In this document: positions 1-64,000 of the stretch, one piece after another
How the letters are laid out: each line of letters opens with the position of its first letter
How positions within the stretch are numbered: the stretch's first letter is position 1
Virus record (IMG/VR): IMGVR_UViG_2541047860_000002
Length of the DNA: 64,000 nucleotides
Strand: one strand, 5' to 3'
From: a virus
Lineage: Duplodnaviria; Heunggongvirae; Uroviricota; Caudoviricetes
Notes under the pieces: model-generated
What the model saw: only the letters and a program-made list of their open reading frames with translations
The model's database searches: none
Told to the model about the DNA's origin: nothing
Program-made: the position numbers and the translations under genes

Positions 1-75
1 TATCAATACTGCTGAAAAATTTATTTCTCAGCGGAACCTGAATAAAAAAGCAGCCTGATATAGTAAAACACATAC

Positions 76-108
76 AAAAAGCCCACTTAGCAAGTGGGCT
101 TTCCTTTG
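76..108 (+). terminator. Rho-independent terminator-like hairpin (GCCCACTT-agca-AGTGGGC + T-rich)
   Basis: GC stem 81-99 followed by TTTCCTTT. Confidence 0.45.
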
Positions 109-114
109 TAATTA

Positions 115-315
115 ATGAACATTAAACCTATCCGTACAGAACAAGATTATGAGGCCGCACTGCGTGCGGTCAAACCGATGTTCGATAACGAACCGGAAAT
201 GAATACTCCGGAAGGTGATTTCTTTGAGGTTATGAGTCTTCTCATTGAGGAGTACGAGAAGAAACATTACCCAATTCAGCCACCATCACCTGTTGAATCT
301 TTTAACTATCCATAA
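115..315 (+). CDS. HigA-family antitoxin-like N-terminal fragment (IKPIRTEQDYEAAL...PEGD...YEKKHYPI), HTH domain absent
   Basis: N-terminal signature typical of Xre/HigA antitoxins; ORF stops where the HTH would begin, at the edge of the AT-rich segment. Confidence 0.4.
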   Translation: MNIKPIRTEQDYEAALRAVKPMFDNEPEMNTPEGDFFEVMSLLIEEYEKKHYPIQPPSPVESFNYP

Positions 316-336
316 TAAAAGTAATCAGGATAAGCT

Positions 337-1065
337 ATGATGTCAGAAAAAGTTAAAGATAATCCGTCTATAAATGAAACAGAACTAAAATCATTTTCTG
401 AAATAATAAAAGATAAAATATTTAACAAGGTTTTTGCATATGTTGTCATTTCTTTTCTAATTTTTAACTGGAAGGATATTTTAATTATATTAAAGTCAAA
501 GGACGACATCCTATATACATTATCTATTGTTTTTGTTGGTGGTAATGTCCCGTTCTTTGATAATTGGATTGTATCCCCGTGGGTTTATCACTTTGTAATC
601 CCATTTGGTTATGGGGTATTTGCATCTGTGTTAGCTCCTATTCTCACACTGAAGATATCTAAGCTAACAAGTAAATTATACACTGAAATAAGATATTTAG
701 ATGAAGATGCTGATTATGATAAAAGAATAGAATTGCAAAGAAAGAAAACAAAGTTAAATCAAGCAACCAATGACGCTAAATATTCAAAACAAATCTTAGA
801 TGAAAATGAAAATAAACTTAATGACCTAGCTACGAAACGGCGAGAAATTTGTGGCGCGATAAAACTATTGCATTCTGATGTTGGCAGTATTATTGAACTA
901 TATAAAAATAAGGGGGTTAGCATTGAATCTCCGCAAGATTTATGTGATTTTATAGTCGCTATAAAAAGCACATCATTCTATAATGATGACAAGCATTTTA
1001 ATAAATTGGTGTCTGATATTTCCAGTTTGTTTGATAATACTGGAATTGATCTTTCAAAAAAATGA
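337..1065 (+). CDS. Hypothetical membrane protein (N-terminal TM helices + coiled-coil tail), very AT-rich
   Basis: 242-aa ORF, hydrophobic segments near N-terminus, K/E/D-rich C-terminal half; GC clearly below flanking phage DNA. Confidence 0.5.
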   Translation: MMSEKVKDNPSINETELKSFSEIIKDKIFNKVFAYVVISFLIFNWKDILIILKSKDDILYTLSIVFVGGNVPFFDNWIVSPWVYHFVIPFGYGVFASVLAPILTLKISKLTSKLYTEIRYLDEDADYDKRIELQRKKTKLNQATNDAKYSKQILDENENKLNDLATKRREICGAIKLLHSDVGSIIELYKNKGVSIESPQDLCDFIVAIKSTSFYNDDKHFNKLVSDISSLFDNTGIDLSKK

Positions 1066-1098
1066 AAGCCCAGCATAAACTACTAGGCTATGTGTGGT

Positions 1099-2292
1099 TT
1101 ATGCTTTTTTCACGTACTCTATAAACATCTTCTCAGCCTGTTCTTGTGGCGTTCCAGCCATGACAAGCGCATCAATGAACGCCTGCTTCTTCAGTGCGAA
1201 CTGATCGGCAAGGCGTTGCTGAAGTTCCTTATTTTTCTGTTTCTCACGTTGCAAGGCCGCTTCTTTTGCAGCCGCCCGTTTTTTCTGTGCGTCTGACAAC
1301 TTTCTGGCCCTGGTCAATTGGTCACGTAGCTTGTCGATCTTGCCGTTGTCCTTTGCCAGTTTTGTACTTAAAGCTGCCTGGCGCTTCTGATAGAGCCTCC
1401 ATTCGCGTTTGGCGGCTTCAACGTTCGTTTTACTGCTACGATTGCGATTAAACTCCTTCTCGTCTTCTTTTGAGAAGTGTTTGGTTGTACGGCGGCGATC
1501 GTCACCAAATGCAATTTGCGTTGCAGCCTTTTGTAGCGCACGAGCAATACTCATTTGCCAACTGGCGGACTGTAACCGCGTCATTGAGTGGATCACGTGT
1601 TTACAGGCGACGCCTTGCAGCTTCGGGTTGCGAACTTTTGGATAGGCGTATTCTTTTGGCGGTGCCAGGGCAAAGTTACCCGCAGTGGCGATGTAACGAT
1701 ACCAGTATTGATGACGACCACAGTCACAATCGAAAGACACTCGCCCGGCGCACAGTGATTTAGTGATTTTGAGAGCTGATTTATCGTCTTCTGCGATGTC
1801 ATCAACCATCTGATCCCATTCTTCAAAGCGTATCCGGACGATATGGTGCTGGTGGACGGATATATCCGATGCTTCTACGCGGATATTAATCACATTGTGG
1901 CGAAGAGATACGGGTGTAGCTCTTTTGATACCAGATCCGTCATCCACGGCGTTATTTGCACGCTTAATATCGATTGCCTGGCTGGATGCCACCAGCTGGG
2001 CGTATGTGATGCCAGCCGTCTTGCTGTCATATTTTTCGCGCGTTTTACTCCGTAGCTTTTCGAAACCTTTCAGGTCGTCTCGCGTGAAGAACGTGCCGCC
2101 TTTTTTCTTCCCTAACTTGAGAATATCTTCGGCGGATTTGTTCCTCAGTCTACCTGGCGTCAGCGTCCGGTGAGCTTGTCGGCGCTTACGGGTTTGTTCT
2201 TTCCTGATAAGCTCGAATAAACGCGTGAAGTCCTTAGAGGACAGGCCGTCAGTGATATAGCGCCCGTCCTGGTTTTTCAGGAAATCAGGCAT
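1099..2292 (-). CDS. Hypothetical protein with Cys/His cluster (FDCDCGRH...CKH) and K/R/Q-rich coiled-coil C-terminus
   Basis: 397-aa ORF; start overlaps the upstream 109-aa gene by 8 nt. Confidence 0.5.
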   Translation of the reverse strand: MPDFLKNQDGRYITDGLSSKDFTRLFELIRKEQTRKRRQAHRTLTPGRLRNKSAEDILKLGKKKGGTFFTRDDLKGFEKLRSKTREKYDSKTAGITYAQLVASSQAIDIKRANNAVDDGSGIKRATPVSLRHNVINIRVEASDISVHQHHIVRIRFEEWDQMVDDIAEDDKSALKITKSLCAGRVSFDCDCGRHQYWYRYIATAGNFALAPPKEYAYPKVRNPKLQGVACKHVIHSMTRLQSASWQMSIARALQKAATQIAFGDDRRRTTKHFSKEDEKEFNRNRSSKTNVEAAKREWRLYQKRQAALSTKLAKDNGKIDKLRDQLTRARKLSDAQKKRAAAKEAALQREKQKNKELQQRLADQFALKKQAFIDALVMAGTPQEQAEKMFIEYVKKA

Positions 2293-2614
2293 TTTCTATC
2301 TCCGGTTCCGCGCTCGCGTAATCACGGATCTTGTTCCTCAGCCATGCCACATCAGGAAGAGTTAACGTGGTCCCGGCGGGCATTTCTTCCATTTCTGACT
2401 CATGGCCCACCAGCACCCGGAATACCCAGCGCAAATCTGCATTGCCATACGCCCGGTAGGCTGCAAGGTCTGAACGATATACTTCATCAATCTTTATCGT
2501 GTACTGGAAATTATCAGAGTGATACTCCGATACCCGCTTAATCATTTCCTGGTGAAACAGCGCACGAAAAATATCGTCTTCAATGTACCTATCGTCGAGT
2601 CTGCTATAGCCCAT
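2285..2614 (-). CDS. Hypothetical protein
   Basis: 109-aa ORF translationally coupled to the 397-aa gene. Confidence 0.45.
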   Translation of the reverse strand: MGYSRLDDRYIEDDIFRALFHQEMIKRVSEYHSDNFQYTIKIDEVYRSDLAAYRAYGNADLRWVFRVLVGHESEMEEMPAGTTLTLPDVAWLRNKIRDYASAEPEIENA

Positions 2615-2807
2615 AACAAAGCCTCTCAGTCATAACCTGGGGGAAACTGTATGCAGGGTGTGAAATGCGAGAAACAGACAGGCCACCAGTTCAGGGGGAT
2701 GTGGCTCATAAATCCCCTCACTGGTGACAAGTGACTTTCATTAATCTTTATGCGGGGGCCAGCTTCATTTGCTGGCATTAGATTAAAAATTAAACGGAGT
2801 GAATGAC

Positions 2808-2942
2808 ATGGATGTTATCTTCGAATTATTAATTCTAATTGATCTGTTTATGAACGCTTCATTGACCACTCAAATACTCGCGTCAATATTTTTGTTACTC
2901 TTCTACCTGGTGTTGAGGGAGTTAACAAAGCTACTAATGTGA
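2808..2942 (+). CDS. Small hydrophobic peptide (44 aa, MDVIFELLILIDLF...), possible membrane toxin-like peptide
   Basis: ATG at 2808 preceded by ACGGAG; single predicted TM helix; below ORF-track cutoff. Confidence 0.25.
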   Translation: MDVIFELLILIDLFMNASLTTQILASIFLLLFYLVLRELTKLLM

Positions 2943-3638
2943 TCAAAGTATCACGGTATCTTCATCAACTTCTTTCCCAGCCAGTGACTTTGGCTGGGAG
3001 GTGCCTGCTTTAACTTTTTCATGCCCAATAATGGAAAGGAACGAAGCGAGTATGCCTGTTTTTTGCTCTTTCTCGACTGTACCGGTCATCTGCTCTACGT
3101 AATCCGCACTGGCAACGTTGTGGTATACGGTCGCGTAGCAACACAGGATCATCAGAATATGCTCCGGCCTGATATCCTGCCAGTTCACCCTGTAGACTTC
3201 TTCTCCGTTACCGTTGTATTCGGTATCAACGATAGAGTCGGGGATTTCGAAAGCACCTTTGTTATTTTGCGGCAGGGATAATAGTTTCTGGAGTTTTAAC
3301 TCTTTGTATCTTTCCATCCCGACGATGATTGCTGCTCTACCATCGGCATGACGGGTCTTGAGAGTCACCTGGCTTGCTCCGGTGCCAGCGGAGATCGTTG
3401 GCGTAATTTCGTCTACCAGTACCTTAAATTTGCTTTTCCGCAGGGCTGCTATAGCTGGAGGAATTTTTTGCTTTTGCTCCAATGCTGACGCGGGAAGGGG
3501 TTTTACTTCGTTAATAATGAGAGCACCGTCTTTCAGTATTGCAGTGAGCATTTGAGGCTTGCTGGTGGTCAGGCTGAATATTGCGATCTTTTCCATTGTC
3601 CTTCCTCCACGGATGACGGATACAAAAAAAGGCCGCAC
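2943..3638 (-). CDS. Hypothetical protein (probable start at the internal Met near 3596)
   Basis: 231-aa ORF. Confidence 0.45.
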   Translation of the reverse strand: MRPFFVSVIRGGRTMEKIAIFSLTTSKPQMLTAILKDGALIINEVKPLPASALEQKQKIPPAIAALRKSKFKVLVDEITPTISAGTGASQVTLKTRHADGRAAIIVGMERYKELKLQKLLSLPQNNKGAFEIPDSIVDTEYNGNGEEVYRVNWQDIRPEHILMILCCYATVYHNVASADYVEQMTGTVEKEQKTGILASFLSIIGHEKVKAGTSQPKSLAGKEVDEDTVIL

Positions 3639-3863
3639 ATGGCGGCCTGCTTTGGCGTTATGACTCCCTACCGCGCTTCGGCTGAAAGTTAATCGTCAAA
3701 AGAACCTTCAACGGGAGCCGTTAGCGCGATGGATTATGTGCAGTTTGTGATTTCCAAAATAGTGTCAACCACTTTTTGTGGATTTTATTTTTTGACAGAA
3801 ATTTGGCCTAAATCATGTTGATTTGGCTGATTATTTTTATAACATAAAAGTCATTTTGATTGC

Positions 3864-4763
3864 ATGAAGGACGGTGCAGTGAAGTTAAGGGTTTTAGGGA
3901 CCGCGCTCGCGGCTAAGATGGTAAGGTATGGAGTTAATGAAATGTTTTTTATAAAAAATGGAAAAAGATTTTCCTCAACAATACTAGCTACTGTTGTTGC
4001 TCTTTTTGTCCCCACACTCACCTTTGCTTATGATTTTAGCAAAATTGACTGCAATTCCCCTAAAACTAGGCAGATGTTAATCGATGATTATAATGAACTG
4101 CTGAAGGACGATCAGGAAGCAATTTCTGTAATCGATGCTTATAATCAGATCAATGAGATAAGAGAAAAAAATAAGCTCCAATGCCTGGGAACGTATGAAT
4201 TCTCAGATGGAAGTGCGCTTAGGGTTAGATATAAGTTATATTTAAATAGCCTCGGCACCCCCATATATGAATTTGCTCCAGTTGAGGAGTTAACGCAAGA
4301 TGACGTAAGCGCATCTATCCAAAATATCCCTGCAACCACAGCGAGTAAGGCTGGAGGGAATGAAGAAACGTACTCCTGTAAAGTGGCTGTAACCTACAAT
4401 GGAAAGCGCTCTAACTATATGGGGGATACTGGAGTCTGGGATCGTGTGATTACTGACTATGGCACTTATTTCTCATGGGATTTGCCGCGCGGAAATCGAG
4501 GCAATAGTACAGGCCAGGATGCTTTTAGTGGCATGGACGAATCAAAGCCAGCATTAGAAAATAAGCTGGTGAGAAAGGAAGTCGAAAAAGATGGTAGCGT
4601 GGTTGATGAATTTAGGACTGATGTAAGTTATGGGGAAAAACAACCAGTTCATAAGTTTGTATATGCTCGTAGAATAAAACCTACAGGCATGAGAGAGTAT
4701 TATGTTACGGATTTAACAGACAAGCGGGCGTTTATGTTTCTGAATTGTCAGAGAGATTCGTGA
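3864..4763 (+). CDS. Hypothetical secreted/periplasmic protein (signal-peptide-like FSSTILATVVALFVPTLTFA; probable start ATG 3939)
   Basis: N-terminal hydrophobic h-region followed by A-Y; AT-rich. Confidence 0.5.
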   Translation: MKDGAVKLRVLGTALAAKMVRYGVNEMFFIKNGKRFSSTILATVVALFVPTLTFAYDFSKIDCNSPKTRQMLIDDYNELLKDDQEAISVIDAYNQINEIREKNKLQCLGTYEFSDGSALRVRYKLYLNSLGTPIYEFAPVEELTQDDVSASIQNIPATTASKAGGNEETYSCKVAVTYNGKRSNYMGDTGVWDRVITDYGTYFSWDLPRGNRGNSTGQDAFSGMDESKPALENKLVRKEVEKDGSVVDEFRTDVSYGEKQPVHKFVYARRIKPTGMREYYVTDLTDKRAFMFLNCQRDS

Positions 4764-4803
4764 TTGACATAGCAGGCTTACTATTAAGCCTGCTTTTTGG
4801 CTA

Positions 4804-5163
4804 TTACTCGGTAATAGTTTTGCAGTTGTTTTGATTTAATGACAATCCTAGCTTGCTAGCAGCCAACTCATTTTCTGTGTGAGAACCAGCAAAAATGAAG
4901 CCTTGTTTTATCTTATTTACGGTGAAATATTTATTATACATGAACGCCCAGATAAATGAGGCAATCCACGGGCCAATTCCGGCTGTGAGGAATGCCAGTA
5001 TCAGCATCACTACGAATACCCCAATAAAAGTTATAAAGTCTTTCCTGAACAAAGCTGGAAAAGCACCAAACAAGAATGTAGTCCAGGAAAAACCATAAAA
5101 ACCGGTGATTGATTCGCCAGTTTGAGGGTTTTCAAGTTTAATTTTAGTAGCCACGATTATCAT
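4804..5163 (-). CDS. Hypothetical small inner-membrane protein
   Basis: 119-aa ORF with 2-3 hydrophobic helices. Confidence 0.45.
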   Translation of the reverse strand: MIIVATKIKLENPQTGESITGFYGFSWTTFLFGAFPALFRKDFITFIGVFVVMLILAFLTAGIGPWIASFIWAFMYNKYFTVNKIKQGFIFAGSHTENELAASKLGLSLNQNNCKTITE

Positions 5164-5299
5164 CCTTTTACATAAAAAACATATAGTTATAGTGCTGTGT
5201 GAGATTCTAATGTTACTAATTTACACTTTGTAATGCAATTAAATAACTTTAGGCAGTGAAAGTAACTATTCGTGGCAGACTATCGTTAAGACCTTTCAA

Positions 5300-5584
5300 T
5301 TATGGTTGCTGTAAGTGGAGGGGAACAGCCTGTTCTATCATCTCGCGTATCAAGCCAACTTCAAGTAGTTCCTCGGATTCCCAGTATCTGTTTGTCACCA
5401 GATCCAGGCTGGCTATGACCTTGTGCCGGTCATTCGGCATAGCCAATTTTTCTGCTATAACCATCAGTGAAAACTCTTCATCCAGTAGAATTTGATACCA
5501 GTTTTTTGATAGTTCCACTTCCCTTATGAGACTGAAACGTCGCTGGATTGTGGCAGCAGAGTAAGTGAAATCTATTTTCTTCAT
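5300..5584 (-). CDS. Hypothetical protein
   Basis: 94-aa ORF. Confidence 0.4.
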   Translation of the reverse strand: MKKIDFTYSAATIQRRFSLIREVELSKNWYQILLDEEFSLMVIAEKLAMPNDRHKVIASLDLVTNRYWESEELLEVGLIREMIEQAVPLHLQQP

Positions 5585-5643
5585 CGTGCGGAGAATCCGG
5601 TTATTTAGTAGTTAAAGCCCCGGACAGGCCGGGGCAACAGTAA

Positions 5644-6585
5644 TTAACTAACAATCCAGTCCGTAGCAACAACATCCTCTGGAGCTAAATCAATCGCATG
5701 GATTTTCCCATCCCGGATAGTGCGCCAGTGCTTTCGTGATCCACCTTCGGGCCATACCCATACACCTTCAGGCCAAGATGCTCGACGGCATACGATTGCA
5801 TACCCTGTTTTAATCCTCTCTCTGGCGGTATGCAACGACAGGTTTGCCTTTGGACTTTCAGGCACAGGATGGTGGATTGCCTGAAACATCCCCATCTTTG
5901 GATGATACCAGCGTTTATTGCGTGGTTCTGCCTCCGACATCACCTGCTTAAAGGCTTTCCGGAAGGGGGCCAGAGCCACAATGGAGCGTCGCGCAAGCAA
6001 GCCATCGGGGGTCAAAAACTCATGTGTATCGGTGGGAATCCGGTAAGCGTTAACCAGGTTGCGGCATTTGGCTTCAGTCAGGCCGCATTTCGCCGCCAGC
6101 TGGCGGTAGCCAATGTAACCTTCCGGCATATTGCCTTTCTTGATTTGCTCGAGTGTTTCAGCAACCATCGATACTTGTGCTGATACCTCGGCTACCTGGG
6201 CATTTACGGCGTTGATCCGGCGTTCATGCTCAAGATGCATTTGCGCCATTTCAGCCAGGATTTCGGCTTTTGATTTTAACTGTACCCGGGCATTCTCCAG
6301 TTCGCGCCAGCGGTCCACTAGCCGGGCGGTAAATTCGGGAGAGAGCTGCGCGACGACAACAATGCTGTCTCGTTTTCCTTGCTCGCCTTCGAAGACATAG
6401 ACCGGATCTTTGACAACCTTCCCTAAGTTATTGATTCTTTCGACGAACTCATTTTGAGTTTCTCGGATGACACCGCTAGCCATCATATTGCGAATGGTAC
6501 GTAAAACATTGCCGTGACGACTACCAACTAACTCTGCAATATCTAGGCTACTCATTGTCGCTTTTTGAGAGATGGACAGATTCAT
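5644..6585 (-). CDS. Rha-family phage regulatory protein (antirepressor-like) fused to a C-terminal DUF2829-like module
   Basis: N-terminal Rha-like region (VFEGEQGKRDSIVVVAQLSPEF...); near-identical paralog at 43223-43930; C-terminal CRRASW...ATDWIVS. Confidence 0.7.
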   Translation of the reverse strand: MNLSISQKATMSSLDIAELVGSRHGNVLRTIRNMMASGVIRETQNEFVERINNLGKVVKDPVYVFEGEQGKRDSIVVVAQLSPEFTARLVDRWRELENARVQLKSKAEILAEMAQMHLEHERRINAVNAQVAEVSAQVSMVAETLEQIKKGNMPEGYIGYRQLAAKCGLTEAKCRNLVNAYRIPTDTHEFLTPDGLLARRSIVALAPFRKAFKQVMSEAEPRNKRWYHPKMGMFQAIHHPVPESPKANLSLHTARERIKTGYAIVCRRASWPEGVWVWPEGGSRKHWRTIRDGKIHAIDLAPEDVVATDWIVS

Positions 6586-6800
6586 CAGTGCACCTCCACG
6601 CAGTTCATCGGCAGATTCCAGTAATTGAGGATCTCCATCGCATCAAGAGTGAAGCGAGCAGCAAAAATGCAGGGTTCTTCGGGAAGGTATGAGCGCGCCT
6701 CTGATTCGGTAGCAGCCATGACGCAGATATACAGGTGCTTTTGGCAGGAATAGAAACGCCAGATAAATTCAGAATGAGTTGGGGTAGGGATAGTAGCCAT
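6585..6800 (-). CDS. Small protein preceding the Rha gene (Icd position of an immI-like module); paralog at 43930-44154
   Basis: 71-aa ORF; shared EFIWRF(Y/H)S.QKH core with the 74-aa paralog; stop overlaps Rha start. Confidence 0.45.
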   Translation of the reverse strand: MATIPTPTHSEFIWRFYSCQKHLYICVMAATESEARSYLPEEPCIFAARFTLDAMEILNYWNLPMNCVEVH

Positions 6801-6862
6801 ATTGGCAGCCTCCTTTTGCTAATTTAAGGAGCTACCGCGTGAGGTCTCAATCTCAATGGCGG

Positions 6863-6938
6863 TAGCACTGGCTGGGTTGAGACTACCGGCGCAAAAGGGA
6901 ACCGGCCTGCCTTTCGGCAGCCCAGCCAGCACTACCAT
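6863..6938 (-). ncRNA. Candidate structured RNA element (16-bp stem, ~44-nt loop) upstream of the Rha module
   Basis: Arms 6863-6878 and 6923-6938 pair perfectly (two G-U) only when the minus strand is transcribed; plus strand gives two C-A mismatches. Confidence 0.3.
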
Positions 6939-6983
6939 TGATCTTGGAGCTATACGCTACGTATGGCTGTGCGATGGCATGAC

Positions 6984-7007
6984 ACAAAAAAAGACGCTTT
7001 CGGCGTC
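6984..7007 (-). terminator. Rho-independent terminator (GACGC-cgaaa-GCGTC + U7) on minus strand
   Basis: Hairpin 6993-7007 followed on the minus strand by a T run (6984-6992). Confidence 0.5.
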
Positions 7008-7112
7008 TGTGTCGCCTTTTGCATTATCCGGGGTCTCAATCCCGGCACCCGTTTTTCTAAGGTGCCGTAGAAATATACCCCACGATAATGCCAGGGCGCA
7101 ACAGTCAGTATT

Positions 7113-7280
7113 TTATGCTTTGGCGGATTTTTTCCGGGCTTGCTTGCAGGCGTAGGCCATTGCTTTAGCTTTCACTTCATCCAGCTTCCCGGTGATCACT
7201 TCTTTTCCGAGAGTGACAAACCAGTCATAGCAACCGCCAGTAATGTTCTTGATTTGAAAGTTGAGGTAGCGAACAGTCAT
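7113..7280 (-). CDS. Small hypothetical protein (55 aa, MTVRYLNFQIKNITGGCYDWF...)
   Basis: ATG 7280 preceded by GGGGGTG; followed by the terminator at 6984-7007; below ORF-track cutoff. Confidence 0.3.
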   Translation of the reverse strand: MTVRYLNFQIKNITGGCYDWFVTLGKEVITGKLDEVKAKAMAYACKQARKKSAKA

Positions 7281-7601
7281 TTTGACACCCCCAGCGCGAG
7301 TAAAGAATGCAGATTATCGCGTGAGTGGTGGACGACGAGTGATGGGAAAAGACTGTAGTTGTTCATAGTGTAGTGACTCCTTGCTTTCGGAGCCGCCATC
7401 GACTGTTCCACGGTCTGGTGGCGGCGCAATAAAGGCTGGAACACCGTGAGTCAACGGGGGCTTTTCAGCCACCTATATTGCACCGCCATAGGTATGGCGG
7501 CGGCAATAATACGAAAAACTAAACAGTTTGTCTCAAAAAGTTGACCGGTGTGCCAATCGGTAGTGAATGTACATCGGAGAAATTTTCAATTCAACTTAAA
7601 A

Positions 7602-7620
7602 TGTTAGAAAACTAATTTAT
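7602..7620 (+). promoter_or_regulatory. Operator-like motif TGTTAGAAAACTAATTTAT (copy a)
   Basis: Member of a motif family repeated at least 11 times; lies upstream of the first Rha module. Confidence 0.45.
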
Positions 7621-8190
7621 CAATTCAATTGCCATCTGATACAACGCCATTTCATCGGCATTGTGCCGCATGAAATCTGCTTTTCCGCCTATTTTTCCAT
7701 CAGCATGAACAGGGACCAGCCAGGGATATTGTTCTCGGACCTCGGCTGGCGCTGCGTACTGGTGGTGCCATTTACACAAAGGGAGGACATATTTATGCGC
7801 GTTCTCTGCCGTTCTCCCGAAGATATGGTGCAGGGATACTACTGGGCTATGTTGCCCGTGAATATGGCAGGCAATGCAGGGGAGAGTACCGATAGCGGTC
7901 TGTATCCGGCGTTCATCGGCTGTGAGTGATCTGCCCTTCAGGCCGCGTGACGTGCGTGTTTTTTTGGACGGAGCGGATACAGCTTTCTCTTTTCTCCGCT
8001 GGTCATATTGCTTTGCTTTTTCAATTTTTTTTTGCCGATATTCAGGCGATGCGGCTTTTTCTCTCGCTCGCTGCTGCTGGCGTTGAGCTTGTTGAAGGCG
8101 CTTTGCCCTTTGTTCCTCTCGCCAGGCCGGGTCAGCCAATTTTTGCATGGCTTTTTGTCTCTGTTTCTCCCAGTAGCTCTGTTTCTGCAT
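7612..8190 (-). CDS. ref: Ref-like HNH endonuclease (P1 recombination enhancement function homolog)
   Basis: 192 aa; basic N-terminus; HNH-type motif ...CIACHIHGQHSP...HHIFGRT...PLCKWHH. Confidence 0.8.
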   Translation of the reverse strand: MQKQSYWEKQRQKAMQKLADPAWREEQRAKRLQQAQRQQQRAREKAASPEYRQKKIEKAKQYDQRRKEKAVSAPSKKTRTSRGLKGRSLTADERRIQTAIGTLPCIACHIHGQHSPVVSLHHIFGRTAENAHKYVLPLCKWHHQYAAPAEVREQYPWLVPVHADGKIGGKADFMRHNADEMALYQMAIELIN

Positions 8191-8235
8191 GATGGCTGCC
8201 TCTTACTTTTCAGCGATTTTTCTATGATTGATCAA

Positions 8236-8270
8236 AATTGTTAGATATTCAAAATTGATTTTCTAACACA
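8236..8270. promoter_or_regulatory. Divergent operator pair TTGTTAGA-N16-TCTAACA between ref and the early operon
   Basis: Inverted repeat 8239-8246 / 8263-8269 in the ref upstream region. Confidence 0.5.
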
Positions 8271-8307
8271 AAACATTAATATCATTCCTGATAACTGTTT
8301 GGAGGAC

Positions 8308-8463
8308 ATGATGCTTATAGCTTTAAGTGCGATCCACCAGCCATCTGTGAATGAGATTGGCCTGTTCTATGTGTTGTTTTTCGGGGCGTTGGCGCTACTT
8401 GAGCTTGGTATTGAGCTTTTCGCAGTGCTTATGTTTTGCGTCACGATTTTGGGGAAATTTTGA
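8308..8463 (+). CDS. Small hydrophobic peptide (51 aa), first ORF of the early operon
   Basis: GGAGG then ATG; MMLIALSAI...LFFGALALLELGIELFAVLMF; stop overlaps next start (TGATGG). Confidence 0.3.
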   Translation: MMLIALSAIHQPSVNEIGLFYVLFFGALALLELGIELFAVLMFCVTILGKF

Positions 8464-9086
8464 TGGTGAAACGTGTTTTGAAAATTTACATCGCGGGGCC
8501 GATGACTGGTTATCCAGATTACAACCGTGCGGCGTTTAATGCGAAAGCGAGCGAGTTGATGGCTGAAGGGCATATCGTTCTGAATCCAGCGGTGTTACCT
8601 GGTGGCCTTTGCCAGAGTGAATACATGGATATTTGCCTGGCAATGGTGCGTTCTGCTGATGCGATCTATTTGCTCAATCAATGGGAAGAATCGGTTGGTG
8701 CTCGTGCAGAGCACGCGTTGGCTGAAAAGCTTGGGCTGACTGTAATTTATGAGTCACCAACCAACATTGAATGCCAGGTTGCTACGCATATTTACCGGGA
8801 ACTGGTCAATGCGTTACGTGATGTTGCTATTGAATGTCACGGCACGGATCAGCTTCGCGCTCGCTTAAGCCAAACCCTTTCCAGTTACCTGTCTTTGGCT
8901 GAAGGATACAACCTCCGACAGCGAAGAATGGTCAGATTAATCACGCGGTTATCTCAATCCCTGGCAAATGCTGAACCAACTAATCCGCTACCTAATGACG
9001 CAATGAATTATCTGAAGTCATGCGGCGTTGTTTCTGAAGATGCAGTTCGTTTTGTGGAGTTTATGTCTCAGAGGATGTCGGCGTGA
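8463..9086 (+). CDS. DUF4406-like protein (nucleoside 2-deoxyribosyltransferase-like fold) with a C-terminal YRELVN...GT.QLR module
   Basis: KIYIAGPMTG...N..AF...YLLNQWEESVGARAE motif; C-terminal ~30 aa shared with ORF 14824-15990. Confidence 0.5.
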   Translation: MVKRVLKIYIAGPMTGYPDYNRAAFNAKASELMAEGHIVLNPAVLPGGLCQSEYMDICLAMVRSADAIYLLNQWEESVGARAEHALAEKLGLTVIYESPTNIECQVATHIYRELVNALRDVAIECHGTDQLRARLSQTLSSYLSLAEGYNLRQRRMVRLITRLSQSLANAEPTNPLPNDAMNYLKSCGVVSEDAVRFVEFMSQRMSA

Positions 9087-9400
9087 GCTGGCGGGGATGG
9101 GGAAGGGCAGAAATCATGATACTCCGCCAGTGCGCCGGAACTATGACGGTCGAGAGTATTGGGAAGCTGATCGGTCGTACCGGTGATGCCGTCAGGACTA
9201 AAGCGCGGGAGTTGGGGATCAGCATGATTCTGAAAGGAGACTTTCATCCGTCAGCCAAATACCGGCAGAGCGATATAGAACTGGCACGGCAGCTTCATCA
9301 GTGTGGTGTTCCCCGCCGTGAGATCGCGGAAAAACTCGAAATGCCCCTGGGCATGATTAATCAGTACGTTTATTTCGAAAGGAGAGTGTATGAAGTCTGA
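9083..9400 (+). CDS. Hypothetical protein (possible HTH)
   Basis: 105-aa ORF, overlapping stop/start. Confidence 0.4.
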   Translation: MSWRGWGRAEIMILRQCAGTMTVESIGKLIGRTGDAVRTKARELGISMILKGDFHPSAKYRQSDIELARQLHQCGVPRREIAEKLEMPLGMINQYVYFERRVYEV

Positions 9401-9899
9401 AGGTTTAACGCCCGCACAACTGGCAGAGCGTAACGCTGAGTATGTAACGGAAATTTCCCGACTTGAGCAAGAACGCTCGGCGCTGGCGGCGGAGAATGCG
9501 GGAATAAAGTCTGCAATTCCAGAATCACGGGATATTGAGGATGACAATGACAATATGGATGACGTATCTCTCGCGGAAGATTTCGGGTTCAATCATGCAA
9601 TAGAACTGATGAGGAGACGGATTCCTGAAACTCCGGCCACCGACGCTTTCCTGGCTGAAGTACGTGCGGAGGCACGCAACGAGGGGATTAACTACACCGC
9701 AAGCCGTCTTGCTGCTGCGTTCAATCACGGATTTATCAATAAGTCTTTGCGTGAAGTTTTCGACGTTACACGCATGATTTTGTCAGCGAAAGAAGAGTTG
9801 GCTAATGAACCGCATCCGCTTGATGGCCTGTCCGGTGAATATGCGGAGAAATCCCTAGAAGAATGGGCGGAACAGATTCGCAAAGGAAGCAGCCAGTGA
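9390..9899 (+). CDS. Hypothetical acidic protein
   Basis: 169-aa ORF in co-directional early operon. Confidence 0.4.
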   Translation: MKSEGLTPAQLAERNAEYVTEISRLEQERSALAAENAGIKSAIPESRDIEDDNDNMDDVSLAEDFGFNHAIELMRRRIPETPATDAFLAEVRAEARNEGINYTASRLAAAFNHGFINKSLREVFDVTRMILSAKEELANEPHPLDGLSGEYAEKSLEEWAEQIRKGSSQ

Positions 9900-10171
9900 A
9901 TATCGACACCACGATAACGATCGATACGGCCCTAAATACCGGACTGGCACTTCTCGGTTGGCTTTACATCATGTCCAGTACATGGCGATGGCTGGGTTCC
10001 ATTTTCCTAAAACAGTGGAAAAAACGGCGCAAACAGGAACTACGCCAGAAGGCATTAGAAGCGTTCTATGACGCATTTGAACTTAGCCGCATAGAACCAG
10101 GCACAACAGCCAGGATAGCGACAAAAGGCGACCTGATGATAGTGATGTTCAGACAGGAGAAAACAAAATGA
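9863..10171 (+). CDS. Small membrane protein (probable start GTG ~9898)
   Basis: Hydrophobic segment LALLGWLYIM. Confidence 0.35.
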   Translation: MGGTDSQRKQPVNIDTTITIDTALNTGLALLGWLYIMSSTWRWLGSIFLKQWKKRRKQELRQKALEAFYDAFELSRIEPGTTARIATKGDLMIVMFRQEKTK

Positions 10172-10392
10172 CAGAACAGACGATGACAAATCGCGAACTT
10201 GTTGATGCCGCGATTGAACTTGCTGGCGATTTTTATTCCATGATGGGTTACGAGCATCGACCTGGTTTTAAGTATTGGGAGTCACCGCATCCGCAAGAAC
10301 AACAGGTGTTTGAAATGGCTTGCCGTGCTTTTGAGTTTATTCGCGGTTCTGATGTGATGGAGGCCGTTGCCGATTTGGAGGATGAAGAGTGA
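10168..10392 (+). CDS. Hypothetical protein
   Basis: 74-aa ORF, overlapping stop/start. Confidence 0.4.
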   Translation: MTEQTMTNRELVDAAIELAGDFYSMMGYEHRPGFKYWESPHPQEQQVFEMACRAFEFIRGSDVMEAVADLEDEE

Positions 10393-10700
10393 GCACAATT
10401 AAAGAAATGCCGGTAGAACGTGATGAATATGGCTGCTGGACACATCCGGAGTATGAAAAGTTTTGCGCAGGCCGTGAATATATTTCCACTGAGGAATTTG
10501 ACGCCTGGATGAAGGGAAATAATCTTCAGTGGACTATTCGCAGTATGGATGAAGATGATTTTGATCTGGACGCAGCTGGTCCCGATATTGCCGCCTGGGA
10601 ACCGGAGCGACCAGAGGGTGAAGGCTGGTTTGTTGGCTCTATTCATGACACTGAAGATGGTCCGGTTTGTATCTGGCTGCGTGAGAAGGTTGCCGCATGA
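10389..10700 (+). CDS. Hypothetical protein
   Basis: 103-aa ORF. Confidence 0.4.
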
Positions 10701-11389
10701 CACAGGCTATGCATGAAGTGAATTTATATAGCCGTATTGATGGTTCTGGCTACAGAAACATATGGGTTGTTGGTGATCTGCATGGTTGCTACACCAGACT
10801 GATGTCCGAACTCCATCGTGTGGATTTTGACCCGGCGCAGGATTTACTGATATCGGTTGGCGACCTTATCGATCGCGGTACTGAAAATGTCGAATGTCTG
10901 GAACTATTGCAGATGCCCTGGTTCAGGGCAGTAATGGGGAACCATGAGCGGTTGATGCTTGATGCGTTAAGTCCTGATGGCAACGTGAATAACTGGCTAA
11001 TGAATGGCGGACAATGGTTCTTCATGCTGGACACTGATCAGGAAATATTAGCCAAGGCGCTGGTGGAGCTGGTAAAGCGTCTGCCATATATCATTGAGTT
11101 GAACACCGGGCATGAAACTATCGTTATAGCCCATGCCGACTATCCAGGTGGAGAGTACCAGTTCGGTAAGGATGTGTCGCTTTTTGATGTTGTCTGGTCG
11201 CGCAGTCGCGTCGGTGATTCGATAGATGGCATTGGTGGAGAAATCACAGGCGCAGATCGCTTTATCTTTGGGCACACACCGGTACGAAGACCAAAAGCAT
11301 ACTGGAATCAGCACTACATAGACACGGGCGCGGTTTTTTGCGGAAATCTGACGCTAATGCAGGTGAAGGGAGGGCAGCTTAAAGTCTGA
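10697..11389 (+). CDS. Ser/Thr protein phosphatase (PP-lambda-type metallophosphatase)
   Basis: GDLHG, GDLIDRG, GNHE metallophosphoesterase motifs. Confidence 0.85.
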
Positions 11390-11411
11390 TCAAATCATTT
11401 ACGCACTCAAA

Positions 11412-11450
11412 ATTTGTTAGAACATTGATTATAGTTTTCTAACATATTAT
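11412..11450. promoter_or_regulatory. Operator pair TTGTTAGAAC-N14-TTTTCTAACA (copy c)
   Basis: Inverted TGTTAGA/TCTAACA halves inside the early operon, upstream of ORF 11487. Confidence 0.5.
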
Positions 11451-11486
11451 TTTACCGCTCGGAACAAAACAGAGTCGGTATACATT

Positions 11487-12482
11487 ATGAGTGCAATAAT
11501 CACACCTCATTTCGTAAACGGAGCTGGTGTGGCTGTCTTTCCGGTAGACAAGCCCACCAGTAACTACATTGGCGCAGGTCGCCGTTTCATTATCTCCCCA
11601 CTTCCGCGTGAACAGGCTGAAAACACGCCAGATGGCGTAGTGGATCTGAATTATTCGCTGGTTGCCAACCAGTCTCTGAAACCGTTTTTTCAAAGCGAGC
11701 GCGTATTTAACGCGTTGGGCGGTGAAGATTCGCTTGTTCATTGGGTAAGTTCCAATATCCACGATTGCCAGGCGCACGATAAGCGCGATTGCAGCCACCA
11801 GCTAACCACTCATTTCTATAACGGCTCTGCCGTTCGCCTGTGCTGGAAGCATGATGCGGAATACATGATGAAGGGGTACAGCAAGTTGGACGACCAGTTA
11901 TCCCTGAATCGTGCCAACTGGGTTATGAACTGGGCTGCGAGCGAGTTAAAACTACCGCCAGAACGCGATCTGAGCATGGTTGAACTCACTTTTTGGGCCA
12001 TTCGCCGGAATCTGAAAGATGAGCTACCAGATGAAGCCGGTCGCATTGCATTTTGTCAGCCAAAAACTGAAATCCCTACCGGTACGCTGAAAGAATCAGA
12101 TATCACCTGGGAGCACAGTACCCGCGAGCTGGTGGACATAACCGCAGAGCAGATCGTCAACCTGTCTGTAGATGAGGATTCCGGCCTGCTTTATATGCGC
12201 CGACCAAAAGCGGTCCTCGGTAAAAGCCCGGCTTATCTCCGGTTTGTGGTTTCTCGTCCGTGCATCGGATGCGGTGGCAAAGTTAACCACCCGTTCATGT
12301 ACCGCGCCCGCTCGTTAAACGAACACGACCGCTGGGCTGTTCCTCTTTGCGATGACTGCGCCAGAAGCGCAGAAAACGATGTCCGGGCATGGGAAAAAGC
12401 ACATGGCATACGCCTTTACGTAGCCGCTAACCAGCTTTTTGACTTCGCCATCGAGCGCGGAGTGATCACTTTCAATAACTGA
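11487..12482 (+). CDS. Hypothetical protein with C-terminal Cys-rich HNH-like finger (CIGCGG...H...CDDC)
   Basis: 331-aa ORF; C-x2-C ... C-x2-C cluster at C-terminus. Confidence 0.45.
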   Translation: MSAIITPHFVNGAGVAVFPVDKPTSNYIGAGRRFIISPLPREQAENTPDGVVDLNYSLVANQSLKPFFQSERVFNALGGEDSLVHWVSSNIHDCQAHDKRDCSHQLTTHFYNGSAVRLCWKHDAEYMMKGYSKLDDQLSLNRANWVMNWAASELKLPPERDLSMVELTFWAIRRNLKDELPDEAGRIAFCQPKTEIPTGTLKESDITWEHSTRELVDITAEQIVNLSVDEDSGLLYMRRPKAVLGKSPAYLRFVVSRPCIGCGGKVNHPFMYRARSLNEHDRWAVPLCDDCARSAENDVRAWEKAHGIRLYVAANQLFDFAIERGVITFNN

Positions 12483-12486
12483 TGAG

Positions 12487-13179
12487 GTGGATCAAAAAAT
12501 GAAAGAACGCGGGATGATTTTTAACGATGAGATGGTCAGGGCCATCCTCGAAGGAAGGAAGACGCAGACTCGCCGACCTGTAAAAAATGTCAGGGCCGAT
12601 AACTGCCTGGTTATCCGTAAACCGACAAAGAAACGCAATGGTGTCTATACCCACGTTATGGATGCACCTGAACATGGTTTATGCCCGTTCGGTAACGTTG
12701 GTGATCGCATATGGGTCCGTGAGGCGTGGGCGATATTAGGCAATGAGGATGGTTGCAGTGTGGACTGGAACGACAACCTTTGTCGTGGCGATGAGAAGAA
12801 CGCAGCAAGGATTTATCGGGCCAGTTGTGAGCAAAAGCCGGGTGATTACGGCTTGTGGTCGATACCCGATGATGCCGACTGGAAACCTCACACTGTGAAT
12901 GAAAAATTTGATGGCGGGTGGCGTCCATCAATTCACATGCCGCGCTGGGCATCGCGCATTTTGCTGGAAATTACCGACGTGCGTGTGGAACGGCTGCGTG
13001 ATATGAGCGAGGCAGATGCTAAAGCAGAAGGCGCATCTCCGGCGATGTACAAAATTACGCCGCCGGAAGCTGTTTATCGCGTTGGTTTTGGTGATATCTG
13101 GCGCAGTATTTACGGGCAGGATAACTGGCTATCTAACCCGTGGGTATGGGTAATCGAGTTTAAGCGCATTCAGGAATAA
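12487..13179 (+). CDS. ASCH/PUA-like domain protein (tentative)
   Basis: N-terminal MIFNDEMVRAILEGRKTQTRR resembles the ASCH GxKxxExR region. Confidence 0.4.
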   Translation: MDQKMKERGMIFNDEMVRAILEGRKTQTRRPVKNVRADNCLVIRKPTKKRNGVYTHVMDAPEHGLCPFGNVGDRIWVREAWAILGNEDGCSVDWNDNLCRGDEKNAARIYRASCEQKPGDYGLWSIPDDADWKPHTVNEKFDGGWRPSIHMPRWASRILLEITDVRVERLRDMSEADAKAEGASPAMYKITPPEAVYRVGFGDIWRSIYGQDNWLSNPWVWVIEFKRIQE

Positions 13180-13262
13180 ACCGTGAGTATGCATCAAATC
13201 GTCAGTTTTTCAGGTGGACGAGCATCGGCCTGTCTCGTTCATCTGTTCGAAGAGGTAGTGGC

Positions 13263-13466
13263 ATGACAATCGTAAAAACCCATACCGGCACCGTGATCAC
13301 CAAAGACGGTCCGCAGGTAAAAAAACTGCACCAAACAGAGCGGATGTGGGTCGTCGGCAAAAATGAGTTTTACCACAAAGATACCGGACGCCGCCACTTT
13401 GCAGAAAATACGCGCCGTCGACTGCTGTTAGACACCATCAAGCCTATCGAGGTGAAGCATGTTTAA
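13263..13466 (+). CDS. Hypothetical protein
   Basis: 67-aa ORF. Confidence 0.35.
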   Translation: MTIVKTHTGTVITKDGPQVKKLHQTERMWVVGKNEFYHKDTGRRHFAENTRRRLLLDTIKPIEVKHV

Positions 13467-13698
13467 ACAGAACGAAAAAGCTATCGCTCAAATTGCTGAT
13501 TATATCCCGCGTGCGTGCCGGGGTATGCAGTTGCAGGAAGCCAAAGCGCGCCTGGAGAAAAAAATTGCGCTCTATATTGATGACGGCTGTGATGCTGCCG
13601 TTCTTAACGCGGCGTTCGCACCAGCTCTTAACAGTCATACTCGGGAGTCTTTTTTTTCGTGCATCGAAGCGCAACTCCGCAAAGGAGGCAACCAGTGA
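13459..13698 (+). CDS. Hypothetical protein
   Basis: 79-aa ORF. Confidence 0.35.
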   Translation: MFKQNEKAIAQIADYIPRACRGMQLQEAKARLEKKIALYIDDGCDAAVLNAAFAPALNSHTRESFFSCIEAQLRKGGNQ

Positions 13699-14420
13699 GC
13701 CAGATTGATTATCAAAAGCTTCGTGAAATCGCTGAAAAAACAAAAATTGCCGGTGAAGCACCTGTAATGCCTTTCGATCAGCGAATTAATGCGCTTAACG
13801 ATTTTATGAAGCACTTTTCGCCAGATATCGCGCTGGCATTGTTGGATGAACGGGAAAGAAACCAGCAATACATCAAACGCCGCGACCAGGAGAACGAGGA
13901 TATTGCGCTTACGGTTGGGAGGCTGCGCGTTGAGCTGGAAGGCAAAGACAGCAAAATAGCCAATCTTACCGCCGAACGCGATGCTCTTCGTGAAGGTGAG
14001 ATGGGCGACGCTAGGCATAGCAACACACGGGCCGCAGCTGATATCTACTTCCAACTGGTCGAGGAATGCGAAATTCCTGCTGGCGGATCTCTGGTCGAGT
14101 ACGTTGACGATATGCGCGAGAAGCTGGAAGCCGCAGAGAAGCGCATTGCAGAACTGGAAGCACGGGAAATAAAACCAGCCAAAGGCGAAGTTCTTGTCGT
14201 TGTCTCTGGTTTTACTGGTTGCGGGAAAAGCGCCATTGCCGGGGAAATAGAAATTGCGATGAAAGCTATTGGTGTGCCGGTTCAATGGACTAATGGCGAT
14301 GCAGAAAAGCATATGACCGGCGCTGACTGGCTGACAGCGATTGAGATGTACAAACCAACTGTGCGCATCGTGGAAGTTAATGTGCCACGCGCCGCTGGCA
14401 TTCGCATCAAAGGAGAGTGA
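13695..14420 (+). CDS. Hypothetical coiled-coil protein (Ea22-like style), start GTG 13695
   Basis: AAAGGAGG 6 nt upstream of GTG; coiled-coil middle. Confidence 0.4.
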   Translation: MSQIDYQKLREIAEKTKIAGEAPVMPFDQRINALNDFMKHFSPDIALALLDERERNQQYIKRRDQENEDIALTVGRLRVELEGKDSKIANLTAERDALREGEMGDARHSNTRAAADIYFQLVEECEIPAGGSLVEYVDDMREKLEAAEKRIAELEAREIKPAKGEVLVVVSGFTGCGKSAIAGEIEIAMKAIGVPVQWTNGDAEKHMTGADWLTAIEMYKPTVRIVEVNVPRAAGIRIKGE

Positions 14421-14421
14421 T

Positions 14422-14616
14422 ATGGCAACCAACAACCGTAAAGCAAAGATTCTGTTAGTTCGTAGAAACGCTCCTGGCGTCTGGCAGTGGGTGAGACTCA
14501 GCAACCGACGGATGGGGTTGATGAAATATTACGGGATGATGGATTGTGGTTTTTGCAAAAAGCCCAGCGCGGCGCAAAACCGCTGGAAAAACCATTTGCG
14601 CACTAAAGGAGAGTGA
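14422..14616 (+). CDS. Small hypothetical protein (64 aa)
   Basis: AAAGGAGAGTGATATG junction; internal start of track ORF 14341-14616. Confidence 0.4.
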   Translation: MATNNRKAKILLVRRNAPGVWQWVRLSNRRMGLMKYYGMMDCGFCKKPSAAQNRWKNHLRTKGE

Positions 14617-14617
14617 T

Positions 14618-14827
14618 ATGGCTATTGCCGCAAGTTACACCATGCATCTCTATTGTGACTGCCGCCAGTGTACGGAAGGTGTATATCCAGTGCCAGACTT
14701 CGGTGAGTATATCGGTACGTCATGGTCTGGTTGTGCAAAAGAGGCGCGCAAGGATGGCTGGCGCATAAGCAAAGACAAAACGCGTGCTTTTGCGCCCGGG
14801 CATAAAGTTTTGAGGATTAACAAATGA
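14618..14827 (+). CDS. Small Cys-containing protein (69 aa)
   Basis: Identical AAAGGAGAGTGATATGGC junction as the preceding gene. Confidence 0.4.
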   Translation: MAIAASYTMHLYCDCRQCTEGVYPVPDFGEYIGTSWSGCAKEARKDGWRISKDKTRAFAPGHKVLRINK

Positions 14828-15990
14828 CCACTATTACCAAAGAGCGACTGCTGGCAATCAAGCAGTGGCGCGAAACATACGGACCTGGTAGCAACGTTGT
14901 ACTGCCAGCAGAAGAAGCGGAAGAACTGGCACGGATTGCTCTGGCAGCGCTGGAAGCTGAACCTGTTCTGTATCAGTCCTGCACTCGCCCCACTTGGAAT
15001 AGCGGTGTTCCGTGGACGGAATGGAAAGAACGTAGTCGTGAGGGCTACGAAAACGATTTGCGCTTTACAGACACGCCTGACCATGCCGGTTGGATAAACA
15101 AATGCCGAAAACAATATACCACTCCGCCAGTTCCGGTAATGCAGGCTGATGTCGCGCAAGCAATTGAAAACCTCAAGCAGAAGTTAGTGGAATGCAATCG
15201 CTATAACTACTGCGCAGATGCCGTTAAAGGTGTTGAGGATGCCAGCCGCGTCTTGGCACTCCAAAATCAAAATATGTCAGCGCCGATAACGCCGGAGGCT
15301 ATTGAAAACGCAATTGAATACATCCGCAGTATCGCTTTTCACATCAATGAAGACGATTACCACGGCAAACATATTGCGTATTTCATGCGACAAGCATTGG
15401 CCTGGCTGGAAGGGCATTCATGCAGCAACGATAGACTGGGTAAAGCCGATAATCAACCAGTACGCGGCAACCAGGCTGCCGAATCCAATCGCGGTAATGA
15501 GTGGACCGGCAATCCTGATATTGATAACGCCATCATCATGCTCGATCGCATAGATACTCTGGAAAATTGCGATGATGACCGTATTGAGGCTGTTAAGGCC
15601 GTTTTGCGTAGACTGGCTGGCAACTATCCGGATATTCCGGATAGTTCGGTGCCAGCGCCAGGAAAGGGCGTCACCGGTGAACGTATCCGAATTAAGCCGC
15701 ATGTTTATCGCGAACTGGTTAACCGTCTCCACGATACAGCGATCAAGTGTGCTGGCACCCAGCAATTACGAGAAAGAATTAGCCGTGTTTTAGGCGACGT
15801 TATTACGCCAGATCATCATAAACAAGCCGAGAAAAGTGGCTTGGAAAGGTGTCACCTTGAGGCGGCATTAAACATTAAGCCGGGGCATACACTTGGCATT
15901 ATTGATGCACTATTGGTTCATAAGATGGCCAGGGCTTTATTGCCGCTGGTGGCTGAAAAGCATGAGGTGGACCATGCCAACGAAAGCTGA
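14824..15990 (+). CDS. Hypothetical protein with the YRELVN...GTQQLR C-terminal module
   Basis: 388-aa ORF; shares ~30-aa module with ORF 8463-9086. Confidence 0.45.
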   Translation: MTTITKERLLAIKQWRETYGPGSNVVLPAEEAEELARIALAALEAEPVLYQSCTRPTWNSGVPWTEWKERSREGYENDLRFTDTPDHAGWINKCRKQYTTPPVPVMQADVAQAIENLKQKLVECNRYNYCADAVKGVEDASRVLALQNQNMSAPITPEAIENAIEYIRSIAFHINEDDYHGKHIAYFMRQALAWLEGHSCSNDRLGKADNQPVRGNQAAESNRGNEWTGNPDIDNAIIMLDRIDTLENCDDDRIEAVKAVLRRLAGNYPDIPDSSVPAPGKGVTGERIRIKPHVYRELVNRLHDTAIKCAGTQQLRERISRVLGDVITPDHHKQAEKSGLERCHLEAALNIKPGHTLGIIDALLVHKMARALLPLVAEKHEVDHANES

Positions 15991-16258
15991 ATTACAGGTG
16001 CGCGTAGATGAGCTTGAAAAAGAGAACGCGAGCCTCAAAAAAATGCTGTCGCGGGCGGAAAGGGAATTATCAGGCAAATTATTGCCAGAAGAACTGCCAC
16101 CAGCAGATATACCTGATCGAGTGTCCTGGTGGATGAAGTATTTCCGTGCACCGTGGGAGGCGTTTTGGTGCTACCACCATCGCAGATGGTGTGATGAACT
16201 TGATAGCAGTTTTCCCTACTTTGCGGAAGGGAACACCTGCCCTCAATGCAGGGGATAG
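15974..16258 (+). CDS. Hypothetical protein (start ATG 15974)
   Basis: MPTKAELQVRVDELEKEN... coiled-coil then Cys/His-rich tail. Confidence 0.4.
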   Translation: MPTKAELQVRVDELEKENASLKKMLSRAERELSGKLLPEELPPADIPDRVSWWMKYFRAPWEAFWCYHHRRWCDELDSSFPYFAEGNTCPQCRG

Positions 16259-16593
16259 CATTTGACGAAATCGATCACCCTATCCTGAACTTCAGAAAGA
16301 AGGTCTTTTTCACGCGCCAGGACGTCAGGATATTGACGTTCTGGCCTTACCAGATGCCGGAGCTTCCCATTAAGCAGAATGGCCTCAGAAAACACTTTTA
16401 CGCTGTGCTTTATCCCCTCTGTTTCACTTTTCAGCGTCAAAATAAAGCGCAATTGCTTATTAGCCTGATTCAGATTCAATACACGAATTTGCAGTTCGTC
16501 TATGCTGTTTCGCAATGGGATTGATGCCACCACACTGGTGCAGTCTCTGATTGTCTGAATTGAACGGCTAACATTGAGAACGTTGTTGTGCAT
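16243..16593 (-). CDS. Hypothetical protein divergent from humD
   Basis: 116-aa ORF. Confidence 0.4.
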   Translation of the reverse strand: MHNNVLNVSRSIQTIRDCTSVVASIPLRNSIDELQIRVLNLNQANKQLRFILTLKSETEGIKHSVKVFSEAILLNGKLRHLVRPERQYPDVLAREKDLLSEVQDRVIDFVKCYPLH

Positions 16594-16745
16594 GTGCCCG
16601 ATCCACTAACTCCTGGAGGTTTCTTGTGTCAGATCGAAATATAGCAGCTAAAAGCCAGGAAGAGCGAGACAAGGTGAACGTAGACCTTGCCGCCAGCGGT
16701 GTTGCTTACAAACCCCGCTTTCACAAACTATGCCTTTTCAATGTA

Positions 16746-16765
16746 TACTGTATGAATAAACAGTA
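16746..16765. promoter_or_regulatory. LexA (SOS) box TACTGTATGAATAAACAGTA
   Basis: Perfect CTGT-N8-ACAG palindrome 19 bp upstream of the humD ATG. Confidence 0.7.
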
Positions 16766-16783
16766 TCATTGAGGTAAAACGCT

Positions 16784-17173
16784 ATGGGCTTCCCTTCTCC
16801 TGCGGCGGATTATGTTGAAAGCCGAATTTCTCTTGATCAACAACTAATCAGGCATCCATCAGCAACCTACTTCATGCGGGCAGCTGATAGCCATCACCGT
16901 GAGGGAATATTGCAGGGTGCTTTGCTGGTGGTTGATTCTTCGCTTACTCCAGTTGATGGTTCGCTGCTTGTGTGCGCTATGGAGGGTGAATATCGCATAA
17001 AGAGATACAGGAAGTATCCGCGCCAGCACCTGGAGGATTTAAGCACCGGGAAGAAAGAGGCGTTACCAGTAGATGACGATGGATACACGGGCAGTAATGC
17101 TGTTTTTGGTGTGATCACCCACATTATCAATGACGCCAGGGGCGGTGAATTTGATGATAGTCCTGCTATATGA
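16784..17173 (+). CDS. humD: UmuD'-like S24 peptidase (P1 HumD homolog)
   Basis: MGFPSPAADY...; LexA/UmuD C-terminal fold pattern (LLVVD...GE.RIKR). Confidence 0.85.
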   Translation: MGFPSPAADYVESRISLDQQLIRHPSATYFMRAADSHHREGILQGALLVVDSSLTPVDGSLLVCAMEGEYRIKRYRKYPRQHLEDLSTGKKEALPVDDDGYTGSNAVFGVITHIINDARGGEFDDSPAI

Positions 17174-17307
17174 TTTGTTTTCAGAGAAACCATAGAGAGG
17201 CATGACTGGATCTATATCGCCCTGGCCATTTAAATGATTCCTCCCATTAGACGCGGTTACTCACTTGAAGATAAGATGAGGTTATAATTCTCTTTTTAGG
17301 TACGCGA

Positions 17308-17730
17308 ATGAGTTCGTCTGCTTTTGTCACTGTTGTCACTGGAGTAAGCGTTTTTGTCCTAGGTCGACTCATCATCAAGGGGGTTGAGTCTTACATTTCA
17401 TTCAAGGAACAGTTGGGGGAAATATCGCATCTGTTATTGTCTAACCAAGCAAAGCTATCGAATCCCCGCTCTGACTTAAAACAAGAAATCATCCATGATT
17501 TGAAAGATGCGGCAGCACAGTTACGGGTGAAGTACGAACTATTACCTTTCTATATCAAAATGTTACACATCGGTTTTCGCCTTGTTCCATCAGAAACTGA
17601 AATTCGTAAAGCGGCGCAAGAATTGAATCTGATAGCCTCGATACATGACGGTAAAACCGGAGAGCTGCCATATGAGCACATAGCCAAGATTGGATTACTG
17701 CTCAGAATTCCAACCACTTATTCTGCTTAA
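17308..17730 (+). CDS. Hypothetical membrane-anchored protein
   Basis: N-terminal TM helix; 140-aa ORF. Confidence 0.4.
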   Translation: MSSSAFVTVVTGVSVFVLGRLIIKGVESYISFKEQLGEISHLLLSNQAKLSNPRSDLKQEIIHDLKDAAAQLRVKYELLPFYIKMLHIGFRLVPSETEIRKAAQELNLIASIHDGKTGELPYEHIAKIGLLLRIPTTYSA

Positions 17731-17838
17731 TCCCAGCAATTGCAAGACTGCATCTCGAGGATTTAAGGCACCAAGAAGTGGTATTCAGCATCATTAAAAC
17801 CTATAATTGCGTACACATAACGAGCACACGAGGTGTTT

Positions 17839-18060
17839 ATGCAATCCATTAACTTCCGTACCGCGCGCGGCAACCTTTCTGAAGTGCTCAACAATGTTGA
17901 AGCCGGGGAAGAGGTTGAAATCACCCGCAGAGGCCGTGAGCCAGCAGTAATTGTTAGCAAGGCTACTTTTGAAGCCTACAAAAAAGCGGCGCTGGATGCC
18001 GAATTTGCATCCCTGTTTGACACCCTGGACTCCACCAACAAGGAACTGGTTAACCGATAA
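17839..18060 (+). CDS. phd: Phd antitoxin (prevent-host-death)
   Basis: [39 protein letters not shown]... matches P1 Phd as recalled; overlaps doc start. Confidence 0.9.
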
Positions 18061-18440
18061 TGAGGCATATATCACCGGAAGAACTTATTGCGCTTCATGA
18101 TGCGAATATAAGCCGCTACGGTGGCCTGCCGGGAATGTCAGATCCGGGTAGGGCAGAGGCCATTATCGGGAGAGTTCAGGCCAGAGTTGCCTACGAAGAG
18201 ATCAGCGACCTTTTCGAAGTCTCCGCCACCTACCTGGTGGCTACAGCGAGAGGGCATATATTCAATGATGCCAATAAGCGTACCGCGCTAAACAGTGCGC
18301 TGCTATTTCTACGCCGTAACGGGGTGCAGGTATTTGATTCACCTGAACTGGCAGACCTTACTGTAGGCGCTGCGACTGGCGAGATATCTGTATCTTCTGT
18401 CGCCGACACGTTACGTAGATTGTATGGTTCTGCGGAGTAG
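18060..18440 (+). CDS. doc: Doc toxin (Fic-fold kinase, death-on-curing)
   Basis: [25 protein letters not shown]...[19 protein letters not shown]. Confidence 0.9.
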
Positions 18441-18444
18441 ATTA

Positions 18445-18642
18445 ATGGCACGTAAATACAACAAGTTGTCCCGTGAAGCGTTAAAGATGCTTCTTGATGG
18501 CGTGAGTCGCCGCGAGGTAAAGCAATACCTGGTTGGTAAGCAAATTGGTGCCAGGACCGCTATTGCTGTGTTATGCCGTCAGGAAATGGTTGTGCTTAAA
18601 CAGAGAATGCTTGGTAGCAGACAAAGTGCTTCCAGTATTTGA
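18445..18642 (+). CDS. Small hypothetical protein downstream of doc
   Basis: ATG 18445 in frame within track ORF 18424-18642. Confidence 0.35.
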   Translation: MARKYNKLSREALKMLLDGVSRREVKQYLVGKQIGARTAIAVLCRQEMVVLKQRMLGSRQSASSI

Positions 18643-18674
18643 AAAGAAGCCCGCCATACCAAGCGGGCTTTTTG

Positions 18675-19451
18675 TTATTTCACCTCTTCTGCCGCTGTAT
18701 CATTGGACTGTTCTTCTTTGGCCCGTTCTGCAATCGCCGCACGGCATTTCGCCCTGGCTGTAGCGATTGCTTCTGCTCGCACATCGTCTGGAATCGTTGA
18801 CGTGATATACATATCCAGTTCTTCGGCACGGAATACTGTTTGGTCCAGATATTCGCGTAGCATCCAAGTAAATTCGAAATCACACGCGATAATCTCTGCG
18901 CTACCTTCTGCACCATTTGGGAAATGAATAAATGCCTGTTTAGCCAAACCGATAACACGACATGCGGTTGCCAAAACAGCGACAACCAGGTTTACATTTT
19001 CACACGCTACGGGCTGATTAACGCCGGAGATTACTCCATTTAACTGTCGGTTATATGGAAGGTAGTTTGAGATGCGTTCTACGCGCCATGTGCCAGTCAG
19101 GCTGCCATTCTTAAAGATAATTGGTGTAACGGATAGCCCAAGCTCGCGTATAAGTCGTTGCGCTATAGCAGGATCATTAAACATGTCTAATGCTACACAT
19201 TCGAAAGACTGTGCAAGGGTAAACAGTTCTTCCAGAGAGTAGTCTTTGCCCCTGGCGGTGATGTAACGATGAACGCCGCTTTCTGCATCGCTCCATATAG
19301 CTACGCCATGCTCTTCATTCAGCTCTTCATTAAAGCCGAGATACGTCATGATAGTACGTTCAATCGTGTCAAACGGCAGTGACATGTCGGCGTTAACAGC
19401 CACCAGCAGGCCATTACGCAAGCGGTATTGAATTGCTTTAGTATTTTCCAC
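18675..19451 (-). CDS. Hypothetical protein
   Basis: 258-aa ORF. Confidence 0.45.
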   Translation of the reverse strand: MENTKAIQYRLRNGLLVAVNADMSLPFDTIERTIMTYLGFNEELNEEHGVAIWSDAESGVHRYITARGKDYSLEELFTLAQSFECVALDMFNDPAIAQRLIRELGLSVTPIIFKNGSLTGTWRVERISNYLPYNRQLNGVISGVNQPVACENVNLVVAVLATACRVIGLAKQAFIHFPNGAEGSAEIIACDFEFTWMLREYLDQTVFRAEELDMYITSTIPDDVRAEAIATARAKCRAAIAERAKEEQSNDTAAEEVK

Positions 19452-19457
19452 GTTAAA

Positions 19458-20135
19458 TCACTCCACTACAAACCAGTCACATGCCAGTAAGTCGCCTACA
19501 GAAGGAACCCACGGAACAACTACACCTTGTGCATTTTTTAAGGCGAAATAAGCACCATACGGAACGAGGTCGCCGGGGAAATATCCCTTAATGGCTTCCA
19601 TTCGTGCCGGGTACTGTCCTTCAGGAACCAGCCAGCAGAATTGGTTTTCGCCGTTCCACCCGCGTCGAGCAACTTTCTTGCCATCCTTCAGCCACATCAG
19701 CGCGTCAGAAAAGTCGGCTGCTTCAAGGTCGATTTCTTCTTGCTGGGTGGTGATGCCACCAGCAGAAATAGTTACGCTCCCGGTAAGATTAATCATCACG
19801 CCGTTGTCATCCGTAATGATGACCGTGGTTCCATTTTTGGAGGCGTCGTTAACCAGGCCATAGCGTTCCTCAAATGGTTTCTCCGGGGCATAGAACAGAT
19901 AACCGTTTTCATAAACGATCAGATACCCGCCAGTTTTTGGTCGGTGTTTTTGTAAAAACATTGCGTCAACACAAACTGTTGCCCCTTTTGGTTCAACGAG
20001 TTCGATGCAGCCCCAAAGTGGGGCATCAGTTACTCCGAAAATAACAACATTTTTGATTTTCGATGCACTAACGTTTTTGTGAGCTTTGTATTTGGGAAGG
20101 AACTTAAAAAGCTCTTTCGTTGCCATGTTATTCAT
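19458..20135 (-). CDS. Protein with C-terminal DUF2829-like (Tad2-like) domain
   Basis: C-terminus ...ALMWLKDGKKVARRGWNGENQF...PWVPSVGDLLACDWFVVE. Confidence 0.5.
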   Translation of the reverse strand: MNNMATKELFKFLPKYKAHKNVSASKIKNVVIFGVTDAPLWGCIELVEPKGATVCVDAMFLQKHRPKTGGYLIVYENGYLFYAPEKPFEERYGLVNDASKNGTTVIITDDNGVMINLTGSVTISAGGITTQQEEIDLEAADFSDALMWLKDGKKVARRGWNGENQFCWLVPEGQYPARMEAIKGYFPGDLVPYGAYFALKNAQGVVVPWVPSVGDLLACDWFVVE

Positions 20136-20149
20136 AGTCTTTTCTCTGC

Positions 20150-20644
20150 TTATAACTTTTCGTACTGAAGCGGTGAACGCTTAATTTCAAAGTGGCCTTC
20201 CGATGTGCTACCAAAGCCACCAGCACCACGTTCCGTTTCGTTGAGTTCCTCAACCTCGACTAGTGAGACTTGTTCAACTCGTTCAAAAATTCCTTGCATG
20301 ACAGCCATTCCAGGCTTGAGACAAACGCCTTCCCCGCCGGGATCAGTAATCAGTTTTGCCATGATTTCGCCGCGATAATCGGAGTCGATAATTCCTACGC
20401 AGTTAGCCAGGCGAGTATGTTTTTTGCAGCCCAATCCGGATCGCGGATAGAGTTTCAGACACCAGCCGGGCGGGATCTCCATAGCCAGTCCGGTATACAC
20501 CCACCAGCTTGAGGAAATTGCACCATTGCTATCGACGCATGGTTTTATTTCAACAGCCTCAAAATCCATCGCCGCCGATCCGGAGGTGGCATAAGCTGGA
20601 AGTTTTGCTGCCGGATGTAGGCGTTTCACTTTTACGTAAATCAT
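20150..20644 (-). CDS. dut: dUTP diphosphatase (dUTPase)
   Basis: Motifs PRSGLG, GIIDSDYRGEI, RGAGGFGSTS. Confidence 0.8.
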   Translation of the reverse strand: MIYVKVKRLHPAAKLPAYATSGSAAMDFEAVEIKPCVDSNGAISSSWWVYTGLAMEIPPGWCLKLYPRSGLGCKKHTRLANCVGIIDSDYRGEIMAKLITDPGGEGVCLKPGMAVMQGIFERVEQVSLVEVEELNETERGAGGFGSTSEGHFEIKRSPLQYEKL

Positions 20645-21117
20645 TGTTTTTTAGCTCTCTGCGTGAAGGTGTAAACCCGACGTTTGATATGTGGAACGGT
20701 AGGAACAGGAAGACAGGAACTTTCAATAACTCCTTGCTCCTCCAGCGATCGCACCGCCCGCAAGAACTGCGACGTGTCGCCGCCAAACTGGCGGGCATAG
20801 GTGCTGCCGTTATGAAGTATTTGAGCTATTACCCGAGCTTTTGTCTGGCTGTCACGATATGCGAATAGCCGCACGGCCTCTTCTGGCGCAATCGCTAACT
20901 GATAGCCTTTCCCGGCACGGTGTCGAATGAATCCATGCGCCAGTAGGTTTTTGAGTTCGTTACGAGTGCGAACAGATCCGTAATCCAGGAAGTGTGGATT
21001 GATAACGACTGGCTTAAACCATTCCGTAGGTGCTTTAGCTAATAGAGCTAACAGCTTCCCGGATAATTCTGGATAGGAAGACGGGTAACAATTCAGAGAT
21101 GTGTAATAAGTTTTCAC
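20641..21117 (-). CDS. Hypothetical protein
   Basis: 158-aa ORF, overlapping stop/start with dut. Confidence 0.4.
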   Translation of the reverse strand: MKTYYTSLNCYPSSYPELSGKLLALLAKAPTEWFKPVVINPHFLDYGSVRTRNELKNLLAHGFIRHRAGKGYQLAIAPEEAVRLFAYRDSQTKARVIAQILHNGSTYARQFGGDTSQFLRAVRSLEEQGVIESSCLPVPTVPHIKRRVYTFTQRAKKQ

Positions 21118-21458
21118 CGACGCCCCCTTGCAGGATAGCGACCTGCATTAGTATCCGGTGCAATAAAGCCGGTAGTGGGGCGAGTGAAAGCGAGATTAAT
21201 CTTCTCGACCATAGTGCGATAATTTTCCTGATAGTGGGCCAGGAGTTTTTCGGCGGCAATGATGGTTACTTTCCGGACGTAGCTTTCTGCTTCCTCCAGA
21301 TTTCGCCAGTTTTTTTCGAGGGTAAACACAGGGACGGCCTCAAGCCCGGTCATGATGCCGAACACAACGACAGCATGACTGTTCTTAACACCAGCGGCGA
21401 AGGTTACGGTGTAACCATCCACCTTAAAGCGTCTTGATTCCGTGATTTGACTCTGCAA
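21114..21458 (-). CDS. Hypothetical protein downstream of cre
   Basis: 114-aa ORF. Confidence 0.4.
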   Translation of the reverse strand: MQSQITESRRFKVDGYTVTFAAGVKNSHAVVVFGIMTGLEAVPVFTLEKNWRNLEEAESYVRKVTIIAAEKLLAHYQENYRTMVEKINLAFTRPTTGFIAPDTNAGRYPARGRR

Positions 21459-21515
21459 AGCACCCTCCGAAATAGGCGAGGGTACTTTACAGCAAAGATA
21501 ACAATCTAAAAAGAT

Positions 21516-21536
21516 GTGTTAGAAATTTAATTTATG
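21516..21536 (+). promoter_or_regulatory. Operator-like motif TGTGTTAGAAATTTAATTTAT (copy d)
   Basis: Overlaps cre stop; precedes downstream minus-strand genes. Confidence 0.4.
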
Positions 21537-22560
21537 AATCCATCAGGCGGCTATTAGCCCCCACAGACACGCCGCCACGGCGCAGATACCGCATAAGTGT
21601 TTCCGGTTTCTTCCAGGTTCCTTCCTGCATGATCTCCACCATAGACACCTGCTTTTCTGCCATATCGATAGCAGCCCCGACACGAGCACTATGCCCGGTC
21701 CACGTCCGGTATCTCCCCTTGTTTGGAGTGGCATCTCTTTTATTCAGCAACACCCAGGCGTCACTAAATATTTTCTCCATTGCAGGTGCAGTAAGGGGCG
21801 TTGTCGTAATCCTGGCCTTATTGCTACGGTGTATCGGCGGGAACAGCACCGCGTCAGGATGTTCACGAAGCCCGGAAACATCCAGCCAGTCATTCAGCAC
21901 AGCAGTAGTGCGACGGGAAAGCACCTTATCAAGCCCGGCGGCGGTCGTTATTGTCTTCGTGTGTGAAATATGTAGCGTGACAGTGTCACCTGTTTGGTCC
22001 AGATCTCCTACACGAATACGCGAGATTTCAGACATGCGCATCAGCGTATTGTATGCAACAAAGAGAAAAGCCCGGTTGCGCAGGTCCACCAGCCGTTCTG
22101 ACCTGGACAACAGGACGTCGAGCAGTTTCAGATCGTCCCACCGCAGCGGTATAGCCTGGCCTGTTCGTTCGCCTTTTTCCGTTGCCGCTTCACGCCGGAT
22201 GCGCCGCATAGCCAGAGAAACACTTTTATCATCCGAAAGTGGCGGAAGGCCACAATGCGAAAGCAGCATGTTCAGCATGGCGTAGTGCTTATCAATGGTG
22301 GTCGAAGCCAGATCAGCATCATGCAGCTGAAGAAAATACTCGCGGGCCATCTCTGGAGAGATCGGGAACCAGGCGAGCTGGCGAGCGTGACACCATCTCG
22401 CCCAGGAGTGAAACACTAACCGGAGATCGCGCAAAGTATTAGGCGCGTAAGCCCCCTGGTCATTCATGAACCGCATAAAGTTTTCTGCGGCCTCCTGGTA
22501 CTCTTTGCCAATGTTGCGCAGAAAACCACTGGAGCTGCCAGAGATAATTAATTCACTCAT
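21532..22560 (-). CDS. cre: Cre-like tyrosine recombinase (diverged from P1 Cre)
   Basis: Colinear similarity to P1 Cre incl. WFP...P..V..Y, VSLVMRRIR-like, NTL.R..EI.RIRV.D, SGHSARVGAA.DMA, E.MQ.G.W motifs. Confidence 0.9.
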   Translation of the reverse strand: MSELIISGSSSGFLRNIGKEYQEAAENFMRFMNDQGAYAPNTLRDLRLVFHSWARWCHARQLAWFPISPEMAREYFLQLHDADLASTTIDKHYAMLNMLLSHCGLPPLSDDKSVSLAMRRIRREAATEKGERTGQAIPLRWDDLKLLDVLLSRSERLVDLRNRAFLFVAYNTLMRMSEISRIRVGDLDQTGDTVTLHISHTKTITTAAGLDKVLSRRTTAVLNDWLDVSGLREHPDAVLFPPIHRSNKARITTTPLTAPAMEKIFSDAWVLLNKRDATPNKGRYRTWTGHSARVGAAIDMAEKQVSMVEIMQEGTWKKPETLMRYLRRGGVSVGANSRLMDS

Positions 22561-22711
22561 GAAACTATTTAACCTCTATATACAGATGACGCTACGCGAA
22601 AAATATAAAAATGACAGGGTAGCTATAAGTTAATTTTCAAGATTCAAACCTTTGATTCGAGGCACGTATTTTCAGTGATGTCAACACTGATCATCCACCC
22701 ATGATTATAGC

Positions 22712-22745
22712 TTAACTTTAAATAATGCCAATTATTTAAAGTTAT
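22712..22745. other. lox-like recombination site TTAACTTTAAATA-ATGCCAAT-TATTTAAAGTTAT
   Basis: 13-bp arms (12/13 inverted match) around an 8-bp asymmetric spacer, ~150 bp upstream of cre; outer ATAACTT-like arms as in loxP. Confidence 0.7.
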
Positions 22746-22927
22746 AAAGTGCCAATTTTTTTTAATCCATCATAGATTGATGATGACCAGTAACACGTTG
22801 CCTTCATGGTCTTTAATTTGCGAAGTGTGGTTTCTACGGTTGGTTTTCTAAAATTGATGACAAAAAATCACAGTTCGATCCTTTACTCACTCTGTTATTC
22901 GACATAAATTTGTCATAGTAATTTTAT

Positions 22928-22945
22928 GTTAGAAAACTAAATCGA
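22928..22945 (+). promoter_or_regulatory. Operator-like motif TGTTAGAAAACTAAATCG (copy e); degenerate inverted copy at 22843-22863
   Basis: 10 bp upstream of ORF 22955. Confidence 0.45.
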
Positions 22946-22954
22946 GTAGGAATA

Positions 22955-23992
22955 ATGAGTAAGAAGTCGATCGAGAAAGAGTACAAACGGTTCCTGCAAA
23001 CCGCTGAACGGTGGAAAGAGCTGGTGGTCGCAAACTCTGTTTTCCATGATACCAGTTATGCTGGCGAGGAATTCCGCCATGTTGCATTAACGCATGACCA
23101 AAACATATTAGAAGAAGCTGAAAAATGTCTTGCTGAATGGAAAGCCTTCGTTGACATGTGCCGCGATTCCGACGGCAAAGCGTCGAACATTGTTGAGTCT
23201 GTATATTCTCCGATCCCATTCATCATTGAGGACACCAATCAAAGCACGCATGTTGTTGTGCAAAGCGCTACAACAACACGTACATTTACACGTGAACAAT
23301 TGCTCAAAAAATACGACAAAATCATAAAGAAAAGCCTGAAAAATAGGGTTTTTTCTCAAATCGTAGGCGCTCTTGAAGAAGAACAGCGCTTCTTTGAAGC
23401 TGAGCCTGAAGGCGAGATCTACCGGGCGCGTAAAGAGGCATATACAGATGTTGTGCTGACAACAAATATCGAAGGCAGCAATGCCCTTTCTCGCTTTAGA
23501 GTTGGCGCACATGGCGCATTGGTTTTCGCAAGACTACCGAAGACAACGATCCCCGTTGTCAATAATGTTGGTGAACGCCGGAGCATTACAATTTATTCTG
23601 GCGTCGAATCGGTACCTTGCAGCCTTCTCGGCGATTTTAACTTATATCGTGTTCGTGACCTGGAAAAACACCAGCCAAGCTACGTTGCGAAGTCGTACAT
23701 CTTAAGGAACATCGATATTCGCAATGAAAGCCTTAAGCAGAAATCCGCTAAGATGCTGGAGGATGCCGATCCGGCTATTCGCCATATCATTGAGCGTAAG
23801 ATACGTACATCACGTGAAGCAATGGCAAGGCTGGATAAAATGGATCTGGAATTGTTAGACGTAATGATGGCCTCTGGAGACGACCTGACCGGCATTAAAC
23901 TGAATGAAGCTCGTAAAAAATACGGCAAAGCAATCGAAGAACGTTACGGATACACATTCCCCCAAACGCAGTACGCCGCGAAGCTCTGGTAA
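22955..23992 (+). CDS. Hypothetical protein between lox and pacB (c1/coi region equivalent)
   Basis: 345-aa ORF preceded by operator copy e; function not recognisable from sequence. Confidence 0.45.
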   Translation: MSKKSIEKEYKRFLQTAERWKELVVANSVFHDTSYAGEEFRHVALTHDQNILEEAEKCLAEWKAFVDMCRDSDGKASNIVESVYSPIPFIIEDTNQSTHVVVQSATTTRTFTREQLLKKYDKIIKKSLKNRVFSQIVGALEEEQRFFEAEPEGEIYRARKEAYTDVVLTTNIEGSNALSRFRVGAHGALVFARLPKTTIPVVNNVGERRSITIYSGVESVPCSLLGDFNLYRVRDLEKHQPSYVAKSYILRNIDIRNESLKQKSAKMLEDADPAIRHIIERKIRTSREAMARLDKMDLELLDVMMASGDDLTGIKLNEARKKYGKAIEERYGYTFPQTQYAAKLW

Positions 23993-24019
23993 TCACAACC
24001 GGCCCCGCATCGCGGGGCT

Positions 24020-25528
24020 TTATATATCCAGATCAGGCATTTCGATATCCGCCAGAACCTGATCTCGGAAAGTTGCCATTTCGGCACCAATATCTTCATT
24101 AGCAGGCACATAGTCCACCAGCATAGTGAAGCAGTAGGTATCCCATCGGTCAGGCGATTTGATGTTTAGCTTTTGCCGCATGTGCTCTTTGCGCATCATC
24201 GCCATTTTCCCTTCTTCATTCAGTAAAAAGGGGATTTTTGACGCTTGCTCTGCCGTTTTAGGGTCACTGTCTATCCGCATACGCCCTGACTTTATGGCAT
24301 CACGCGCCATAATATTTGCGTAGGCACGCTGATTAACAAATCGCTCCCTGTCTTTGTTCGCAAACATGGGTTTTCCCCACCGAATACGTACCGGGTTCGC
24401 ACCACGACGCACCAACTGCGCACACGTATCAGAACCAAAACCATCAGCATCAACCGCGATTGTTATATTCGGGTATTTTTCCGGCGTACATTCGTTATAT
24501 ATGAAGTCAGCAAAGGCCAATGGGTCCATAGTGCCAGGCATCTCCATTACCTTAAAGTTAACAACGCGACGCTTATCCCTGTGACCAGATACCTTGCAGA
24601 TGTTGAGGACCGACTTATCTCGCCCATTACCAACGTCAGCCGTTGCCACCCATCCCCAGTTTTTCTCCAACAACACCTTGCGGCGAGCAGCGCGATCGCA
24701 TTCATCACGACCAAGCAAATAGCCGTTAATTTCTCGTGGGAACTGACCAAGCACCTTGACCATGTACTCAATAGAATCGCGCCCGCCATATTCCAGAAGC
24801 TTCTGCTTGATGAATTGTGGTGTGACGAACGGTGATTCTTCCGAGTTAAGAACAATTGCTGTCCAGATCCCTTTCGGGTTGTCTGGGGTTTTTGCTTGAG
24901 AATGGTGCGAATCGTAGAAATAACCACTTGGCCTTGTTGGCTGGGATAGCATCAACATCCGGTTATCTTCTTCAGTAAGAGCACCGGTCATTACGCCGAT
25001 CGCCTTATCAGATATACCAGATGCTTCGTCCAGAATTAGAAGCAAATGTGCCGCGTGTTCCCCCGCCAGCGCTTCTTCGTTGCCGAGTCGATAACCTTTG
25101 CAGAGAACTTCCCAAATCCCCTTACGGGAGCGCTCATAAAACATGGTGTCAGAGAGGACAAAATAGGTCTGCAACCACCCATGACGCTTAACTGCATTCG
25201 CCCAATACTGTTTAACGTATTTGAATACGCCTGTTTTTACCTGGCCTATCTTGTTAGCAACAATGATGACACGGGCATCGGGGAACAGGATCATAAAAAT
25301 CAACAGCAACATCGCGGTAAGGGACGACTTCCCCGTTCCGTGTCCGGACGTGACGGTCGTCCTACTCCCCGTTTCCTGCACTGACTGAATGATCTGCTGC
25401 TGCTGGTGGGAGGGGAACATCCCAAAAATATCGACAACAGCCTGGGTAAAGTTGTAGCGGTATTTGATTACCATATCGCGCCAGCGTGGATCGCTGGTGA
25501 CGCATTTAATCTTGCGCCCGCCAGCCAT
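24020..25528 (-). CDS. pacB: Terminase large subunit (PacB-like)
   Basis: Walker A SGHGTGKSS, Walker B LLILDEASG; size and position after pacA. Confidence 0.8.
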   Translation of the reverse strand: MAGGRKIKCVTSDPRWRDMVIKYRYNFTQAVVDIFGMFPSHQQQQIIQSVQETGSRTTVTSGHGTGKSSLTAMLLLIFMILFPDARVIIVANKIGQVKTGVFKYVKQYWANAVKRHGWLQTYFVLSDTMFYERSRKGIWEVLCKGYRLGNEEALAGEHAAHLLLILDEASGISDKAIGVMTGALTEEDNRMLMLSQPTRPSGYFYDSHHSQAKTPDNPKGIWTAIVLNSEESPFVTPQFIKQKLLEYGGRDSIEYMVKVLGQFPREINGYLLGRDECDRAARRKVLLEKNWGWVATADVGNGRDKSVLNICKVSGHRDKRRVVNFKVMEMPGTMDPLAFADFIYNECTPEKYPNITIAVDADGFGSDTCAQLVRRGANPVRIRWGKPMFANKDRERFVNQRAYANIMARDAIKSGRMRIDSDPKTAEQASKIPFLLNEEGKMAMMRKEHMRQKLNIKSPDRWDTYCFTMLVDYVPANEDIGAEMATFRDQVLADIEMPDLDI

Positions 25529-26892
25529 TAATCATCCTCCGGCGGTTCTATCGCGATATCATCATCTCCGGCGTCATACCCTGCATCAGATGCATCATAA
25601 TCACCGTAAATTTCAGCCGTTGCCGAAGGGTCAATATCCAGCTCTTCGTCGTTGGCCTCGAATTCTCCAGCTTTACGCTCGCCATTGCGGTCGTAATCTC
25701 CGCACCCCAATTCTTCAACAATGGTTGCCACATCCGCCCGGCGCTCTGCCAGCCATTGCGGATGGTTAGCCTGAAGCGTTGCAAACTCCCTTGCCTCTTT
25801 GTCCAGCTGTTCATCATCAACATCATTGACGTCAGAAACAGGTGGTTCGAGAAGAGTGATAGCTTTCGCCGCGCGCGCCGCGAGGATAGCCGGGACGCTG
25901 ACCCCCTGGCGCTCGATGTATTCAGCAACACCGATATCATCCAGTTCCTCGCGCTCACGCATACGTATAGCGGCGGCGATAACTCTGGCAGCGCGTGCGT
26001 CAGCGCCAATGCGATATTCAATCTCTTTGCCACGCTGTTCGGCCTGTAGGCGTGCTAATTCGAGTTTTTCTCTGGCCTCAGCCTCTTTGAATGCTTGCTG
26101 GCGAGCGCTCTGACGAAGCTTTTCATCCCCCTGTCGCAGCTTTTGTTCGGACTGATATATAGCTGCCAACCTACTGATAAAATCATTCATGTAGTAGGCC
26201 GCGTCACTGATTAGACCGAGAAGGCGCTGCCCAGGGTGCATTCCTTCTGGCTCTTTATCGCCCAAGGCGTCTATTTCCGCCTGTAGACGTTCGGCCTCCT
26301 GATCAACAATGCTTTGATACTGAAGTGCGCGCTCTTGCGCCATTTGAATTGCTAACCGCAGGTGTTCTTCTGCGCCGTTCTTCATCATGTCGCGAGCCAC
26401 ATTCGTAGTGGGCAATGTGGCACGTTGCACAGCACCGCCAGGGATCATTGCTGAAGATCCCTCAATTTTTGGGGCGCTTTTATCTTCTTCGGGGATCATT
26501 TTCGCCATTTTTTCGCGCAATGATCTCCTGACAGATTCTTTTATCTCATTGTTATTATTTGCATTATTTTCATGATCCGAAGTTTTCTTTCTCGGCATAC
26601 TTCGGAAAGAACCTGCGCCCTGCGAATTGTCAATTTCTGTAAATTTTGTTTTTTCTGCACCCTCTTCCAGCTTTTTTGTTGCTCTTCCCGCCCGTTTTTT
26701 TTCAGGTGATTTGGTGCTTTTTTTTGTTGTCTTTACCTGCGACCGCACCTCATTTTTTTTCATATTGAGATGCTTTCTGGCTGTATTGAAGCTAAGGCCA
26801 TGCTCCTCACAGTATTCCTTTACAGTGATCCCTTTTTCTTCACGCAACGCTATAAAGCGGGCGCGGTGCTCCTCCCAATTAACCAGACTCAT
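25528..26892 (-). CDS. pacA: Terminase small/pac-recognition subunit (PacA-like)
   Basis: N-terminal HTH; cluster of 5 GATC sites inside the 5' third; directly upstream of pacB. Confidence 0.7.
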   Translation of the reverse strand: MSLVNWEEHRARFIALREEKGITVKEYCEEHGLSFNTARKHLNMKKNEVRSQVKTTKKSTKSPEKKRAGRATKKLEEGAEKTKFTEIDNSQGAGSFRSMPRKKTSDHENNANNNNEIKESVRRSLREKMAKMIPEEDKSAPKIEGSSAMIPGGAVQRATLPTTNVARDMMKNGAEEHLRLAIQMAQERALQYQSIVDQEAERLQAEIDALGDKEPEGMHPGQRLLGLISDAAYYMNDFISRLAAIYQSEQKLRQGDEKLRQSARQQAFKEAEAREKLELARLQAEQRGKEIEYRIGADARAARVIAAAIRMREREELDDIGVAEYIERQGVSVPAILAARAAKAITLLEPPVSDVNDVDDEQLDKEAREFATLQANHPQWLAERRADVATIVEELGCGDYDRNGERKAGEFEANDEELDIDPSATAEIYGDYDASDAGYDAGDDDIAIEPPEDD

Positions 26893-27281
26893 AAAGCAAC
26901 ACCACGCTTTTTAACGGCGGCATTCCACAGCTTATTCGCCATGTCCACCAGCTCTCGTTGCTCTTTTCGCGCCTGTTCGACTGATTTCCTGCTACAGTTT
27001 TTAACCAGTAAGCTACCGTATTCAGGCGTGCGCCCGCGCACCTTGAACTGATATCCGTTCAGACCATGTAGCCAGTATTTTCGTGGATACACACGATCAT
27101 CCAGCTCACAGATTGCCCTGCTTGAACGAACAAAATGACGAATGATGTTAGTTACACTTACTCGTGAAACATGGAGATGAGGGTATTTTTCTTTGGCGAG
27201 AGTGGTAATTTCAGTGACTGTCAGATAGCAGTCAGCCCTGATCATGATATCCGCAATTTCTGCGCTGCTGATTTGTTCCAT
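26889..27281 (-). CDS. Small protein in Lpa (late promoter activator) position
   Basis: 130-aa ORF overlapping pacA start; operator-like motif upstream. Confidence 0.35.
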   Translation of the reverse strand: MEQISSAEIADIMIRADCYLTVTEITTLAKEKYPHLHVSRVSVTNIIRHFVRSSRAICELDDRVYPRKYWLHGLNGYQFKVRGRTPEYGSLLVKNCSRKSVEQARKEQRELVDMANKLWNAAVKKRGVAL

Positions 27282-27357
27282 TAATCCCCCGGGCAGGAAA
27301 TGACCGAGGGGATGATAATGAGAATGTTAAAACTGTATAGACTGGTAAAAAGATGAT

Positions 27358-27382
27358 TATATTAGAAAATTAATATTAAATA
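27358..27382 (+). promoter_or_regulatory. Operator-like motif ATTAGAAAATTAATATTAAATA (copy k, degenerate)
   Basis: Upstream of the lpa-like/pacAB transcription unit. Confidence 0.35.
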
Positions 27383-27389
27383 CCTAACG

Positions 27390-27782
27390 CTACCAGCGAG
27401 ACAAACGAACAACATGTTTCACTTTTGCGATCCACTTTCCGCGATAACTATTGATTACGGCCTGTGCCAGCTTCAAATTGGCTTCAAAATCAGCCTTACT
27501 ACCATCAGACTCCACCAGCATTCCTCCATCTATTTCTGGTAAACATAGATAATCCTGCTCAACCTGCAGCGGCATTGATGGCTCTCTGAATGGCGTTACT
27601 TGCTCTGCTTTCCAGCGAAATCTAACCCTCATCCCCCTGGTGGTCATTACTAGATAGCCTGTTATAGTGCTTTTATGGCCCACATCAGTACGCGTGGCAT
27701 TGCATGACACGATCTTACAGTTAGCGATAGACCACTCCATATTGGTGGCCTGTTGAGTGCTTAATTTGGTAGTCCCGTACAT
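27390..27782 (-). CDS. Hypothetical protein
   Basis: 130-aa ORF. Confidence 0.4.
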   Translation of the reverse strand: MYGTTKLSTQQATNMEWSIANCKIVSCNATRTDVGHKSTITGYLVMTTRGMRVRFRWKAEQVTPFREPSMPLQVEQDYLCLPEIDGGMLVESDGSKADFEANLKLAQAVINSYRGKWIAKVKHVVRLSRW

Positions 27783-28357
27783 CAGAAAGCCTCCCAGTCA
27801 GTCGCGATAATATCCACACCAGTTGCAAACCAGTCTGTCTGCGCCTGTAAATCCCCATTCATCATTACCAGGCGAGGCATCACCATCACATCGCACCCTT
27901 CCACAATATCGAATGCCTCTTCCGGCAAGAATTCGAAGAGCTTTTCTTTGCTGCCAATGCTGCCACGGAACATCGATATATAGCTCCCTTTAGGCCATGA
28001 TGTCCGCCGGGCATCAAGCCCTTTCATCATCCAGTAAAAAGCCGAGGAAAAAGGGATATTCTTTTTGCCAATGATTACATTATTCGCTTCTGTGTACTTC
28101 AGGAACTTAACTAACCTTACCATTGACTCGGATAACGCAACGTATGGCTCATGATTGATTGCTGACACGCTTACACCGTGCAATCCAACGCTTACCACTG
28201 TCATATCGCCGCTCTGTGCGGTTTCGATATTGACGCCTTTGCGAACTAATGAGGCGTAAAGTTCCTCTCGCTTTTGGGTCCAGCGTTCCCGCTTCCCTAT
28301 GAAGTCACTCAAAATGAGATCTTCTTCTGCATATGCGTTATCGTTCGCCATTAACAT
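27782..28357 (-). CDS. Protein with C-terminal DUF2829-like module
   Basis: ...YWMMKGLDARRTSWPKGSYISMF...DWFATGVDIIATDWEAF. Confidence 0.45.
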   Translation of the reverse strand: MLMANDNAYAEEDLILSDFIGKRERWTQKREELYASLVRKGVNIETAQSGDMTVVSVGLHGVSVSAINHEPYVALSESMVRLVKFLKYTEANNVIIGKKNIPFSSAFYWMMKGLDARRTSWPKGSYISMFRGSIGSKEKLFEFLPEEAFDIVEGCDVMVMPRLVMMNGDLQAQTDWFATGVDIIATDWEAF

Positions 28358-28811
28358 AACGTCTCCTTTTTTACACGCGCGACTATCCCCCGGAAGTGCC
28401 GGTAGTGATGTCGTAAATTCGTATTAATTAAGGGGTACAGCCTGAGCGGCTATATGATGAATTGAAAGGAGTTGTGGCGGTGGTGCCTCCACCTGCCAGG
28501 TTAGCCACTCCTGGCGACGTCACTTATCAGAACGTAGTGAATAAAAATGGCTTCGTCACGAGCGCATAGCCGCAATTACCACAACGGAAACGGCGCTCAC
28601 GCTAATTAAACGCCTTTTCCTGTTGTGCGCCGTGCTCTTCCGGCTGTCACACCGAATCGCCAGGATGGTGAGTCCTCGGTCCGCCACTGTTATCGGGGCT
28701 TGCACATTCCGGCTACCTGGTCCGTTTGCCTGAGCAAGAGTCAAAGATACCCCTTTAACGTCACCAGACCGCTAACGACGCATGTGCCAGACGCCGTGTT
28801 ACAACCAAATA

Positions 28812-28887
28812 TGGTGGCCCCTACCGGACTTGAACCGGTGACCGTGCGATTATGAGTCGCCAGCTCTAACCACTGAGCTAAAGGGCC
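28812..28887 (-). tRNA. tRNA with CAU anticodon (Ile2/Met-type, close to E. coli ileX)
   Basis: GGCCCTTTAGCTCAGTGGTTAGAGC...CTCATAA...GGTTCAAGTCC...CCA cloverleaf folded by eye. Confidence 0.8.
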
Positions 28888-28896
28888 AGATTACTG

Positions 28897-29028
28897 TTAA
28901 TTCCGCTTACGCTTTTTGCCAGGACCGCGTAAGGCTTTTGCTGCTTGCTCGACCCCATATGCAACCACCAGCAGAAATAAAAATGTCCACCAAGGGTTCT
29001 TGTCGGCAAACGTCCAAAATTCCATCAT
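28897..29028 (-). CDS. Small hydrophobic peptide (43 aa) between tRNA and plp
   Basis: MMEFWTFADKNPWWTFLFLLVVAYG... then basic tail. Confidence 0.2.
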   Translation of the reverse strand: MMEFWTFADKNPWWTFLFLLVVAYGVEQAAKALRGPGKKRKRN

Positions 29029-29041
29029 GTTATCTATTTGG

Positions 29042-29869
29042 TTATTTCACCGGAACAAACGGAACAGCGGTATTACTGGTCATATACTGCGGTAGCGTTC
29101 CGTTCCATTTGTTGATCGCTTCCAACTCCATAACGCCGGGGTTCTGGCGCAGAGCCTCACCGCGTAAACGAATGGCATCAGCTTCAGCCTGGGCTTTTGT
29201 GCGAATGGCATCGGCCTGTCCAGCAGCTTCTGCGCGCAGCATGTTGGCTTCTGCTTCGCGTTGCTTGACTTCCTGCTCGCGTTGCAGAGTTTTCTGGTTC
29301 GCCGTGACTTTGGCATTAATGCTGTCGATAACGGTTGGCGGGTACTCCGGCTTGCCCACATATGAGAGGCTCATTACCTGAATACCGATGGGCGTCATTT
29401 CTTCCTGAATGTCTTTAAGGGCTGCATCAAGCAATTCAGATTTGCCACCGTCGATAAATTTGTCGGTGGTCATTTTGCTGGCTAACCGGTTCAGAGCATC
29501 TGCAACCTTCTGGCGTAGATCGGTATCAGTAATATCATCTACACCTTTGCGATAGGTCTGAAATACCGTTGTGACTTTTGCTGGATCAACCTTGTAGGCT
29601 ACGCCGATGTGGTAACCAATGGTTGTTCCGTCGCTCATCTGGAAGCTGAACGGCTCATCGTATGTCTTCATTTGCTTAAAGGTCGGGAAGATATAAACTT
29701 CAGTATTCAAGCCTGTCCAGTAGCGACCAACGCCAACTACTTCACCGATACCTTTATCATCCCCCAGCTTATTTACTTTGATCCCTACGTTACCTGGCTC
29801 TACCCGATCGCATCCGGTCAGACATAAAGAACCAAAAATAATCGCTGCACTAATCAACGTTTTTTTCAT
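29042..29869 (-). CDS. plp: SPFH/band-7 domain lipoprotein (P1 Plp-like)
   Basis: Lipobox ...SLCLTGC; prohibitin-like core and coiled-coil tail; located inside tRNA cluster as in P1. Confidence 0.75.
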   Translation of the reverse strand: MKKTLISAAIIFGSLCLTGCDRVEPGNVGIKVNKLGDDKGIGEVVGVGRYWTGLNTEVYIFPTFKQMKTYDEPFSFQMSDGTTIGYHIGVAYKVDPAKVTTVFQTYRKGVDDITDTDLRQKVADALNRLASKMTTDKFIDGGKSELLDAALKDIQEEMTPIGIQVMSLSYVGKPEYPPTVIDSINAKVTANQKTLQREQEVKQREAEANMLRAEAAGQADAIRTKAQAEADAIRLRGEALRQNPGVMELEAINKWNGTLPQYMTSNTAVPFVPVK

Positions 29870-30086
29870 TAATCAATTTCCTGGTTTTTTCACGAAAAAA
29901 GACTACTGCAAAAGCCGGGTAAATGAGCGCGAGAAGGACTCCCAACAATACAAGTATTGTGCTGTCAGATGAGATCATATTTGGCAAAAGCCAAACATAC
30001 AGAACCAGTGACACAATCAAACAGAGGACGACATAAATATATAACCGCACCCATAGCGTTCGACATTTGTTCGGATTGTTCTGCAT
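29850..30086 (-). CDS. Small membrane protein upstream of plp
   Basis: 78-aa ORF with two hydrophobic helices. Confidence 0.45.
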   Translation of the reverse strand: MQNNPNKCRTLWVRLYIYVVLCLIVSLVLYVWLLPNMISSDSTILVLLGVLLALIYPAFAVVFFREKTRKLINEKNVD

Positions 30087-30349
30087 CCTCTCACTCCATT
30101 ATTTACCGAATAAAAAAGCTGCGGTGCCTGGTGCCTCCAGGTGACGTTAACCAGTTAACAATTAACGCCGGGATGTTTGACTTAACCACTAAGGAGGATT
30201 GTTTTAACTGTTCCGCGTGCGCTTAGCCGCATTCACCGCAATGGTAAGAGCACTTGGCTGGCTGGGCGGCGATGACGCCTGTACGCATTTGGTGATCCGG
30301 TTCTGCTTCCGGCATTCGCTTAATTAGCCAAATACTCTTAACGTTGCAC

Positions 30350-30436
30350 TGGCGGAGAGTAATGGAATCGAACCATCATCGCTTGCGCAATGGGACGGTT
30401 TTCAAGACCGCTTGAGCACCATGCTCCCTACTCTCC
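30350..30436 (-). tRNA. tRNA-Ser-like (UGA anticodon, long variable arm, atypical short D-loop)
   Basis: Perfect 7-bp acceptor stem, anticodon loop CTTGAAA, T-arm GATGG-TTCGATT-CCATT, CCA encoded. Confidence 0.55.
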
Positions 30437-30533
30437 AGTGATTGTGATGGTCGGTGCTGAACTCCGACACAGGGTTGTAGCAAGCCCCGCAAAGCGCGCA
30501 CTACTGTAGTTGCGGCACATCAGCCTGTGCATT

Positions 30534-30633
30534 CACCACAATGTTGAGAACACTGGTTGTCACGCTGCAACGCAACATTTATTCATAGATTGGGATATGA
30601 CCCCGTTACGCCAGTGTTCTCAACGTTGTGGTG
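30534..30633. repeat. 23-bp inverted repeat (CACCACAATGTTGAGAACACTGG / rc) with 54-nt loop; related copies at ~30233 and ~30765
   Basis: 22/23 match between 30534-30556 and rc of 30611-30633. Confidence 0.6.
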
Positions 30634-30838
30634 CCGGTTACGGTTCCGGCCAGGCCTCTTCCTCAACGGGGTGTTCTCCATACGGACTACCGTTTATTGG
30701 TCGTTCCTGCGGTTTATGTTGTGAAGCCAGATGCTTATCTTCTGGTTGCTTCAAAGAGCTGCACTTCATCACAACGGTAAGAGCACTCGATGCATTTAAG
30801 CCAAGCCCCATAAGGGAGAATGCCCTTACCTGTTGTGT

Positions 30839-30914
30839 TGGTGCCGGTTAACGGACTCGAACCGCTGACATCCTGCTTACAAGGCAGGCGCTCTACCAAC
30901 TGAGCTAAACCGGC
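30839..30914 (-). tRNA. tRNA-Thr (UGU)
   Basis: GCCGGTTTAGCTCAGTTGGTAGAGC...CTTGTAA...GGTTCGAGTCC...CCA. Confidence 0.85.
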
Positions 30915-30918
30915 AATT

Positions 30919-31005
30919 TGGTGGGGAGTGATGGAGTCGAACCACCCGAGTCGCAATGACAGTAGATTTACAGTCTACCCCGCTACCCCTACGGACTAAC
31001 TCCCC
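30919..31005 (-). tRNA. tRNA-Tyr (GUA), type II
   Basis: GGGGAGT acceptor, anticodon loop CTGTAAA, long variable arm, GGTTCGACTCC T-loop, CCA. Confidence 0.85.
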
Positions 31006-31010
31006 TAAAT

Positions 31011-31087
31011 TGGCGATGGTGGGTGGATTCGAACCACCGACCGACAGCTTAGAAGGCTGCTGCTCTATCCTACTGAGCTACACCATC
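31011..31087 (-). tRNA. tRNA-Arg (UCU)
   Basis: GATGGTG acceptor, GCTCAGTAGGATAGAGC D-arm, anticodon loop CTTCTAA, GGTTCGAATCC, CCA. Confidence 0.8.
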
Positions 31088-31590
31088 ACTTGCCGGGTAC
31101 GTCTCCGGCGAGGGCTTCCACCTCCGTATGCTTTTCGGCGCACCGCGCCCTGGCTGCAATTCGGTAACAGGGGATGCACAACCCTGGCTTCCAGCGTGAT
31201 TAGCGCCTTCAGCATGACGGGATATACCCGTAGTAGGATGTTATCCCAGAAAGCCATTAATCAATGGCTGTTACGCGGGAGGGACGTAACAGGTAAGGGC
31301 GCTGACCAGAAAGACCTGACCCTTCTCATTCATCTGGTTAATCACACCAGCGCCCTTGCCTGTTATGCCTCCCCGTTCCCTAATACACAGACGGGGACAC
31401 TCTGCGGTCGATTTTTTGACGGGGGACGACTCATACCCCGTGGCGTCTGGCTTCTTAGGCCGCTACCATCATCAGATCATCGTTTGCATTTACTTTAATG
31501 GTCGGTTTCTAAACCGCCGCAAAGTCGCTAACCATGACGAAAACCCTAAAAAAGCCCACCCGAAGATGGGCAAATACGCTACATCTCACA

Positions 31591-31669
31591 CAAGAAAGAA
31601 GCCGACTGCCTGAGCTGGATTCACTTTCAAATGCCCGCAGAAAGGGATCACAAGTCGGCTTCTTTCTTG
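31591..31669. repeat. Perfect 17-bp inverted repeat (CAAGAAAGAAGCCGACT ... AGTCGGCTTCTTTCTTG), 45-nt spacer
   Basis: Direct reading of 31591-31607 and 31653-31669. Confidence 0.7.
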
Positions 31670-32303
31670 ATGCGGCACTCTCTCCGCCCGTCACCGCTCT
31701 GTCTCGGTTGTCGCGTTTGCCACGCCAGCCGTAACGAGGTTTAAAGTCTTTACACGTTTCCATCACTCGACTGCCGTCTGTGGCTGTTCGTTGCAGCGGG
31801 GGTGCCTCCCCCTGGGGATATCCCCGGCCTTACCCCATTCTTTCAAGACACAATGCAAGGCCACATCCGCATAGGTGCATTACCGCAACATTAAGGAGAC
31901 TCAGGGCAAAAGGTAACCGCCACAAAAATCCCTATGCCTCCTTAATGTTGAAGATGTGCATTGATGATTAGATGCAGCATGTACCGTTACTCTCTGCCGG
32001 ACCATCATCAATGAACACCTTAAAAAGACCTTCCGTGGCTCAACATGTATTGTCGTTTACTCCGCAAAGTGCTCTCTCTGAAACCACTTTCCGCACTAAA
32101 CCTGCTGAACTTTGGCCTGCACGGTGCCAAAGCGTGCTCTTGCATTACCATCCTTTTCTAACACTTTAATTTGTTAAATGCTGGTGGGCGAACAATAACC
32201 AATAAGTGACTATCAAGCCCAGCAAGCGAAACGTGGGTACTGCCCACCAGCAAGGAAAATTCTATGTTAAGTTATCTCCACAATCAATACATTCGAATTG
32301 TGA

Positions 32304-32327
32304 TTTTAGATTTCTAACACATTATTT
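32304..32327 (-). promoter_or_regulatory. Operator-like motif (rc TGTGTTAGAAATCTAAAA, copy f) ahead of the noncoding leader and tRNA operon
   Basis: Overlaps stop of ORF 32322-33530; upstream (minus strand) of the tRNA cluster. Confidence 0.4.
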
Positions 32328-33530
32328 CCCATAAAGATCTTCTACACCCCCATTCTTCTTATCCCATTCGTTCGCCCATACCCGGCAAGCGTCAATGATT
32401 TCCTGACGACGATCTCCTTGCATGAACGGGATGCTTTCATGGAAACAGCTTGGAATGCAGGCCACACTGAATACAGTATCAAACTCCGTCTGCTTGATTG
32501 CCTCCAGCGTCTCCGGACGCATTTTTAATTCATCGATTGGCGCATCCTTAGAGTCCATAATCCGGCGATATAAGCGCGGAAAATCCGTCTCCAGGTACGC
32601 CATAATTTTATCTGCGAGACATTCGTCTATGTCGGTATTCCAGTCCTTTTCGAAGCCCGGCAGGCGATAGTAAAGCGGCGTTCCCCATACCGATGGGATC
32701 ACATCCATCGTTAACAGGCGATTGGTTCTGATTTGTTGATGGTAATTAGCCGTCAACAGTGCTTCGCCACGCTGCCCTGTTTCCGCAACCAGGCCGTGCG
32801 GATACTCATGGATGTAGGCAATGGCATCCCTTCCATCATACATGAGTGGAAATGTCTCTGGTCTTTGTCCCATGCCACAAGCACGGTTCAGATCGTGACC
32901 AAGCTGTGAGCACTCTCGCTTTAATGTTTCGATAATGCTCTGCGCTGTAGCCAACTTTTTACGCAGTGTGACGCCTTCGCCTTGATAATCAATGCATTGC
33001 TGATTGAGCTTGGTTAAACGCTCTTTTAGTTCCCTGCGCTCTCTTTTCAGCGTGCGGTTATCCTTCTCCGCAACATCCAGCCGCTTTGTCAGGCTTGGCG
33101 GATAGTCTTTTTTGTAACGGTTCAAATCGGCTTCGGCAGATTTACGCAGTGTATTTGCCTGTTCAAGACGCGCTTCCAGATTGCCGATCTCATTACGCAT
33201 ATTCGCGGCAAATTGATTAACTGCATCACCTAGGCTTTCAACTGTCGCTGATACGCCTGTGACTTGTGAAAAACGGATCAAGCCATCATTAACGGCTTGT
33301 TGGTATTCCTCAAACTGATCCACCAGCTTATTGTAATCAACTGCCCCATCATCAAGCAGCTTGTTGATTTCCGCCACCAGGTTATCTGTAGTGGCAATGA
33401 CACTCTCGTGCAGTCGCTTTGACAGGTCATCACCCGGATTCCGTTTCTGTATAAGAGCGATTTGTGTGCGCAGCGTTTCAATTGCTGTCGAGATAATTTC
33501 CAGATTAGAAGTATCAGTGTGTTGACTCAT
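32322..33530 (-). CDS. Hypothetical protein (probable ATG start 33530)
   Basis: ~400-aa ORF preceded by operator copy g. Confidence 0.5.
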   Translation of the reverse strand: MSQHTDTSNLEIISTAIETLRTQIALIQKRNPGDDLSKRLHESVIATTDNLVAEINKLLDDGAVDYNKLVDQFEEYQQAVNDGLIRFSQVTGVSATVESLGDAVNQFAANMRNEIGNLEARLEQANTLRKSAEADLNRYKKDYPPSLTKRLDVAEKDNRTLKRERRELKERLTKLNQQCIDYQGEGVTLRKKLATAQSIIETLKRECSQLGHDLNRACGMGQRPETFPLMYDGRDAIAYIHEYPHGLVAETGQRGEALLTANYHQQIRTNRLLTMDVIPSVWGTPLYYRLPGFEKDWNTDIDECLADKIMAYLETDFPRLYRRIMDSKDAPIDELKMRPETLEAIKQTEFDTVFSVACIPSCFHESIPFMQGDRRQEIIDACRVWANEWDKKNGGVEDLYGK

Positions 33531-33552
33531 TGCTGTTCCCGTCACTTTGTTA

Positions 33553-33577
33553 AATTAGTTTTCTAACATATTTTATT
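33553..33577 (-). promoter_or_regulatory. Operator-like motif (rc ATGTTAGAAAACTAATTT, copy g)
   Basis: Immediately upstream of ORF 32322-33530. Confidence 0.45.
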
Positions 33578-33643
33578 AGTTTGATGACGGTATCGGAAGA
33601 TGCAATAAACAAAAAACCCGCTAATTGGCTGGTTTTTATGCAA

Positions 33644-33958
33644 TTACTGTGTTGCAGCCTGATAAATAAGATACGCGATAAATACAGGTACGATGGCCCA
33701 TTGCAGCAATGAAAGTAGCCTCATTACTGTTATTGGGGTAACTCCATCCACGTATTGTTTCTCTGACATTTTCCCTAACCAACTAACCGACAACAGTGCC
33801 GAGTTTTCCCCCAATTCCAGCTCTCTGAGAGCTTCACGGATTAACGGCGCTGTCACAGCCTTAACCGGCGTGCTCAACGTGATACTCCGCGTCCTCCCCG
33901 CATCGTCAGCGAACGCCAGACTCACATGATATTTTTTGCTCAATGCACAAACTCCCAA
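33644..33958 (-). CDS. Hypothetical protein with C-terminal TM helix
   Basis: 104-aa ORF. Confidence 0.4.
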   Translation of the reverse strand: MGVCALSKKYHVSLAFADDAGRTRSITLSTPVKAVTAPLIREALRELELGENSALLSVSWLGKMSEKQYVDGVTPITVMRLLSLLQWAIVPVFIAYLIYQAATQ

Positions 33959-34140
33959 TCATCAGCGCTTGCACTTTCCGGGGTTATGTGAACCTTATCG
34001 CCAGTAACAATATTGCGAGCTTCAAAACTTCCATTGATACGTTTCGAGATCTCAATACATAGAGCCTGCTGCCATGAGCGACGACGAGCGATAGCATTAG
34101 TTCCTGCAGGGATAAGTTCTGCCACGTTAAGTAAACGCAA
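33940..34140 (-). CDS. Small protein with RRRSW ... ADDWEFV signature (DUF2829-like, short)
   Basis: 66-aa ORF; same terminal signature as four other ORFs. Confidence 0.35.
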   Translation of the reverse strand: MRLLNVAELIPAGTNAIARRRSWQQALCIEISKRINGSFEARNIVTGDKVHITPESASADDWEFVH

Positions 34141-34154
34141 AACGATTTCTCCGT

Positions 34155-34617
34155 TTAATCAAGACAAACATACTCCGTGATAGCTTTTATGGCTTCAGCG
34201 GCACTGCGCGCCTCAAAGCAGTAGTAACCGGCTTCAGTGAGGCGGGTCATCCAGACGAGTTGTTCGGGAGTCAGGCGATTTCTCCCATGTTTCATCTCAA
34301 TGCGCATTCCGTGGTATCCCCCCACAAGCAAGGTCTATAGAAAGATCGGGATATCCCTTCTTTTGGCCCTCTGCCACCATTTTTATTGCCGTCCTTATGC
34401 CTCGCAGGCCACCGTTTGGAGTGGCGTGAGTATGCTCATACACATAACGCATATTGCGATACAACCAGTCCAGGACGCGAACCTGCTCGTAATGCTCATG
34501 GTTCCTTTTGATTAGATCTGGGTTTTTCTCCAGTTCTCTAAGAGCTGCGGCATGTGGGGATGTTTCAGAATATTCACTGCGACGCCTTCTCTTTCGCGCT
34601 ATTTTTCTAACACACAT
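34155..34617 (-). pseudogene. VRR-NUC domain nuclease gene interrupted by a frameshift at a C6 tract (34318-34323)
   Basis: N-part ...GYPDLSIDLACGG then, in the adjacent frame, YHGMRIEMKHGRNRLTPEQLVW... completes the PD..(I)E(M)K nuclease core. Confidence 0.6.
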
Positions 34618-34620
34618 ATT
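34604..34620 (-). promoter_or_regulatory. Operator-like motif (rc TGTGTGTTAGAAAA, copy h) overlapping the VRR-NUC start
   Basis: Overlaps ATG 34615-34617. Confidence 0.4.
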
Positions 34621-34786
34621 GATAGTAAATATGCGAAATAATAACAACAACGTTAGATTTATAAAACAAGAGAGATACTACTCAAGGATGGTCTATATGC
34701 AACAGGTCGGATTTGCTTTTAGAGTAAAGAGTGACCTTAATCAACAAGGAGGGTAAATCGCATGGCATTTACCCAACCTGTTATTT

Positions 34787-35047
34787 TTAAAGGGTTATTT
34801 TATCCTGTTCGGATAATTCTTTGATTGTCTTGTCGATTGCGATCAACCAACCTTCATAGGTTAAATCATCAACAAGTTCTACCAACTTATCATCGGTGTG
34901 AGGAAAGTATACCCAGCTCCAGTTCGCGGGGTTTTCTGCTTTTCGCAGCGTAAAAACCTTCTTGTATCGGTGGAACTCAAGGACATACCCCTTCGATATG
35001 GAATATTCCTTTAGGTCTTCGACCGTAAACCTACGATTCTTTCGCAT
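34787..35047 (-). CDS. Hypothetical protein downstream of darB
   Basis: 86-aa ORF. Confidence 0.4.
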   Translation of the reverse strand: MRKNRRFTVEDLKEYSISKGYVLEFHRYKKVFTLRKAENPANWSWVYFPHTDDKLVELVDDLTYEGWLIAIDKTIKELSEQDKITL

Positions 35048-35049
35048 GG

Positions 35050-35484
35050 CTACCCCATGATTCGATATTTCTCTATAGACTCGTCGTAACTTGTGTACAC
35101 GTATGGCTCTGTATCATCGGCATAAGGTGCGACTTCCAGAGCATGAACAGGATTGTATACCGCGTCATTTTCCAGGCGATCGCTCGAATACAGATGCCCA
35201 GCCAAAACCGTAAGCGCCGGGCGACTCATTTTGTAGATCTCTGCCACATCACTATCTACAACTTGTCCAAATGATATGTCGCCGCGCTCCAGCAATAACG
35301 TTTTAAGCGCAGGCCACCACGGCCCATAAAGGTGATAAAGCTGTGGATCTCGTTTCAGCCTTTCCACCATGCCATTCAGATATGCATCCAGAAACGCCTC
35401 TTCACTCCTGCCATTGAGCGCCTGCGGCAAAATGTCCTCAAGGTAGGATTCCGTCGGTTTTACAGTGTCAATTAGTGTCGTCAT
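35050..35484 (-). CDS. Hypothetical protein downstream of darB
   Basis: 144-aa ORF. Confidence 0.4.
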   Translation of the reverse strand: MTTLIDTVKPTESYLEDILPQALNGRSEEAFLDAYLNGMVERLKRDPQLYHLYGPWWPALKTLLLERGDISFGQVVDSDVAEIYKMSRPALTVLAGHLYSSDRLENDAVYNPVHALEVAPYADDTEPYVYTSYDESIEKYRIMG

Positions 35485-35520
35485 TCAAATTCGGCCCCGG
35501 TTGGGGCCGCTCCTTATCTG

Positions 35521-38500
35521 TTAAGCCGCATCGGCGATTATTTTACGCAGTTCATCTACCGAGTAACGCGTAGATACCATCCACGCCGGACGGTCAAAGT
35601 CCACATCCGCGACAGGATTCACTTCAAAATTCCAGAAACGCCCGCCAATCTTCTTAATCGCGTCTTTGGCGTTCCGTATTGTCGAGGAACCTGGTTGGTC
35701 GGCAATGAGATAAACCGCGCCAACGTCCTCGCTGACGCTCCACCAGCGCCCGCGAACACGCGCCTTAGCGCGAATAGGCTTATCATTAACCACAATGATA
35801 TAGTCATCATTTGCCGCTTCATCAGCTCTGGCTTCAGCCACTGCCGCCTGCTCTTCTCTTTTGCTTTCAGCCTGCTCAAGCCTTTCCGCGATCTCTGATT
35901 CAGTGGCCCCGCCGTTTTTCAGCGATACATAGTCCTGCCACGTTGCCGATTTGAGCGTATCCGGCAACTCATTCACATAGTCGCCATCTTTCAACTCACG
36001 GGCGCGGCGGGTAGCCATTTCTACCAGGCGATTAACAGAAACAGCATCAGCAAAATCGTCCTTACTAATGTGTTTTTCATCAAATGCATTGATGACAGCC
36101 CCCACCTTAATCCACTGTGCTGCCGGTGATTCCAGGGGGTTATCAGCCTGGACAATGGCGAGTTTCGCTCCATCTACCCCATTATTCGCCAACTGTTCCA
36201 GCGCCGCCCATCCATCTGCATCACTGAGTGATTTATATTGCTCAAACAATGCATCGCGCCAGGCCACCAGCGCAGAACGTGTTTTTTCGATCTTCGCCTT
36301 AATTTTCGCGATCTTGACCTGATTAAACATCCGTTCAATATCATCGATATTGCTAAAGGCTTTCATCCTGCCCTGGAATAAACGGTATGCCAGCACGGTC
36401 CTCCAGAATGATTCCAGACCTTCTCCGGACGGTTTACGGAACAAGCTAAGAATATCTTCAGAAGTGACTTTATTAAGCGAACGACCTGACAGACCACGCC
36501 CAGCCATCCAGTTTTCGAACTCCTTGGCAACATCATCCATCGTTGCCTGTGCGCCCCATGCCTGCATTCCCTGGATGTAATCATACCCATACAATGCCTG
36601 GAGGAATCCCTCTCCGTCCACGATATTCAGCGGGTTATCACTGGCTTGTATTTTTGCCACTTCACGCTTCAGCGCCTCGTCGTTGCCATCAGGATATATC
36701 CATCGTTCAGGTGCTATATCCGATGCTCGCCCGATTTTTTGGCCTATCACGCCATCATAGGTCGATGACAGCGCGATCTGCCCATCATCTGTGCGATAGG
36801 CCCAGTATTTAATAGCTGATCCACCGCCCCATGCATTACCAGGTTTACCAGCAATAACATTCATTACCCCATTGCGAATAGCATCATAGAACTGATCGCG
36901 AGTAAGTATTGTTGATAGCTGGTGGCACTGAACACCACGCGCAGCCGTTGCGCGCGATTCAGCAACCCCCTCTTCAAAAGTTACCGCTTCAATCACAGAG
37001 TCAAACGGCAATGTAACGATTGACCCCGGTGATCGAGCGTAACGACTTGCTCTATCCAGCCAGGCGATACGACAGATGTATTGTGCTTTTTCACCGTCAA
37101 TTTTTTCCACCCGGACAATCGCTGTTGTTTCGCGATCATCAATGACTGCACGGTAATAACTACCTTTATGCAACAGGATATTCTTGTCAGTGCGCATATA
37201 TTCCTGTGGGTTCTGAATAACATCGATACTGATATCCAGCACACCAGACTTAATAGCGCGCTCCACATCACCACGAGAGCGTTTCATTATGGTATCCGCG
37301 TCTTTTGCCCTGGTGATCGCAAACCGCAGCACCCGCGCACGTTTTCTGTAGCTACTCAACTGCTCAAGCGCGTATTTTTGCCCATTCCTGTTCGTACCCG
37401 CTTTTATCAGGTCGTCAAGATTGCGCTGGTAATACTCTATCTGTTCCATCGCGCTTTTCAGTTCTGTCTCCATCATGCCGATATCTTTTCCGGCGGCGTT
37501 TGCCGCTTTCAGGTAGATATCGAGAGCATTGTTGGCCTCGCGCTGTGCTTTCAGTTTCAGACGTTCTTCACGCTCTTGCGCCTGGCGAGCCATGATTGCG
37601 CGGCGTTCTTCCGGGTTTGCCGCCAGCATAATGGCGCGTTCATCAGCATCATCCACATCACCATTGGCGATCTCTGACATGTCGGAGGTCATCACCATCT
37701 TGATCCAGTCTTTCTTACGTTTCAGCGTATCCAGACGGAAGTCGTCGAATGTGCCTTTGCCACAATAGTAGTGAACATTGACCTTCTCTTGCGGTGAACC
37801 TACGCGCGCACCGCGCCCATTTCGTTGGTCGATACTGGCTGGTGTCCAGGGTAGTGTCAGGTGGTGGATATCGGTTGTCCCGATGTGCAGGTTAATACCT
37901 ACTTCAGCCTTCTTGTTACAGATTATGATGCGCGTGCGACCTTCGTTATAGTCGGCGGCAATACCTTCCATGCCCTCAAGGCCAGCATCATTTTTAGCTG
38001 AGAGATAATCCTCATATTGGGCAAGTTTGCTGTAGTAGGTTTCCCATGCCCCTTCTTTGTATTCACCGTTTTTGTTTGGAGTAGGTTCGGTCGGCTTATT
38101 CACCTTCTTCAGCTTGATGCCGCCAGCCTGGCTAACTGTCGTCGCATTGATAATGCCAATCTCCTGCTCCGGCATTTGCAGTGCACTGGCGATAATACGG
38201 CGCAGCTTCTGGTGCTGGGCTTTTTCATCAATAAAGACGATCTGCTTACCGTTCTTCAGACCTTCACGAAGATTTTCGATCAGCGCGGCATACTTCGGCG
38301 GGATGGGGTGCGATACCTGCTGCATATCAATACCGGCAGCCGCAATGGCCTTCAGTATTTCAGCTTCCAGTTCAATGCTGGCACGTATTTCAACATGCGT
38401 CGGATGTTCACTAAAAGCGGTCTTCACTACCTTGCTGGTACGCGTACTGACCAGCCCGCCAGCGCCGTCTTCCTCGGCCTCATCAACATCATCTGCCACT

Positions 38501-41500
38501 TTACCACCAGCTACTTTTGGCAAGGCATCAGCAATAGCTTTTACCTGGTCTGCAAGCTCAACGGGGAACTGGAATGTAATCGCACTGGCATACAGATCCG
38601 GGTCTATAGCAACCTTGTCCATGTCACGGATGATGGAGAAGATGAAATCATCCGGTTTGTCGTTAGTGATATGCCCGTTTTCATCGACTGTCAGCTCATC
38701 ATTGCGACTTAACTCCTGAGCACGCTTACGAAGTTCTTCATAAGCAGACTCCTGCTCCCCTGTCATCGGGATCTGCAAGGTGTTCTCGATGATGTCGGGA
38801 ATTTTAACCGTCGCTCCGACATCTGCGGCAGTCTTCAGAGTGGTCCAACGATGGAAAATACCACGCAGGCCATCAAGGTTCTGGAAGCCCACCAGCCCCT
38901 GCTTCTCTTCCACTTCCCCGGAAATTTTCTGGACCTGAACTGTGGCTGTTTTGCCAAACACACGAACGAAATCATCAGGCGTAATGATGCCCATGCGCAT
39001 CCACTCTTCCTGCGGAATGACAGTAGACAGCATGTTGAAGGCATCAATCGGACTGTTCACCAGCGGAGTTGCCGTCAGCATGACTACACCACGTCCGTTG
39101 TTGCGTTTCATCATGTACGCAGCTTTTACAGCCATGTCGCGGGCCATCTTGGATACTGCCGGGTTAGGCAAATATGCCAGTTGTCCCGCTTCACGCCCGG
39201 CATTAAAGGAGTTGCGGTAGTTATGCCCCTCGTCGGCAATCACGCTATCGAAGTTCATATCCTCAAAGTACGGGATATTCTGCTTCTTCGTTGTACCGGT
39301 ATTCGCGGCCTGATCCTTAATCTTGTTCTTCTTCTGTGCATCACGGTGTTTGCCAGACGCCAGGTCAAGACGCCCCATTTCCACAGCATTAAAGACAGCT
39401 TGCTGTGAGTTCTCCTCGATGGTTTTTTCTCGTAGCGGGATAGACGCGAATTGTTCTTTTGTCATGATGACCGTTCGCCAATTTGACGACGGGATCATGT
39501 TCATGCGCTGAACGATAACGGCGCTGGCGGACTCTTTCACAACATTTCTGGTAAGAGGCTGCCCGTTACTGTCGAGGCGTGGTTCGCCATTTTCATCAAG
39601 CACCGGCGCGGTCAGAATATTTCCGCTGTCATCACGAACTTCATCCAAACCGATAAACATCATATTGGCGAAGGCATCAGCACTGTAGAAACTCTGTGCC
39701 TCGTGATACCAGTTCTGATAAACCGCCTTCGGAACAACAATACACGTGCGTTTAGTGCGACCTGTTTCGAAGTTATACGCCTCAAGCGCAAGCGCGGTCG
39801 TGGTTTTACCCAGCCCGGTACCAAATCCCATGATGCCGCGCCCATCTTCTGACAAGCGACGAACTTCTTCATTTTGATAAGTCAGAGGAATGCGCTTTCC
39901 ACTAATCCCTTCCAGGCCAAGCGGTGCGTTAGAGTGCGTGAACGGAATGAAGCCATTGAATGCGTCGTTATAGTCACGGGCTATCTGATCCGCCTGCGGG
40001 TGGGTGCGTAACCAGTCGTTAAAGCTAACTTCCAGTTGAGCAATTTTATCCAGGTACTCGTTAGCGTTCTGCCCACGCGGTTTAACACCGTTCAGGTAGT
40101 TTTCTAACTGGTTCAGGAAGCCGTCTTTATTGTTGGCCTTCTTGAACTCATTCCCGTTTTTGCCGTTTACGGTTCGTAGCTGATAGCCGGTAAATACCCC
40201 GTCCTTACCTTCGTAATCGTCCGGAGATACCAGAATGCCATCGACGACCTTCAGATCAGGTTCAGTGTACTTAAACTCGTCATAGCCCTGCTCTGCCAGG
40301 AACTCTTTTATCAAGCGGCGATCCAGCCAGCGGGCATTCAGATTAACGGTGACTTTATTTAGTGGCGTGAAAATGCGTTTCTCTTCGATTTTCGCCAACT
40401 GACGCTCAAAGTTCGCTTTCTGCTCACCTGTTGACGCATCACGCCAGCCCACCAGCAATGCTGTTTTGGTTGCAATATCGCCGCTGGTGGCGCGGTCCAT
40501 CGGCAGCAGGCAGCCATACCCATCAATAGCGATATCATCAAATTTCGCTAGGTATTCAAGGGCCGCGTCGTCGTCCTCTGGCAATTCACCAGCAAACGCC
40601 TCACGAAAGTCGCCCAGCGTTATAGGATTAAGGGCTACATCACTGAAAAGATGTGCTATCACTTGTTCAGGACGTGTAAAGTCAATACCGGCAGCACCAT
40701 CCGTTACATCAAGTCGCCCTGCCAGAAGGTCAGAAGTGGAACCATCCTGTTTCACATTGCCAGTGAACGTCATCCAGTTTTTAGCGCCAGCTTCAGCAAG
40801 CCCATTCAGCTTAATCGCGTGCGGTGGTCCATACTTCGCAACTTCTGCTGCCGCCAGGCGGGATGCATCTGCCAGTTTGTCATCAACGTTCACCCCCAGG
40901 TTACGCAAATCAAGTGCCTTGTTGATCAACTGCCCTATCAGCGCACCGCGCATAACGCGCTCTCTGTCTTTTTCTCGCTGCTTGCCAGCAAAGCGAATCA
41001 TTGCTGCCACTTCATCACTGACAACCGATGGATAGTCGGACGCGATCGCCGATATCTGGTCCCATGACAAAGCCAGAATCCCGTTTGTTGACTGGAACGC
41101 GATCTGCAGATCGCCAAACGTCGAAACACCATATCGACTTACATCAAGCGCGGAGGATTTGGTTGTCGTGTCCTTAACCCATTTCAGGCCATCAAACTCA
41201 TGCCAGATACCGCCTACAAGGCGTTTATCGCCCACTTTCGCGCCCTGCCATGCCTGAGTAGTTACGCCGAGCAAATCCCAATTGATGCGACTATCAAAGC
41301 GACGAGATAGCGCGGTTTTCATCGACTCATTGGATACACGGCCGTCTTTTTTCACCACTAGGGTATTGCGGAAGCTGGTACGTTCCATGTCGCCGTAAAC
41401 AAACCGCTTCCCTTCGGTTGTAAACCATTTTCCTTTGAGGAAGGTATCCCAAAGGACGTTTGCCGATTTGAGCGTGGCATCATCCGTGTCGGGGATCATC

Positions 41501-42357
41501 TCCAGGAAGGTTTCCGGGTGTTTACGCAATACCCATACGTCCACCACGGTATCTGTACCGGATTCGCTGAACGTACCAGAAGGCATACGATGTGCGGCCA
41601 AAAATTCCGCTTTACGGCTGACTTTATCGCGCAATTTTTTGTATTTCGTACCATCGGTCATGCCATTCGGCACCACCAATACGATAAGCCCACCAGGCTT
41701 AACCTTGTCGATCGTGCGCAACACAAAATAATTGCCAACGTTCTTCTCGTTTGCATATGCCGGATCAAGCCCGGCAACGCCGGAACGCCCTTCACCAAAC
41801 GGTACGTTACCAACAGCGTGGTCATACATTGCATCTTTCGCCGCCAGCGCCTCAAACGCCCCGATATTCACATCGTCTTCCGGGTGCAAAAGCTGGTTTA
41901 TTCGACCAGAAATCGGAGACAGTTCGGCGCTGGTCATTATCATGCCCTGCCGTTTTGTCTCCTGGAAAATACCTGTGCCCGCTGATGGTTCCAGTACGTG
42001 CCCGCCATCAATACCGTAGTCAGCAAACAGATCCCATATACCTTCAGCCATAAACTGTGGCGTGTAGTATTCGTATTGGCTGCCCTCACCATCTGTCAGG
42101 CCGCCTTCACCGGTATACCCGGCAAGAATCTGACGTTGTTCGTCAGTTAATTTCGCCCCATCGAAGCCGGGCGGAAGGGAATTAAGAAGATTTACTGCGG
42201 CGTTGTTTGCTGCACGGCGTGTTTTCTGAATACTGACGCCATCGGCTTTCCTGACGCCAAAGGTCGCAACAGCACGTAATTTATGCAACCGACTAACAAT
42301 TTCAATCAGTTCGCCTAAGCTGGAGGCTTCACTGATTGAATGAAGTAATTTGTCCAA
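35521..42357 (-). CDS. darB: DarB-like giant N6-adenine methyltransferase + SF2 helicase (capsid-packaged antirestriction protein)
   Basis: 2278 aa; MTase motifs (EPSAGTG, GNVPFG); helicase motifs GFGTGLGKTT, DEGHNYRN, LTATPLVNS, QRNGRGARVGS. Confidence 0.85.
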   Translation of the reverse strand: MDKLLHSISEASSLGELIEIVSRLHKLRAVATFGVRKADGVSIQKTRRAANNAAVNLLNSLPPGFDGAKLTDEQRQILAGYTGEGGLTDGEGSQYEYYTPQFMAEGIWDLFADYGIDGGHVLEPSAGTGIFQETKRQGMIMTSAELSPISGRINQLLHPEDDVNIGAFEALAAKDAMYDHAVGNVPFGEGRSGVAGLDPAYANEKNVGNYFVLRTIDKVKPGGLIVLVVPNGMTDGTKYKKLRDKVSRKAEFLAAHRMPSGTFSESGTDTVVDVWVLRKHPETFLEMIPDTDDATLKSANVLWDTFLKGKWFTTEGKRFVYGDMERTSFRNTLVVKKDGRVSNESMKTALSRRFDSRINWDLLGVTTQAWQGAKVGDKRLVGGIWHEFDGLKWVKDTTTKSSALDVSRYGVSTFGDLQIAFQSTNGILALSWDQISAIASDYPSVVSDEVAAMIRFAGKQREKDRERVMRGALIGQLINKALDLRNLGVNVDDKLADASRLAAAEVAKYGPPHAIKLNGLAEAGAKNWMTFTGNVKQDGSTSDLLAGRLDVTDGAAGIDFTRPEQVIAHLFSDVALNPITLGDFREAFAGELPEDDDAALEYLAKFDDIAIDGYGCLLPMDRATSGDIATKTALLVGWRDASTGEQKANFERQLAKIEEKRIFTPLNKVTVNLNARWLDRRLIKEFLAEQGYDEFKYTEPDLKVVDGILVSPDDYEGKDGVFTGYQLRTVNGKNGNEFKKANNKDGFLNQLENYLNGVKPRGQNANEYLDKIAQLEVSFNDWLRTHPQADQIARDYNDAFNGFIPFTHSNAPLGLEGISGKRIPLTYQNEEVRRLSEDGRGIMGFGTGLGKTTTALALEAYNFETGRTKRTCIVVPKAVYQNWYHEAQSFYSADAFANMMFIGLDEVRDDSGNILTAPVLDENGEPRLDSNGQPLTRNVVKESASAVIVQRMNMIPSSNWRTVIMTKEQFASIPLREKTIEENSQQAVFNAVEMGRLDLASGKHRDAQKKNKIKDQAANTGTTKKQNIPYFEDMNFDSVIADEGHNYRNSFNAGREAGQLAYLPNPAVSKMARDMAVKAAYMMKRNNGRGVVMLTATPLVNSPIDAFNMLSTVIPQEEWMRMGIITPDDFVRVFGKTATVQVQKISGEVEEKQGLVGFQNLDGLRGIFHRWTTLKTAADVGATVKIPDIIENTLQIPMTGEQESAYEELRKRAQELSRNDELTVDENGHITNDKPDDFIFSIIRDMDKVAIDPDLYASAITFQFPVELADQVKAIADALPKVAGGKVADDVDEAEEDGAGGLVSTRTSKVVKTAFSEHPTHVEIRASIELEAEILKAIAAAGIDMQQVSHPIPPKYAALIENLREGLKNGKQIVFIDEKAQHQKLRRIIASALQMPEQEIGIINATTVSQAGGIKLKKVNKPTEPTPNKNGEYKEGAWETYYSKLAQYEDYLSAKNDAGLEGMEGIAADYNEGRTRIIICNKKAEVGINLHIGTTDIHHLTLPWTPASIDQRNGRGARVGSPQEKVNVHYYCGKGTFDDFRLDTLKRKKDWIKMVMTSDMSEIANGDVDDADERAIMLAANPEERRAIMARQAQEREERLKLKAQREANNALDIYLKAANAAGKDIGMMETELKSAMEQIEYYQRNLDDLIKAGTNRNGQKYALEQLSSYRKRARVLRFAITRAKDADTIMKRSRGDVERAIKSGVLDISIDVIQNPQEYMRTDKNILLHKGSYYRAVIDDRETTAIVRVEKIDGEKAQYICRIAWLDRASRYARSPGSIVTLPFDSVIEAVTFEEGVAESRATAARGVQCHQLSTILTRDQFYDAIRNGVMNVIAGKPGNAWGGGSAIKYWAYRTDDGQIALSSTYDGVIGQKIGRASDIAPERWIYPDGNDEALKREVAKIQASDNPLNIVDGEGFLQALYGYDYIQGMQAWGAQATMDDVAKEFENWMAGRGLSGRSLNKVTSEDILSLFRKPSGEGLESFWRTVLAYRLFQGRMKAFSNIDDIERMFNQVKIAKIKAKIEKTRSALVAWRDALFEQYKSLSDADGWAALEQLANNGVDGAKLAIVQADNPLESPAAQWIKVGAVINAFDEKHISKDDFADAVSVNRLVEMATRRARELKDGDYVNELPDTLKSATWQDYVSLKNGGATESEIAERLEQAESKREEQAAVAEARADEAANDDYIIVVNDKPIRAKARVRGRWWSVSEDVGAVYLIADQPGSSTIRNAKDAIKKIGGRFWNFEVNPVADVDFDRPAWMVSTRYSVDELRKIIADAA

Positions 42358-42507
42358 AGGATTTCCCCCTCTAAACCGTAAAAATTCCGCTATGCGGTAC
42401 GGTTGAGAGGGTATGGAGAATGTTATTTTCAGGGGGACGATACTACCGTCAAAATCACATACTCCCCATAGTTTGCCTACTTATTAACCCATGACCGGGA
42501 GAAAAAT

Positions 42508-42993
42508 ATGGCAAACATTGAACCTCGCTGGCTAATTGAAGCCCGTAAGCACATTGGCCTGACTGAAATAAAAGGCGCTAAACACAACCCTGAAATCGTT
42601 CAGTTCTGGCGCGACATCAAGCGCGGCGGAATTAAAGACGATGAAACGCCGTGGTGCGCAGCATTTGTCGGTGCAATGCTGGAACGTGTAGGCATCCGCT
42701 CAACAAGATTTGAGTCGGCAAAATCCTATCTGGATTGGGGCGAGAAATTAGATACACCGGCATACGGATGTATCGTTGTATTTACCCGCGTAGGCGGTGG
42801 GCACGTAGGCTTCGTTGTCGGACGCCGCGCCAATGGCGATCTGCTTGTCTTGGGTGGGAACCAGGGGGATGCGGTTAATATTCGCGCATTCCCAACATCA
42901 AGAGTGTCAGGCTATCGCTGGCCTGCTGGCGAACCACGCAATACCGCTCTGTTACCAGTCGGAGACGCAGCAACCTCAACTAATGAGGCATGA
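42508..42993 (+). CDS. CHAP/NlpC-P60-like peptidoglycan hydrolase (phage TIGR02594-like)
   Basis: Catalytic Cys (PWCAAFVG) and His (GGGHVGFVV) context. Confidence 0.55.
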   Translation: MANIEPRWLIEARKHIGLTEIKGAKHNPEIVQFWRDIKRGGIKDDETPWCAAFVGAMLERVGIRSTRFESAKSYLDWGEKLDTPAYGCIVVFTRVGGGHVGFVVGRRANGDLLVLGGNQGDAVNIRAFPTSRVSGYRWPAGEPRNTALLPVGDAATSTNEA

Positions 42994-43025
42994 AAAAAGC
43001 CCCGGCCAGGCCGGGGCATCACGCT

Positions 43026-43226
43026 TCAAGTCACGATCCAATCATTACCGACAATATCAGCCGTCGATAAATCAACTTCCCGGATCTGGAGTCCATTAAT
43101 ACAAAACCATCCGGTAGTAGAGTAATTATCAGGCCAGGCCCATACACCAACACTCCATGCTTTACGGCGGCACACTTCAGCCTGTCCTTCCCTGATTTTT
43201 TTTACCGCCTGCATGATGTCCATCAC
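43026..43226 (-). CDS. Stand-alone DUF2829-like small protein
   Basis: 66 aa; ...VCRRKAWSVGVWAWP...DLSTADIVGNDWIVT; corresponds to the fused C-terminus of ORF 5644-6585. Confidence 0.45.
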   Translation of the reverse strand: MMDIMQAVKKIREGQAEVCRRKAWSVGVWAWPDNYSTTGWFCINGLQIREVDLSTADIVGNDWIVT

Positions 43227-43930
43227 TCACCTCCCCAACCGATCACCTGGAATTGCCCCATTTTTGGGTGATACCAACGTTTTCCTCGGTGTTCAGCCTC
43301 CGACATCATCCGGTTAAAAGCATTCATGAAGGGAGATAAGGCGACGATGGAACGACGCGACAATACCCCCTCTGGAGTTAAAAACTCATGTGTATCTGTG
43401 GGAATCCGGTAAGCGTTGACAAGGTTGCGGCATTTGGCTTCGGTCAGGCCGCATTTCGCCGCCAGCTGGCGGTAGCCAATGTAACCTTCCGGCATGTTGC
43501 CCTTCTTGATTTGCTCGACGGTTTCTACCACCTGGCTAACCTTTGACTCAACAACATGAAGCCGCTTTTGCTGCTGAACTGCATTTGCAGCCATTGCGGC
43601 GATCATCTCTATTTCGGTCAACGGCTGGCGTACTTGTTCTTCCAGTTCGCGCCAGCGGTCCACCAGCCGGGCGGTGAATTCCGGAGAGAGCTGCGCAACG
43701 ACAATGATACTGTCACGCTTGCCTTGTTCGCCTTCGAAGACGTAGTGTGAATTTTTAACTTTAAATCCTAAGTTATTGATATTTTCGGAAACCTCCATTG
43801 GAGGAAGTGGAATAACACCTGATTTACTCAAGCGTTCAATAGTGCGTTTAACGTTATCCGGGCGACTTCCCACCAGCTCCGCGATCTCAATGCTGGTCAT
43901 TGATGGCTTTTCAAGAATGCAGATTTCCAT
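43223..43930 (-). CDS. Rha-family phage regulatory protein (antirepressor-like), copy 2
   Basis: Paralog of 5644-6585 over ~230 aa. Confidence 0.7.
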   Translation of the reverse strand: MEICILEKPSMTSIEIAELVGSRPDNVKRTIERLSKSGVIPLPPMEVSENINNLGFKVKNSHYVFEGEQGKRDSIIVVAQLSPEFTARLVDRWRELEEQVRQPLTEIEMIAAMAANAVQQQKRLHVVESKVSQVVETVEQIKKGNMPEGYIGYRQLAAKCGLTEAKCRNLVNAYRIPTDTHEFLTPEGVLSRRSIVALSPFMNAFNRMMSEAEHRGKRWYHPKMGQFQVIGWGGE

Positions 43931-44154
43931 CAGTGTGCCTCCGCAATTCCGGGATTGGTAATATTGCGATACCAGGGATTAGTGTTTGGTTGTGGGGAAG
44001 TAGAGAAACGACCAGTAAGAACACCATACTGATCAGGGATCAGAGAACGGGCTTCTTTTTCGGTTGCGGCAATTGCGAAGTGATCGCAGTGTTTTTGCAG
44101 GGAGTGGAAACGCCAGATGAATTCTGGACGTGAGCAAGGATTGGCATTAACCAT
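43930..44154 (-). CDS. Small protein preceding Rha copy 2 (paralog of 6585-6800)
   Basis: 74-aa ORF; EFIWRFHSLQKH core. Confidence 0.45.
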   Translation of the reverse strand: MVNANPCSRPEFIWRFHSLQKHCDHFAIAATEKEARSLIPDQYGVLTGRFSTSPQPNTNPWYRNITNPGIAEAH

Positions 44155-44485
44155 AGTTACGGCCTCACTAACAGGTTTAACAACCTGCTACCCGCTGTCA
44201 AACAGGTGGCAGGACGTGACAGGGTTGACAGACTGGCGTTAGTGAAACCAGCAGGCCGAAGCCTCCCCATCACGCCCCACCATAATTCGGGCGTAACGCG
44301 GTTTACGGACACAAAAATACCGCAATATCGGAAATCTGCGGTTGTCCGCACTAACATTCAGGCTGTCAAACCTGGTCGCAGAATTTGCTACGACGGCATG
44401 AATATAAGCCTGAAAACATGGAAGATCAACTAAAAAATTTCAGCAATGGATGACTTCAGTCGATGATGCAGATCATACATTCCGA

Positions 44486-44520
44486 TTTAGAAACAGCAAA
44501 TTAATTTTCTAACACAAATC
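44486..44520. promoter_or_regulatory. Operator pair TTTAGAAA-N11-TTTTCTAACACA (copy i) upstream of Rha module 2
   Basis: Inverted TTAGAAA/TTTCTAA halves between the repL-like gene and the Rha module. Confidence 0.45.
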
Positions 44521-44568
44521 ATCGAGCGAGCATTTTCCGATCATTGGGATGCTTTGTAGACACACAGG

Positions 44569-45531
44569 TCATCCCCTAAATCCCGCAGGGATTGACCAAT
44601 CCTCCCGGTCAAATTCAGACCGATAGCCACGTTGTTTCATCAGGTCAAAGGCTTCACCAATGGTTACACACCCCTGGGAGCCAGAATAATCCATTGAGAA
44701 ATCCAGGGCACTGGATTGTTTAGGCTTATTCACTGCGGTAGCGGCACTACGTATCCATGCAAATTTTTTTGCCAGCTTTTCAGCGGTACGATACAGAGCC
44801 TGCCGTTTTGCGTGCCCCTCGTCTGAACGACGCTTTGCAGCTCTCGCTTTTGCCGCCGCCAGGCAGTGGTTGGTATGTTCTTCCCTGATTACTGTTTTTT
44901 TATCCAGTCCCCCATTATCCGCTTGAGTACTATCTGCTGGTGAAGCCTTTGGCTGAACCGCGCATGATCTTTCTCTTCTTTTGGCTATAGAGTGACTCTT
45001 ATTTTCTATTGGCTGTTCATTTTGAACATGGGGGGACTTGTTCAATTTGAACAGGGGGTTCCCAGTTTCAAAAAAATAACGTACCTTTGAAATCAATTGC
45101 TTAACCAGCTTTGTGGCGTTGGCAAATTTGATGCCCTGCTTACCCCCTATCTCCATTGCTACATGAATGAAGTGGAGAAATTGTGTCGTAAACCGATATA
45201 CGTTACACACCTGGGCATTGTTATTCGCTACCTGATGTTGCTTAACAAGCATTCCGCACTTCGTCGCTTCAGCAAATGCCCGGCGCACAGTAGAAATGCT
45301 GCGTCCTGTAATCTCGGACATATCAGCATATGAGCGACGGATCATGTATTCATCGGTAGACCCTGCCAGGTTGGCGAACTCGGCAATAATGGCGCTATGT
45401 GAAGGGGAAAGAAGACCGCTATGACGAGCAAAAAAACTCAACTGATGACCTTTGATTTTTTTGTGGTATTCAGTGTTGTTTTTATACTCAGAAGTGTTGA
45501 AAGTTACTGAAACTGAATTTAAAATACTCAC
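44569..45531 (-). CDS. HTH DNA-binding protein, RepL-like replication initiator or repressor candidate
   Basis: N-terminal helix-turn-helix-like ...SEITGRSISTVRRAFAEATKCGMLV; operator copy j upstream. Confidence 0.35.
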   Translation of the reverse strand: MSILNSVSVTFNTSEYKNNTEYHKKIKGHQLSFFARHSGLLSPSHSAIIAEFANLAGSTDEYMIRRSYADMSEITGRSISTVRRAFAEATKCGMLVKQHQVANNNAQVCNVYRFTTQFLHFIHVAMEIGGKQGIKFANATKLVKQLISKVRYFFETGNPLFKLNKSPHVQNEQPIENKSHSIAKRRERSCAVQPKASPADSTQADNGGLDKKTVIREEHTNHCLAAAKARAAKRRSDEGHAKRQALYRTAEKLAKKFAWIRSAATAVNKPKQSSALDFSMDYSGSQGCVTIGEAFDLMKQRGYRSEFDREDWSIPAGFRG

Positions 45532-45593
45532 CAGATAGTTCCGTGAAAAAATCTATCTACCGTATAAATCTATGGCAGTGGATTTATACACCC

Positions 45594-45626
45594 AAAAAGC
45601 CGCTTCTCAGCGGCTTTTGCTTTTTT
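45594..45626. terminator. Bidirectional rho-independent terminator (GCCGCT-tctc-AGCGGC flanked by A5 and T-rich runs)
   Basis: Direct reading. Confidence 0.55.
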
Positions 45627-45704
45627 GGCAGTCGCTACCGGAGCAGTGACCGCGATCCTACTCGATCCCATCCACCAGGATCAACAGTGTATATAAATAC
45701 ACTA

Positions 45705-45724
45705 TGTTAGAAATTTAACTTAAC
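45705..45724 (+). promoter_or_regulatory. Operator-like motif TGTTAGAAATTTAACTTAAC (copy j)
   Basis: Between head genes and the repL-like gene. Confidence 0.45.
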
Positions 45725-45731
45725 AAGGCGG

Positions 45732-46730
45732 TTACCCCCTTCTAGAAACGAAGAGTAACGGGGTGGTGTTTTTGTTCTCCTTCGGTGATAACTCTGGTTC
45801 TTTCTTGCCTGATACCGGTAAGCCATAAGTAGCATTTGCCCCAAGAGATTCAAGCATCGCAGCCACTATGCGGGCATCATCTTCAGACTGCATACGGCAG
45901 AGCGCCCGGCGCTGTTCTGCGCTGATAAAAACAGGCATTTCCTGGATAGCGTCACGCAAAATCCGGCGGCATTGCTTTGCATTTTCCCCCTGGCTTTCCA
46001 TCATCGCTGTTTGAGCGCGCAGCTTATCTCGAAGCTGTATGTTTTCCACTTCAAGGAGCATCAATTCTGATTCCAGGGCTTCACGATGTGCAGATTCGAG
46101 CATGGCTTGCTGATTTTTCATTGCTGAAAAGTGGTGAACCAGATCCGTAGCAGCGTTATCGGTAAAACCTTGTTCGATAAGTGCTGCATGAATAGCCGCA
46201 TCGCGCTCTTCTGCTGATTCAAGCATCAGGCTTTTCTTGTCGAGGCTGATATAGTTAGGCACAGTTACGTAATCAAAGCCGTGGAAAGACTTTACCAGGG
46301 ATACCGATGAATCTGGACCAGATGTAGCCCACGACCAACCACCAGCACCAGAATTAATCATGCCCTGAACAATACGCCCGGTGTCTGTATCCAGTATTTC
46401 CTGCGTATGCGTAACAATGCCGTTGTCGTCAATCGAAATGTCGATAGTCCTGTTTGACGGCACGTTCTCCAATACAACAGGCTTCCCATCTACCATCACA
46501 ACAGAGACTTCCGGCAAGTTCAGGCTTTTCGTTTTGTTATAGTGCATCGCCCGGCGACCATGACCGTAATAACCATACATCTCACCCAGCGCGATACGCT
46601 CTTTTGTTTCTGGCGAGTTGAATGTGTCTCGTACCGACTGAATGACATAATTTCGGTTGTTCTGCGGTGTGTGTTTGCGGATTTTCTCCACCAGGGAGAA
46701 GCGATCCGTAACAGTATTCAGTGATTGCAT
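45732..46730 (-). CDS. Putative head morphogenesis protein (prohead protease/scaffold position)
   Basis: 332-aa ORF immediately downstream of the putative portal gene; assignment by context only. Confidence 0.35.
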   Translation of the reverse strand: MQSLNTVTDRFSLVEKIRKHTPQNNRNYVIQSVRDTFNSPETKERIALGEMYGYYGHGRRAMHYNKTKSLNLPEVSVVMVDGKPVVLENVPSNRTIDISIDDNGIVTHTQEILDTDTGRIVQGMINSGAGGWSWATSGPDSSVSLVKSFHGFDYVTVPNYISLDKKSLMLESAEERDAAIHAALIEQGFTDNAATDLVHHFSAMKNQQAMLESAHREALESELMLLEVENIQLRDKLRAQTAMMESQGENAKQCRRILRDAIQEMPVFISAEQRRALCRMQSEDDARIVAAMLESLGANATYGLPVSGKKEPELSPKENKNTTPLLFVSRRG

Positions 46731-46743
46731 TATTTCCCTCCGG

Positions 46744-48426
46744 TTAATTGCTCATCACAAATTTTGCAAAGTTTATTAACTGTTCTGGCGTCCAGTTTTC
46801 CGGATCGTCACCGGACGACAACGGCGCGGATTCGTACATACCATGCTCGTTGTTTTGCTCTGATTCATTCGCCTTAAACTCTTTGATCATGGTGTTGAGA
46901 GTGTCATCGTCGATGTGCAACTGCTCAGTGAACAGATAACGCATAAACGCGTCACTACCAGCCAGTTTCGGGTTGTTCTGGATCTGGTCCATAATTTGGG
47001 AGATGACAGCAACAAAGTTGGCGCGTGCATCCAGTTCTCGGTTTTCCTCTTCCTGGATAGCAGTGTTCATTGAGTTGAATTGCACGTCATAAGGGCGGTT
47101 TGTTTCGGTGTAAACCTTGCCGTATTTATAAGCGAGGTGAATGTCCAGAAGCCGATAAATAGTTCGCTGGGCGGCCTGTCTGATCCAGTTCGCACGCAAT
47201 GCAGCCTGGATAGCAGTTTGCTGCCAGCCGCCTTCTCCAAGCCCTCCGCTCATCTGATCAGCCCAGCCAAGCATTGTTGCGTCAATGCCGAGGCTTGCAG
47301 CAAGCTGCCGGAGGTGAAACATAACGTCTTCGATACCACTGATATCTGCGGGTATGGATTGCGTATCAATGGTGATGCCGTTCTTCCCGTCTCCCATAAC
47401 AGGTATCAGATGGTTAAGCACAGTCGGAATAGCGTTGGCATTAATCGACCTTTGCGCCACCAGGTCACTATGACGCTTCAATGCCTGGCTGACGCCACGC
47501 GTATAGTTCGCCGCATTAACCGGGTCCAGTGTGTTCGTCGTAAGAGCAATCAGGCGGTCAATTTTGGCTGCATTATTTCGCGTTGATTTCAGCGCGGCGA
47601 GCGCAGCACATAAATTCAGGTAAGGTTCATAGCTGTATTCAAGGAATGAAGTTCCGTAATTCTGCGTCTCCATTAACGGCTTATCAGCCTGCTCACTTAA
47701 CAGTGAGTACCCTTTTGTGCCGTAGCTGACCGGAATAACTTTATGCTGCGGCGTCCAATAGGGATTTTTCATGGAAACCAGATTCCACGGTTCGGTTATT
47801 ACTCTGCGCAAACTATGCGTATCCAGGATGTAATCACCACTGAAACCTACCAGCTGGCTACCACGATAAAACTCCTGGACGAAGTGTGGCAGAGTGTAAT
47901 AACTGGACTCAATGCCTGTTATCCCCCTGCCCTGTTCAGCATAAGGGCGGACATAAGACACCCCAAAGATAGCCATAATCATGGCCCATGAAGGAAGTCC
48001 GTCATTAATCATCGCCCCCAAATCAGCGGTTAACTCTTCACATCTACTTACTGCCTCGGCATCGGAACCATCCTTTGGCGAAAGGATGAATGCTTGTCCG
48101 GTTTTTTTTGAAGGCGCAAGCGCATGTGCAATGTGAATGTTTAAAGCCGTCGAGATAGTCGGGCTTTTAGCCATCGTTTCCAGGATGTTGTACTTTTGCA
48201 GGCGCTCGCCGGGCAGTTCAGCGGATAAAGAAATTGAATCTGCTGCACTCGTCATGCCATCGCTATTGCTCCCCAGGATGCCTGGACGTAAAGCAGACAG
48301 GCCGGAACGAGCAACGACACTATGTCCGCTCGTAAAAACGACCGGATCGGCGGGCGTAACATCACCACCGTTGAAGGCTTTCTTCAATGCTGACAGAAAG
48401 CCTTTGTTTTTGTCTTTCGTTGCCAT
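46744..48426 (-). CDS. Putative portal / large head structural protein
   Basis: 560-aa ORF within virion-gene block; assignment by size/context. Confidence 0.4.
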   Translation of the reverse strand: MATKDKNKGFLSALKKAFNGGDVTPADPVVFTSGHSVVARSGLSALRPGILGSNSDGMTSAADSISLSAELPGERLQKYNILETMAKSPTISTALNIHIAHALAPSKKTGQAFILSPKDGSDAEAVSRCEELTADLGAMINDGLPSWAMIMAIFGVSYVRPYAEQGRGITGIESSYYTLPHFVQEFYRGSQLVGFSGDYILDTHSLRRVITEPWNLVSMKNPYWTPQHKVIPVSYGTKGYSLLSEQADKPLMETQNYGTSFLEYSYEPYLNLCAALAALKSTRNNAAKIDRLIALTTNTLDPVNAANYTRGVSQALKRHSDLVAQRSINANAIPTVLNHLIPVMGDGKNGITIDTQSIPADISGIEDVMFHLRQLAASLGIDATMLGWADQMSGGLGEGGWQQTAIQAALRANWIRQAAQRTIYRLLDIHLAYKYGKVYTETNRPYDVQFNSMNTAIQEEENRELDARANFVAVISQIMDQIQNNPKLAGSDAFMRYLFTEQLHIDDDTLNTMIKEFKANESEQNNEHGMYESAPLSSGDDPENWTPEQLINFAKFVMSN

Positions 48427-48490
48427 GAATCACCGCAAATTGTTTCCAGTTTTGCGGCAGCATAATCAGTATGTGATTTCAGCGGTTGGT

Positions 48491-49888
48491 TTAGTTTTCC
48501 GTACGGCAATTATTTAGAACTGTAGAATTTTCAAACATAGCAAAGTTCAGACCTTTCCCTTCGCCAAATTCACCCTCAATTTCATCAGATACAGCAGACA
48601 AAATACAACGCAGATCAACATCGCCACCGCCGAACATATCGCCCAATGCCTGTTGTTTATGAGTCAGCTCGTCGTTGATTTTTTGCGCCATTTTTTTGAA
48701 TGCTGCCCCCATACGCTTCGCACTGCGATTATTTGCTACGATGAATAGCGCCAATGCCTCAGCTTCCGGTGTACTGTCGCCGAATAACCCCCTTTGGGCG
48801 ATCACTTCTTCAACGGCCTGACCGTTGTCTTTGGCTTCACGTACAAGATTAATTGCTTCCTGGAGTGCTGCTATCGCCTGTGTATCCAGGCCATTAACCT
48901 GCTCTATACCGTCCACTAAGCCTGTTACTGCGTCATGGTGAGCGTCGCCAGACAGCGACTGCATTTGCGCAAAATCGCTGGCTGCCGTATTTAATGCGGT
49001 CAGGATATTACGCATTTCCGGATCTGGCTCTTCCGACACCAGCCGAACAAGCCTTTCATCCTTGTACGCTTTGGCAAAAATTGCATTCTGGATGCGATCG
49101 ATAAGCTGTTTCGTGGGACGCCCATCGGCAGTAAGCAAGCCTGCCGTCGCTGTATCGCCAATTTCGCACAAAAACGCACGAATAAACGCATCATTGGACC
49201 GCGCCAGCAGATTTCCATCATCTGAAGGATTAAATAGCGCCATGACGCTCTCAGTGAGAAATTGCGCATCCGCATACGCTTTTTCACTTGCTGCCATCTC
49301 TTGCAGATCGCTAATGTTTGAATCGCGGGCAAATTGAGCGCGGTCTACATCTGTGAGTCTTTCTCGCACCAGTACGGGCATAGACATTTGCGAAATTTCG
49401 TCAGGATTCAGACCAAACTCTTTCGCATGGTCGATCAGGTACTGGCGATACTCATCCGCCTGTCCTTGCTCATAGGCACGCCAGATACCCATACTCCTTC
49501 CGTTGCCGGATTCAACAACGTTGTCCGGACCAACTATCGGCGCTCCGTGGCTGCTCATACCGGAATCCGTTAATTGTGCCGGGCGTAAATTGGAGGCAAT
49601 ACGGTTAACCTGGAGTTTGCTGGATAGCCGGGTACGATCTCGTGGTTGGAGTTCTTCCGGGAAGGCCGGGTTAATCGTACCGTCAAGGTTGTTCGAAATG
49701 ATCAGACTGCTGGCATCAACGACCTTAAAAGCCGTCTTTACCTCTGCACCTTTGCTGGTGACTACGTAGCTACTTCGCCCCAAGCGTGTTTCTTTCCTCT
49801 CTAATGAAGAAACCAGAGCAATGACGCTGTTAATATCTGTGGCCCCGGAAAGCGCAGAAGTAACTGATTTGTTCAAAATACACTCCAA
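48491..49888 (-). CDS. Hypothetical virion-associated protein (Ddr-like position)
   Basis: 465-aa ORF downstream of DarA-like gene. Confidence 0.3.
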   Translation of the reverse strand: MECILNKSVTSALSGATDINSVIALVSSLERKETRLGRSSYVVTSKGAEVKTAFKVVDASSLIISNNLDGTINPAFPEELQPRDRTRLSSKLQVNRIASNLRPAQLTDSGMSSHGAPIVGPDNVVESGNGRSMGIWRAYEQGQADEYRQYLIDHAKEFGLNPDEISQMSMPVLVRERLTDVDRAQFARDSNISDLQEMAASEKAYADAQFLTESVMALFNPSDDGNLLARSNDAFIRAFLCEIGDTATAGLLTADGRPTKQLIDRIQNAIFAKAYKDERLVRLVSEEPDPEMRNILTALNTAASDFAQMQSLSGDAHHDAVTGLVDGIEQVNGLDTQAIAALQEAINLVREAKDNGQAVEEVIAQRGLFGDSTPEAEALALFIVANNRSAKRMGAAFKKMAQKINDELTHKQQALGDMFGGGDVDLRCILSAVSDEIEGEFGEGKGLNFAMFENSTVLNNCRTEN

Positions 49889-49944
49889 CTATAGAGAAAG
49901 CTGTGAGTGTAAAAAGTGTGTGATTTATGTGAGAACAGATAAGT

Positions 49945-49968
49945 AAAAGGGGCATTTCAGCCCCTTTT
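49945..49968. terminator. Bidirectional terminator-like hairpin (AAAAGGGG-catttcag-CCCCTTTT)
   Basis: Direct reading. Confidence 0.5.
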
Positions 49969-49970
49969 GA

Positions 49971-50339
49971 TTACCCGGCATAACCGTTAGCTTTCACCCA
50001 GCTTATGGTCTGCTCTTTAGCCTGCTCCAACGTAAGGAACTCGCCAACATAGTTTGAGATCCCACGCAGCGCATCAATAAATTCCATTTGTGTGGACTTT
50101 GTGAACACACCGCCCAGGAAGTCAGTCACTATCTTAGGGACTTCATCTACAACAGGATCAGCCTGTTGTTGCGGTTCCGCTGCCGGTTGCGCGGCAGTCC
50201 CCAGGCCCAATTTCAGCATCACATCAACAATCTGCTTACCAATGGTGACGCGTTGCAATACTGGCGCAGTTTTCTGCGCCTGCATTAGATCTGATAGCTC
50301 TTTACCTAATTTCAGGCGGTCTAAAACAGAGATGGTCAT
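49971..50339 (-). CDS. Small protein (DdrA-like position, ~13 kDa)
   Basis: 122-aa ORF overlapping stop/start with upstream gene. Confidence 0.3.
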   Translation of the reverse strand: MTISVLDRLKLGKELSDLMQAQKTAPVLQRVTIGKQIVDVMLKLGLGTAAQPAAEPQQQADPVVDEVPKIVTDFLGGVFTKSTQMEFIDALRGISNYVGEFLTLEQAKEQTISWVKANGYAG

Positions 50340-52282
50340 TAAACACCTCCCTGCTGAATTTCAGCCAGAATATTGATCAGGTAGTCAACTGCTGCACCCA
50401 CAGTGGCTTCGTTCTCGTCGTATCGACCTGCACTGATTAGAGCGTTTGCTGCTTCCTGCACATGATCAAGTTCAGCACTGATGACCGTCAGATCGCGGGA
50501 TGTAAACTGCTCCGGCACGGATTTCAGGTACTCCAGCGCTTTATCTGCTTCCTGATCAGCTTCACTTGCTGATTCACCCGCTTCTTCTGGCTCCGACTCC
50601 TGTTCTGGTGCTGGTTGTGGTTGTGGTTGTGGTTGTGGTTGTGATTCTGGCTCAACCACATGCTCTGTTTTTACTTCGCTTGAATGATTTTGAAGGGCGT
50701 TATACACGTCCATAATGAAAAGGTTCTCCCCATCACTAAGTGGATACGCCACGTTTGGAAACGCTTTGCGGAAAAGAATTTTCACTTGCGCCTTGAATGT
50801 TTTCAGGTCACTGCCAAACAGGTCCACATAGCCATCAATATGTTTCGACATGCTGGACGCAACCAATTGGCCTGCAAAATCTTTCAGCTCATCTTCATCA
50901 GGAAGATAAAGCAACTCGTACTGGCTGACTTCTTCATCTGTCAGTTTACGGTCATACGTAATGATACCGTGACGAGCATATTCGTAATACTGATCAGCCT
51001 GGTCAGGACGATCAAGCACGGCTTTATTTCCATCCGGAACAGCACCAACACCAGCTGGGCGAGATTGAAGTGCATAGTGGTATTTACCTACATCTTGGCT
51101 CTCTGGTTGTAATACTGGGTTCGTTTCGGGGTCTGTCTGTGGTGGCTCGGAGTCTTCCAACTGGCCTGGTAACACATCAACTTTATATTTATTTGCGTTA
51201 TGCTCTCGGTAGGCTTTAAGTAATTTGGTTGCAGCATCTGCCAAACTGCCTCCTTTGACAGCACTGGCATCAATACTGAATTTACCTTCAGGTGCTACTA
51301 TCGTAACGAAATTGTCACTGCCGGACGTGACATAATTAACTTCAGCGCCATTATCCAGCACTGTTTTTCCGTCAATGGCAAGATTATGTTTTACATGTCG
51401 CAGCTGGTCACTAAACGCTCGTTCTTTCGTTTTTTCACCTTTAGCAGACAACAATTTATCGCGTTTTGCTTGTAATTCCGCGTTGATGGCTTTCTGGGCA
51501 TCAAGTTTTTTTTGCATCTCCGTAAGAGCAGCACGCTTTTCAGTCAGCCCACGTTGCGCAACGTCCACCTGATCAATCATTATTGACCGTTCTTCTGCCA
51601 GTTTATCTGCTTCATTGAGATAACTCTCAATATCTGCCTTCATTTTGTCCTGGCGCTCTTTTGCTTTCTTAAATTTTTCGCTGTTACGCTCAATCAAATT
51701 AGATAGCGCCTGACATACTTGGCTTAAAGAAACATCTCTCCCACCAATCGGGGCGACAACGTGAGTTACGTTACGCTTATTAAGTAAAAACTGAAATGCA
51801 ACAAGCTCGTCGTTACTCTTTATTTTTGCCCCATCAGCTGTTGGAGAGTGGAAAATTATGCTTGTGCTCTGCCCGTCAGTAAGCGGTATCTGCGCGGTCA
51901 AAACAGGGATATTAGCTACCCGACGTACACGACCGATAATTGCACCACCAATACAATTACGTCCATTTTCATCGGTCCCAGCTTCATCAGTCCCTGCCAT
52001 AATATTCGTACCATTCAGGCCACGATTCAGCGCACGGACGAAAGCTCGCATTGTTTGAGCTAACCGAATTCTGGTTGTAGTTATGGACTCAAACATAGCT
52101 TCGTCAGACACAACCAGAATTTCATTGCCCATATAGGCAAGCTCAATATCTTCTAAGGTCGCCGCCTCAAAAATCAGGTCATCTTCGCTTAATTCTTCTG
52201 AAGACCAGCGACTTGGCATATAGCCGGGGATCGTATCAGCAAAAGTAGACTGAATATTAATTCGTAAAGGATTGTTAATCAT
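50339..52282 (-). CDS. Large coiled-coil protein with C-terminal PQ/acidic repeats (DarA-like by size and operon context)
   Basis: ~648 aa from ATG 52282 (GGAGG 6 nt upstream); follows holin-like genes as lydA-lydB-darA does in P1. Confidence 0.35.
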   Translation of the reverse strand: MINNPLRINIQSTFADTIPGYMPSRWSSEELSEDDLIFEAATLEDIELAYMGNEILVVSDEAMFESITTTRIRLAQTMRAFVRALNRGLNGTNIMAGTDEAGTDENGRNCIGGAIIGRVRRVANIPVLTAQIPLTDGQSTSIIFHSPTADGAKIKSNDELVAFQFLLNKRNVTHVVAPIGGRDVSLSQVCQALSNLIERNSEKFKKAKERQDKMKADIESYLNEADKLAEERSIMIDQVDVAQRGLTEKRAALTEMQKKLDAQKAINAELQAKRDKLLSAKGEKTKERAFSDQLRHVKHNLAIDGKTVLDNGAEVNYVTSGSDNFVTIVAPEGKFSIDASAVKGGSLADAATKLLKAYREHNANKYKVDVLPGQLEDSEPPQTDPETNPVLQPESQDVGKYHYALQSRPAGVGAVPDGNKAVLDRPDQADQYYEYARHGIITYDRKLTDEEVSQYELLYLPDEDELKDFAGQLVASSMSKHIDGYVDLFGSDLKTFKAQVKILFRKAFPNVAYPLSDGENLFIMDVYNALQNHSSEVKTEHVVEPESQPQPQPQPQPAPEQESEPEEAGESASEADQEADKALEYLKSVPEQFTSRDLTVISAELDHVQEAANALISAGRYDENEATVGAAVDYLINILAEIQQGGV

Positions 52283-52910
52283 GCTCATCCTCCAGGCGCG
52301 CGATTTCTTCTTTAAGAGCACGTGTCTTAGCTACTTCCTGAGACAAGGCAGCTTTAACGTTACCCGTATCTTGCATTACTTTGTCTGACTTGCTCTGGAG
52401 TTTAGACAGTTTGTCGTTAGCATTAGCGATATCTTCACGGAGTGCATCACGTGATTCTTTCGCTTCAGCTAATTTCTGAGCGTTAGATTTAACTCCCTGC
52501 CGCTTCTTATTTCCGTCATCAATATTTTTTGCTGCACGAGCAAGTTTTCGAGCTAATGACTTCTGGAAAGAAGTTGCTCCGCGATTAAATAAAGCCGCAA
52601 GAGATTGCCCCAAAGCCGACATTGTTTTTACTGGCTTGAACGGTACTGTTTTACCATTCAGTTTGATCCCAGATATATCACCGGTATCGTTAACCTGAAC
52701 TTCCATTGTCTGTTCATCAATACCAATAAGAGTAAACGTGCGCGTCATGATCCCATCTTTCTTCCTGCCATTACTTACAGGGATCACCCTCGCTATCTTG
52801 TAACCACCTTTGCTGATTTCTTTGACGAGTTTTGCCAGCCCCTTTTCGTTTAATTCAGCATAATTAAGAAGAACATAATTATTCTTATTTGACATCCCAG
52901 TCTCCTTCAC
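52275..52910 (-). CDS. Hypothetical K/A-rich coiled-coil protein
   Basis: 211-aa ORF. Confidence 0.35.
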   Translation of the reverse strand: MKETGMSNKNNYVLLNYAELNEKGLAKLVKEISKGGYKIARVIPVSNGRKKDGIMTRTFTLIGIDEQTMEVQVNDTGDISGIKLNGKTVPFKPVKTMSALGQSLAALFNRGATSFQKSLARKLARAAKNIDDGNKKRQGVKSNAQKLAEAKESRDALREDIANANDKLSKLQSKSDKVMQDTGNVKAALSQEVAKTRALKEEIARLEDEHD

Positions 52911-53331
52911 GCTTTTCGATCGTAAACTGGCGCTCTATGCAGTCATTGATAGGGAAAATGCGATAAAGCGGATTCAGTCGGCAGTTACCGTTAGTCAATG
53001 TGACTTTCAGATCCCACTTCGTTGGCTCAAGATATTTCGTATCGATGAGCAAATACTCTTCTCTCTCACCGCGTTTTGAGGCGTCAACTGGTCGCGTTTT
53101 CCCTGAAATAACCACAGATGGATTTTTCAGGTCTTGCAACCAATATTCGATTTGAGCATTGCTGACCCAGCTTCGCTTAACACGTAGCGAAACAGGAAAT
53201 GCTATAGCGGATTCTTTCACTACAGCGTCACCAATACTCAAAATCTCAACACTCTTGCGACGAAAAATGAAACGGTCAATGATGGCAACAAATGCCATGA
53301 TAAAAATGAAATAATTTCCAAAGTTACCCAT
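52885..53331 (-). CDS. Membrane-anchored protein (LydB-like position)
   Basis: N-terminal TM helix; 148 aa. Confidence 0.35.
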   Translation of the reverse strand: MGNFGNYFIFIMAFVAIIDRFIFRRKSVEILSIGDAVVKESAIAFPVSLRVKRSWVSNAQIEYWLQDLKNPSVVISGKTRPVDASKRGEREEYLLIDTKYLEPTKWDLKVTLTNGNCRLNPLYRIFPINDCIERQFTIEKREGDWDVK

Positions 53332-53657
53332 TATTTCTCTCCACCTTTTCCCCCATTCGCTATTACGCTTAAGAGATTCAAGACGTTACTAGCTCTGGAC
53401 TTCAAGCCCTGTAAAATTTCACTACCGTTGTTACTGGCAATCAGAACAACGCAGAAAATGATACCTTCAGGCCATTCTTGGCTAACCGCCACCCCATACC
53501 CCGCAAGCCCGGCTGTTACCGCAGTAAACAATTCACTCGCAAGATTGAGCAGGGACGCAGAAATGCGCCCGTCTCTAACTCCGAGAAGGAATACGCCGGT
53601 TCCACTTAGTAGGGATGTTATGACTACTACAGCCAGATTTTCATAATCTGCAAACAT
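53331..53657 (-). CDS. Holin-like small membrane protein (LydA-like position)
   Basis: 108 aa with 2-3 hydrophobic helices and charged C-terminus; first gene of operon. Confidence 0.45.
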   Translation of the reverse strand: MFADYENLAVVVITSLLSGTGVFLLGVRDGRISASLLNLASELFTAVTAGLAGYGVAVSQEWPEGIIFCVVLIASNNGSEILQGLKSRASNVLNLLSVIANGGKGGEK

Positions 53658-53763
53658 ACCCCTCCAGAAATAACATCTAATGCGCCACTAACTTAGTCAG
53701 TTTGTTATTTCCTTACAGGACATCTTCTAAAATCTCCCCCCTTAACATACAAGGGGGGGACAT

Positions 53764-54324
53764 ATGCTTATTGGATACATTCGCGTATCAACTAATGACC
53801 AAAACACCGCTTTACAACGAAACGCCCTTGAAAGCGCAGGATGTGAGCTAATTTTTGAGGATAAGGCGAGCGGCAAAAAGGCTGAACGCCCAGGGTTAAA
53901 AAAGGTTCTCCGTATGCTTTCCAGAGGTGACACCCTAGTCGTATGGAAGTTAGATCGTCTTGGGCGCAGCATGCGTCACTTAGTTGTGCTGGTGGAAGAG
54001 CTGCGTGACAGAGGCATTAACTTCCGGAGTCTCACTGACTCCATCGACACCAGTACACCAATGGGGCGCTTTTTCTTTCACGTAATGGGGGCGCTGGCAG
54101 AAATGGAACGTGAGCTTATCGTTGAACGTACACGCGCTGGACTTGATGCAGCTCGCGCAGAAGGTCGTATAGGTGGGCGTCGGCCTAAATACCAAGAAGA
54201 AACATGGCAGCAAATGCGGCGATTGCTCGAGAAGGGCATCCCCCGTAAGCAGGTTGCAATCATCTATGATGTGGCTGTTTCCACGCTTTATAAGAAGTTT
54301 CCGGCGTCATCATTTCAATCCTAA
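53764..54324 (+). CDS. cin: Serine recombinase DNA invertase (Cin/Gin/Hin family), copy 1
   Basis: MLIGYIRVSTNDQNTALQ...; catalytic Ser region and C-terminal HTH. Confidence 0.9.
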   Translation: MLIGYIRVSTNDQNTALQRNALESAGCELIFEDKASGKKAERPGLKKVLRMLSRGDTLVVWKLDRLGRSMRHLVVLVEELRDRGINFRSLTDSIDTSTPMGRFFFHVMGALAEMERELIVERTRAGLDAARAEGRIGGRRPKYQEETWQQMRRLLEKGIPRKQVAIIYDVAVSTLYKKFPASSFQS

Positions 54325-54341
54325 ACCTTGGTTTAAGAGAA
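54316..54341. other. gix/cix-like crossover site CAATCCTAAACC-TT-GGTTTAAGAGAA (left)
   Basis: AAACC-NN-GGTTT core overlapping invertase-1 stop codon. Confidence 0.6.
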
Positions 54342-54371
54342 CTCGGTACCAGTGGTGAAAAGATCCCCCTG

Positions 54372-55907
54372 TTGAGCACGGCTAACACATGGAGTGCGCG
54401 CCAGACTTTCAACGGCGGGATCACCGGGGCGCTGACAGGGAACGCCGATACCGCGACGAAATTGAAAACAGCCAGAAACATTAATGGCGTCAGGTTCGAT
54501 GGTTCGGCTGACATTAATATCAATACTCTGGTATCACGCGGTCGAGTAACTGCTCTGGCGTCGAATGCGCAGGGGACATCCGGGATTCAGCTGTATGAGG
54601 CATACAACAATGGCTACCCTTCCCCCTATGGCAATGTGCTTCACCTTAAAGGTGCCACCGCTGCTGGCGAAGGTGAGTTATTCATTGGCTGGAGTGGCAC
54701 GAGCGGTGACCATGCGCCCGTACATATCCGTTCGCGGCGGGATACTGATTCTGCCAACTGGTCTGAATGGGCGCAGGTCTATACGTCAAAAGATTCCGTT
54801 CCCGGCGTTAATACCAAAGGGAATCAGGACACCTCTGGTAATGCGGCTACAGCGACCAAATTGCAGACAGCACGTACTATTAACGGTGTCTCGTTTGATG
54901 GTTCTAAAAACATTGAGCTAACAGCGGAAGATTTAAATCTTGAGCAAACCGTAGAATTAGCCGCTGGATCATTGCAGAAAAACCAGAACGGCGCAGATAT
55001 TCCAAACAAAGATAAATTTACGCAAACAATAGGTGCTTGCCGCTCTTTTCATGGTGCTATTAGCACAGGTGCAGGAAACTGGACGACGGCACAATTGATT
55101 GAATGGCTGGATTCTCAAGGGGCATTCAATCACCCATACTGGATGTGCAAATGTTCATGGTCATACGGCAATAATAAAATTATTACCGATACTGGCTGTG
55201 GAACTATTCATCTTGCAGGTTGCGTTATTGAGGTTATGGGTAATAAAGGTGCCATGACTATCCGTGTAACCACCCCGAGCACTTCCAGAGGTGGCGGAAC
55301 TACTAATGCACAATTTACTTATATAAACCATGGCGCAGATTACGCACCAGGCTGGCGGCGTGACTACAGTACCAAAAATCAGCAGCCTGCATTTGCTTTA
55401 GGGCAGACAGGAAGCACTGTTGGAAATGACAAAGCTGTTGGATGGAACTCAATTAGTGGCGTTTATAATGCGACTATTGGTGGAGCATCAACATTGATTC
55501 TTCACTTTAATATGAATGCGGGGAGTTGCCCTGCTGTACAGTTCCGTGTGAATTACAGGAACGGTGGTATTTTTTATCGTTCAGCGCGTGATGGTTACGG
55601 ATTCGAAGCTGACTGGTCAGAATTTTACACCACAACACGCAAGCCATCAGCAGGAGATGTTGGTGCATATACCAAAGCGGAGGCGGACTCCCGTTATGTA
55701 CGTGATATCCGACTTGGTGGCGCATCATCATACAAACCAGCAAATAATGGCACAACATGGACACATCAGGCTCCATCTGGTTGCGCATATACCGGAATAA
55801 TTGTTCAGGATACAGGCTCAAACTCTGCCGATAATATTGGTGGTGTTTATTACAGACCAATTCAAAAAAATATTAATGGCACATGGTATAACGTATCGAG
55901 TATTTGA
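54372..55907 (+). CDS. Tail-fibre cassette (middle repeats + variable C-terminus), no ATG start
   Basis: Two tail-fibre repeats GNA.TATKL.TAR.INGV.FDGS; frame open from 54294 without ATG. Confidence 0.65.
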   Translation: MSTANTWSARQTFNGGITGALTGNADTATKLKTARNINGVRFDGSADININTLVSRGRVTALASNAQGTSGIQLYEAYNNGYPSPYGNVLHLKGATAAGEGELFIGWSGTSGDHAPVHIRSRRDTDSANWSEWAQVYTSKDSVPGVNTKGNQDTSGNAATATKLQTARTINGVSFDGSKNIELTAEDLNLEQTVELAAGSLQKNQNGADIPNKDKFTQTIGACRSFHGAISTGAGNWTTAQLIEWLDSQGAFNHPYWMCKCSWSYGNNKIITDTGCGTIHLAGCVIEVMGNKGAMTIRVTTPSTSRGGGTTNAQFTYINHGADYAPGWRRDYSTKNQQPAFALGQTGSTVGNDKAVGWNSISGVYNATIGGASTLILHFNMNAGSCPAVQFRVNYRNGGIFYRSARDGYGFEADWSEFYTTTRKPSAGDVGAYTKAEADSRYVRDIRLGGASSYKPANNGTTWTHQAPSGCAYTGIIVQDTGSNSADNIGGVYYRPIQKNINGTWYNVSSI

Positions 55908-56443
55908 TTATGATGCATTTAAAAAACATAAAGCCAGGCAATCCAAAAACCGAAGAGCAATATCTTTTAACTAAAAACTCAGGCGTCGTCTGGTTATGGA
56001 CCGAAGATGGTAAGAACTGGTATGAGGAACAAAAGAACTTTCAGGAAGACACCATAAAGATTGCATATGATGAAAATAATGTTATATGCGACGTGCAAAA
56101 GGATGTGACTGCAATTTGCCCGGAGGGAAAAAGTGTCGTTGAGGTTCCTGATATTACAGCAAATCGCCGGGCTGATATTTCGGGTAAATGGATGTTCAAA
56201 GATGGCGTAGTGATAAAGCGAACTTATACCGAGGAAGAGCAGAGGCAACAAGCGGAAAATGAAAAGCAAAGCCTGCTACAGCTCGTCAGGGATAAAACAC
56301 AGCTATGGGACTCACAGTTACGGCTGGGTATCATTTCCGACGAGAATAAACAAAAATTAACCGAGTGGATGCTCTATGCGCAGAAGGTCGAATCCACAGA
56401 CACCTCCAGCCTGCCAGTAACATTTCCCGAACAACCAGAATGA
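55904..56443 (+). CDS. Tail-fibre assembly chaperone (U-type)
   Basis: 179 aa; paralog on opposite strand; follows fibre cassette. Confidence 0.75.
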   Translation: MIMMHLKNIKPGNPKTEEQYLLTKNSGVVWLWTEDGKNWYEEQKNFQEDTIKIAYDENNVICDVQKDVTAICPEGKSVVEVPDITANRRADISGKWMFKDGVVIKRTYTEEEQRQQAENEKQSLLQLVRDKTQLWDSQLRLGIISDENKQKLTEWMLYAQKVESTDTSSLPVTFPEQPE

Positions 56444-56471
56444 GAGAAGGCCCGATATCGGGCCTTAATTT

Positions 56472-56999
56472 TTATTCAGGCTTTTGTGGCCATTCAGGAT
56501 TTGCCGTATCCACACGGCTGACCAGAACACTGTAGCGTTCCCATGACTCCAGTCGTGCGCGTTCCTCATCCGTCGCCATATTCAGCCTGACAGCGCGTTC
56601 CAGTGGCTGAATAACGCTTTCTGCTTCGGAAAGTAACGCGGCCTTTTGTGATTCGGCCTGTTGTTGCTGTTCATCTGCCGTATAAATCCGTTTAACCACA
56701 GCTCCGTCCTTAAACATCCACTTCCCTGAATCATCGGCACGACGATTGGCTGTTATGTCGGGAACCTCAACGACGCTAAAACCTTCAGGGTTAAGCGTGG
56801 AGGCATCTTTGGTGATGGCGACAATAATATTATTTTCATCGTAAACAATCTTTATGGTGTCTGGCTGAAAGTTTTTCACTTCCTCATACCAGTTTTTTTC
56901 GTCCTCAGAGTAAAGCCAGATGACTCCGTGCTTCTTTGTTAACTCATACTGATCCAGTGTTTTAGCATTACCCGCTTTTATGTTCTTTAAGTGCATCAT
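56472..56999 (-). CDS. Tail-fibre assembly chaperone (U'-type)
   Basis: 175 aa; ~60% identical to ORF 55904-56443. Confidence 0.75.
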
Positions 57000-57000
57000 A

Positions 57001-58011
57001 TTAAACGCTCGCTACATTATACCAGGTGCCATTTATATACTTTTGAACGGGTCTGTAATAAACGCCCGCTATATTATCGGCAGAGTTGGACCCTGTATCC
57101 TGAACATTAATACCAGACAATACATGACCTGACGGGCACTGGAAATTCCATGTTTGCCAGTTGTTTACTCCATAATATTGCTGTGAACCAAGTCGAACAT
57201 CTTTCACATAACGGGAATCAAAGTTACCGTAATCCGAGGGATTAACACGCCCTGTAATATTTATGGTTTTATTACTTTGAATGCTGCCGGAGACAAAGCG
57301 CATAACATGGACGTTATTAGCATAAACGTCCAGATTACCGTCGCCATTTTGTTTAAAGCCCGTGTCATTATCACCCAAAACAATCGAGTTACCGCCAAGA
57401 GCACTGGATGTTCCGATACCCAATGCACCATTCAATTGACCGCCAGATAATGACAACGCCCCAACCTCAGCAGCAGTCGGTTTAATGTGCGAACTGTAAA
57501 TTACATATACAGTTCCATCTGTCAGGCCTGTTGGTTTATTCGCTGTATAAGTTGGTGATGTATGAATTTGTACAGTTGCATCCTTTGTATAATCCCACTG
57601 GATATTAACACCTGTGGCGTAATTACCTATTTTTACATAAATGTCATAGGTATCACCGGATGTATTCACCCATGCAAAATTAGTAAATCCAACCGAGGTC
57701 CGTCGCCATAATGCACCAGTAAGACCTTTTGGATTTCCATTTCCCGCACGAAGAACAAGTTCAGATATACCAGCCTGCATAGGGGAGTTAACATTATATC
57801 CAGCACCACCAATCAGACTTATGTAAACCACGGAACTGGCTTGTGGCATTGTTACAGTTGCCAGTTTGAACCATCCAGCACCACCACTAAAAGACATGGT
57901 TGTTGAATTTGTTGTGCCGATATTACGCAGGAATAGTTTTTTATCGGGAATATCTGCGCCGTTCTGGTTTTTCTGTAATGCGCCAGAAGCCTGATTTACC
58001 GTTTCCTGCAA
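57001..58011 (-). CDS. Alternative tail-fibre variable cassette (Sv'-type), no ATG start
   Basis: Shares ...[11 protein letters not shown]... junction with the plus-strand cassette; TAA stop 3 codons upstream inside the crossover site. Confidence 0.65.
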
Positions 58012-58028
58012 ACCGAGGTTTTAGATAA
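58003..58028. other. gix-like crossover site TTCCTGCAAACC-GA-GGTTTTAGATAA (right)
   Basis: 24/26 identical to the Mu gixL sequence as recalled. Confidence 0.75.
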
Positions 58029-58082
58029 TGGCCGTTTCTGACCTGCATGGCATGATTTACGCTTTTGGACGGGAGATTCAGC

Positions 58083-58670
58083 GTGCTGATTGGCTATGTA
58101 AGGGTATCAACAAATGACCAGAATACAGACCTGCAACGAAACGCTCTTGTTTGTGCAGGATGTGAACAAATATTTGAAGATAAATTAAGCGGGACAAAGA
58201 CAGACCGACCGGGATTAAAACGCGCTTTAAAGCGCCTTCAAAAAGGTGACACGCTGGTTGTCTGGAAACTGGATCGCCTCGGGCGAAGCATGAAACATCT
58301 GATTTCTCTCGTCGGGGAACTACGGGAGCGAGGGATTAATTTTCGCAGTCTGACCGACAGCATAGATACATCTTCTCCAATGGGACGTTTTTTCTTCCAC
58401 GTGATGGGTGCCCTGGCTGAAATGGAACGTGAATTAATTGTTGAACGTACACTGGCCGGACTGGCAGCAGCGCGCGCACGGGGGCGCACAGGCGGACGTC
58501 GCCCGAAGCTGACAAAAGAACAGCATGAGCAAATAGCAAGGCTGATTAAAAACGGTCACGACAGAAAACAACTGGCAATAATTTACGGCATTGGTACATC
58601 GACGATTTATCGTTACCACCCCGCAGGAGAATCAAGCGGAACAATAGAGAAGAGTCAGAAAACAAAATAA
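58083..58670 (+). CDS. Serine recombinase DNA invertase (Cin/Gin/Hin family), copy 2
   Basis: (M)LIGYVRVSTNDQNTDLQ...; GTG start 58083 with GGGAG upstream. Confidence 0.9.
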   Translation: MLIGYVRVSTNDQNTDLQRNALVCAGCEQIFEDKLSGTKTDRPGLKRALKRLQKGDTLVVWKLDRLGRSMKHLISLVGELRERGINFRSLTDSIDTSSPMGRFFFHVMGALAEMERELIVERTLAGLAAARARGRTGGRRPKLTKEQHEQIARLIKNGHDRKQLAIIYGIGTSTIYRYHPAGESSGTIEKSQKTK

Positions 58671-58700
58671 CCGCTAATCTGACCATTAGCGGTTTTTGTG
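58670..58700. terminator. Bidirectional terminator (ACCGCTAAT-ctgacc-ATTAGCGGT + T5)
   Basis: Direct reading between invertase 2 and tail gene U. Confidence 0.55.
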
Positions 58701-58705
58701 TTAAA

Positions 58706-59200
58706 TCAGAACAGCCCTTTAACTGAACTGGCCGCGCTGTTAAGAGATGATGTCACCTTATCTTTGAAGCCGGACAGCATATCGCTGAACGATGAGGATT
58801 GCAGGCGCTCCCGCAAATCCTCATCACAGCGTTCAAGGGTCAGTGAAAATTCTATCTTTTTCGCCTTACCGTAGCGATCAAACTCGGAACGGGTCGTATT
58901 CGTTCCGGTCAGGACATACATGCCGTAAATCTGCCCGACGCCATCAATCAAAGGCCAGGGTCGTCCTGTATACGCCTGCGTGGTCAGCAGCGACAGCGAC
59001 ACTTCGCCACCTGTAATTTCAGGATAAAGCACACCAGAAAGAACGATGCGATCATCACCTGCACCGATATACTGCCAGCTTGCTGAACGGTTAACGCGTT
59101 CATTTTTCACATGCCGCCAGCTTTTGTTTTGCTGTAACTGCTGATGCGGCAGCGTGCGCAGCTCAAAAACAAACATGCCGTAGATCATCATCATGGCCAT
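58706..59200 (-). CDS. Tail protein (P2 gpU-like position)
   Basis: 164 aa immediately downstream of tape measure. Confidence 0.5.
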   Translation of the reverse strand: MAMMMIYGMFVFELRTLPHQQLQQNKSWRHVKNERVNRSASWQYIGAGDDRIVLSGVLYPEITGGEVSLSLLTTQAYTGRPWPLIDGVGQIYGMYVLTGTNTTRSEFDRYGKAKKIEFSLTLERCDEDLRERLQSSSFSDMLSGFKDKVTSSLNSAASSVKGLF

Positions 59201-59206
59201 GACTCC

Positions 59207-62014
59207 TCAATCTTTATCGTAAAAACTGCCACGCCCGGCACGGGCGCGCCGTTCCATTTCTGCCCTGACCATTTCACCGACCAGTTTCGCCAGTTCGCGG
59301 GGATTCTGTGTAACAACGTTATGCAGATGAACATGAATTTCACCGCCAAATCCGGAGGCAACAGGCTCCCGGTTACGGGAAGTTGCAGGAACTGATGCCA
59401 CTGGCGATCGTATGGCCTCCGCCACCGGGCGGGAGCTGGCCGCAACAACAGGGACCAGCGCCGGAGGCAGCGGAGCCGGAACCACGGGTGTGATATTAAT
59501 TGCGGGGGCAGGCTTACTGACCTGCGCAATCTTCCGCTCCTGCCACTCCCCACGAACAGCAAGTGCGCGGGGCAGGTTCTTAAAGACAATATCGCCGGGG
59601 CCAATGCGTTTTTTCGTCTCATCAACCAGCTTACCTGTGTTATCAGCAATTTTGCTGAGTCTGCGTAGCGTCCCGGTATTGCTGTCTGTGAGCGGTTTGT
59701 TGTCTTTGGGTTTATCACCTCCGGTGCCATTGCCATTTTCCACAGGCTTCGGCGGATTGATTTTCGCCAGGTCCCCCTGAAGCAAGGCAACCTTGTCCTG
59801 AAGAATGGCCGCACGCTGTGCGTCTTCGATTTTCTTGCGCGCCCTTTCCGCTTCATCCGGAAGGACGCCAAGTTTTTCAAGTATCCACGCCAGCGTATCC
59901 AGTAGCATTTTTGCAGGTGTCAGAACAAGTTGTAACGCACCGCCAAGAACGTTACCGAATATCTCGCCAGCACTGGTACATTTATCCAGAGTTTCCTTGC
60001 TGGATTCCATCGGTGACAGCAGCGATTTAAACCAGTTAAACACCTGGCTGATCCCGCTTCCGATTGCGTCAAAAACAGGACCAAACCGTTCAAAGGTTTC
60101 GCGCAACGGGGTCAGCCTTTCCATAATCCCGCTGAACACCCCGGCAAAAAATGCCCTGATGGGATCCCAGTATTTCCAGATAAGAACGGCAGCTCCGGCA
60201 AGCGCAGCCACGATAAGACCAACCGGACTGAACAACGCCCCGATGGCGCCTCCCAGTAAAGAAACGGAACCCGTCACCATTCCCCACAGCGCAGGCAACG
60301 CCCTGACGACATTCATTGACCGGGTAAGAATGTCAAAACCAAGACGCAGGGTGGCCAGCTTCCCGTAAAGCACCCCAATAACCAGCGACAACGAGCCAAT
60401 CGTTGCAGTCATTGCCAACAACGCACCGCCTGCTATCAGTAGCTGGCGCGTCAGTACCGGATGGGCCTGCGCCAGCGAGGTGATTTTTTCAAGCACCCGC
60501 GTGAGCCACTGCGTGACAGAACGCAGCGGACCGTCAACCAGATCACTGATGCGAATACGAAGACCTTCCCATGCGCTGTCGAGATTTTTCAGGTCCCCAT
60601 CAAGATTATCGGCCATTACTTTTGCAACGCGATCGGACTCTCCCCTTGCCCCCTGCAATTCTCTGGTCAGTTTTTGCAGCTCTCCTGAACCAGCCGCCGC
60701 AACAAGCGTCTGCAAACCAACGAACGCCTCTTCTCCGGCGATGTCCTTGAAGAAGGAAACCTGGTCCACCTGTCCGTATTTTTGTGTCGCCTTATAGAGA
60801 TCAAGCAGCACATCCTCCATCGGGCGCATTTTGCCTCTGGCGTCAGCAACTGACACCCCCAGCTCTTTCAGTGCATCAGCCGCAGCTTTTGGCGGTGATG
60901 CAAGGCGGGACAGACTTGCGCGCATGGCCGTACCAGCATCGCTTCCACGAAGACCATTATTGGCAAGCATCCCGGCCATAGCTGCCGCTTCTTCAAGACT
61001 GATACCAAGTTTTGCGGCAACCGGACCGGTATACTTCATGGTTTCGCCCAGCGCGCGTAAATCAGTATTGGTCCGGGTGAATGCCGCTGTCAGCGTATCG
61101 CCAACCCGGTCCATTTGATCGGCTGTCAGGTTGAACTGTGTGAGGATATTGGAGCCTATATCAGCCGTCTCGCCGAGTTCGACGCCACCTGCCAGCGCCA
61201 TATTAAGAACACCGGGCAATGCGGCCTGAATGGCCTGCGGAGTAAAACCAGCCATTGCCAGAAAGCTCTGCCCACTGGCGGCATCACTCGCAGTAAACTG
61301 TGTTTCAGAGCCAAGTTTTAACGCCTGCTCACGCAGCGCCTTAAACTGCGGGCTGTTTTTGTCGATTCGCGTCAGCGCCTGAACGCGGGACATCTCTTTG
61401 CCGAACCCGATCGCGGGCTGCAAAAAACGCCCGGCAGCATAGCCGCCCGCCGCTGCCGCACCAATTGCCAGCGCACCACCTGTTTTCAGTTTTCCCGCGG
61501 TTTCCTGCGCGCGCGAATACCGCTCACGCGCCCGCGTTACACGCGCAAGCGCCTGCCGTTCGCGTTCAAGCTGGTTGTTGTACTGTTCGGTGCGTCTGAT
61601 GGCCTGCTGGATGGTGTTATCGCTGCCTGTCAGGGAAATGCCGTGGCGTTTCAGTTCTCCGCCAATCTCCCGCATTTTCTGAATTTCCCGTGTGCGCGAT
61701 TCATTCAGGCGTTCAAGCCGGGTGCTTAACTGCTGCATCAGCTTTTGTTGTTTTTCGCTGAGCACTGTACCCGTGCGTTGTAACTGATTAAGGGCGTTAA
61801 GCTGGCGTCGTGCTTTCACGATGCCCGCATCCGCTTTACTGACAGCGTCACGGGCGCGCTCAAATGAACGCGCCTGACGCTCGAGATTTTTGATCGCCCC
61901 CTGCGTTCGCTGGATGGAGTCACCAAACTGCCCCATCAGGCGGCGGGCGTTTTCGGCAGGCCGGGTCAGCCTGTCAACGGCGCTGAAAGCGACCCGGATA
62001 TCAAGAGTCTTCAT
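59207..62014 (-). CDS. Tail tape-measure protein
   Basis: 935 aa, coiled-coil N-terminus, Gly/Ala-rich hydrophobic middle; follows E/E' frameshift pair. Confidence 0.85.
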   Translation of the reverse strand: MKTLDIRVAFSAVDRLTRPAENARRLMGQFGDSIQRTQGAIKNLERQARSFERARDAVSKADAGIVKARRQLNALNQLQRTGTVLSEKQQKLMQQLSTRLERLNESRTREIQKMREIGGELKRHGISLTGSDNTIQQAIRRTEQYNNQLERERQALARVTRARERYSRAQETAGKLKTGGALAIGAAAAGGYAAGRFLQPAIGFGKEMSRVQALTRIDKNSPQFKALREQALKLGSETQFTASDAASGQSFLAMAGFTPQAIQAALPGVLNMALAGGVELGETADIGSNILTQFNLTADQMDRVGDTLTAAFTRTNTDLRALGETMKYTGPVAAKLGISLEEAAAMAGMLANNGLRGSDAGTAMRASLSRLASPPKAAADALKELGVSVADARGKMRPMEDVLLDLYKATQKYGQVDQVSFFKDIAGEEAFVGLQTLVAAAGSGELQKLTRELQGARGESDRVAKVMADNLDGDLKNLDSAWEGLRIRISDLVDGPLRSVTQWLTRVLEKITSLAQAHPVLTRQLLIAGGALLAMTATIGSLSLVIGVLYGKLATLRLGFDILTRSMNVVRALPALWGMVTGSVSLLGGAIGALFSPVGLIVAALAGAAVLIWKYWDPIRAFFAGVFSGIMERLTPLRETFERFGPVFDAIGSGISQVFNWFKSLLSPMESSKETLDKCTSAGEIFGNVLGGALQLVLTPAKMLLDTLAWILEKLGVLPDEAERARKKIEDAQRAAILQDKVALLQGDLAKINPPKPVENGNGTGGDKPKDNKPLTDSNTGTLRRLSKIADNTGKLVDETKKRIGPGDIVFKNLPRALAVRGEWQERKIAQVSKPAPAINITPVVPAPLPPALVPVVAASSRPVAEAIRSPVASVPATSRNREPVASGFGGEIHVHLHNVVTQNPRELAKLVGEMVRAEMERRARAGRGSFYDKD

Positions 62015-62269
62015 TATCTACATTCCCGCTGCGAAGTGCCGCCCGCTCACGCCAGCTAACCACTTCGCCGGGCGTCATCATGAAGATTTCGGCGGGCGAC
62101 CAGTTAAAAATGGCGGCGATATCTGCCACCAGATCTTCGATGTGCTCAAAGCACACCAGGGTGATTACGCTGCCGTCTCCTGCACGCTCTTCGCGCCAGA
62201 GTCTGGCTCGCTCATAAAATTTACAGCCACAGCGCACAACTGAATAAAATCGCGTGACGACATTTTTTT
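62001..62269 (-). CDS. E' extension of tail assembly chaperone, reached by programmed -1 frameshift on A7 (62263-62269)
   Basis: -1 frame open from 62267 to 62001 overlapping the 3' end of E; slippery AAAAAAA in IKKM codons. Confidence 0.5.
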
Positions 62270-62539
62270 AATCATCACTTCATCCAGTCGTGGCGAGGTC
62301 ACGCGAGGCAACAGCGTGAACATGGTATCCGCTTTCAGATTCAGCACATCAGACAGCGACAGACCACGCAGGGATCCAGCCTGTTCAATAGCCCCGGTGA
62401 TCTCCACATACGTGATTTTTTCGCCACCACGCTCAATTGGTCGGGTCAGTTTTACGCCACGTTCGACAGCCATATCCTCACCTGCCGTCACATCATCCGC
62501 CACGGTGTTATTCCGGGTTTCAGTATCGATGTCTTTCAT
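62165..62539 (-). CDS. Tail assembly chaperone (P2 gpE-like)
   Basis: 124 aa between tube and tape measure with overlapping -1 frame. Confidence 0.6.
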   Translation of the reverse strand: MKDIDTETRNNTVADDVTAGEDMAVERGVKLTRPIERGGEKITYVEITGAIEQAGSLRGLSLSDVLNLKADTMFTLLPRVTSPRLDEVMIKKMSSRDFIQLCAVAVNFMSEPDSGAKSVQETAA

Positions 62540-62594
62540 CAGTTGTCTCCTTTTCAGTCAGAGGCGACGCACTGCGCCGCCTGCATATTACTTA

Positions 62595-63107
62595 TCAGCC
62601 AAGCCCGAGCGCGGAACGGATGCGATCGGGCACAATGTCCTTGCCGTCCTTCCGGTAAATGAAGTTCAGCAGGTCAATCTCCCACAACGGGCGATCGTTA
62701 ACACTCAGCTTGTAGTAGGTGTTTTTAATGGCGTAAGTGTGTGATGTGGCTTCGCCCTGTTTGGCTTCCCCCATATCAATTTCCGTCACACGTCCGCGCA
62801 TTTCGACTTCATACAGGTCGCTTTCTGCATCGGTGTAGTATTCACCCGCAAAACGCAGCAGCGTGCCGTCAATCGTGCCGCCATACTTAAGGAACAGCTC
62901 ACGAACTGCGCCCCCCATGACAAAGCTCGCATCAAGCGCGGAGTCGTCCAGACCGAGATCAATACTTACCGCACCCATCATGCCACCACCCCGGTAGCTG
63001 TCGGTTTTGCGCGTCAGCTTAGGCAGAGTGACGGACGTCACCTTACCCACTTCGTTTTCACCATCCACAAACAGCGTAAAAAAGCGAAGATGTTTTGGTA
63101 CAGCCAT
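62595..63107 (-). CDS. Tail tube protein (P2 FII-like position)
   Basis: 170 aa between sheath and E. Confidence 0.55.
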   Translation of the reverse strand: MAVPKHLRFFTLFVDGENEVGKVTSVTLPKLTRKTDSYRGGGMMGAVSIDLGLDDSALDASFVMGGAVRELFLKYGGTIDGTLLRFAGEYYTDAESDLYEVEMRGRVTEIDMGEAKQGEATSHTYAIKNTYYKLSVNDRPLWEIDLLNFIYRKDGKDIVPDRIRSALGLG

Positions 63108-64000
63108 CAGGCACCTCCCAGCACCGCAAATGCGGGACCAAAGAATTCATCAGTAAACGACTGGTAAAGCTCCATGTCTTCCAGCGGGGGAACAGGCGTA
63201 TATTTGTAGCGAATACGCACGCGCCCCTGACGTAAATTCGTGGTGCCGTTATCCACCACGTCATACCAGCACGACGCCCCAATCAGTTTCCCGGCAGTAA
63301 CCAGTGAATCCAGTTTTGCCCTGATGGCACTGATAACATCTTTCACGTTCGCAGGCGTCAGTGGACTGTCGATGGTTTCAAACTGCGCTTCCGCAATTGA
63401 ATCAGCCAGCACCTGTGCGGTTCGGGTATACACCTCAAAGATGTAGGCGTTCGTTTCCGGTGTGCGGTTGCCCCAGAAGCGGAACCCATTGCGACGAATA
63501 ATGGTCGTGATTTCTTTGTTGTTGAGGCTGTTGGCATCGCTGTCTTCGGCCTGCAACGACCAGAACACATGCCTCGACATCCCCAGCACATTTTTAACCG
63601 GAACGTTGGACAGTGATTTGTGCCAGCCCTGCTCATGGTCAATGTACGCACGAAGGCCGCACGCATAGGCAGGCGCGGGGAACGTTTCGTTTTTGCCACT
63701 TTTCGGGTTGTAGGCAATGAAGTCCGGCCATAAGAGCATCACCTCACGTTCGTTGAATTTCTGGCGGTAGGTAATCGCCTCAGCCATCGTGTTACAGCCG
63801 TAACATGAGGCATACACAAACGCGCGCAGTTTACCTGCAATCACGCACAGGGATTTTGTTACAGCCTCCGTGTCCAGCTCCGGCGCGGCCAGAATACGCG
63901 GACGGTATCCGATGCTTTCATCCTGCTCTGCAACAAGCAGCGCATACATCCCCGTATAGCTGCCGTCAGATTCAGAGCCACCGATAACCAGTTGATCCTG
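63107..64000 (-). CDS. Tail sheath protein, 5' end beyond window
   Basis: Frame open to window edge; precedes tube gene. Confidence 0.55.
   Translation of the reverse strand, partial: QDQLVIGGSESDGSYTGMYALLVAEQDESIGYRPRILAAPELDTEAVTKSLCVIAGKLRAFVYASCYGCNTMAEAITYRQKFNEREVMLLWPDFIAYNPKSGKNETFPAPAYACGLRAYIDHEQGWHKSLSNVPVKNVLGMSRHVFWSLQAEDSDANSLNNKEITTIIRRNGFRFWGNRTPETNAYIFEVYTRTAQVLADSIAEAQFETIDSPLTPANVKDVISAIRAKLDSLVTAGKLIGASCWYDVVDNGTTNLRQGRVRIRYKYTPVPPLEDMELYQSFTDEFFGPAFAVLGGA

Follow-up and report, generated by a model that had tools for sequence, protein, structure and literature searches.

The window, the whole stretch of 64,000 nucleotides that was analyzed, raises the question of what the AT-rich genes at its left end are and whether they act against other phages. 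The initial annotation described positions 1-5600 as one AT-rich cargo block at the variable end of a phage, with membrane and secreted proteins of superinfection-exclusion or abortive-infection type. All five ORFs on which it was based exist, at positions 115-315, 337-1065 (gene X in the following), 3864-4763, 4804-5163, and 5300-5584.

Structure of the element

Judged by its sequence, the window is shown to be part of a D6-like phage-plasmid of the P1 family. It is 94.9% identical to phage D6 and 99.9% identical to many plasmids, the latter being ~92 kb plasmids of E. coli and Salmonella. The replicon is circular and the left edge of the window is an arbitrary cut within higA1, not a phage end as had been assumed. 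In the identical plasmid CP092511.1, relE and the tail genes 7, 24, 6, and 5 are located directly upstream of this edge.

Positions 1-5600 are almost certainly a mosaic, in which two accessory slots alternate with core genes for tail, baseplate and maturation. The mean GC content of 0.421, compared to 0.488 in the rest of the window, would suit a single foreign AT-rich island at a variable genome end, a reading that is refuted and retains a vanishingly small probability: apart from the circular replicon and the edge cutting higA1, the region contains the core genes for the gene 25 tail protein (1099-2292, minus strand), the gene 26 baseplate protein (2285-2614, minus strand) and the maturation control protein Mat (2943-3638, minus strand; PGAP start at 3596). 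These genes are conserved, have the GC content of the backbone (0.48-0.49) and separate slot 1 from slot 2. The lower GC content ascribed to the four other ORFs was confirmed for X (0.294; z = -5.6 against the background of 0.488), 3864-4763 (0.40; z = -2.6) and 4804-5163 (0.38; z = -2.6), but not for 5300-5584 (0.435; z = -1.2). No stretch of equal length within 5601-64000 reaches a GC content as low as that of X. In screens with known models, defence systems were almost lacking in D6-like elements, and these elements look defence-poor.

Slot 1 and its HigA genes

Slot 1 separates tail genes 7 and 25 and contains relE/higA1, an orphan higA2 and X. In P1 the genes 26-25-7-24-6-5 are contiguous, with 25 and 7 abutting, whereas D6-like elements carry an insert at this site; the gene orders therefore show slot 1 to be an insertion of ~2.1 kb, antisense to the tail operon. 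The antitoxin gene of the relE/higA pair starting upstream reaches into the window with its 3' end (higA1, 1-58, plus strand). Its product matches TIGR02607 HigA (E = 8e-30), and in CP092511.1 relE is followed by a higA gene ending at the same position. The gap between higA1 and the higA2 remnant contains a terminator-like hairpin with T-runs (76-104; GCCCACTTAGCAAGTGGGC), readable on both strands.

The truncated higA2 (115-315, plus strand, 66 aa) is an orphan remnant of a HigA gene of the E. coli K-12 type, which has lost the HTH and retains the N-terminal domain. Its product corresponds to residues 1 to ~60 of D6 orf72 (119 aa; 58/65 identical), in which the HTH is found at about residues 60-117, and RefSeq annotates the ORF as a pseudogene with "missing C-terminus". 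The homology to D6 DNA ends at about nt 292-300, with the break placed near nt 297, which is the exact start of the AT-rich stretch; the earlier description of a HigA-type antitoxin stopping before its HTH at an AT-rich boundary was thus accurate.

The composition of slot 1 varies between relatives. A Shigella plasmid carries higB-higA2 without X, the full-length 119-aa HigA2 (97% identical to D6 orf72) being encoded directly after the HigB gene. An Enterobacter plasmid and the contigs L033, L035, and L038 contain higB-higA-X, and D6 and others relE-higA1-higA2-X. The RelE of the window is unrelated to the HigB of the Shigella plasmid. Slot 1 most probably originated from a higB-higA2 toxin-antitoxin pair with gene X behind it. 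In the lineages of D6 and the window, the unrelated relE/higA1 pair displaced higB, leaving higA2 orphaned, and in the window lineage recombination imported a different X allele, with a left endpoint inside higA2 that cut off the HTH.

Gene X and its allelic variation

Gene X (337-1065, plus strand), the main item of interest, encodes a protein of 242 aa from an uncharacterised family. As initially described, it combines membrane and coiled-coil features, with two hydrophobic segments (residues 34-52 and 87-105) and a predicted long helix (residues 81-192), followed by a small helical C-domain. In the structural model residues 1-77 have a pLDDT < 50; the membrane part is weakly modelled and its topology is therefore deduced only from hydropathy and charge. 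X and gene 25 are convergent, and the short gap between them contains a terminator-like hairpin on the minus strand (1067-1089) just past the gene 25 stop. A search for a promoter of X identified none. X has zero matches in Pfam, NCBIfam, PADLOC, and PDB, and its family is small, with only 40 clusters among 1.84 billion representatives.

Across 22 related contigs, X is 100, 96, 58, 47, 44, 42, 38, 37, or 36% identical to the window's protein, i.e., 36-58% outside its own class, while the flanks in these contigs are mostly 97-100% identical. In the 17 contigs of the E. coli type, whose backbone is close to that of the window, the flanking proteins show 93-100% identity. There are at least eight old allele classes on near-identical backbones. 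Between classes dS is 0.5-1.2 and dN/dS 0.2-0.3, and X is therefore a real gene under constraint. The nucleotide identity falls across X alone: in the swapped segment (292-1250) it is 54-83% to D6 and the other allele classes, compared to about 97-100% on both sides, and in the Enterobacter type the breakpoints coincide exactly with the stop codons of higA and X. The aligned relatives show X to be exchanged as a cassette via recombination in the conserved flanks. Within X, the mean pairwise identity is 0.5-0.69 in the conserved membrane part and 0.18-0.30 in the variable helix (residues 122-195). As X is absent from P1 and from one Shigella D6-like plasmid and is frameshifted in L034 and L039, it is by gene content dispensable for the virion. 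Distant homologs are found in mobile islands, with a SACS/Upf1-type helicase, a Ser/Thr kinase and an integrase as neighbours, and others adjoin an AAA_13 protein or Ogr/Delta plus AAA_15/21 and DUF4435; these defence-gene neighbourhoods comprise a handful of loci. In the literature searched, which did not include the D6 genome paper, no description of the X allele diversity was found.

Slot 2

Slot 2, the interval between mat and pmgF, is shown by its ORFs to encode a predicted secreted protein with a SimB domain and a small membrane protein. The ORF of the former is open from 3864 and its likely start is at 3942 (3942-4763, plus strand). From this start it has the signal-peptide-like segment MFFIKNGKRFSSTILATVVALFVPTLTFA|YD, in agreement with the initial annotation, followed by a domain that is homologous to mature SimB of P1 over its entire length (52% identity, E = 6e-27), a linker that varies and a C-terminal domain that is conserved and, in one relative, joined to a different N-domain. 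Through its SimB domain, one of the cargo genes is related to a "superimmunity" gene of P1. In P1, superimmunity was credited to SimC, not SimB, and simA and simC are both absent here. A terminator-like hairpin (4771-4794, plus strand) lies between the SimB-like gene and the convergent orf4804 (4804-5163, minus strand; PHROG 4915), which encodes a hydrophobic protein of 119 aa, in line with its earlier assignment as membrane protein, and has homologs in 121Q-type jumbo phages and Lactobacillus phages. The pmgF-like gene (5300-5584, minus strand, 94 aa) is homologous to P1 pmgF, semi-conserved and located directly downstream of the Rha-type antirepressor gene (5644-6585) of an immI-like operon (5644-6942, minus strand), which also contains icd (6585-6800) and the C4 antisense RNA (6855-6942).

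The slot 2 genes are present or absent depending on the relative, and about half of the relatives carry other proteins instead, which are likewise secreted or lipoproteins. In P1-like elements the sim and pmgF regions are known to be variable and of low GC content, and a divergent simB neighbourhood was reported for D6-like plasmids. The four ORFs had been considered to have no recognisable phage function, which does not hold for the two with the named P1 relatives SimB and PmgF. X, the SimB-like gene and orf4804 are AT-rich, absent or different in close relatives and without conserved core genes as homologs, as expected for variable cargo of a temperate phage, but the pmgF-like gene is semi-conserved and of ordinary composition.

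Possible functions of gene X and the slot 2 proteins

The reading of the cargo as exclusion or abortive-infection genes is plausible. X is a plausible good candidate for a phage-exclusion gene because its allele differs greatly between otherwise near-identical relatives, and it may tentatively be regarded as a prophage-encoded exclusion or abortive-infection protein, at somewhat less than even odds. The two membrane segments would form a conserved hairpin that serves as effector, and the variable cytoplasmic coiled coil and C-domain would set the specificity by recognising a component of the incoming phage; the alleles would differ in specificity and selection would retain many of them. The SimB-like protein might act in the periplasm against superinfection by relatives. 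Taken as a whole, the two-slot anatomy with this exclusion proposal for X and slot 2 is the best explanation, held with a confidence approaching but not reaching an even chance.

It is possible, but unlikely, that X and the slot 2 proteins are lysogenic-conversion or maintenance cargo unrelated to phage defence, or nearly neutral passengers in recombination-prone slots. Roles in host envelope modification, stress tolerance or plasmid persistence are conceivable for such cargo. Horizontally acquired AT-rich genes for membrane and secreted proteins are frequent among conversion genes, X and the SimB-like, orf4804 and pmgF-like proteins match no known family for defence or exclusion, and some copies are frameshifted or IS-interrupted. 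Furthermore, X is under purifying selection with no sign of positive selection (dN/dS < 1), so that the allele diversity could reflect exchange and does not require an arms race. However, many deeply diverged X alleles occupy one fixed site on near-identical backbones, a pattern seen more typically with specificity determinants than with housekeeping-like cargo; moreover, X relatives adjoin defence genes in other mobile elements and slot 2 is homologous to a gene of the P1 superimmunity operon. Far less probable is an accessory role of X in morphogenesis or lysis, as a tail-assembly factor or a holin-like protein. Although X sits between tail genes 7 and 25 inside the tail/baseplate cluster and resembles class II holins in its two membrane segments, it lies on the strand opposite the tail operon with terminator-like hairpins around it, P1 and the Shigella D6-like plasmid do without it, and it is hypervariable while its structural neighbours are all conserved. 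Typical holins are much smaller than X, whose helical tail alone has about 140 aa.

The ancient, conserved linkage to higA could mean that the role of X is instead tied to the toxin-antitoxin pair. In this reading, which is improbable on balance, X would be the third component of a higBA module and serve as anchor or effector in the membrane; the HigA-type protein of the adjacent upstream gene would control its expression or activity, and the three genes would form a single system. Such a three-gene arrangement loosely resembles tripartite toxin-antitoxin-derived defence systems, and PD-lambda-2 provides a precedent with HigB-like, HigA-like and accessory genes. At every phage-plasmid locus examined a HigA-type gene precedes X, with two HigA lineages that are merely 29% identical; an entire higB-higA-X cassette, together with the sequence upstream of it, is shared at 96% identity by a phage-plasmid and non-phage Klebsiella IncFIB plasmids, and most lineages without higB keep the orphan higA2 at full length (93-100% identity). 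Against this, among 5,426 complete E. coli genomes at least 51 have the window-type X, the commonest allele, behind the HTH-less higA2, and an intact HigA2 is therefore dispensable for carrying X. The window-type X is also present in about 71 plasmid records (at least 95% identity over window 1-1300), matched over this range and not record by record at the higA2/X junction. In addition, neither HigA nor HigB is encoded next to the distant homologs of chromosomal islands, higB-higA2 is found without X, X alleles have been exchanged independently of the toxin-antitoxin genes, and for a Caulobacter membrane protein whose gene follows higBA, action independent of higBA was shown.

Comparison with known systems

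For X as an exclusion protein, SieB of lambda and P22 and similar inner-membrane proteins of prophages for exclusion or abortive infection have a comparable architecture, an N-terminal hydrophobic pair followed by a soluble tail, and SieB is a prophage gene dispensable for lytic growth. This is a lead on how X might work only, as homology of X to lambda SieB was not detected in sequence or profile comparisons (hhalign probability 0.13; no Pfam match), and X differs in its long coiled-coil-like helix and its many allele classes.

The full-length HigA2 matches positions 1-119 of the 402 positions of the PD-Lambda-2_B profile (E = 4e-43), and slot 1 has a PD-lambda-2-like order, with a toxin gene upstream and a third gene downstream of HigA2. 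However, HigA2 lacks the peptidase domain, the upstream toxins of slot 1 do not match PD-Lambda-2_A, and X is a membrane protein that does not match the model of the third component, which was described as P4 phage antitoxin-related. HigA2 shares the two-part build of HigA in E. coli K-12 HigBA (PDB 5IFG, 5YCL), an N-terminal helical domain and a C-terminal HTH, aligns to it over residues 6-112 (E = 8e-8) and is encoded directly after the HigB gene in relatives. In contrast, the HigA2 of the window lacks the HTH half, and an unrelated RelE/HigA pair stands in place of its cognate HigB.

The SimB-like protein corresponds to SimB of P1 simA-simB-simC in its N-terminal domain and in having a signal peptide, and both genes belong to variable regions of low GC content close to immI, the c4-icd-ant operon. 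Unlike in P1, there is no simA or simC alongside, pmgF and orf4804 separate the gene from immI, and the protein has an extra C-terminal domain of ~130 aa behind the variable linker that is unrelated to SimC. Close counterparts are phage D6 (MF356679; orf70-orf73, orf79-orf81) and the D6-like plasmid prophages. In D6, ORF 115-315 has its full-length form in orf72 and X has a homolog in orf73, which is annotated as hypothetical and nothing more. The window differs from D6 in its X allele (61% aa identity) and in higA2 being cut at codon ~60, and it shares with D6 the element type, the gene order and the two slots.

Composition and layout of the cargo region

Positions 1-6000 of the window are 94.9% identical to Escherichia phage D6, a P1-family plasmid prophage whose annotation is the source of the gene names, and 99.9% identical to many non-mobilizable plasmids of ~90-95 kb from E. 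coli and Salmonella. In a window-identical plasmid the rest of higA, the relE toxin gene and the tail/baseplate genes 7, 24, 6 and 5 are located left of position 1, thus the left edge of the window is an arbitrary cut through higA in a circular replicon and no genome end. The region 1-5600 can therefore not be regarded as the variable end of a phage, as was proposed in the initial annotation. The ORFs that had been assigned to this region are all present where they were placed, and the description as an AT-rich block applies to three of them. Compared to same-length stretches of 5601-64000, the strongest deviation is seen for X (337-1065, plus strand, 242 aa) with a GC content of 0.294 (z = -5.6), a value as low as in no other same-length stretch, followed by the SimB-like ORF (3942-4763, plus strand; GC 0.40, z = -2.6) and orf4804 (4804-5163, minus strand; GC 0.38, z = -2.6). 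However, the pmgF-like ORF (5300-5584, minus strand; GC 0.435) reaches a z of only -1.2, and genes 25, 26 and mat have the composition of the backbone (0.48-0.49). The block is thus a mosaic. The membrane or secreted character that had been suggested for its products is retained as a prediction from hydropathy, with two hydrophobic segments in X (residues 34-52 and 87-105), a signal-like N-terminus in the SimB-like protein and a strongly hydrophobic core in orf4804.

The accessory genes occupy two sites, one between the tail genes 7 and 25 (slot 1) and one between mat and pmgF (slot 2). Both are accessory ("moron") hotspots, i.e., fixed sites whose flanking core genes are conserved while the content varies and has an atypical composition. 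GenBank already contains the element with its genes, and the finding is for the most part unremarkable, including the relE/higA pair, the SimB-like gene and the pmgF-like gene, which are largely annotated already. The intergenic region between gene 26 and mat (2615-2942, GC 0.41) looks like a third variable spot: L028 (7300-8300) and L037 (8040-9170), two of the compared D6-like contigs, carry an extra gene in this gap with 30% identity to HigA1, the antitoxin of the relE/higA1 pair, and L039 (7260-8930) carries ~1.3 kb of additional DNA. In the window, a small hydrophobic ORF of 47 aa is found at 2799-2942, overlapping D6 orf77.

Slot 1 and the exchange of its cargo

In P1, genes 26, 25, 7, 24, 6 and 5 form an uninterrupted series in which 3 nt separate 25 from 7, whereas D6-like elements carry about 2.1 kb of cargo between genes 7 and 25 on the opposite strand. 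Terminator-like sites are enriched in the region (18 versus 4.9 expected from shuffles), and terminator-like hairpins at 76-104, 1067-1089, 3630-3648 and 4771-4794 bracket the cargo genes. Given the hairpins after gene 25 and at 76-104 (minus strand), genes 7-24-6-5 should need a promoter of their own in D6-like elements, unlike in the contiguous arrangement of P1. A promoter scan stayed below the number of sites expected by chance and gave none in front of X, and with the C1-operator consensus of P1 no site was found in window 1-5700.

The content of slot 1 differs between elements. In a Shigella plasmid it consists only of higB and, 3 nt on, a gene for a 119-aa HigA with 97% identity to D6 orf72, the full-length form of HigA2. 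The order higB-higA2-X is found in contigs L033, L035, L036, L039 and L040, a very diverged higB-higA (139 aa)-X in an Enterobacter plasmid and in L038, and relE-higA1-higA2-X in D6 and many other contigs. The entire higB-higA-X cassette of L038 is 96% identical to that of Klebsiella IncFIB/IncHI1B plasmids, the shared stretch including ~190 nt upstream and about 50 nt of the start of gene 7; in the Klebsiella plasmids (L009, 2942-5732; L017; L018) X is split by IS903B. Sequence comparison suggests that the cassette moved from a phage-plasmid to these non-phage plasmids, and the slot 1 locus illustrates clearly how phage-plasmids and ordinary plasmids exchange cargo. X is frameshifted or split in L034 (3811-4634) and L039 (4977-5680), as is higA2 in L037 (4558-4915), showing that slot 1 genes decay in some lineages. 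On the other side of the slot, gp25 aligns with P1 gp25 over residues 1-334 only and not over its last ~60 residues (window 1099-1300); the 3' ~100-200 nt of gene 25 lie within the segment varying with the X allele.

The truncated antitoxin gene higA2

ORF 115-315 aligns with the first ~60 residues of the 119-aa D6 orf72 (58/65 identical). The alignment stops at residue ~60-65, before the helix-turn-helix (HTH, ~60-117), and the ORF covers only positions 1-65 of the profile PD-Lambda-2_B and 1-63 of phrog_1373. D6 orf72 in turn aligns to the E. coli K-12 HigA structures 5IFG and 5YCL (E = 8e-8). Through D6 orf72, the N-terminal domain of E. coli K-12-type HigA is recognized in ORF 115-315, and the Xre-type HTH domain is absent according to the profile matches and the orf72 alignment. 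At the DNA level, the window follows D6 at ~99% identity until roughly nt 292-300, where the similarity breaks down; the reading frame then runs through five unrelated codons to a stop, and RefSeq lists the ORF as a pseudogene ("incomplete; missing C-terminus"). The orf72 alignment, the pseudogene annotation and the homology collapse confirm what had been read from the sequence initially, namely a HigA N-terminus that ends before its HTH at the AT-rich boundary. A relation to the Xre-peptidase component of PD-lambda-2 B, of which higA2 might have been a remnant, was considered and rejected, as in relatives the 119-aa form comes immediately after HigB, and it can be matched to E. coli HigA along its entire length; the full-length D6 protein, too, covers only positions 1-119 of the 402 of PD-Lambda-2_B.

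A cognate HigB gene is absent directly upstream of ORF 115-315, where relE and higA1 are found instead. As the RelE of the window shows no similarity to the HigB that precedes HigA2 in the Shigella plasmid, HigA2 of the D6 and window lineages is an orphaned antitoxin, the toxin of which was replaced by another pair. The truncated higA2 accompanies the window-type X allele only, so the truncation is a derived by-product of an allele swap with its left endpoint inside higA2. With at least 51 carriers among 5,426 complete E. coli genomes, always on plasmids, this arrangement is common; the count of about 71 plasmid records with ≥95% identity applies to window 1-1300 taken as a whole.

X, an uncharacterized and highly diversified protein family

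In a word-indexed search of 5.8 billion proteins only two allele types of X were retrieved, both from E. coli, and an exhaustive HMMER search of 1.84 billion representatives yielded 40 X clusters at E ≤ 1e-3. A profile search of the genome contigs with a narrower X alignment returned no relatives. Scans against Pfam, NCBIfam and PADLOC gave no family match; in Pfam at E ≤ 0.1 nothing but a spurious eIF3_N was obtained, and the sole matching PHROG is labeled "unknown function". None of the PADLOC 2.0 models was significant for X, the best being LeoC with E = 0.03, and there were zero matches for the SimB-like protein or orf4804. The initial proposal of exclusion or abortive-infection cargo is upheld insofar as variable accessory cargo fills two slots, but no PADLOC model is matched by any of these three proteins. 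SieB of phage lambda was rejected as a remote relative of X (hhalign probability 0.13; no Pfam family match). Judged by sequence, X lies outside every family tested, i.e., PADLOC systems, SieB and PD-lambda-2.

A first structure model of X from 3 sequences was unusable (pLDDT 44). The model from 12 sequences (pLDDT 61), in which only residues ~130-230 are confident and the membrane part is of low confidence, predicts one long helix (81-192) and a small helical C-domain (199-233). Foldseek of this model against the PDB returned nothing (best E = 6), and when the X profile and the SimB-like protein were searched against PDB sequences, the outcome was coiled-coil noise or nothing.

The variation of X was analyzed in 22 IMG/VR contigs of D6-like elements, 17 of which have a backbone close to that of the window. 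In these 17, gp7, gp25, gp26, Mat and the toxin-antitoxin proteins share 93-100% identity with their counterparts in the window, and across all 22 the identity of X to that of the window is 100, 96, 58, 47, 44, 42, 38, 37 or 36%, all alleles being AT-rich (GC 0.28-0.35). Nucleotide identity is 97-100% in the flanks; the drop, to 54-80%, is limited to X plus a few dozen bases on each side. An Enterobacter-type pair is 97% identical throughout except in X (47% at the amino acid level), the breakpoints coinciding with the stop codons of higA and X. Allele classes differ from each other by a dS of 0.5-1.2, with a dN/dS of 0.2-0.3. These substitution rates identify X as a real, constrained protein gene, and its alleles as old lineages shuffled by recombination, not as products of recent in-place hypermutation. 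Conservation is highest in the membrane part (mean pairwise identity 0.5-0.69) and lowest in the helix 122-195 (0.18-0.30). The comparisons establish that the element has two recombination-prone cargo slots, that X alleles are swapped via conserved flanks and how the truncated higA2 originated.

More distant homologs of X (21-35% identity) stand alone in chromosomal mobile islands. One lies between a 1,589-aa SACS/Upf1-type helicase and a Ser/Thr kinase with an adjoining integrase, another near an AAA_13 protein; a third adjoins the Ogr/Delta genes of P2/P4-type elements and an AAA_15/21 and DUF4435 pair, and a further one a Peptidase_S24 gene. At this handful of loci, the neighborhoods resemble defence islands.

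Slot 2: the SimB-like gene, orf4804 and the pmgF-like gene

The start of the SimB-like ORF is most likely at 3942, which is the PGAP start and the position where the PHROG match begins. Its product has a predicted signal peptide with a hydrophobic N-terminus ending in TFA, as P1 SimB is laid out, and its residues 31-116 are 52% identical to the whole mature P1 SimB (E = 6e-27). A variable, indel-containing linker connects the SimB domain to a conserved ~130-aa domain at the C-terminus, and each of the two domains contains a cysteine pair. The C-terminal part shows no similarity to SimC, annotated as "superimmunity" in P1 (E = 0.88). As in L040 (9017-9406) the C-domain is fused to a different, non-SimB N-domain, the protein is modular. 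Members of this family occur only in D6-like elements of E. coli, and no Pfam domain is assigned to them; scans against Pfam, NCBIfam and PADLOC gave nothing meaningful for the SimB-like protein, orf4804 or the pmgF-like protein.

The SimB-like gene is found in 11 of the 19 contigs that reach slot 2, and the remaining 8 lack both this gene and orf4804. L021 instead encodes a 207-aa lipoprotein-like protein and a 130-aa signal-peptide protein in slot 2. The in-frame extension of the SimB-like ORF at 3864-3941 (MKDGAVKLRVLGTALAA) recurs almost unchanged as the 17 opening codons of the otherwise unrelated gene for the 207-aa lipoprotein-like protein (L021 8529-8580). These ~17 shared codons place the swap junction just inside the 5' end of the cargo gene, so slot 2 keeps a common leader and promoter region. 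In published work, simABC and rlfA-rlfB-pmgF are among eight variable, low-GC regions of P1-like elements, one D6-like plasmid carries five hypothetical genes in place of simB, a D6-like plasmid was reported to have neither simA nor simC, and simA, simB, simC and pmgF are non-essential for P1 lytic growth.

Homologs of orf4804 are encoded by 121Q-type jumbo coliphages (54-58% identity) and, with weaker similarity, by virulent Lactobacillus phages. Some 121Q-type phage records label the homolog HrgC or HqrC, and the spread is unusually wide for a membrane protein of 119 aa annotated without a function. The pmgF-like ORF occurs in most of the 19 contigs (13), shares 42% identity with P1 PmgF over residues 3-73 (E = 7e-6), matches phrog_7349 and lies on the minus strand directly downstream of C4 RNA, icd and the Rha-type antirepressor. 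By this homology and its position in the region that in P1 contains the immI/lytic-replication genes, it is assigned to the P1 PmgF family. Rfam matches on the minus strand just upstream of icd comprise a C4 antisense RNA (6855-6942, 76 bits) and an isrK-like RNA (6987-7065, 59 bits), which define an immI-like operon running toward the pmgF-like gene and orf4804.

Possible function of X and of the SimB-like protein

In other prophages and satellites, a fixed slot with many deeply diverged alleles of one uncharacterized membrane protein is the signature through which exclusion and defence genes have been discovered. It is possible, if short of probable, that X is a prophage-encoded exclusion or abortive-infection protein. 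The conserved hairpin of the two membrane segments would then be the effector, and the variable coiled coil and C-domain would face the cytoplasm, an orientation that we infer from the lysine-rich flanks of both segments only, and set specificity. The many old alleles might reflect selection for different specificities against phages or related phage-plasmids, and the SimB-like protein might act in the periplasm against superinfection by relatives. We regard it as doubtful that X founds a new single-protein, membrane-anchored family acting against phages or phage-plasmids, with a conserved two-segment effector, a swappable coiled coil setting invader recognition and allele classes kept like exclusion groups, perhaps wired to HigBA as a new toxin-antitoxin-derived system of three genes.

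A role of X in conversion or maintenance, or a status as near-neutral cargo, is rather unlikely. A function in morphogenesis or lysis, to which the location among tail genes might point, is unlikely, since X runs opposite to the tail operon, is lacking in P1 and in one D6-like plasmid and is hypervariable among conserved structural genes. It is improbable that HigB, HigA and X constitute one three-gene system: X is constantly adjacent to higA and the higB-higA-X cassette moves as a unit, but the commonest X allele lies behind a broken higA2, distant X homologs stand alone, and in Caulobacter a membrane protein encoded downstream of higBA was reported to act independently of higBA. The X family is uncharacterized and carries an unusually strong signature of allele diversity, which makes it a solid lead, exclusion or abortive infection being the candidate function of X.

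Significance and comparison with known systems

Phage-plasmids of the D6 type have a wide distribution in E. coli, Shigella and Salmonella. DefenseFinder screening by others detected a complete defence system in only one D6-like element. As hardly any defence systems are detected in these elements when known models are applied, the cargo slots are the obvious places for unrecognized ones. If X is an exclusion or defence gene, it would add a new single-gene family, help to explain the competition among related phage-plasmids and provide a series of naturally occurring alleles in which the encoding of specificity could be mapped.

Component B of PD-lambda-2 was defined in a published description as an Xre-peptidase fusion, and HigA2 matches the HigA-like part strongly (E = 4e-43) but without the defining peptidase. 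In the Sim system of P1, SimB, to which the SimB-like protein corresponds, is itself no more than a putative accessory protein, and the window lacks SimC. X, for which neither sequence nor profile homology to SieB of lambda and P22 was detected, resembles SieB in its general build only.

Follow-up and report, generated by a model that had tools for sequence, protein, structure and literature searches.

The window analysed here, a stretch of 64,000 nucleotides, comes from a D6-like P1-type phage-plasmid; it is 96-98% identical to phage D6 and 100% identical to E. coli plasmids of about 92 kb. An initial annotation had proposed that five open reading frames, at 5644-6585, 19458-20135, 27782-28357, 33940-34140 and 43026-43226, share a C-terminal signature. 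All five are encoded on the minus strand, where the translations give the quoted peptides, including KDGKKVARRGWNGENQF...DLLACDWFVVE in 19458-20135. A plus-strand reading of the same coordinates was ruled out because its translations are full of stops. We wrote the signature as R[RK].?[SAG]W, 20-90 residues, DW, 2-4 residues and a stop, and searched it against the six-frame translation of the window, cut at stops into segments of 30 aa or more. Of the 1,145 segments, exactly the five ORFs matched; across 500 residue shuffles the mean was 0.002 matches and the maximum 1. Another ORF, 52888-53385, also ends in DWxx but was rejected, as nothing else about it resembles the family. Neither the pattern nor three HMMs run with filters off detected a sixth copy, whether in the window or in the 41.5 kb of phage D6 beyond it.

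Two of the signatures lie in operons of the immI type. In operon 1, a C4 antisense RNA (6855..6942, minus strand; Rfam RF01695, 76 bits against a gathering score of 45) precedes an icd-like gene (6585..6800, minus strand), which the D6 annotation describes as similar to P1 icd, and Ant1 (5644..6585, minus strand; D6 orf82), a 313-aa Rha-family antirepressor. The Rha domain predicted for this ORF was confirmed at the N-terminus (PF09669, E=5.6e-9), and the protein also matches phrog_63 Ant (E=3e-62). Operon 2 contains a C4 RNA (44202..44287, minus strand; RF01695, 69 bits) with its a1/b1 target element at 44355-44407 (RF03163, 54 bits), an icd-like gene (43930..44154, minus strand) 45% identical to the first, and Ant2 (43223..43930, minus strand; D6 orf18), a 235-aa Rha-type antirepressor (HTH_24 E=3e-7, PF09669 E=1e-5). 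Residues 1-237 of Ant1 are 66% identical to Ant2 (BLASTP E=9e-111), and the end of Ant2 corresponds to the start of the Ant1 linker. Beyond this linker, residues 249-313 of Ant1 (5647..5841, minus strand) form a mini-module, here called Ant-C. In operon 2 the equivalent module is a separate 65-aa protein, orf17 (43026..43223, minus strand), encoded by the last cistron. The longer ORF 43026-43226 probably starts at the ATG at 43223-43221, as in the D6 annotation, so that it overlaps the ant stop; the Ant2 stop and the orf17 start share TGATG. Just past the orf17 stop lies an intrinsic-terminator-like hairpin (42999..43017, minus strand) with 8 G-C pairs followed by TTTTTT.

Thus both loci have the arrangement that defines a P1-type immI, a C4 RNA upstream of icd and an antirepressor on one strand, in the same order as c4, icd and ant of P1. 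Unlike P1 immI, the antirepressors here are of the Rha family and each operon closes with a Tad2-like mini-module. A second c4-icd region in D6-like plasmids has been noted earlier (PMC6799933). Judged from the gene arrangement, the mini-module is translationally coupled to ant in operon 2 and fused to it in operon 1. Because both modules end C4-controlled icd-ant operons, they would be made together with the antirepressor once C4 control is lifted. The P1 C1-operator consensus gave one match, which is at chance level, and no match was obtained with a late-promoter pattern. Scans for sigma-70 promoters found no excess over shuffles, and we draw no claim on the timing of expression from promoters.

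The ORF at 19458..20135 (minus strand; copy 2) encodes a 225-aa homologue of D6 orf114, with a Dec-like N-terminal region and a C-terminal Tad2 domain (residues 137-225; 19461..19727, minus strand). It had been named as the best DUF2829 match of the five, and so it is: PF11195 (formerly DUF2829; curated gathering score 25 bits) matches residues 141-224 with E=1.8e-22 and 80 bits. The same label, DUF2829 domain-containing protein, is already attached to it in the D6 RefSeq record and in E. coli plasmids. Among Tad2 proteins of solved structure, it matched ModTad2 (9eib) with E=6e-21, HgmTad2 (8kbi) with 1e-11 and SPO1 Tad2 (8sme) with 1e-9. The published ligand contacts of Tad2 are W25, N26, G27, W73, S76 and D79 in SPO1 numbering. 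These six positions are conserved in 14-15 of the 15 members of an independent Tad2 set, and alignment to the solved Tad2s shows all six in copy 2, which carries the complete signature W-N-G/W-S-x-D.

The closest known relative of the copy 2 domain is ModTad2, or MoTad2, of a Myroides odoratus prophage (PDB 9EIB, 8V3E), with which it aligns end to end at 45% identity over 89 aa. The beta2-beta3 region has 44 residues in copy 2 and 43 in ModTad2. His-ADPR is a ligand of ModTad2, which counters both type II Thoeris and Pycsar; TmoTad2 and CcaTad2 are its tested homologues. As a member of the ModTad2 clade, copy 2 is most likely a signal sponge, which would oligomerise and sequester the ADP-ribose signals made by TIR proteins. 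Our best guess for its ligand is His-ADPR of type II Thoeris, and cyclic mononucleotides may be further ligands. We regard copy 2 as one probable sponge.

In contrast to ModTad2, an 89-aa stand-alone protein, copy 2 carries an N-terminal extension of 136 residues. Within it, residues 56-126 (19758..19970, minus strand) showed a weak phmmer match to residues 53-122 of the 137 of phage L Dec (PDB 6E3C; E=0.008, 19 bits), with the motifs GGYL..G.L.Y..FE..Y and I.LTG.VT.SA in common. The segment has no Pfam match and ends in a tail-fibre-like repeat. Phage D6 itself has an in-frame deletion of residues 21-99. The copy 2 gene is surrounded by the non-structural genes dut, cre-like and isaA-like. 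The part of Dec matched by copy 2 forms trimers. Tad2 sponges, on the other hand, are homotetramers built of two V-shaped dimers packed via helix alpha2. Tad2 homologues that carry a 6E3C-like domain are frequent enough for a large sponge survey to have purposely excluded them. The Dec-like fusion, with trimers set against tetramers, and this exclusion leave the sponge role of copy 2 on less firm ground than its domain match implies.

The ORF at 27782..28357 (minus strand; copy 3) encodes the 191-aa product of D6 orf6, directly upstream of orf5-lpa-pacA-pacB. About 100 N-terminal residues are followed by a divergent full-size Tad2-like domain (residues ~103-190; 27785-28051, minus strand), which matches PF11195 with E=1.1e-9 and 39 bits and an independent 15-sequence Tad2 HMM with E=7e-5. 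A homologue with 51% identity and a precomputed PF11195 assignment is present on a divergent 90-kb element. Copy 3 departs from the canonical six-residue pocket: it reads W-P-gap/W-T-V-D, so that both Trp and the Asp are kept and, unlike in SPO1 Tad2 and HgmTad2, Pro occupies the N26 position. Copy 3 may be a sponge with altered specificity, and we count it as one possible sponge.

The third mini-module is orf11 (33940..34140, minus strand), a 66-aa protein with a TTG start encoded between the pmgM and pmgR homologues. It is not adjacent to an ant gene. For these three short modules the proposed DUF2829 resemblance was harder to establish than for copies 2 and 3, the two that exceed the 25-bit gathering score of PF11195. 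Full-length orf17 reached 15 bits (E=0.03). PF11195 was the top Pfam match for 7 of 8 isolated orf17/Ant-C modules, with a best E of 0.012 for isolated Ant-C, still sub-threshold, and it matched 2 of the 12 members of the orf11 family, also below threshold (best E=0.15). NCBIfam and PADLOC searches returned nothing relevant. Nothing but near-identical proteins and frameshifted fragments came from word-indexed homologue searches with orf17, orf11 and the Ant C-terminus, and these contributed little to profile building. PDB sequence matches of the shallow family profiles (for example MHC, Fc receptor, CtdA) were dismissed as chance.

Ant-C and orf17 are 40% identical (E=2e-17), Ant-C matches phrog_7385 (E=1e-13), and profile comparison links the orf11 family to the orf17/Ant-C family (87%, P=4e-6). 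When an HMM built from the mini-modules alone was run against 1,859 segments, its sole outside match was copy 3 (E=0.007). A Tad2 HMM of three sequences proved too weak, as copy 3 itself scored only E=0.03, and a four-sequence hhalign reference gave only 48% for this true positive. The early low scores thus reflected the depth of the reference, and a window-independent profile of 15 Tad2 sequences was built. With this profile copy 3, the positive control, reached 89.9% (P=1.7e-6) in hhalign, and the merged mini-modules reached 81.5% (P=1.1e-5) over 64 columns, of which only the N-terminal 32 were confidently realigned. The merged match stood at z=12 against column shuffles, and a reversed control gave 0.1%. 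Taken separately, the two mini-module families gave 25% and 7%, the latter for orf11; in another comparison orf11 alone was not significant against Tad2 (P=0.05). The profile comparison leans towards membership of a divergent Tad2-like subfamily. The three modules of about 65 aa would be remote, lineage-restricted derivatives of Tad2, nearer to copy 3 than to copy 2.

SPO1 Tad2 (gp34.65; PDB 8SME) and HgmTad2 (AcrIIA7; PDB 8KBI) are the founding gcADPR and dinucleotide sponges of PF11195. The Tad2 fold consists of alpha1 and an antiparallel sheet of five strands, with alpha2 placed in the beta2-beta3 loop and alpha3 ahead of beta5. The fold order alpha1-beta1-beta2-...-beta4-alpha3-beta5 is probably common to all five modules of the window, which share R22, W25, D84 and W85. 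The mini-modules, however, have only 23-26 residues from the GWNG loop to beta4, compared with 43-60 in Tad2s. About 20 residues are missing, and helix alpha2 is among them; in SPO1 Tad2 this helix builds the V-dimer, and in HgmTad2 the dinucleotide pocket. Their pockets read W-S-gap/V-S-D in orf17, W-P-gap/I-A-D in Ant-C and W-Q-gap/gap-T-S in orf11, and none has the canonical six residues. N26, G27 and W73 are absent from all three; W25 is kept, and orf17 and Ant-C also keep S76 or D79. Because they have lost the beta2-beta3 insertion together with N26, G27 and W73, the mini-modules probably lack the canonical tetrameric pocket. A reduced dimeric pocket is conceivable, since these contact residues are retained and the pocket-forming protomer pair in SPO1 Tad2 differs from the alpha2 dimer.

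The orf17-type module was found in 122 plasmid records, mostly at two places per record. A tblastn search detected the Ant/orf17-type module in no deposited phage except D6, and hence not in P1. The homologues of orf11 and orf6 retain their synteny in an element with 50% divergence. A stand-alone 81-aa protein of the Ant-C type (P0015) was set aside as a probable rearrangement remnant; its neighbours are an IS element and a cre-like gene, and no ant gene precedes it.

From homology tiers, residue patterns, operon anatomy and distribution, all observed directly, we judge it rather probable that the window encodes five related modules of the PF11195/DUF2829 fold, a diverged family with three functional tiers. 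The five nucleotide sponges put forward initially are thus only partly borne out: the predicted functions read better as a probable sponge, a possible one and three derivatives that lack part of the canonical pocket. That all five are functional sponges, a battery against Thoeris types, Pycsar and CBASS, seems to us very unlikely. Every module can be tied to the Tad2-like family at some level, and the family is versatile, with members that bind 3'cADPR, His-ADPR, N7-cADPR, cUMP/cCMP and dinucleotides. The mini-modules keep the four invariant residues and have an extra Arg (RR) by the Trp, which could touch phosphates, and a position in an immI operon gives immediate-early expression, which would fit an anti-defence factor. 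Against this, the mini-modules have lost ligand-contacting residues conserved in 14-15 of 15 canonical Tad2s, and, with alpha2, the insertion that the V-dimer and the second (dinucleotide/cUMP) pocket require. Moreover, one is joined covalently to an antirepressor of 248 residues, for which the sponge literature examined offers no parallel, and orf11 lies among pmg genes annotated with putative morphogenetic functions in the D6 record. It is unlikely, too, that the three short ORFs are not Tad2 homologues at all, their R-R-x-x-W...D-W being convergent mimicry on a small beta-rich fold, which would leave just two real Tad2-like genes. Their Pfam scores are sub-threshold and a Foldseek search of the orf11 model against the PDB returned nothing significant and no Tad2; the merged-profile match leans towards common descent.

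A possible, if doubtful, alternative sees the mini-modules as accessory or specificity domains that serve the antirepressor system and have no small-molecule role. They would bind Ant, a C1-type repressor or another partner, or oligomerise; orf11, the third paralogue, would have been recruited to another setting. Fusion of Ant and module in one C4 operon, with a split at a 1-nt stop/start overlap in the paralogue, is a classic sign of functional linkage. Furthermore, the module is more diverged than the Ant body (40% against 66% identity), as would be expected if it set the specificity of two immunity systems residing together; both versions are retained in most of the 122 plasmids, and the pocket residues are lost. 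The quicker divergence could also stem from relaxed constraint, however, and orf17 is a separate polypeptide, so that covalent linkage is unnecessary. Because orf11 is a conserved stand-alone paralogue away from any ant gene, an Ant-specific role cannot account for all three modules. We give little credence to the further idea that the Ant-attached module is a ligand-sensing or -sequestering domain through which an immune or stress nucleotide of the host acts on the C4/Ant lysis-lysogeny switch, so that the plasmid prophage might, for instance, be derepressed when host signalling defences fire, or that it is a new minimal dimeric sponge of novel specificity. If true, either would put the Tad2 fold to a use not described before, within a phage immunity circuit. 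We prefer to read the mini-modules as small, self-contained binding domains that would act with or beside Ant, and not as sponges of the classical type.

Tad2 sponges are a major route by which phages get past signalling-based immunity such as Thoeris, Pycsar and CBASS. Sponge surveys rely on profile matches and filter multi-domain forms. Such surveys would miss several forms present here: a Dec-like–Tad2 fusion, a divergent two-domain protein, and a derivative of about 65 aa that falls under Pfam thresholds and is kept in more than 100 phage-plasmids of E. coli, Salmonella and Shigella. Clinical and livestock Enterobacteriaceae commonly carry D6-like phage-plasmids, whose counter-defence repertoire is therefore of practical relevance. 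Binding of ligands or Ant partners by the mini-modules would connect anti-defence protein folds with the immunity circuits of prophages; if they bind neither, they still show how far the Tad2 fold can shrink.

The five proteins that the initial annotation had read as putative DUF2829/Tad2 nucleotide sponges, from a shared C-terminal RRxSW...DW signature, are all encoded by real ORFs, but these lie on the minus strand. A plus-strand reading of the five coordinate ranges was ruled out, the translations being interrupted by stops; the quoted peptides were recovered from the minus-strand translations, with the signature closing all five. When the signature was run as a regular expression against the 1,145 stop-to-stop segments of all six frames, these five ORFs were the only matches (chance expectation: mean 0.002 matches over 500 shuffles). 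Unfiltered HMM scans of the window, and of the 41.5 kb of phage D6 that lie outside it, revealed no sixth copy. The window shares 96-98% identity with a P1-like plasmid prophage, Escherichia phage D6, and positions 17000-23000 of the window are identical to ~92-kb E. coli plasmids, e.g. CP057521.1. The genes correspond to D6 orf82 (5644-6585, annotated Ant), orf114 (19458-20135, DUF2829 domain-containing protein), orf6 (27782-28357), orf11 (33940-34140) and orf17 (43026-43226), the last three annotated as hypothetical; public annotation recognises only one of the five module genes, orf114. At the level that BLAST detects, this genome counts as having one copy, as do ~95% of the phages with a Tad2 domain (295 places across 280 phage records).

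The strongest case is copy 2, the 225-aa protein of 19458-20135. Its residues 141-224 matched PF11195 (Tad2-like) with E=1.8e-22 and 80 bits, well above the cut-off of 25, which upheld the DUF2829 assignment, itself already public. This domain is 45% identical to the solved ModTad2 (9EIB/8V3E; E=6e-21) and also matched HgmTad2 (E=1e-11) and SPO1 Tad2 (E=1e-9). ModTad2 is a His-ADPR sponge that blocks type II Thoeris (10.1101/2024.01.03.573942); cUMP/cCMP are further ligands of this protein, which blocks Pycsar as well (PMC12393519). The published gcADPR contacts of SPO1 Tad2 are W25, N26, W73, S76, T78 and D79, with counterparts W21/N22/G23 and S90/T92/D93 in HgmTad2. Copy 2 retains every one of these contact residues, which are conserved in 14-15 of 15 independent Tad2 domains. 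Judged by its sequence, copy 2 is a probable sponge of the ModTad2 clade. A complication is a weak match (E=0.008) of its residues 56-126 to Dec of phage L (6E3C), and a recent sponge survey dropped Tad2 homologues with a 6E3C-like domain for a reason not stated there. Compared with copy 2, D6 orf114 (D6 19959-20399) lacks residues 21-99, the Dec-like N-terminal part, through an in-frame deletion, and its Tad2 domain is intact and identical. BLAST detects relatives of the Tad2 domain in 280 phage records; the form with both domains is present in SJ46 (74% identity) and in Klebsiella phage SopranoGao.

The N-terminal residues ~11-99 of copy 2 (window 19461-20135, minus strand) were found alone or otherwise combined in unrelated phages (Escherichia phage Bas106, Ralstonia phages AhaGv and p2110), and thus behave as an independent mobile module. 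A dUTPase gene (20150-20644, minus) lies directly upstream of the Tad2 gene, as in Bacillus phage Shanette; this adjacency may be a coincidence.

Copy 3, the 191-aa protein of 27782-28357, likewise passed PF11195 (39 bits, E=1.1e-9), in line with the initial annotation, and matched a window-independent Tad2 HMM with E=7e-5. Its beta2-beta3 region is full-size (50 residues), and the pocket pattern is W-P-gap / W-T-V-D, so that N26 and G27 are lost. No match was found for its N-terminal ~100 residues. D6 is the only deposited phage with copy 3; a homologue with 51% identity and a precomputed PF11195 match occupies the equivalent position on a divergent 90-kb element. These features make copy 3 a possible sponge with an altered pocket.

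The remaining three are mini-modules of ~65 aa: orf11, orf17 and the C-terminus of Ant1 (Ant-C, Ant1 residues 249-313). None reached the Pfam cut-off, orf17 giving a full-length but sub-threshold match (15 bits); PF11195 was nevertheless the top Pfam match for 7 of 8 isolated orf17/Ant-C modules. orf17 and Ant-C are 40% identical (E=2e-17) and share phrog_7385. The orf11 family is tiny (~7 representatives among 1.84 billion proteins) and aligned with the orf17/Ant-C family over the full length (87% probability, P=4e-6). Against a Tad2 reference of 15 sequences, none from the window, the merged mini profile gave 81.5% probability (P=1.1e-5, 64 columns, z=12 versus column shuffles), compared with 0.1% for the reversed control and 89.9% for copy 3 as validated positive; taken separately the families gave only 25% and 7%, and no more than 32 columns were confident after realignment. 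AF2 models computed from the alignment of each family (pLDDT 87 and 78) showed the Tad2 element order without helix alpha2, and Foldseek of the orf11 model against PDB gave no significant match. We consider it quite likely that orf17 and Ant-C are homologous to Tad2, and somewhat less so for orf11. Copy 3 was the sole outside match of a mini-only HMM (E=0.007 of 1,859 segments), which did not match copy 2, and the RRxSW of the minis agrees with copy 3 and differs from the xRRGW of copy 2. Together these suggest a copy-3-like ancestor.

Two of the mini-modules stand at the end of paralogous immI-type units. The C4 antisense RNAs of operon 1 (6855-6942, minus; Rfam 76 bits) and operon 2 (44202-44287, minus; 69 bits) are each followed directly by an icd-like gene and a Rha-type ant gene; the icd-like genes are 45% and the ant genes 66% identical. 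In operon 1 the mini-module is the Ant C-terminus; in operon 2 its ATG overlaps the ant stop (TGATG), with a strong terminator downstream. An isrK-like Hfq-binding sRNA (6987-7065, minus; RF01394, 59 bits, gathering score 50) sits close upstream of the operon 1 C4 RNA, and the equivalent place in operon 2 holds a C4 a1/b1 target element (44355-44407, RF03163). A second c4-icd region of D6-like plasmids was noted earlier (PMC6799933). Modules of the orf17 type are present in 122 plasmid records, in most cases two per record; of 50,697 phage records, only that of D6 contains the type. On E. coli contigs (L007-L009) an 81-aa stand-alone Ant1-type module, annotated 'transcriptional regulator', lies with a cre-like recombinase on one side and an IS element on the other and lacks an upstream ant gene; it is probably left over from a rearrangement.

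orf11 is flanked by homologues of pmgM and pmgR and lies just downstream of darB-ulx, a synteny kept in a 50%-diverged relative. Compared with D6, the adjacent pmgM homologue (34155-34650, minus) has a 1-bp indel at ~34318 that breaks it into two overlapping ORFs, which reflects either a pseudogene with a frameshift or an error in sequencing; pmgM homologues elsewhere match VRR_NUC nucleases weakly. The DarB-like helicase/methylase gene (35521-42357, minus; 2,278 aa) with ulx, and the ddrA/ddrB/darA/hdf homologues further along in D6, indicate a P1-type Dar anti-restriction system. Five tRNA genes at 28812-31087 (minus; Met-CAT, Ser-TGA, Thr-TGT, Tyr-GTA, Arg-TCT) replace a segment annotated in D6 with Ser, Thr and Asn only; the resemblance to phages Ro157c2YLVW, RCS47 and P1-like records instead of D6 points to mosaic replacement.

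The claim of five sponges therefore finds partial support: it probably holds for copy 2, with its full pocket, and possibly for copy 3, but does not extend readily to the minis. Their spacing from GWNG loop to beta4 is 23-26 residues, versus 43-60 in canonical Tad2s, where this region carries helix alpha2, which builds the V-shaped dimer, and an insertion that forms the dinucleotide/cUMP pocket. Because this region is short and N26, G27 and W73 are missing, the minis probably do not act as sponges of the classical kind. What they retain (R22, W25, D84 and W85) is invariant across the fold, so the RRxSW...DW signature marks the fold, not the pocket. In SPO1 Tad2 the protomer pair forming the pocket differs from the alpha2 dimer, and orf17 and Ant-C keep D79; a reduced dimeric pocket is thus conceivable. 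That the minis would act as minimal sponges nonetheless seems rather unlikely to us. We favour, tentatively, small binding domains acting with or alongside Ant, two of the three (Ant-C and orf17) being fused to or co-expressed with antirepressors. No mention of the mini-modules was found in the literature that could be searched, and the subfamily appears to be undescribed, as do its Tad2 link and its joining to C4-controlled antirepressors by fusion or coupling. What the evidence supports best is a family in three tiers, in which copy 2 would be a probable sponge, copy 3 a possible sponge with an altered pocket, and the three mini-modules derived forms.

Follow-up and report, generated by a model that had tools for sequence, protein, structure and literature searches.

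A probable gene for a c4/CI-type antisense immunity RNA upstream of the icd-like and rha genes of a D6-like phage-plasmid

The stem-loop that precedes a Rha-type anti-repressor gene in the window (the whole stretch of 64,000 nucleotides analyzed here, from the Caudoviricetes record IMGVR_UViG_2541047860_000002, to which all positions refer) very probably encodes an antisense immunity RNA of the c4/CI type that belongs to a D6-like phage-plasmid and would act in the style of P1 and P4. This assignment builds on features that are present in the sequence itself: the genes encoded, the family to which the RNA belongs, its fold, and the segments complementary to it, which co-vary among relatives. 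The RNA, termed c4#1 in the following, is a member of a known family, and homologs of c4, icd, and the anti-repressor are already known from D6-like prophages. Together with its promoter, its leader, and the genes downstream, it is referred to as module 1.

Architecture of c4#1

The Rfam model RF01695 (C4 antisense RNA) matches the minus strand at 6942-6855 with 76 bits against a gathering score of 45 (E = 4.6e-13). The match spans the entire model, positions 1-87, and its extent is taken as the c4/CI-type antisense RNA gene (6855-6942, minus strand). Read on the plus strand, the arms of the closing stem are GGTAGCACTGGCTGGG (6861-6876) and CCCAGCCAGCACTACC (6921-6936), which form 16 pairs, 14 of them Watson-Crick; the same arms are found by a repeat search as an inverted repeat at 6861-6879/6918-6936. 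C6866-A6931 and A6867-C6930 are mismatched on the plus strand and become adjacent G-U and U-G pairs on the minus strand. Hence, the 16-bp stem with two G-U pairs that closes on the minus strand only, as described in the initial annotation, is borne out by reading the arms, but its coordinates were off by +2 nt (6863-6878/6923-6938 instead of 6861-6876/6921-6936).

That annotation had also suggested RNA folding as a check, and the fold agrees with it. The minus-strand RNA 6942-6855 reaches −49.1 kcal/mol (z = −6.3, with 0/200 shuffles as good) and consists of a long stem around two hairpins and a junction; the plus strand, by comparison, reaches −39.2 kcal/mol (z = −3.1). The earlier picture of a simple 16-bp stem-loop thus stands for the stem, whereas the interior, which had gone undescribed, additionally contains the hairpins CUGCC-GAAA-GGCAG and GCCGG-12 nt-CCGGU and an 8-nt unpaired junction. 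Going along the minus strand, the 5′ arm of the closing stem (6936-6921, pairing with 6876-6861 as given by fold and covariation) is followed by hairpin 1 (6920-6907), hairpin 2 (6906-6885) with the loop b′ CCUUUUGC at 6898-6891, the junction segment a′ GUCUCAA (6883-6877), which is unpaired in the fold, the 3′ arm, and a 3′ tail GCC(A) (6860-6857, read from the sequence). A chance origin of the stem-loop is excluded by the Rfam E-value of 4.6e-13 together with the covariation described below.

When aligned with the P1 C4 RNA of 77 nt, c4#1 is predicted to have a mature form of 79 nt (6936-6858, minus strand). The P1 c4 and P4 CI RNAs are processed by RNase P. Candidate RNase P features of c4#1 are the 5′ G after AAU and the 3′ GCCA tail adjoining the stem, and this tRNA-like acceptor end of the predicted RNA fits, by analogy, the processing of the two relatives.

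Genes downstream of c4#1

The first gene downstream of c4#1 (6585-6800, minus strand) encodes an Icd-like protein of 71 aa, which matches NCBIfam NF033153 (phage_ICD_like) with 50.3 bits against a cut-off of 25. It is followed by the gene of a Rha/Ant-type anti-repressor of 313 aa (5644-6585, minus strand), recognized by PF09669 (Phage_pRha, 36.9 bits) and by phrog_63 (anti-repressor Ant, E = 3.3e-62). The stop codon of the icd-like gene and the start codon of rha overlap in TGATG. The window and Escherichia phage D6 share ~98.5% identity over 5600-7300 and 100% over 6790-7130. In the D6 annotation, orf83 is described as “similar to P1 gene icd,” and orf82 is a Rha-like anti-repressor.

Promoter and isrK-type leader

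Module 1 is headed by a predicted sigma-70 promoter (7072-7101, minus strand) composed of the −35 element TTGCGC (7101-7096), an 18-nt spacer, and the −10 element TATATT (7077-7072). The transcript would accordingly start near G7066/G7065, at the beginning of the isrK match. An alignment of eight related modules (A5) shows conservation of both the −35 and the −10 positions; a consensus promoter scan did not report this promoter, the −35 element of which matches at just 3/6 positions. P1-type C1 operators (ATTGCTCTAATAAATTT-like, ≤3 mismatches) were not found near 7000-7200, the sole such match within the window being at 11410, and the D6 repressor may recognize another operator.

The transcript would begin with an IsrK/P4-seqA-type leader RNA (6987-7065, minus strand; RF01394, 59.1 bits against a gathering score of 50, model positions 1-77). 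The leader is built from two hairpins, a single-stranded stretch, and an intrinsic terminator, for which the terminator scan gives a stem at 7008-6992 and a U-run at 6991-6985 on the minus strand. A terminator had been noted before at 6984-7007; it is indeed intrinsic and located on the minus strand, and the description is refined in that it belongs to an IsrK/seqA-type leader with decoy sites. The c4-a1b1 model (RF03163) scores only 21.7 bits on the upstream region 7078-7025, below its gathering score of 46.7; the module-1 leader would nevertheless do the same job as a c4-a1b1 leader, though it is classed under isrK. Since the c4 gene sits behind the intrinsic terminator, the c4 level depends on read-through.

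Target sites of c4#1

The unpaired segments a′ and b′ each find a complement on either side of c4#1, always on the minus strand. In the leader, a1 (UUGAGAC, 7033-7039) is the exact 7-nt complement of the junction GUCUCAA and is located in the loop and the 3′ side of leader hairpin 2, and b1 (GCAAAAGG, 7015-7022) is the exact 8-nt complement of the c4 loop CCUUUUGC. In the mRNA leader of icd-like and rha, a2 (UUGAGAC, 6844-6850) is complementary to a′ and b2 (GCAAAAGG, 6812-6819) to the loop. Four nucleotides of b2 fall within the Shine-Dalgarno sequence AAGGAGG (6815-6809), and the site ends 12 nt ahead of the start codon (ATG, 6800). A search of the Rha mRNA leader for loop complementarity, as had been proposed earlier, is therefore positive: it is present at 6819-6812 and covers the ribosome-binding site. 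In 20,000 mononucleotide shuffles of the flanks, a single target site arises by chance at a frequency of 0.007-0.013 each, a2 and b2 arise together in 1/20,000 shuffles, and all four sites together in 0/20,000.

Between a2 and b2, a further segment (GCGGUAGC, 6831-6838, minus strand) has its complement in the 3′ arm of the c4 stem (GCUACCGC, 6859-6866, minus strand). The pair changes jointly in relatives, where GCGGUGG occurs with CCACCGC (alignment A5), which suggests that the unprocessed precursor may adopt an alternative fold. A hairpin at 6836-6803 that would sequester the Shine-Dalgarno sequence is weak (z = −1.4), its consensus fold is without compensatory pairs, and it is not claimed here.

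Covariation among relatives

The isrK-c4 stretch matches 116 phage records, mostly of Stx-converting phages, and 451 plasmid records. The relatives compared here are 80 viral loci that encode homologs of the Icd-like protein, and in 79/80 of these, a c4 RNA lies ~55 nt upstream of the Icd homolog; the exception (L004) has just 8 nt of upstream flank. The covariance model was built from two ungapped IsrK-type sequences. An earlier model was discarded because the MAFFT alignment behind it, in which P1 and P7 were included, misplaced hairpin 2. With the final model, 99 matches were obtained, 17 of them distinct, in which 98.7% of cells are paired and compensatory changes occur at 19/27 pairs of the model-fitted alignment. 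In the controls, 0/500 shuffles and likewise none of the slid registers came near the real values. Because the 99-match alignment is fitted to its model, the analysis was repeated with MAFFT and RNAalifold on 11 sequences, which gave the same structure with 14/28 pairs compensatory. The covariance analysis across related phages that the initial annotation had named as a check thus turned out positive, the pairing being kept through compensatory changes. The two G-U pairs noted there appear in relatives as U-G, G-U, G-C, or C-G, and the minus strand is hence the functional one.

Among the IsrK-type RNAs, a′ occurs in at least seven forms and b′ in at least five, and the upstream and downstream sites change in step in every case. 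Counted from the end of the model, the sites downstream keep fixed offsets, +5 for a2 in all IsrK-type relatives and +35/36 for b2. If the P1 and P7 types and the third c4-like RNA of the window (see below) are counted as well, 12 distinct combinations of a′/b′/a1/b1/a2/b2 are present. Herein, a′ and b′ assort independently: GUCUCAA or GUUCCAA is combined with CCUUUUGC or CCUUUGAC, and all four combinations are found. With the Rfam match, the complementarity to the ribosome-binding site, the Icd-like and Rha/Ant reading frames, and the conserved pairing, the earlier suggestion of a c4-like regulatory RNA placed as P1 c4 is before icd-ant is supported.

A type represented by L033 seemed to lack a2 and b2 at first, an artifact of demanding perfect Watson-Crick pairs; allowing one G-U, the sites are at the usual offsets, and the RNA pairs with a2 and with b2 through one wobble in each. 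Loci of this type (L033-L062) comprise 26 viral contigs, and their a2 is identical to that of another type (L005), with which a cross-reaction via the shared site appears possible. Among single loci, L034 has lost its a1 site, and in L039, c4 is present twice, as identical copies separated by 1.5 kb.

Proposed mode of action and alternative readings

Transcription would start from the minus-strand promoter near 7101-7072 and produce an IsrK/seqA-type leader that carries the decoys a1 and b1 and ends in the intrinsic terminator, and read-through transcripts would extend into the c4 gene. From these, a 79-nt RNA (~6936-6858) would be excised, presumably by RNase P at the tRNA-like acceptor end (5′ G, 3′ GCCA). 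In this RNA, the 16-bp stem is expected to hold the two hairpins, with the loop CCUUUUGC (b′) and the junction GUCUCAA (a′) staying unpaired. c4#1 would then pair in trans with a2 (6850-6844) and b2 (6819-6812) on mRNAs of the same operon. Since b2 overlaps the Shine-Dalgarno sequence, the Icd-like reading frame would remain untranslated, and since the start of rha overlaps the icd-like stop (TGATG), Rha expression would depend on icd-like translation. Rha probably also needs escape from Rho-dependent termination, as in P1 and P4. With both dependencies in place, the anti-repressor would be off, and lysogeny and superinfection immunity would hold. The short terminated leader with a1 and b1 could act as a sponge that titrates c4 and tips the switch toward anti-repressor synthesis. 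Weighing against so simple a scheme are the poor −35 element, the need to read through a terminator, the low score of the upstream region with the c4-a1b1 model, the failure to find a C1 operator near the promoter, and the effect of STnc1160 in Gifsy-1 given below.

The same RNA could instead be mainly P4- or STnc1160-like, such that pairing at a1/b1 and a2/b2 controls termination, at the leader terminator or a Rho site, and not primarily ribosome binding. This is regarded as rather unlikely, although by sequence module 1 is of the P4/IsrK type, with a terminated leader and a c4#1 that is 71% identical to the P4 CI RNA, and the P4 immunity region contains isrK and C4 matches as module 1 does. 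In addition, a modulation of termination at the IsrK terminator by STnc1160 was proposed for Gifsy-1 (PMC4825925). The position of b2 over the Shine-Dalgarno sequence in every relative examined, however, suggests that the block of translation comes first. In P1 and P4, termination is a consequence of such a block, and both mechanisms may operate together. A leader structure that acts solely in cis, meaning a processing or stability element or an attenuator without any antisense role in trans, is very unlikely. c4#1 does lie in the 5′ leader of its operon on the same strand, and the conserved GCGGUAG (6838-6832), which can pair with the 3′ arm of the c4 stem and changes along with that arm, hints at alternative folds in cis; but duplicated, co-varying a and b sites on both flanks are the signature of intermolecular recognition. 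Immunity in the homologous P1, P7, and P4 systems is trans-acting and specificity-determining.

The presence of a second complete c4 module at 44.2 kb of the same genome, of the canonical P1 type with a c4 identical to that of P1, raises the question of whether c4#1 is a decaying, nonfunctional duplicate. Against this highly improbable reading stand the perfect matches at all four target sites of c4#1, the joint change of recognition segments and all targets in close relatives, and the complementarity of ≤5 nt between modules 1 and 2, as expected of two working orthogonal systems. Extremely improbable is that the region encodes a small protein and that the stem-loop is incidental. The two candidates are a 39-aa reading frame on the minus strand (6938-6819), which RefSeq names “ash family protein” in D6-like plasmids and which scores 26.8 bits with Pfam PF10554 against a cut-off of 26, and orf84 on the plus strand (6856-7155), which is annotated in the D6 record. 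The substitutions across relatives, however, compensate RNA pairing, including swaps of G-U to U-G, and the variation falls precisely on the positions matching the target sites. The ATG at 6938 lacks a preceding Shine-Dalgarno sequence, orf84 has no family match, and PF10554 also matches the old “cI” CDS of P4, which overlaps the P4 match of the C4 model. Even P1 c4 was first deposited as a CDS (X15639), and both P4 CI and P1 c4 are established as RNAs. An antisense RNA that acts in trans on the icd-like leader is thus the preferred reading of c4#1.

Other c4 modules and features of the window

The second immI module contains a c4 at 44202-44287 (mature RNA 44281-44205, minus strand; RF01695) that is identical to P1 c4. 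Its leader (44355-44407, minus strand) is of the c4-a1b1 type and passes the gathering score of RF03163 with 54.4 bits, and an Icd-like reading frame of 74 aa (44154-43930, minus strand) is followed by a Rha-type gene. This gene (43026-43930, minus strand) is split into a 235-aa reading frame and an overlapping one of 66 aa, the latter matching the C terminus of the 313-aa Rha from module 1; the split may reflect a frameshift, or two genes may be the natural arrangement.

The minus strand also carries a divergent third c4-like RNA (7493-7414), which precedes c4#1 by 470 nt. It scores 40.2 bits with the Rfam C4 model, below the gathering score of 45, and 37.8 bits with the covariance model of this study, and it folds with −36.2 kcal/mol (z = −4.6). 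Its junction UGUUCCA is complementary to UGGAACA (7410-7404, offset +4), and its short loop UUGACUCA is complementary to GAGUCA (~7379-7374, offset +35) at the Shine-Dalgarno sequence of a 29-aa reading frame (7366-7277, minus strand). The latter is coupled through ATGA to a 55-aa reading frame (7280-7113, minus strand; phrog_7786, function unknown). The a1/b1 sites are absent from this third RNA. In the divergent D6-like plasmids L089 and L090, the third c4 RNA precedes a 61-aa Icd-like gene.

The three c4 RNAs share a complement of ≤5 nt with the sites of one another, except for a 7-nt match to a′ of c4#1 upstream of the third one. This UUGAGAC (7537-7531, minus strand) was considered as an extra target of c4#1 and rejected; it is unchanged in relatives with a different a′. 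It overlaps the −35 element of a promoter-like sequence (7534-7506, minus strand) ahead of the third c4, and is probably chance or a piece of that element. With this match, which does not co-vary, taken as chance, the three c4 RNAs should be orthogonal.

The tandem order is promoter-like site, third c4, 29-aa/55-aa reading frames, IsrK leader, c4#1, icd-like, and rha. A minus-strand terminator was not found between the 55-aa reading frame and the IsrK promoter. As a tentative possibility, the two RNAs in tandem, out of three mutually orthogonal ones, could hence form a two-tier antisense gate, the upstream RNA setting how far transcription and translation extend into module 1. Of all the findings, just this third c4 variant in tandem is mildly new. 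Elsewhere in the window, five tRNA genes (Met, Ser, Thr, Tyr, and Arg) are clustered at 28812-31087 (minus strand); Rfam reports four at the gathering threshold, and ARAGORN adds tRNA-Ser.

Annotation and significance

In the D6 record, the c4/isrK region has no RNA feature and just the plus-strand orf84 (window 6856-7155), and the 39-aa “ash family protein” of RefSeq, at 1393-1512 of L092 (window 6938-6819), lies over the c4 gene. PF10554 (Phage_ASH) scores 59.7 bits on the old P4 “cI” CDS (L093, 8168-8584), which overlaps the gene of the P4 CI RNA. With the RNA-compensatory substitutions and this match to the “cI” CDS, the protein-coding reading of the “ash family” frame and of orf84 is rejected; at least part of the Phage_ASH family looks like the translation of an RNA gene, and orf84 is a spurious plus-strand reading frame.

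The practical gain is the annotation of an RNA gene in D6-like records. A c4/CI identity would explain how the icd-like gene and the rha anti-repressor are silenced in D6-like phage-plasmids, which are common in Escherichia coli and Salmonella (451 plasmid records match the module). The co-varying a′/b′ segments amount to a readable “immunity barcode” with at least 12 combinations, which predicts heteroimmune co-resident prophages. The known biology of the P1 and P4 immunity systems is unchanged by this.

Comparison with known systems

The c4 and c4-a1b1 motifs were defined by Weinberg et al. 2010 (PMC2864571). The c4 of P1/P7 immI (RF01695; P1 NC_005856, 48343-48419) has its Rfam family and fold in common with c4#1. 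Also in common is the order of elements in P1 immI and module 1, namely, promoter, a1, b1, c4, a2, b2 over the ribosome-binding site, icd, and a coupled anti-repressor. The P1 record gives 7 nt for a1, 8 nt for b1, 77 nt for C4, 7 nt for a2, and 8 nt for b2, with the icd ATG 11 nt past b2; compared with these, the site lengths of module 1 are identical and the spacings nearly so. P1 c4 is just ~61% identical to c4#1, and the recognition sequences of the two differ, and hence they should be heteroimmune. Unlike the c4-a1b1-type leader of P1, that of module 1 has an isrK match and a strong intrinsic terminator. Moreover, the anti-repressor of module 1 is Rha-type, whereas that of P1 is Ant1/Ant2, and the P1 C1 operator was not found near the module-1 promoter.

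For the D6-like pYU39_89, Silva et al. 2019 described an ImmI-related region with c4, icd, and anti-repressor homologs, and this element also carries a second c4/icd region (PMC6799933). In Stx phages, isrK, C4, and Rha follow each other as in module 1; the record of the Stx2 phage LC710660 annotates an “isrK Hfq binding RNA” and a “C4 antisense RNA” before a Rha-family gene.

The isrK-STnc1160-orf45-anrP locus of Gifsy-1 resembles module 1 in that an IsrK-family terminated leader is followed by an RNA, a small reading frame, and a coupled anti-repressor, the small reading frame being the 71-aa Icd-like one in module 1 and orf45 in Gifsy-1. In Gifsy-1, the stable, processed RNA STnc1160 requires the isrK promoter, and translation of anrP is coupled to that of orf45 (PMC4825925). 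The published model stresses IsrK as a trans-acting activator, and the downstream RNA is not named c4 therein; Hfq binding of IsrK and trans-activation of translation of the downstream reading frame come from Gifsy-1 experiments alone (PMC4825925). Constitutive STnc1160 enhanced the toxicity of IsrK rather than relieving it (PMC4825925), which does not fit a simple repressor-plus-sponge picture.

The closest sequence relative of c4#1 is the P4 CI RNA, with 71% identity over 79 nt; judged by sequence, c4#1 is thus closer to P4 CI (~71%) than to P1 c4 (~61%). The P4 immunity region yields the same pair of matches as module 1, isrK with 60.8 bits and C4 with 74.9 bits. The P4 junction UUCUCAC finds its complement GUGAGAA both in the leader hairpin and downstream, and that of the P4 loop UCCUGUGAA, namely, UUCACAGGA, lies at the downstream Shine-Dalgarno sequence. 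P4 and module 1 furthermore have homologous downstream Shine-Dalgarno and start sequences (AGGAGGCUGCCAnnAUGGCUAC) and a homologous N terminus of the first reading frame. The genes controlled in P4 are those of the replication operon (kil/eta ... alpha), in contrast with the Rha anti-repressor of module 1, and whereas P4 is an integrated satellite, module 1 sits in a P1-like plasmid prophage.

Follow-up and report, generated by a model that had tools for sequence, protein, structure and literature searches.

A dispersed 17-bp motif in a D6-like plasmid prophage as the probable operator of its C1 repressor

The window, meaning the whole stretch of 64,000 nucleotides that was analysed, is a phage D6-like plasmid prophage of the P1 family, with 96.5% identity to D6 over the part compared and 99% identity to many plasmids. 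Dispersed along it are copies of a 17-base, asymmetric motif, TGTTAGAAAAYTAAWTT, which is matched exactly at 7602+, 33552- and 44498-. A site has two parts: its left core, TGTTAGAAAA, is strong, and its right part, YTAAWTT, is AT-rich, weaker and poorly conserved. Two copies consist of the core only. In the inverted pairs 8239/8252 and 11415/11428 two 17-mers are offset by 13 bp and span 30 bp in total, and the pairs 27360/27373 and 44498/44485 have the identical geometry with one partner weak. No operator is annotated in either of the D6 GenBank records (MF356679 and AY753669); the D6 genome paper is that of Gilcrease and Casjens (2018). A sequence-only reading of the window had proposed an operator-like motif in at least 11 copies, and every copy that it listed is present, 1-9 nt from the position it was given, including the inverted pairs that it placed at 8239/8263 and 11416/11438.

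The abundance of the motif is far above that of dinucleotide-shuffled controls, with 11 matches to TGTTAGAAAAYTAAWTT at up to 3 mismatches against an expected 0.84 +/- 0.93, a number reached in 0 of 100 shuffles. The 8-mer core TGTTAGAA occurs 12 times (1.96 +/- 1.4 expected). Intergenic DNA and the motif are both AT-rich, and the sites could in principle be a functionless by-product of that composition, or relics of a short repeat. This is very improbable, given that enrichment persists in shuffles preserving local (200-bp) composition, where a 10-mer core with up to one mismatch is found 18 times against 4.8, and that relatives retain the core at orthologous positions although their flanks have diverged strongly, and P1 is without it. 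Placement is just as marked, as 9-10 of the 10 strong loci fall in ORF-free DNA, which makes up 6.5-15% of the window (binomial p <= 1.5e-7). The proposal that the copies lie between genes at the 5' ends of transcription units holds for early and regulatory units, where the motif behaves like a dispersed operator. A de novo k-mer search of the ORF-free DNA returned TGTTAGAAAA as its top 9-10-mer, and the same procedure applied to P1 as a control recovers the known C1 operator.

Most of the strong loci adjoin genes with P1 homologues near which the P1 record annotates a C1 operator. The exact match at 7602..7618 (+), a putative single operator, overlaps the stop codon of ref, as Omat likewise does in P1, and lies upstream of immI-like module 1, composed of orf86/85, an isrK/a1b1-like leader (isrK 6987-7065), a C4 RNA (6855-6942), icd and a Rha antirepressor. 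Between the divergent ref (-) and the early operon orf88...ppp (+) is the divalent site 8239..8268, the counterpart of P1 Oref and Oppp, with predicted -35 hexamers TTGATT (+) and TTGAAT (-) inside it. A second divalent site, 11415..11444, separates ppp from a pdcB-like/pmgT-like operon, with PdcB and PmgT homologues encoded downstream, and is the counterpart of OpmgT; a predicted promoter, TTGATT-17-TATTTT, begins within it. The single site at 21517..21533 (+) overlaps the dre stop codon and is found upstream of the orf117-orf116-dut...isaA operon (-), whose IsaA homologue is at 18726-19457. It is conserved in the relatives L007, L008, L011 and L012, and corresponds to P1 Ossb, which precedes ssb-isaA. 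Upstream of lpa-pacA-pacB (-) the site 27360..27389 combines a strong copy (27360+) with a weak partner (27373-); Lpa is represented by a homologue at 26907-27275, and the site, which L011 and L012 have in the same position, corresponds to Olpa of P1.

Further along, the single site 32303..32319 (-) is located just downstream of pmgS and upstream of the leader of the tRNA operon (-), whose tRNAs lie at 31087-30350 on the minus strand. The strongest predicted promoter, TTGATT-17-TAGAAT (32287-32259), comes after the site. P1 controls its tRNA-tciA-ban operon through the divalent Oban. A core-only copy, TGTTAGAAAAGGATGGT, at 32147..32163 (-), has counterparts in D6 (8910-) and L007 (29414-); the predicted promoter of the tRNA operon is about 100 bp upstream of it. 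The exact match 33552..33568 (-) is 7 bp upstream of the start codon of pmgS (PmgS homologue, 32346-33500) and is the counterpart of OpmgRa/b. The copy that had been listed at 34604 is indeed there, at 34596..34612 (-), but it has the left core TGTTAGAAAA only (TGTTAGAAAAATAGCGC); it lies upstream of a pmgM-like (VRR-NUC-like) gene, with the PmgM homologue at 34161-34566, comparable to O26/Op82 upstream of pmgL-pmgM in P1. The immI-like module 2 (a1b1, C4 RNA, icd and a Roi/Rha antirepressor, with c4-a1b1 at 44355-44407 and C4 RNA at 44202-44287) is preceded by the site 44485..44514, with a strong copy at 44498- and a weak partner at 44485+. It is the counterpart of P1 Oc4/Op51, and such a c4 counterpart occurs twice in the window. 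The single site 45705..45721 (+), between the pro stop codon and a repL-like gene, is equivalent to OrepL/Op53. Outside the window, D6 has a counterpart of P1 Odmt at the hrdC-dmt operon. Lastly, a weak candidate copy, TGTTATAAAAATAATCA, at 3828..3844 (-) between mat (-) and a simB-like gene (+), resembles a copy at the equivalent place in L007 (1783-), and its membership of the operator set is uncertain.

Which protein, then, reads the motif? The sequence-only reading had put forward ORF 22955-23992 and ORF 44569-45531 as candidate repressors, and only the former turned out to be the right kind of protein. Its 345-aa product shares 99-100% identity with D6 C1 and with proteins that carry the annotation 'phage repressor protein'; in AY753669 its counterpart is described as 'C1; similar to the C1 repressor of phage P1'. 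The protein matches phrog_1678 (E 4e-170), the PHROG that also holds P1 C1, with which it shares 21% identity over 240 aa by BLASTP (E 3e-8), while its homologues contain the Pfam domain PF27008 (Phage_P7_repressor_C1). The gene order is pacB-c1-rox/dre in the window and pacB-c1-lox/cre in P1. By homology this ORF (22955..23992, +) is the c1 gene itself, which had not been recognised as such. The other, 44569..45531 (-), is a RepL-like putative lytic replication initiator; it is found by tblastn with P1 RepL (28% identity, E 3e-23), matches phrog_2418 and replication-initiator PHROGs and is annotated as 'lytic replication protein' in D6 (D6_20). It was rejected as the repressor on the basis of this RepL homology and its replication-initiator PHROGs, and since it is downstream of a motif site it is probably a member of the regulon rather than its regulator.

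The c1 gene has a site of its own, TGTTAGAAAACTAAATC at 22927..22943 (+), which ends 11 bp before the c1 ATG and points to autoregulation. About 75 bp upstream of it is a weak inverted copy, TTTTAGAAAACCAACCG (22837..22853, -). The candidate c1 promoter, TTTACT-17-TAAATT at 22882..22910 (+), has the best sigma-70 score in the region, with both hexamers invariant and the spacer diverged in alignment A1, and the c1-proximal operator would cover about +10 to +26. Relatives with C1 proteins that are 89, 68, 51 and 44% identical retain the core TGTTAGAAAA in the same places, the c1-proximal site included, while flanks and spacers have diverged. The core TTTTCTAAA of the weak inverted copy is invariant in alignment A1, and a full TTTTCTAACA stands at its position in those relatives whose C1 is 51% or 44% identical. 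In Leclercia and Pantoea relatives, where C1 is about 30% identical, orthologous positions bear another motif, CCTTAGAAT... or YCTTAGAWTT, a change seen at those positions that is not statistically established. The phage's other DNA-binding proteins likewise vary among the genomes compared, and co-variation alone does not therefore single out C1.

A different phage or host DNA-binding protein is one alternative reading. Near-identical plasmids have annotations for several further putative DNA-binding proteins, and candidates include the Rha/Roi antirepressor family, a pmgF-like 'transcriptional regulator', a small 'DNA-binding protein' of the early operon and the RepL-like protein, which has a weak helix-turn-helix in the form of a sub-threshold HTH_36 match. 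Yet none of these explains the site 11 bp upstream of c1, nor why most sites adjoin homologues of genes near annotated P1 C1 operators; pK91, which holds only a remnant of the phage including dre, c1 and the dut operon, still has both sites flanking c1 and dre; and the RepL-like protein has the family matches and the position downstream of a site described above. A binder other than C1 is accordingly unlikely.

Somewhat less likely again is that RNA polymerase itself recognises the motif as a shared promoter element, for instance an early-promoter core or an UP-like AT-rich element. The motif is AT-rich and located at promoters, and some stretches of it resemble weak -35 or -10 hexamers. Against this, its orientation relative to the downstream gene is mixed, with about half of the single sites sense and half antisense; its position relative to the best predicted promoters varies from -120 to +35; and its most conserved bases, TGTTAGAAAA, match neither the -35 nor the -10 consensus, and as an extended -10 lack the final T. 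Inverted pairs that overlap with a constant 13-bp offset are, moreover, typical of a protein site and resemble the divalent operators of P1.

The motif is thus very probably the sequence recognised as operator by the D6-type C1 prophage repressor, the product of ORF 22955-23992. P1 C1 binds its operators as a monomer, and by analogy C1 of the window, which we infer to be the motif-binding protein and to act repressively, would do the same. In P1 it has 22 dispersed asymmetric 17-bp operators, with repL and lpa under its control (PMC8546580). Those of the P1/P7 ImmC system are named Op2, Op21, Op51, Op53, Op68, Op72ab, Op82, Op83, Op86, Op88, Op94 and Op99. Common to both phages are a homologous repressor (one PHROG, with PF27008 in homologues) at an equal map position, an asymmetric 17-bp site dispersed in more than 10 copies, some of them single and others overlapping and inverted (divalent), and the neighbours ref, c4-icd-ant, repL, lpa, the tRNA operon, pmg genes, the isaA operon, dmt and c1. 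The operator sequence itself differs, ATTGCTCTAATAAATTT being the P1 consensus. As had been claimed, the motif is unlike that of P1, whose consensus is matched once in the window, at chance level. The sites of the window recur in D6, and the two operator types are mutually exclusive: with up to 3 mismatches allowed, D6 carries 15 D6-type and 0 P1-type sites, and P1 has 17 P1-type and 1 D6-type. At most a TTAG/CTAA core may be shared, and the best PWM alignment of the two operators is in the reverse-complement orientation. The regulon is nevertheless no separate system, since the ORF is a homologue of P1 C1 and the sites correspond in position to the P1 C1 regulon. Divalent copies are offset by 13 bp in the window and by 11 bp in P1, and the operator nearest c1 is 11 bp from the ATG as against about 95 bp in P1. 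There are two c4-icd-antirepressor modules in the window versus one in P1, and its 345-aa C1 is extended at the C-terminus by a helical region of about 100 aa, which the 250-290-aa P1-type proteins do not have. Neither Lxc nor Coi, the P1 partners of C1, has a homologue in the window, so the switch may not work as in P1 in every detail.

In the lysogen, C1 would occupy about a dozen dispersed sites, as single or overlapping inverted copies spanning 30 bp, and thereby block or occlude the sigma-70 promoters of the controlled units. A point against this is that the promoter predictions are weak: a strict consensus scan gave fewer promoter-like sites in the real sequence than in shuffles, and at several sites the best predicted promoter is 50-120 bp distant. 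The controlled units would comprise ref, the early orf88-ppp operon, the pdcB/pmgT-like operon, the dut-isaA operon, the tRNA operon, pmgS, the pmgM-like gene, repL with its role in lytic replication and both c4-icd-antirepressor modules. Silencing of lpa would turn off all late genes via Lpa. The c1 gene would be autoregulated from the site 11 bp before its ATG, perhaps in cooperation with the weak inverted copy upstream, and the whole would represent a heteroimmune counterpart of the P1 C1/operator (ImmC) system. If so, the motif sites mark the genes held silent in lysogeny by the phage's own master repressor.

The modelled core of C1 also suggests an unexpected resemblance of the C1 repressor family to the replication-arrest protein Tus (PF05472), for which sequence support is weak. 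In a Foldseek comparison with solved structures, Tus is the only significant match (E 6e-9, TM 0.46-0.49), with an alignment covering the whole of Tus and the next match at E 0.14. Between the sequences, hhalign gave no significant similarity (E 0.006-0.008, probability about 5%), the Pfam Ter model matched only 2 of 63 family members, below threshold (E 0.012), and local HMMER cross-searches were at noise level. The operators lack the Ter core GTTGTAAC, and there is likewise no evidence of a C(6)-type lock or of polar fork arrest. C1 would act in transcriptional repression at many promoters, as opposed to the replication fork trap that Tus-Ter forms in Escherichia coli. What the two would have in common is a single protein on a long asymmetric site, Tus being a monomer and C1 presumably one too, by analogy with P1. 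There is also a likeness between the Ter core ATGTT-GTAA-CTAAA and ATGTT-AGAAAA-CTAAA of the c1-proximal operator. Tus also represses its own gene via TerB in its promoter (PMC8707476), and TerB ends 11 bp before the tus ATG, just as the c1-proximal operator does before that of c1.

By its sequence, the DNA in the window belongs to a P1-family plasmid prophage that resembles phage D6. It is 96.5% identical to the Escherichia phage D6 genome, as measured with a 17-kb probe of which 79% aligned, and reaches 99% identity with some 39 E. coli and Salmonella plasmids (about 92 kb); the window itself covers only about 70% of the replicon. The phage-wide set of operator-like motifs that the sequence-only reading had described in it is real and its core interpretation was right: all of the copies listed there were located to within a few bases. 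The set is most probably the D6-type version of the classical P1 arrangement of a C1 repressor with dispersed operators, and not a new kind of regulon.

The motif, TGTTAGAAAAYTAAWTT, is present as three exact copies, and with up to three mismatches there are 11 copies, at 7602 (+), 8252 (-), 11415 (+), 11428 (-), 21517 (+), 22927 (+), 27360 (+), 32303 (-), 33552 (-), 44498 (-) and 45705 (+). This density lies well above that of dinucleotide-shuffled sequence, where 0.84 +/- 0.93 copies are expected and a count of 11 was not reached in any of 100 shuffles. For the left core, TGTTAGAA, 12 copies compare with an expectation of 1.96 +/- 1.4, and a 10-mer core with no more than one mismatch is found 18 times, compared with 4.8 in shuffles that preserve the local composition over 200 bp. 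The proposed scan of the window with a position weight matrix built from the 11 copies was also run, and was overfitted, gaining only 8239 (+) and a weak copy at 3828 (-). A naive k-mer search was limited to ORF-free DNA because the whole-sequence search was swamped by Chi sites, and its top word was TGTTAGAAAA; as a validation of the approach, the identical procedure recovered the established C1 operator from P1. Chi (GCTGGTGG) is itself the most over-represented 8-mer in the whole window (36 copies against 2.1 expected, 24 of them on the minus and 12 on the plus strand), and it is just as prominent in P1 and in relatives from Leclercia and Pantoea.

The placement and geometry of the copies are equally distinctive. 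ORF-free DNA, which makes up 6.5-15% of the window, holds 9-10 of the 10 strong loci (binomial p <= 1.5e-7). When the sites are inspected in context, an inverted second copy offset by exactly 13 bp is seen at four loci, with the partner copy strong at 8239/8252 and 11415/11428 and weak at 27360/27373 and 44498/44485, and two further copies, at 32147 (-) and 34596 (-), consist of the left core alone. The information content is asymmetric, with 1.0-1.7 bits per position over the left 10 bp and 0.3-1.2 over the right 7 bp. Core-like copies are also present within the darB coding sequence (AGTTAGAAAACTACCTG, 40093-40109, minus strand), where it is kept in L007, a relative with an 89% identical C1, and between mat and a simB-like gene (TGTTATAAAAATAATCA, 3828-3844, minus strand). 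The single strong sites are all on the plus strand from 7.6 to 27.4 kb, all on the minus strand from 32.1 to 44.5 kb and on the plus strand again at 45.7 kb, a pattern that does not match the direction of transcription.

The P1 C1 protein acts through 22 dispersed, asymmetric 17-bp operators with the consensus ATTGCTCTAATAAATTT, and controls repL and lpa amongst its targets (PMC8546580). Those annotated in the P1 record are Oref, Omat, Ossb, Oc4, OrepL, Orlf, Odmt, the divalent Obanab, O26, Oppp, OpmgRa/b, OpmgT and Olpa, and sites upstream of P1 c1 were also found with the scan used here. With gene homology set by tblastn of the P1 proteins, the genes that flank the window sites are homologues of the P1 genes next to these operators, which bears out the earlier placement of the copies at the 5' ends of transcription units. 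The site at 7602 lies on the ref stop codon, upstream of the first c4 module, and corresponds to Omat, which in P1 is also on the ref stop, and to Oc4. The divalent site at 8239-8268 sits between the divergent ref and early ppp operon (Oref and Oppp), and that at 11415-11444 before the pdcB/pmgT homologues (OpmgT). The 21517 site precedes the operon running from dut to isaA (Ossb-isaA), that at 22927 is 11 bp before the c1 ATG, as the counterpart of the P1 c1-region operators, and that at 27360 is before lpa (Olpa). Further along, the sites at 32303 and 32147 are found on either side of the predicted tRNA-operon promoter (Oban), those at 33552 and 34596 before pmgS (OpmgR) and a pmgM homologue (O26), and those at 44498 and 45705 before the second c4 module (Oc4) and repL (OrepL). 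The full D6 genome has an additional inverted pair before the hrdC-dmt operon, in the position of Odmt.

Gene identities around c1 were taken from D6 records and a near-identical plasmid. The gene order is pacA-pacB (24020-26892, minus strand), c1 (22955-23992, plus strand; recorded in D6 as 'C1; similar to the C1 repressor of phage P1'), rox and dre, which encodes the Dre recombinase (21532-22560, minus strand), with rox between dre and c1, and on the minus strand past c1 the order is pacB, pacA and lpa. In keeping with ImmC, the P1 C1 repressor/operator immunity system, c1 adjoins pacB and rox/dre, a lox/cre-type recombination module. P1 has one immI-like module whereas the window has two, each with a C4 antisense RNA, an a1b1/isrK-like target leader, icd and a Rha/Roi-type antirepressor, and each with a motif copy upstream; the C4 RNAs lie at 6855-6942 (module 6855-7065) and 44202-44287 (module 44202-44407). 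The tRNA cluster (28812-31087, minus strand) contains Met, Ser-UGA, Thr, Tyr and Arg-UCU, where the annotated D6 set is Ser, Thr and Asn, and the region is about 0.5 kb longer than in D6. Only one match to the late-promoter box of P1 (ACAAGTGACT-N5-TANNNT) exists in the window, at 2727-2747 (+) between a gp26-like gene and mat, so that the D6-type Lpa (31% identity to its P1 homologue) may read late promoters of another sequence.

Both systems share more than 10 dispersed, asymmetric 17-bp operators, some of them as overlapping inverted pairs, and they differ in operator sequence. D6-type and P1-type operators are mutually exclusive: D6 has 15 D6-type and no P1-type sites, P1 has 17 P1-type sites and one chance D6-type site, and the P1 consensus has a single, chance-level match in the window. 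The claim that the operator is unlike that of P1 therefore held, and with it the distinct repressor specificity, which would belong to a heteroimmune member of the P1 C1 system and not to a regulon apart from it. When the two matrices are compared the best alignment is in reverse complement, placing TTAGA on the invariant P1 CTAAT with a score of 4.89 against a self-score of 10.4; since the best forward alignment scores 3.90, kinship between the two consensus sequences is suggestive but not settled. The operators are unannotated in either D6 GenBank record, and the D6 consensus was not found in the searchable literature, though it may have been described before elsewhere.

The sequence-only reading had offered two candidate repressors. 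One of these, the 345-residue product of ORF 22955-23992, is a C1 homologue: it and P1 C1 (283 residues) both match phrog_1678 (E 4e-170 and 3e-140, respectively), BLASTP aligns the two with 21% identity over 240 residues (E 3e-8), and database homologues of the window protein carry PF27008, 'Phage_P7_repressor_C1', a model absent from the Pfam copy scanned. The other, ORF 44569-45531, is ruled out as a repressor, as it is 28% identical to P1 RepL (E 3e-23, tblastn) and matches replication-initiator PHROGs; it is downstream of the 45705 site and is therefore a putative target rather than a regulator. An exhaustive profile search gave 83 cluster representatives for the C1 family, nearly all of which align over residues 5-245, and a second, word-indexed protein search with alignment added only one more homologue. 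In D6-like members the C-terminus is extended by a helical hairpin some 100 residues long (246-345; 23690-23992), which is lacking in the P1-type members of 250-290 residues. In P1, Lxc is the corepressor of C1 and Coi its inactivator. Neither these nor Ant1, KilA, C8, Ssb and Ban had a tblastn homologue in the 64-kb window, that is in about 70% of the replicon, and Lxc was likewise undetected in a D6-like plasmid (PMC6799933). It might be speculated that the C-terminal helical region of the D6-type C1 stands in for partners of the Lxc/Coi type.

How C1 would act at promoters we infer from the position of the sites. Alignment of the DNA upstream of c1 reveals an invariant TTTACT-17-TAAATT with a diverging spacer, a candidate c1 promoter that would place the proximal operator at approximately +10 to +26, which fits autoregulation through a roadblock by bound C1. 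For the units flanking the two strong divalent sites the best -35 candidates are the central TTGATT/TTGAAT; the location of these hexamers within the operators fits occlusion by C1 of divergent or tandem promoters, comparable to P1 Oban, where promoter hexamers lie within the operator as the predicted -35s do inside the D6-type sites. A strict promoter scan of the window was uninformative, with fewer matches than in shuffles, and a softer promoter matrix yielded candidate promoters only, which elsewhere are weak or distant.

The operator can be followed across relatives of C1. A tblastn search of plasmids with C1 returned 149 records with a relative of c1, at roughly 99%, 89%, 80% and 68-70% identity; 18 of them fall below 60%, most of these at 24-30%. 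In L007 and in the remnant on pK91 (L008, 68% identical C1) both the c1-proximal site and that at the dre stop are kept within flanking DNA that has diverged. Two metagenomic relatives, L011 (51%) and L012 (44%), retain TGTTAGAAAA upstream of c1, downstream of the recombinase and upstream of lpa, and L011 also has it on either side of a pmgS-like gene; in both relatives the motif has drifted in its right half. Both also possess a full inverted copy some 90-100 bp upstream of the c1-proximal site, for which the window has only a degenerate core at 22837-22853. Leclercia and Pantoea relatives, with a C1 that is about 30% identical, have CCTTAGAATCTA-like or YCTTAGAWTT-like sequences at the orthologous positions, including palindromic pairs, and this change of motif agrees with co-variation of operator and C1, the motif definitions being too short for discriminating counts.

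An unexpected lead on C1 came from its predicted structure. PDB sequence searches matched no solved structure to C1. When a full AlphaFold2 model of C1 (built from 9 sequences, pLDDT 78) was compared with the PDB by Foldseek, four Tus-Ter complexes of E. coli were the sole significant matches (E 9e-7). The match improved when just the conserved core of 245 residues was modelled (22955-23689; pLDDT 82, pTM 0.64), again to Tus alone (E 6e-9 to 1e-6, TM 0.44-0.49), in an alignment that spans all of Tus, with the next match at E 0.14. Tus is composed of two alpha/beta domains, between which long beta-strands lie in the DNA groove. Sequence-based tests gave weaker results: hhalign of a 63-member C1 alignment against Tus gave E 0.0056 over 110 columns, and under looser settings E 0.0081 over 196 colinear columns, in both cases with a probability of about 5%. 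In a Pfam scan of the 63 members, PF05472 (Ter) was matched by two, at best with E 0.012, below the gathering threshold, which is the most members for any family, tied with two others. Local HMMER cross-searches between C1 and Tus remained at noise level, and hmmsearch of the C1 family against PDB sequences did not find Tus; the Tus profile is shallow because the homologues found were all more than 81% identical. We regard it as somewhat more likely than not that the P1/D6-family C1 repressors (PF27008) are distant structural homologues of Tus, a link for which literature searches found no paper.

The sites invite the same comparison. Tus is a repressor of its own gene, acting through TerB (PMC8707476), and the end of TerB (AATAAGTATGTTGTAACTAAAGT) lies 11 bp ahead of the tus ATG (3226-3262 of L013, a sequence with TerB before tus), just as the c1-proximal operator ends 11 bp before that of c1 (22927-22957); binding of Tus to its own-gene site is established, whereas that of C1 is one we infer. 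ATGTT...CTAAA is common to the two, its spacer being 6 nt long in the operator and 4 nt in TerB, and the D6-type TGTT-AGAA-AACTAA shares TGTT...AACTAA with the TGTT-GT-AACTAA of Ter at a different spacing. Operator orientation was rejected as evidence for a fork-trap role, as it had no consistent polarity relative to oriR/oriL when judged by hand in D6 coordinates, without a statistical test. The Ter core GTTGTAAC is absent from the window operators, which have no conserved G/C at the equivalent of Ter position 6, the base of the C(6) lock. With neither the Ter core nor a consistent polarity, a fold relationship with Tus would not make the D6-type operators Ter sites.

Tus is regarded as a recent domestication of a plasmid gene (PMC6549158), and a relationship with C1 would bear on where the Tus/Ter fork trap came from, as it would make a phage-plasmid immunity repressor a candidate for the origin of Tus, or for its sister. 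If true, it would also account in structural terms, for the first time, for the unusual asymmetric P1 operators, in that a Tus-like clamp would explain how one C1 molecule reads a long asymmetric site; the D6-type operator and Ter would then be a single kind of site that has diverged, the autoregulatory layout of a site ending 11 bp before its own ATG would be shared as well, and C1-operator complexes might act as polar roadblocks.

E. coli, Salmonella and Shigella commonly harbour D6-like plasmid prophages, some of which carry or adjoin resistance genes. Knowledge of the operator and regulon shows which genes are silenced in lysogens, and the operator predicts immunity groups, as C1 variants down to 44% identity keep the core but the clade at about 30% does not. 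The variants provide a natural series for how a monomeric repressor changes specificity, and the D6-type C1 and operator form an orthogonal pair beside the Dre/rox tool from the same locus. In pK91, a conjugative resistance plasmid of Salmonella Typhi, positions 14000-21900 are a D6-like prophage remnant within an IncFIB resistance plasmid, adjoining IS26, qnrS1, blaTEM-1, sul2 and tetA. The remnant includes phd/doc, the dut operon, dre, c1 and a truncated pacB, and both of the operator copies that flank dre and c1 are still kept.
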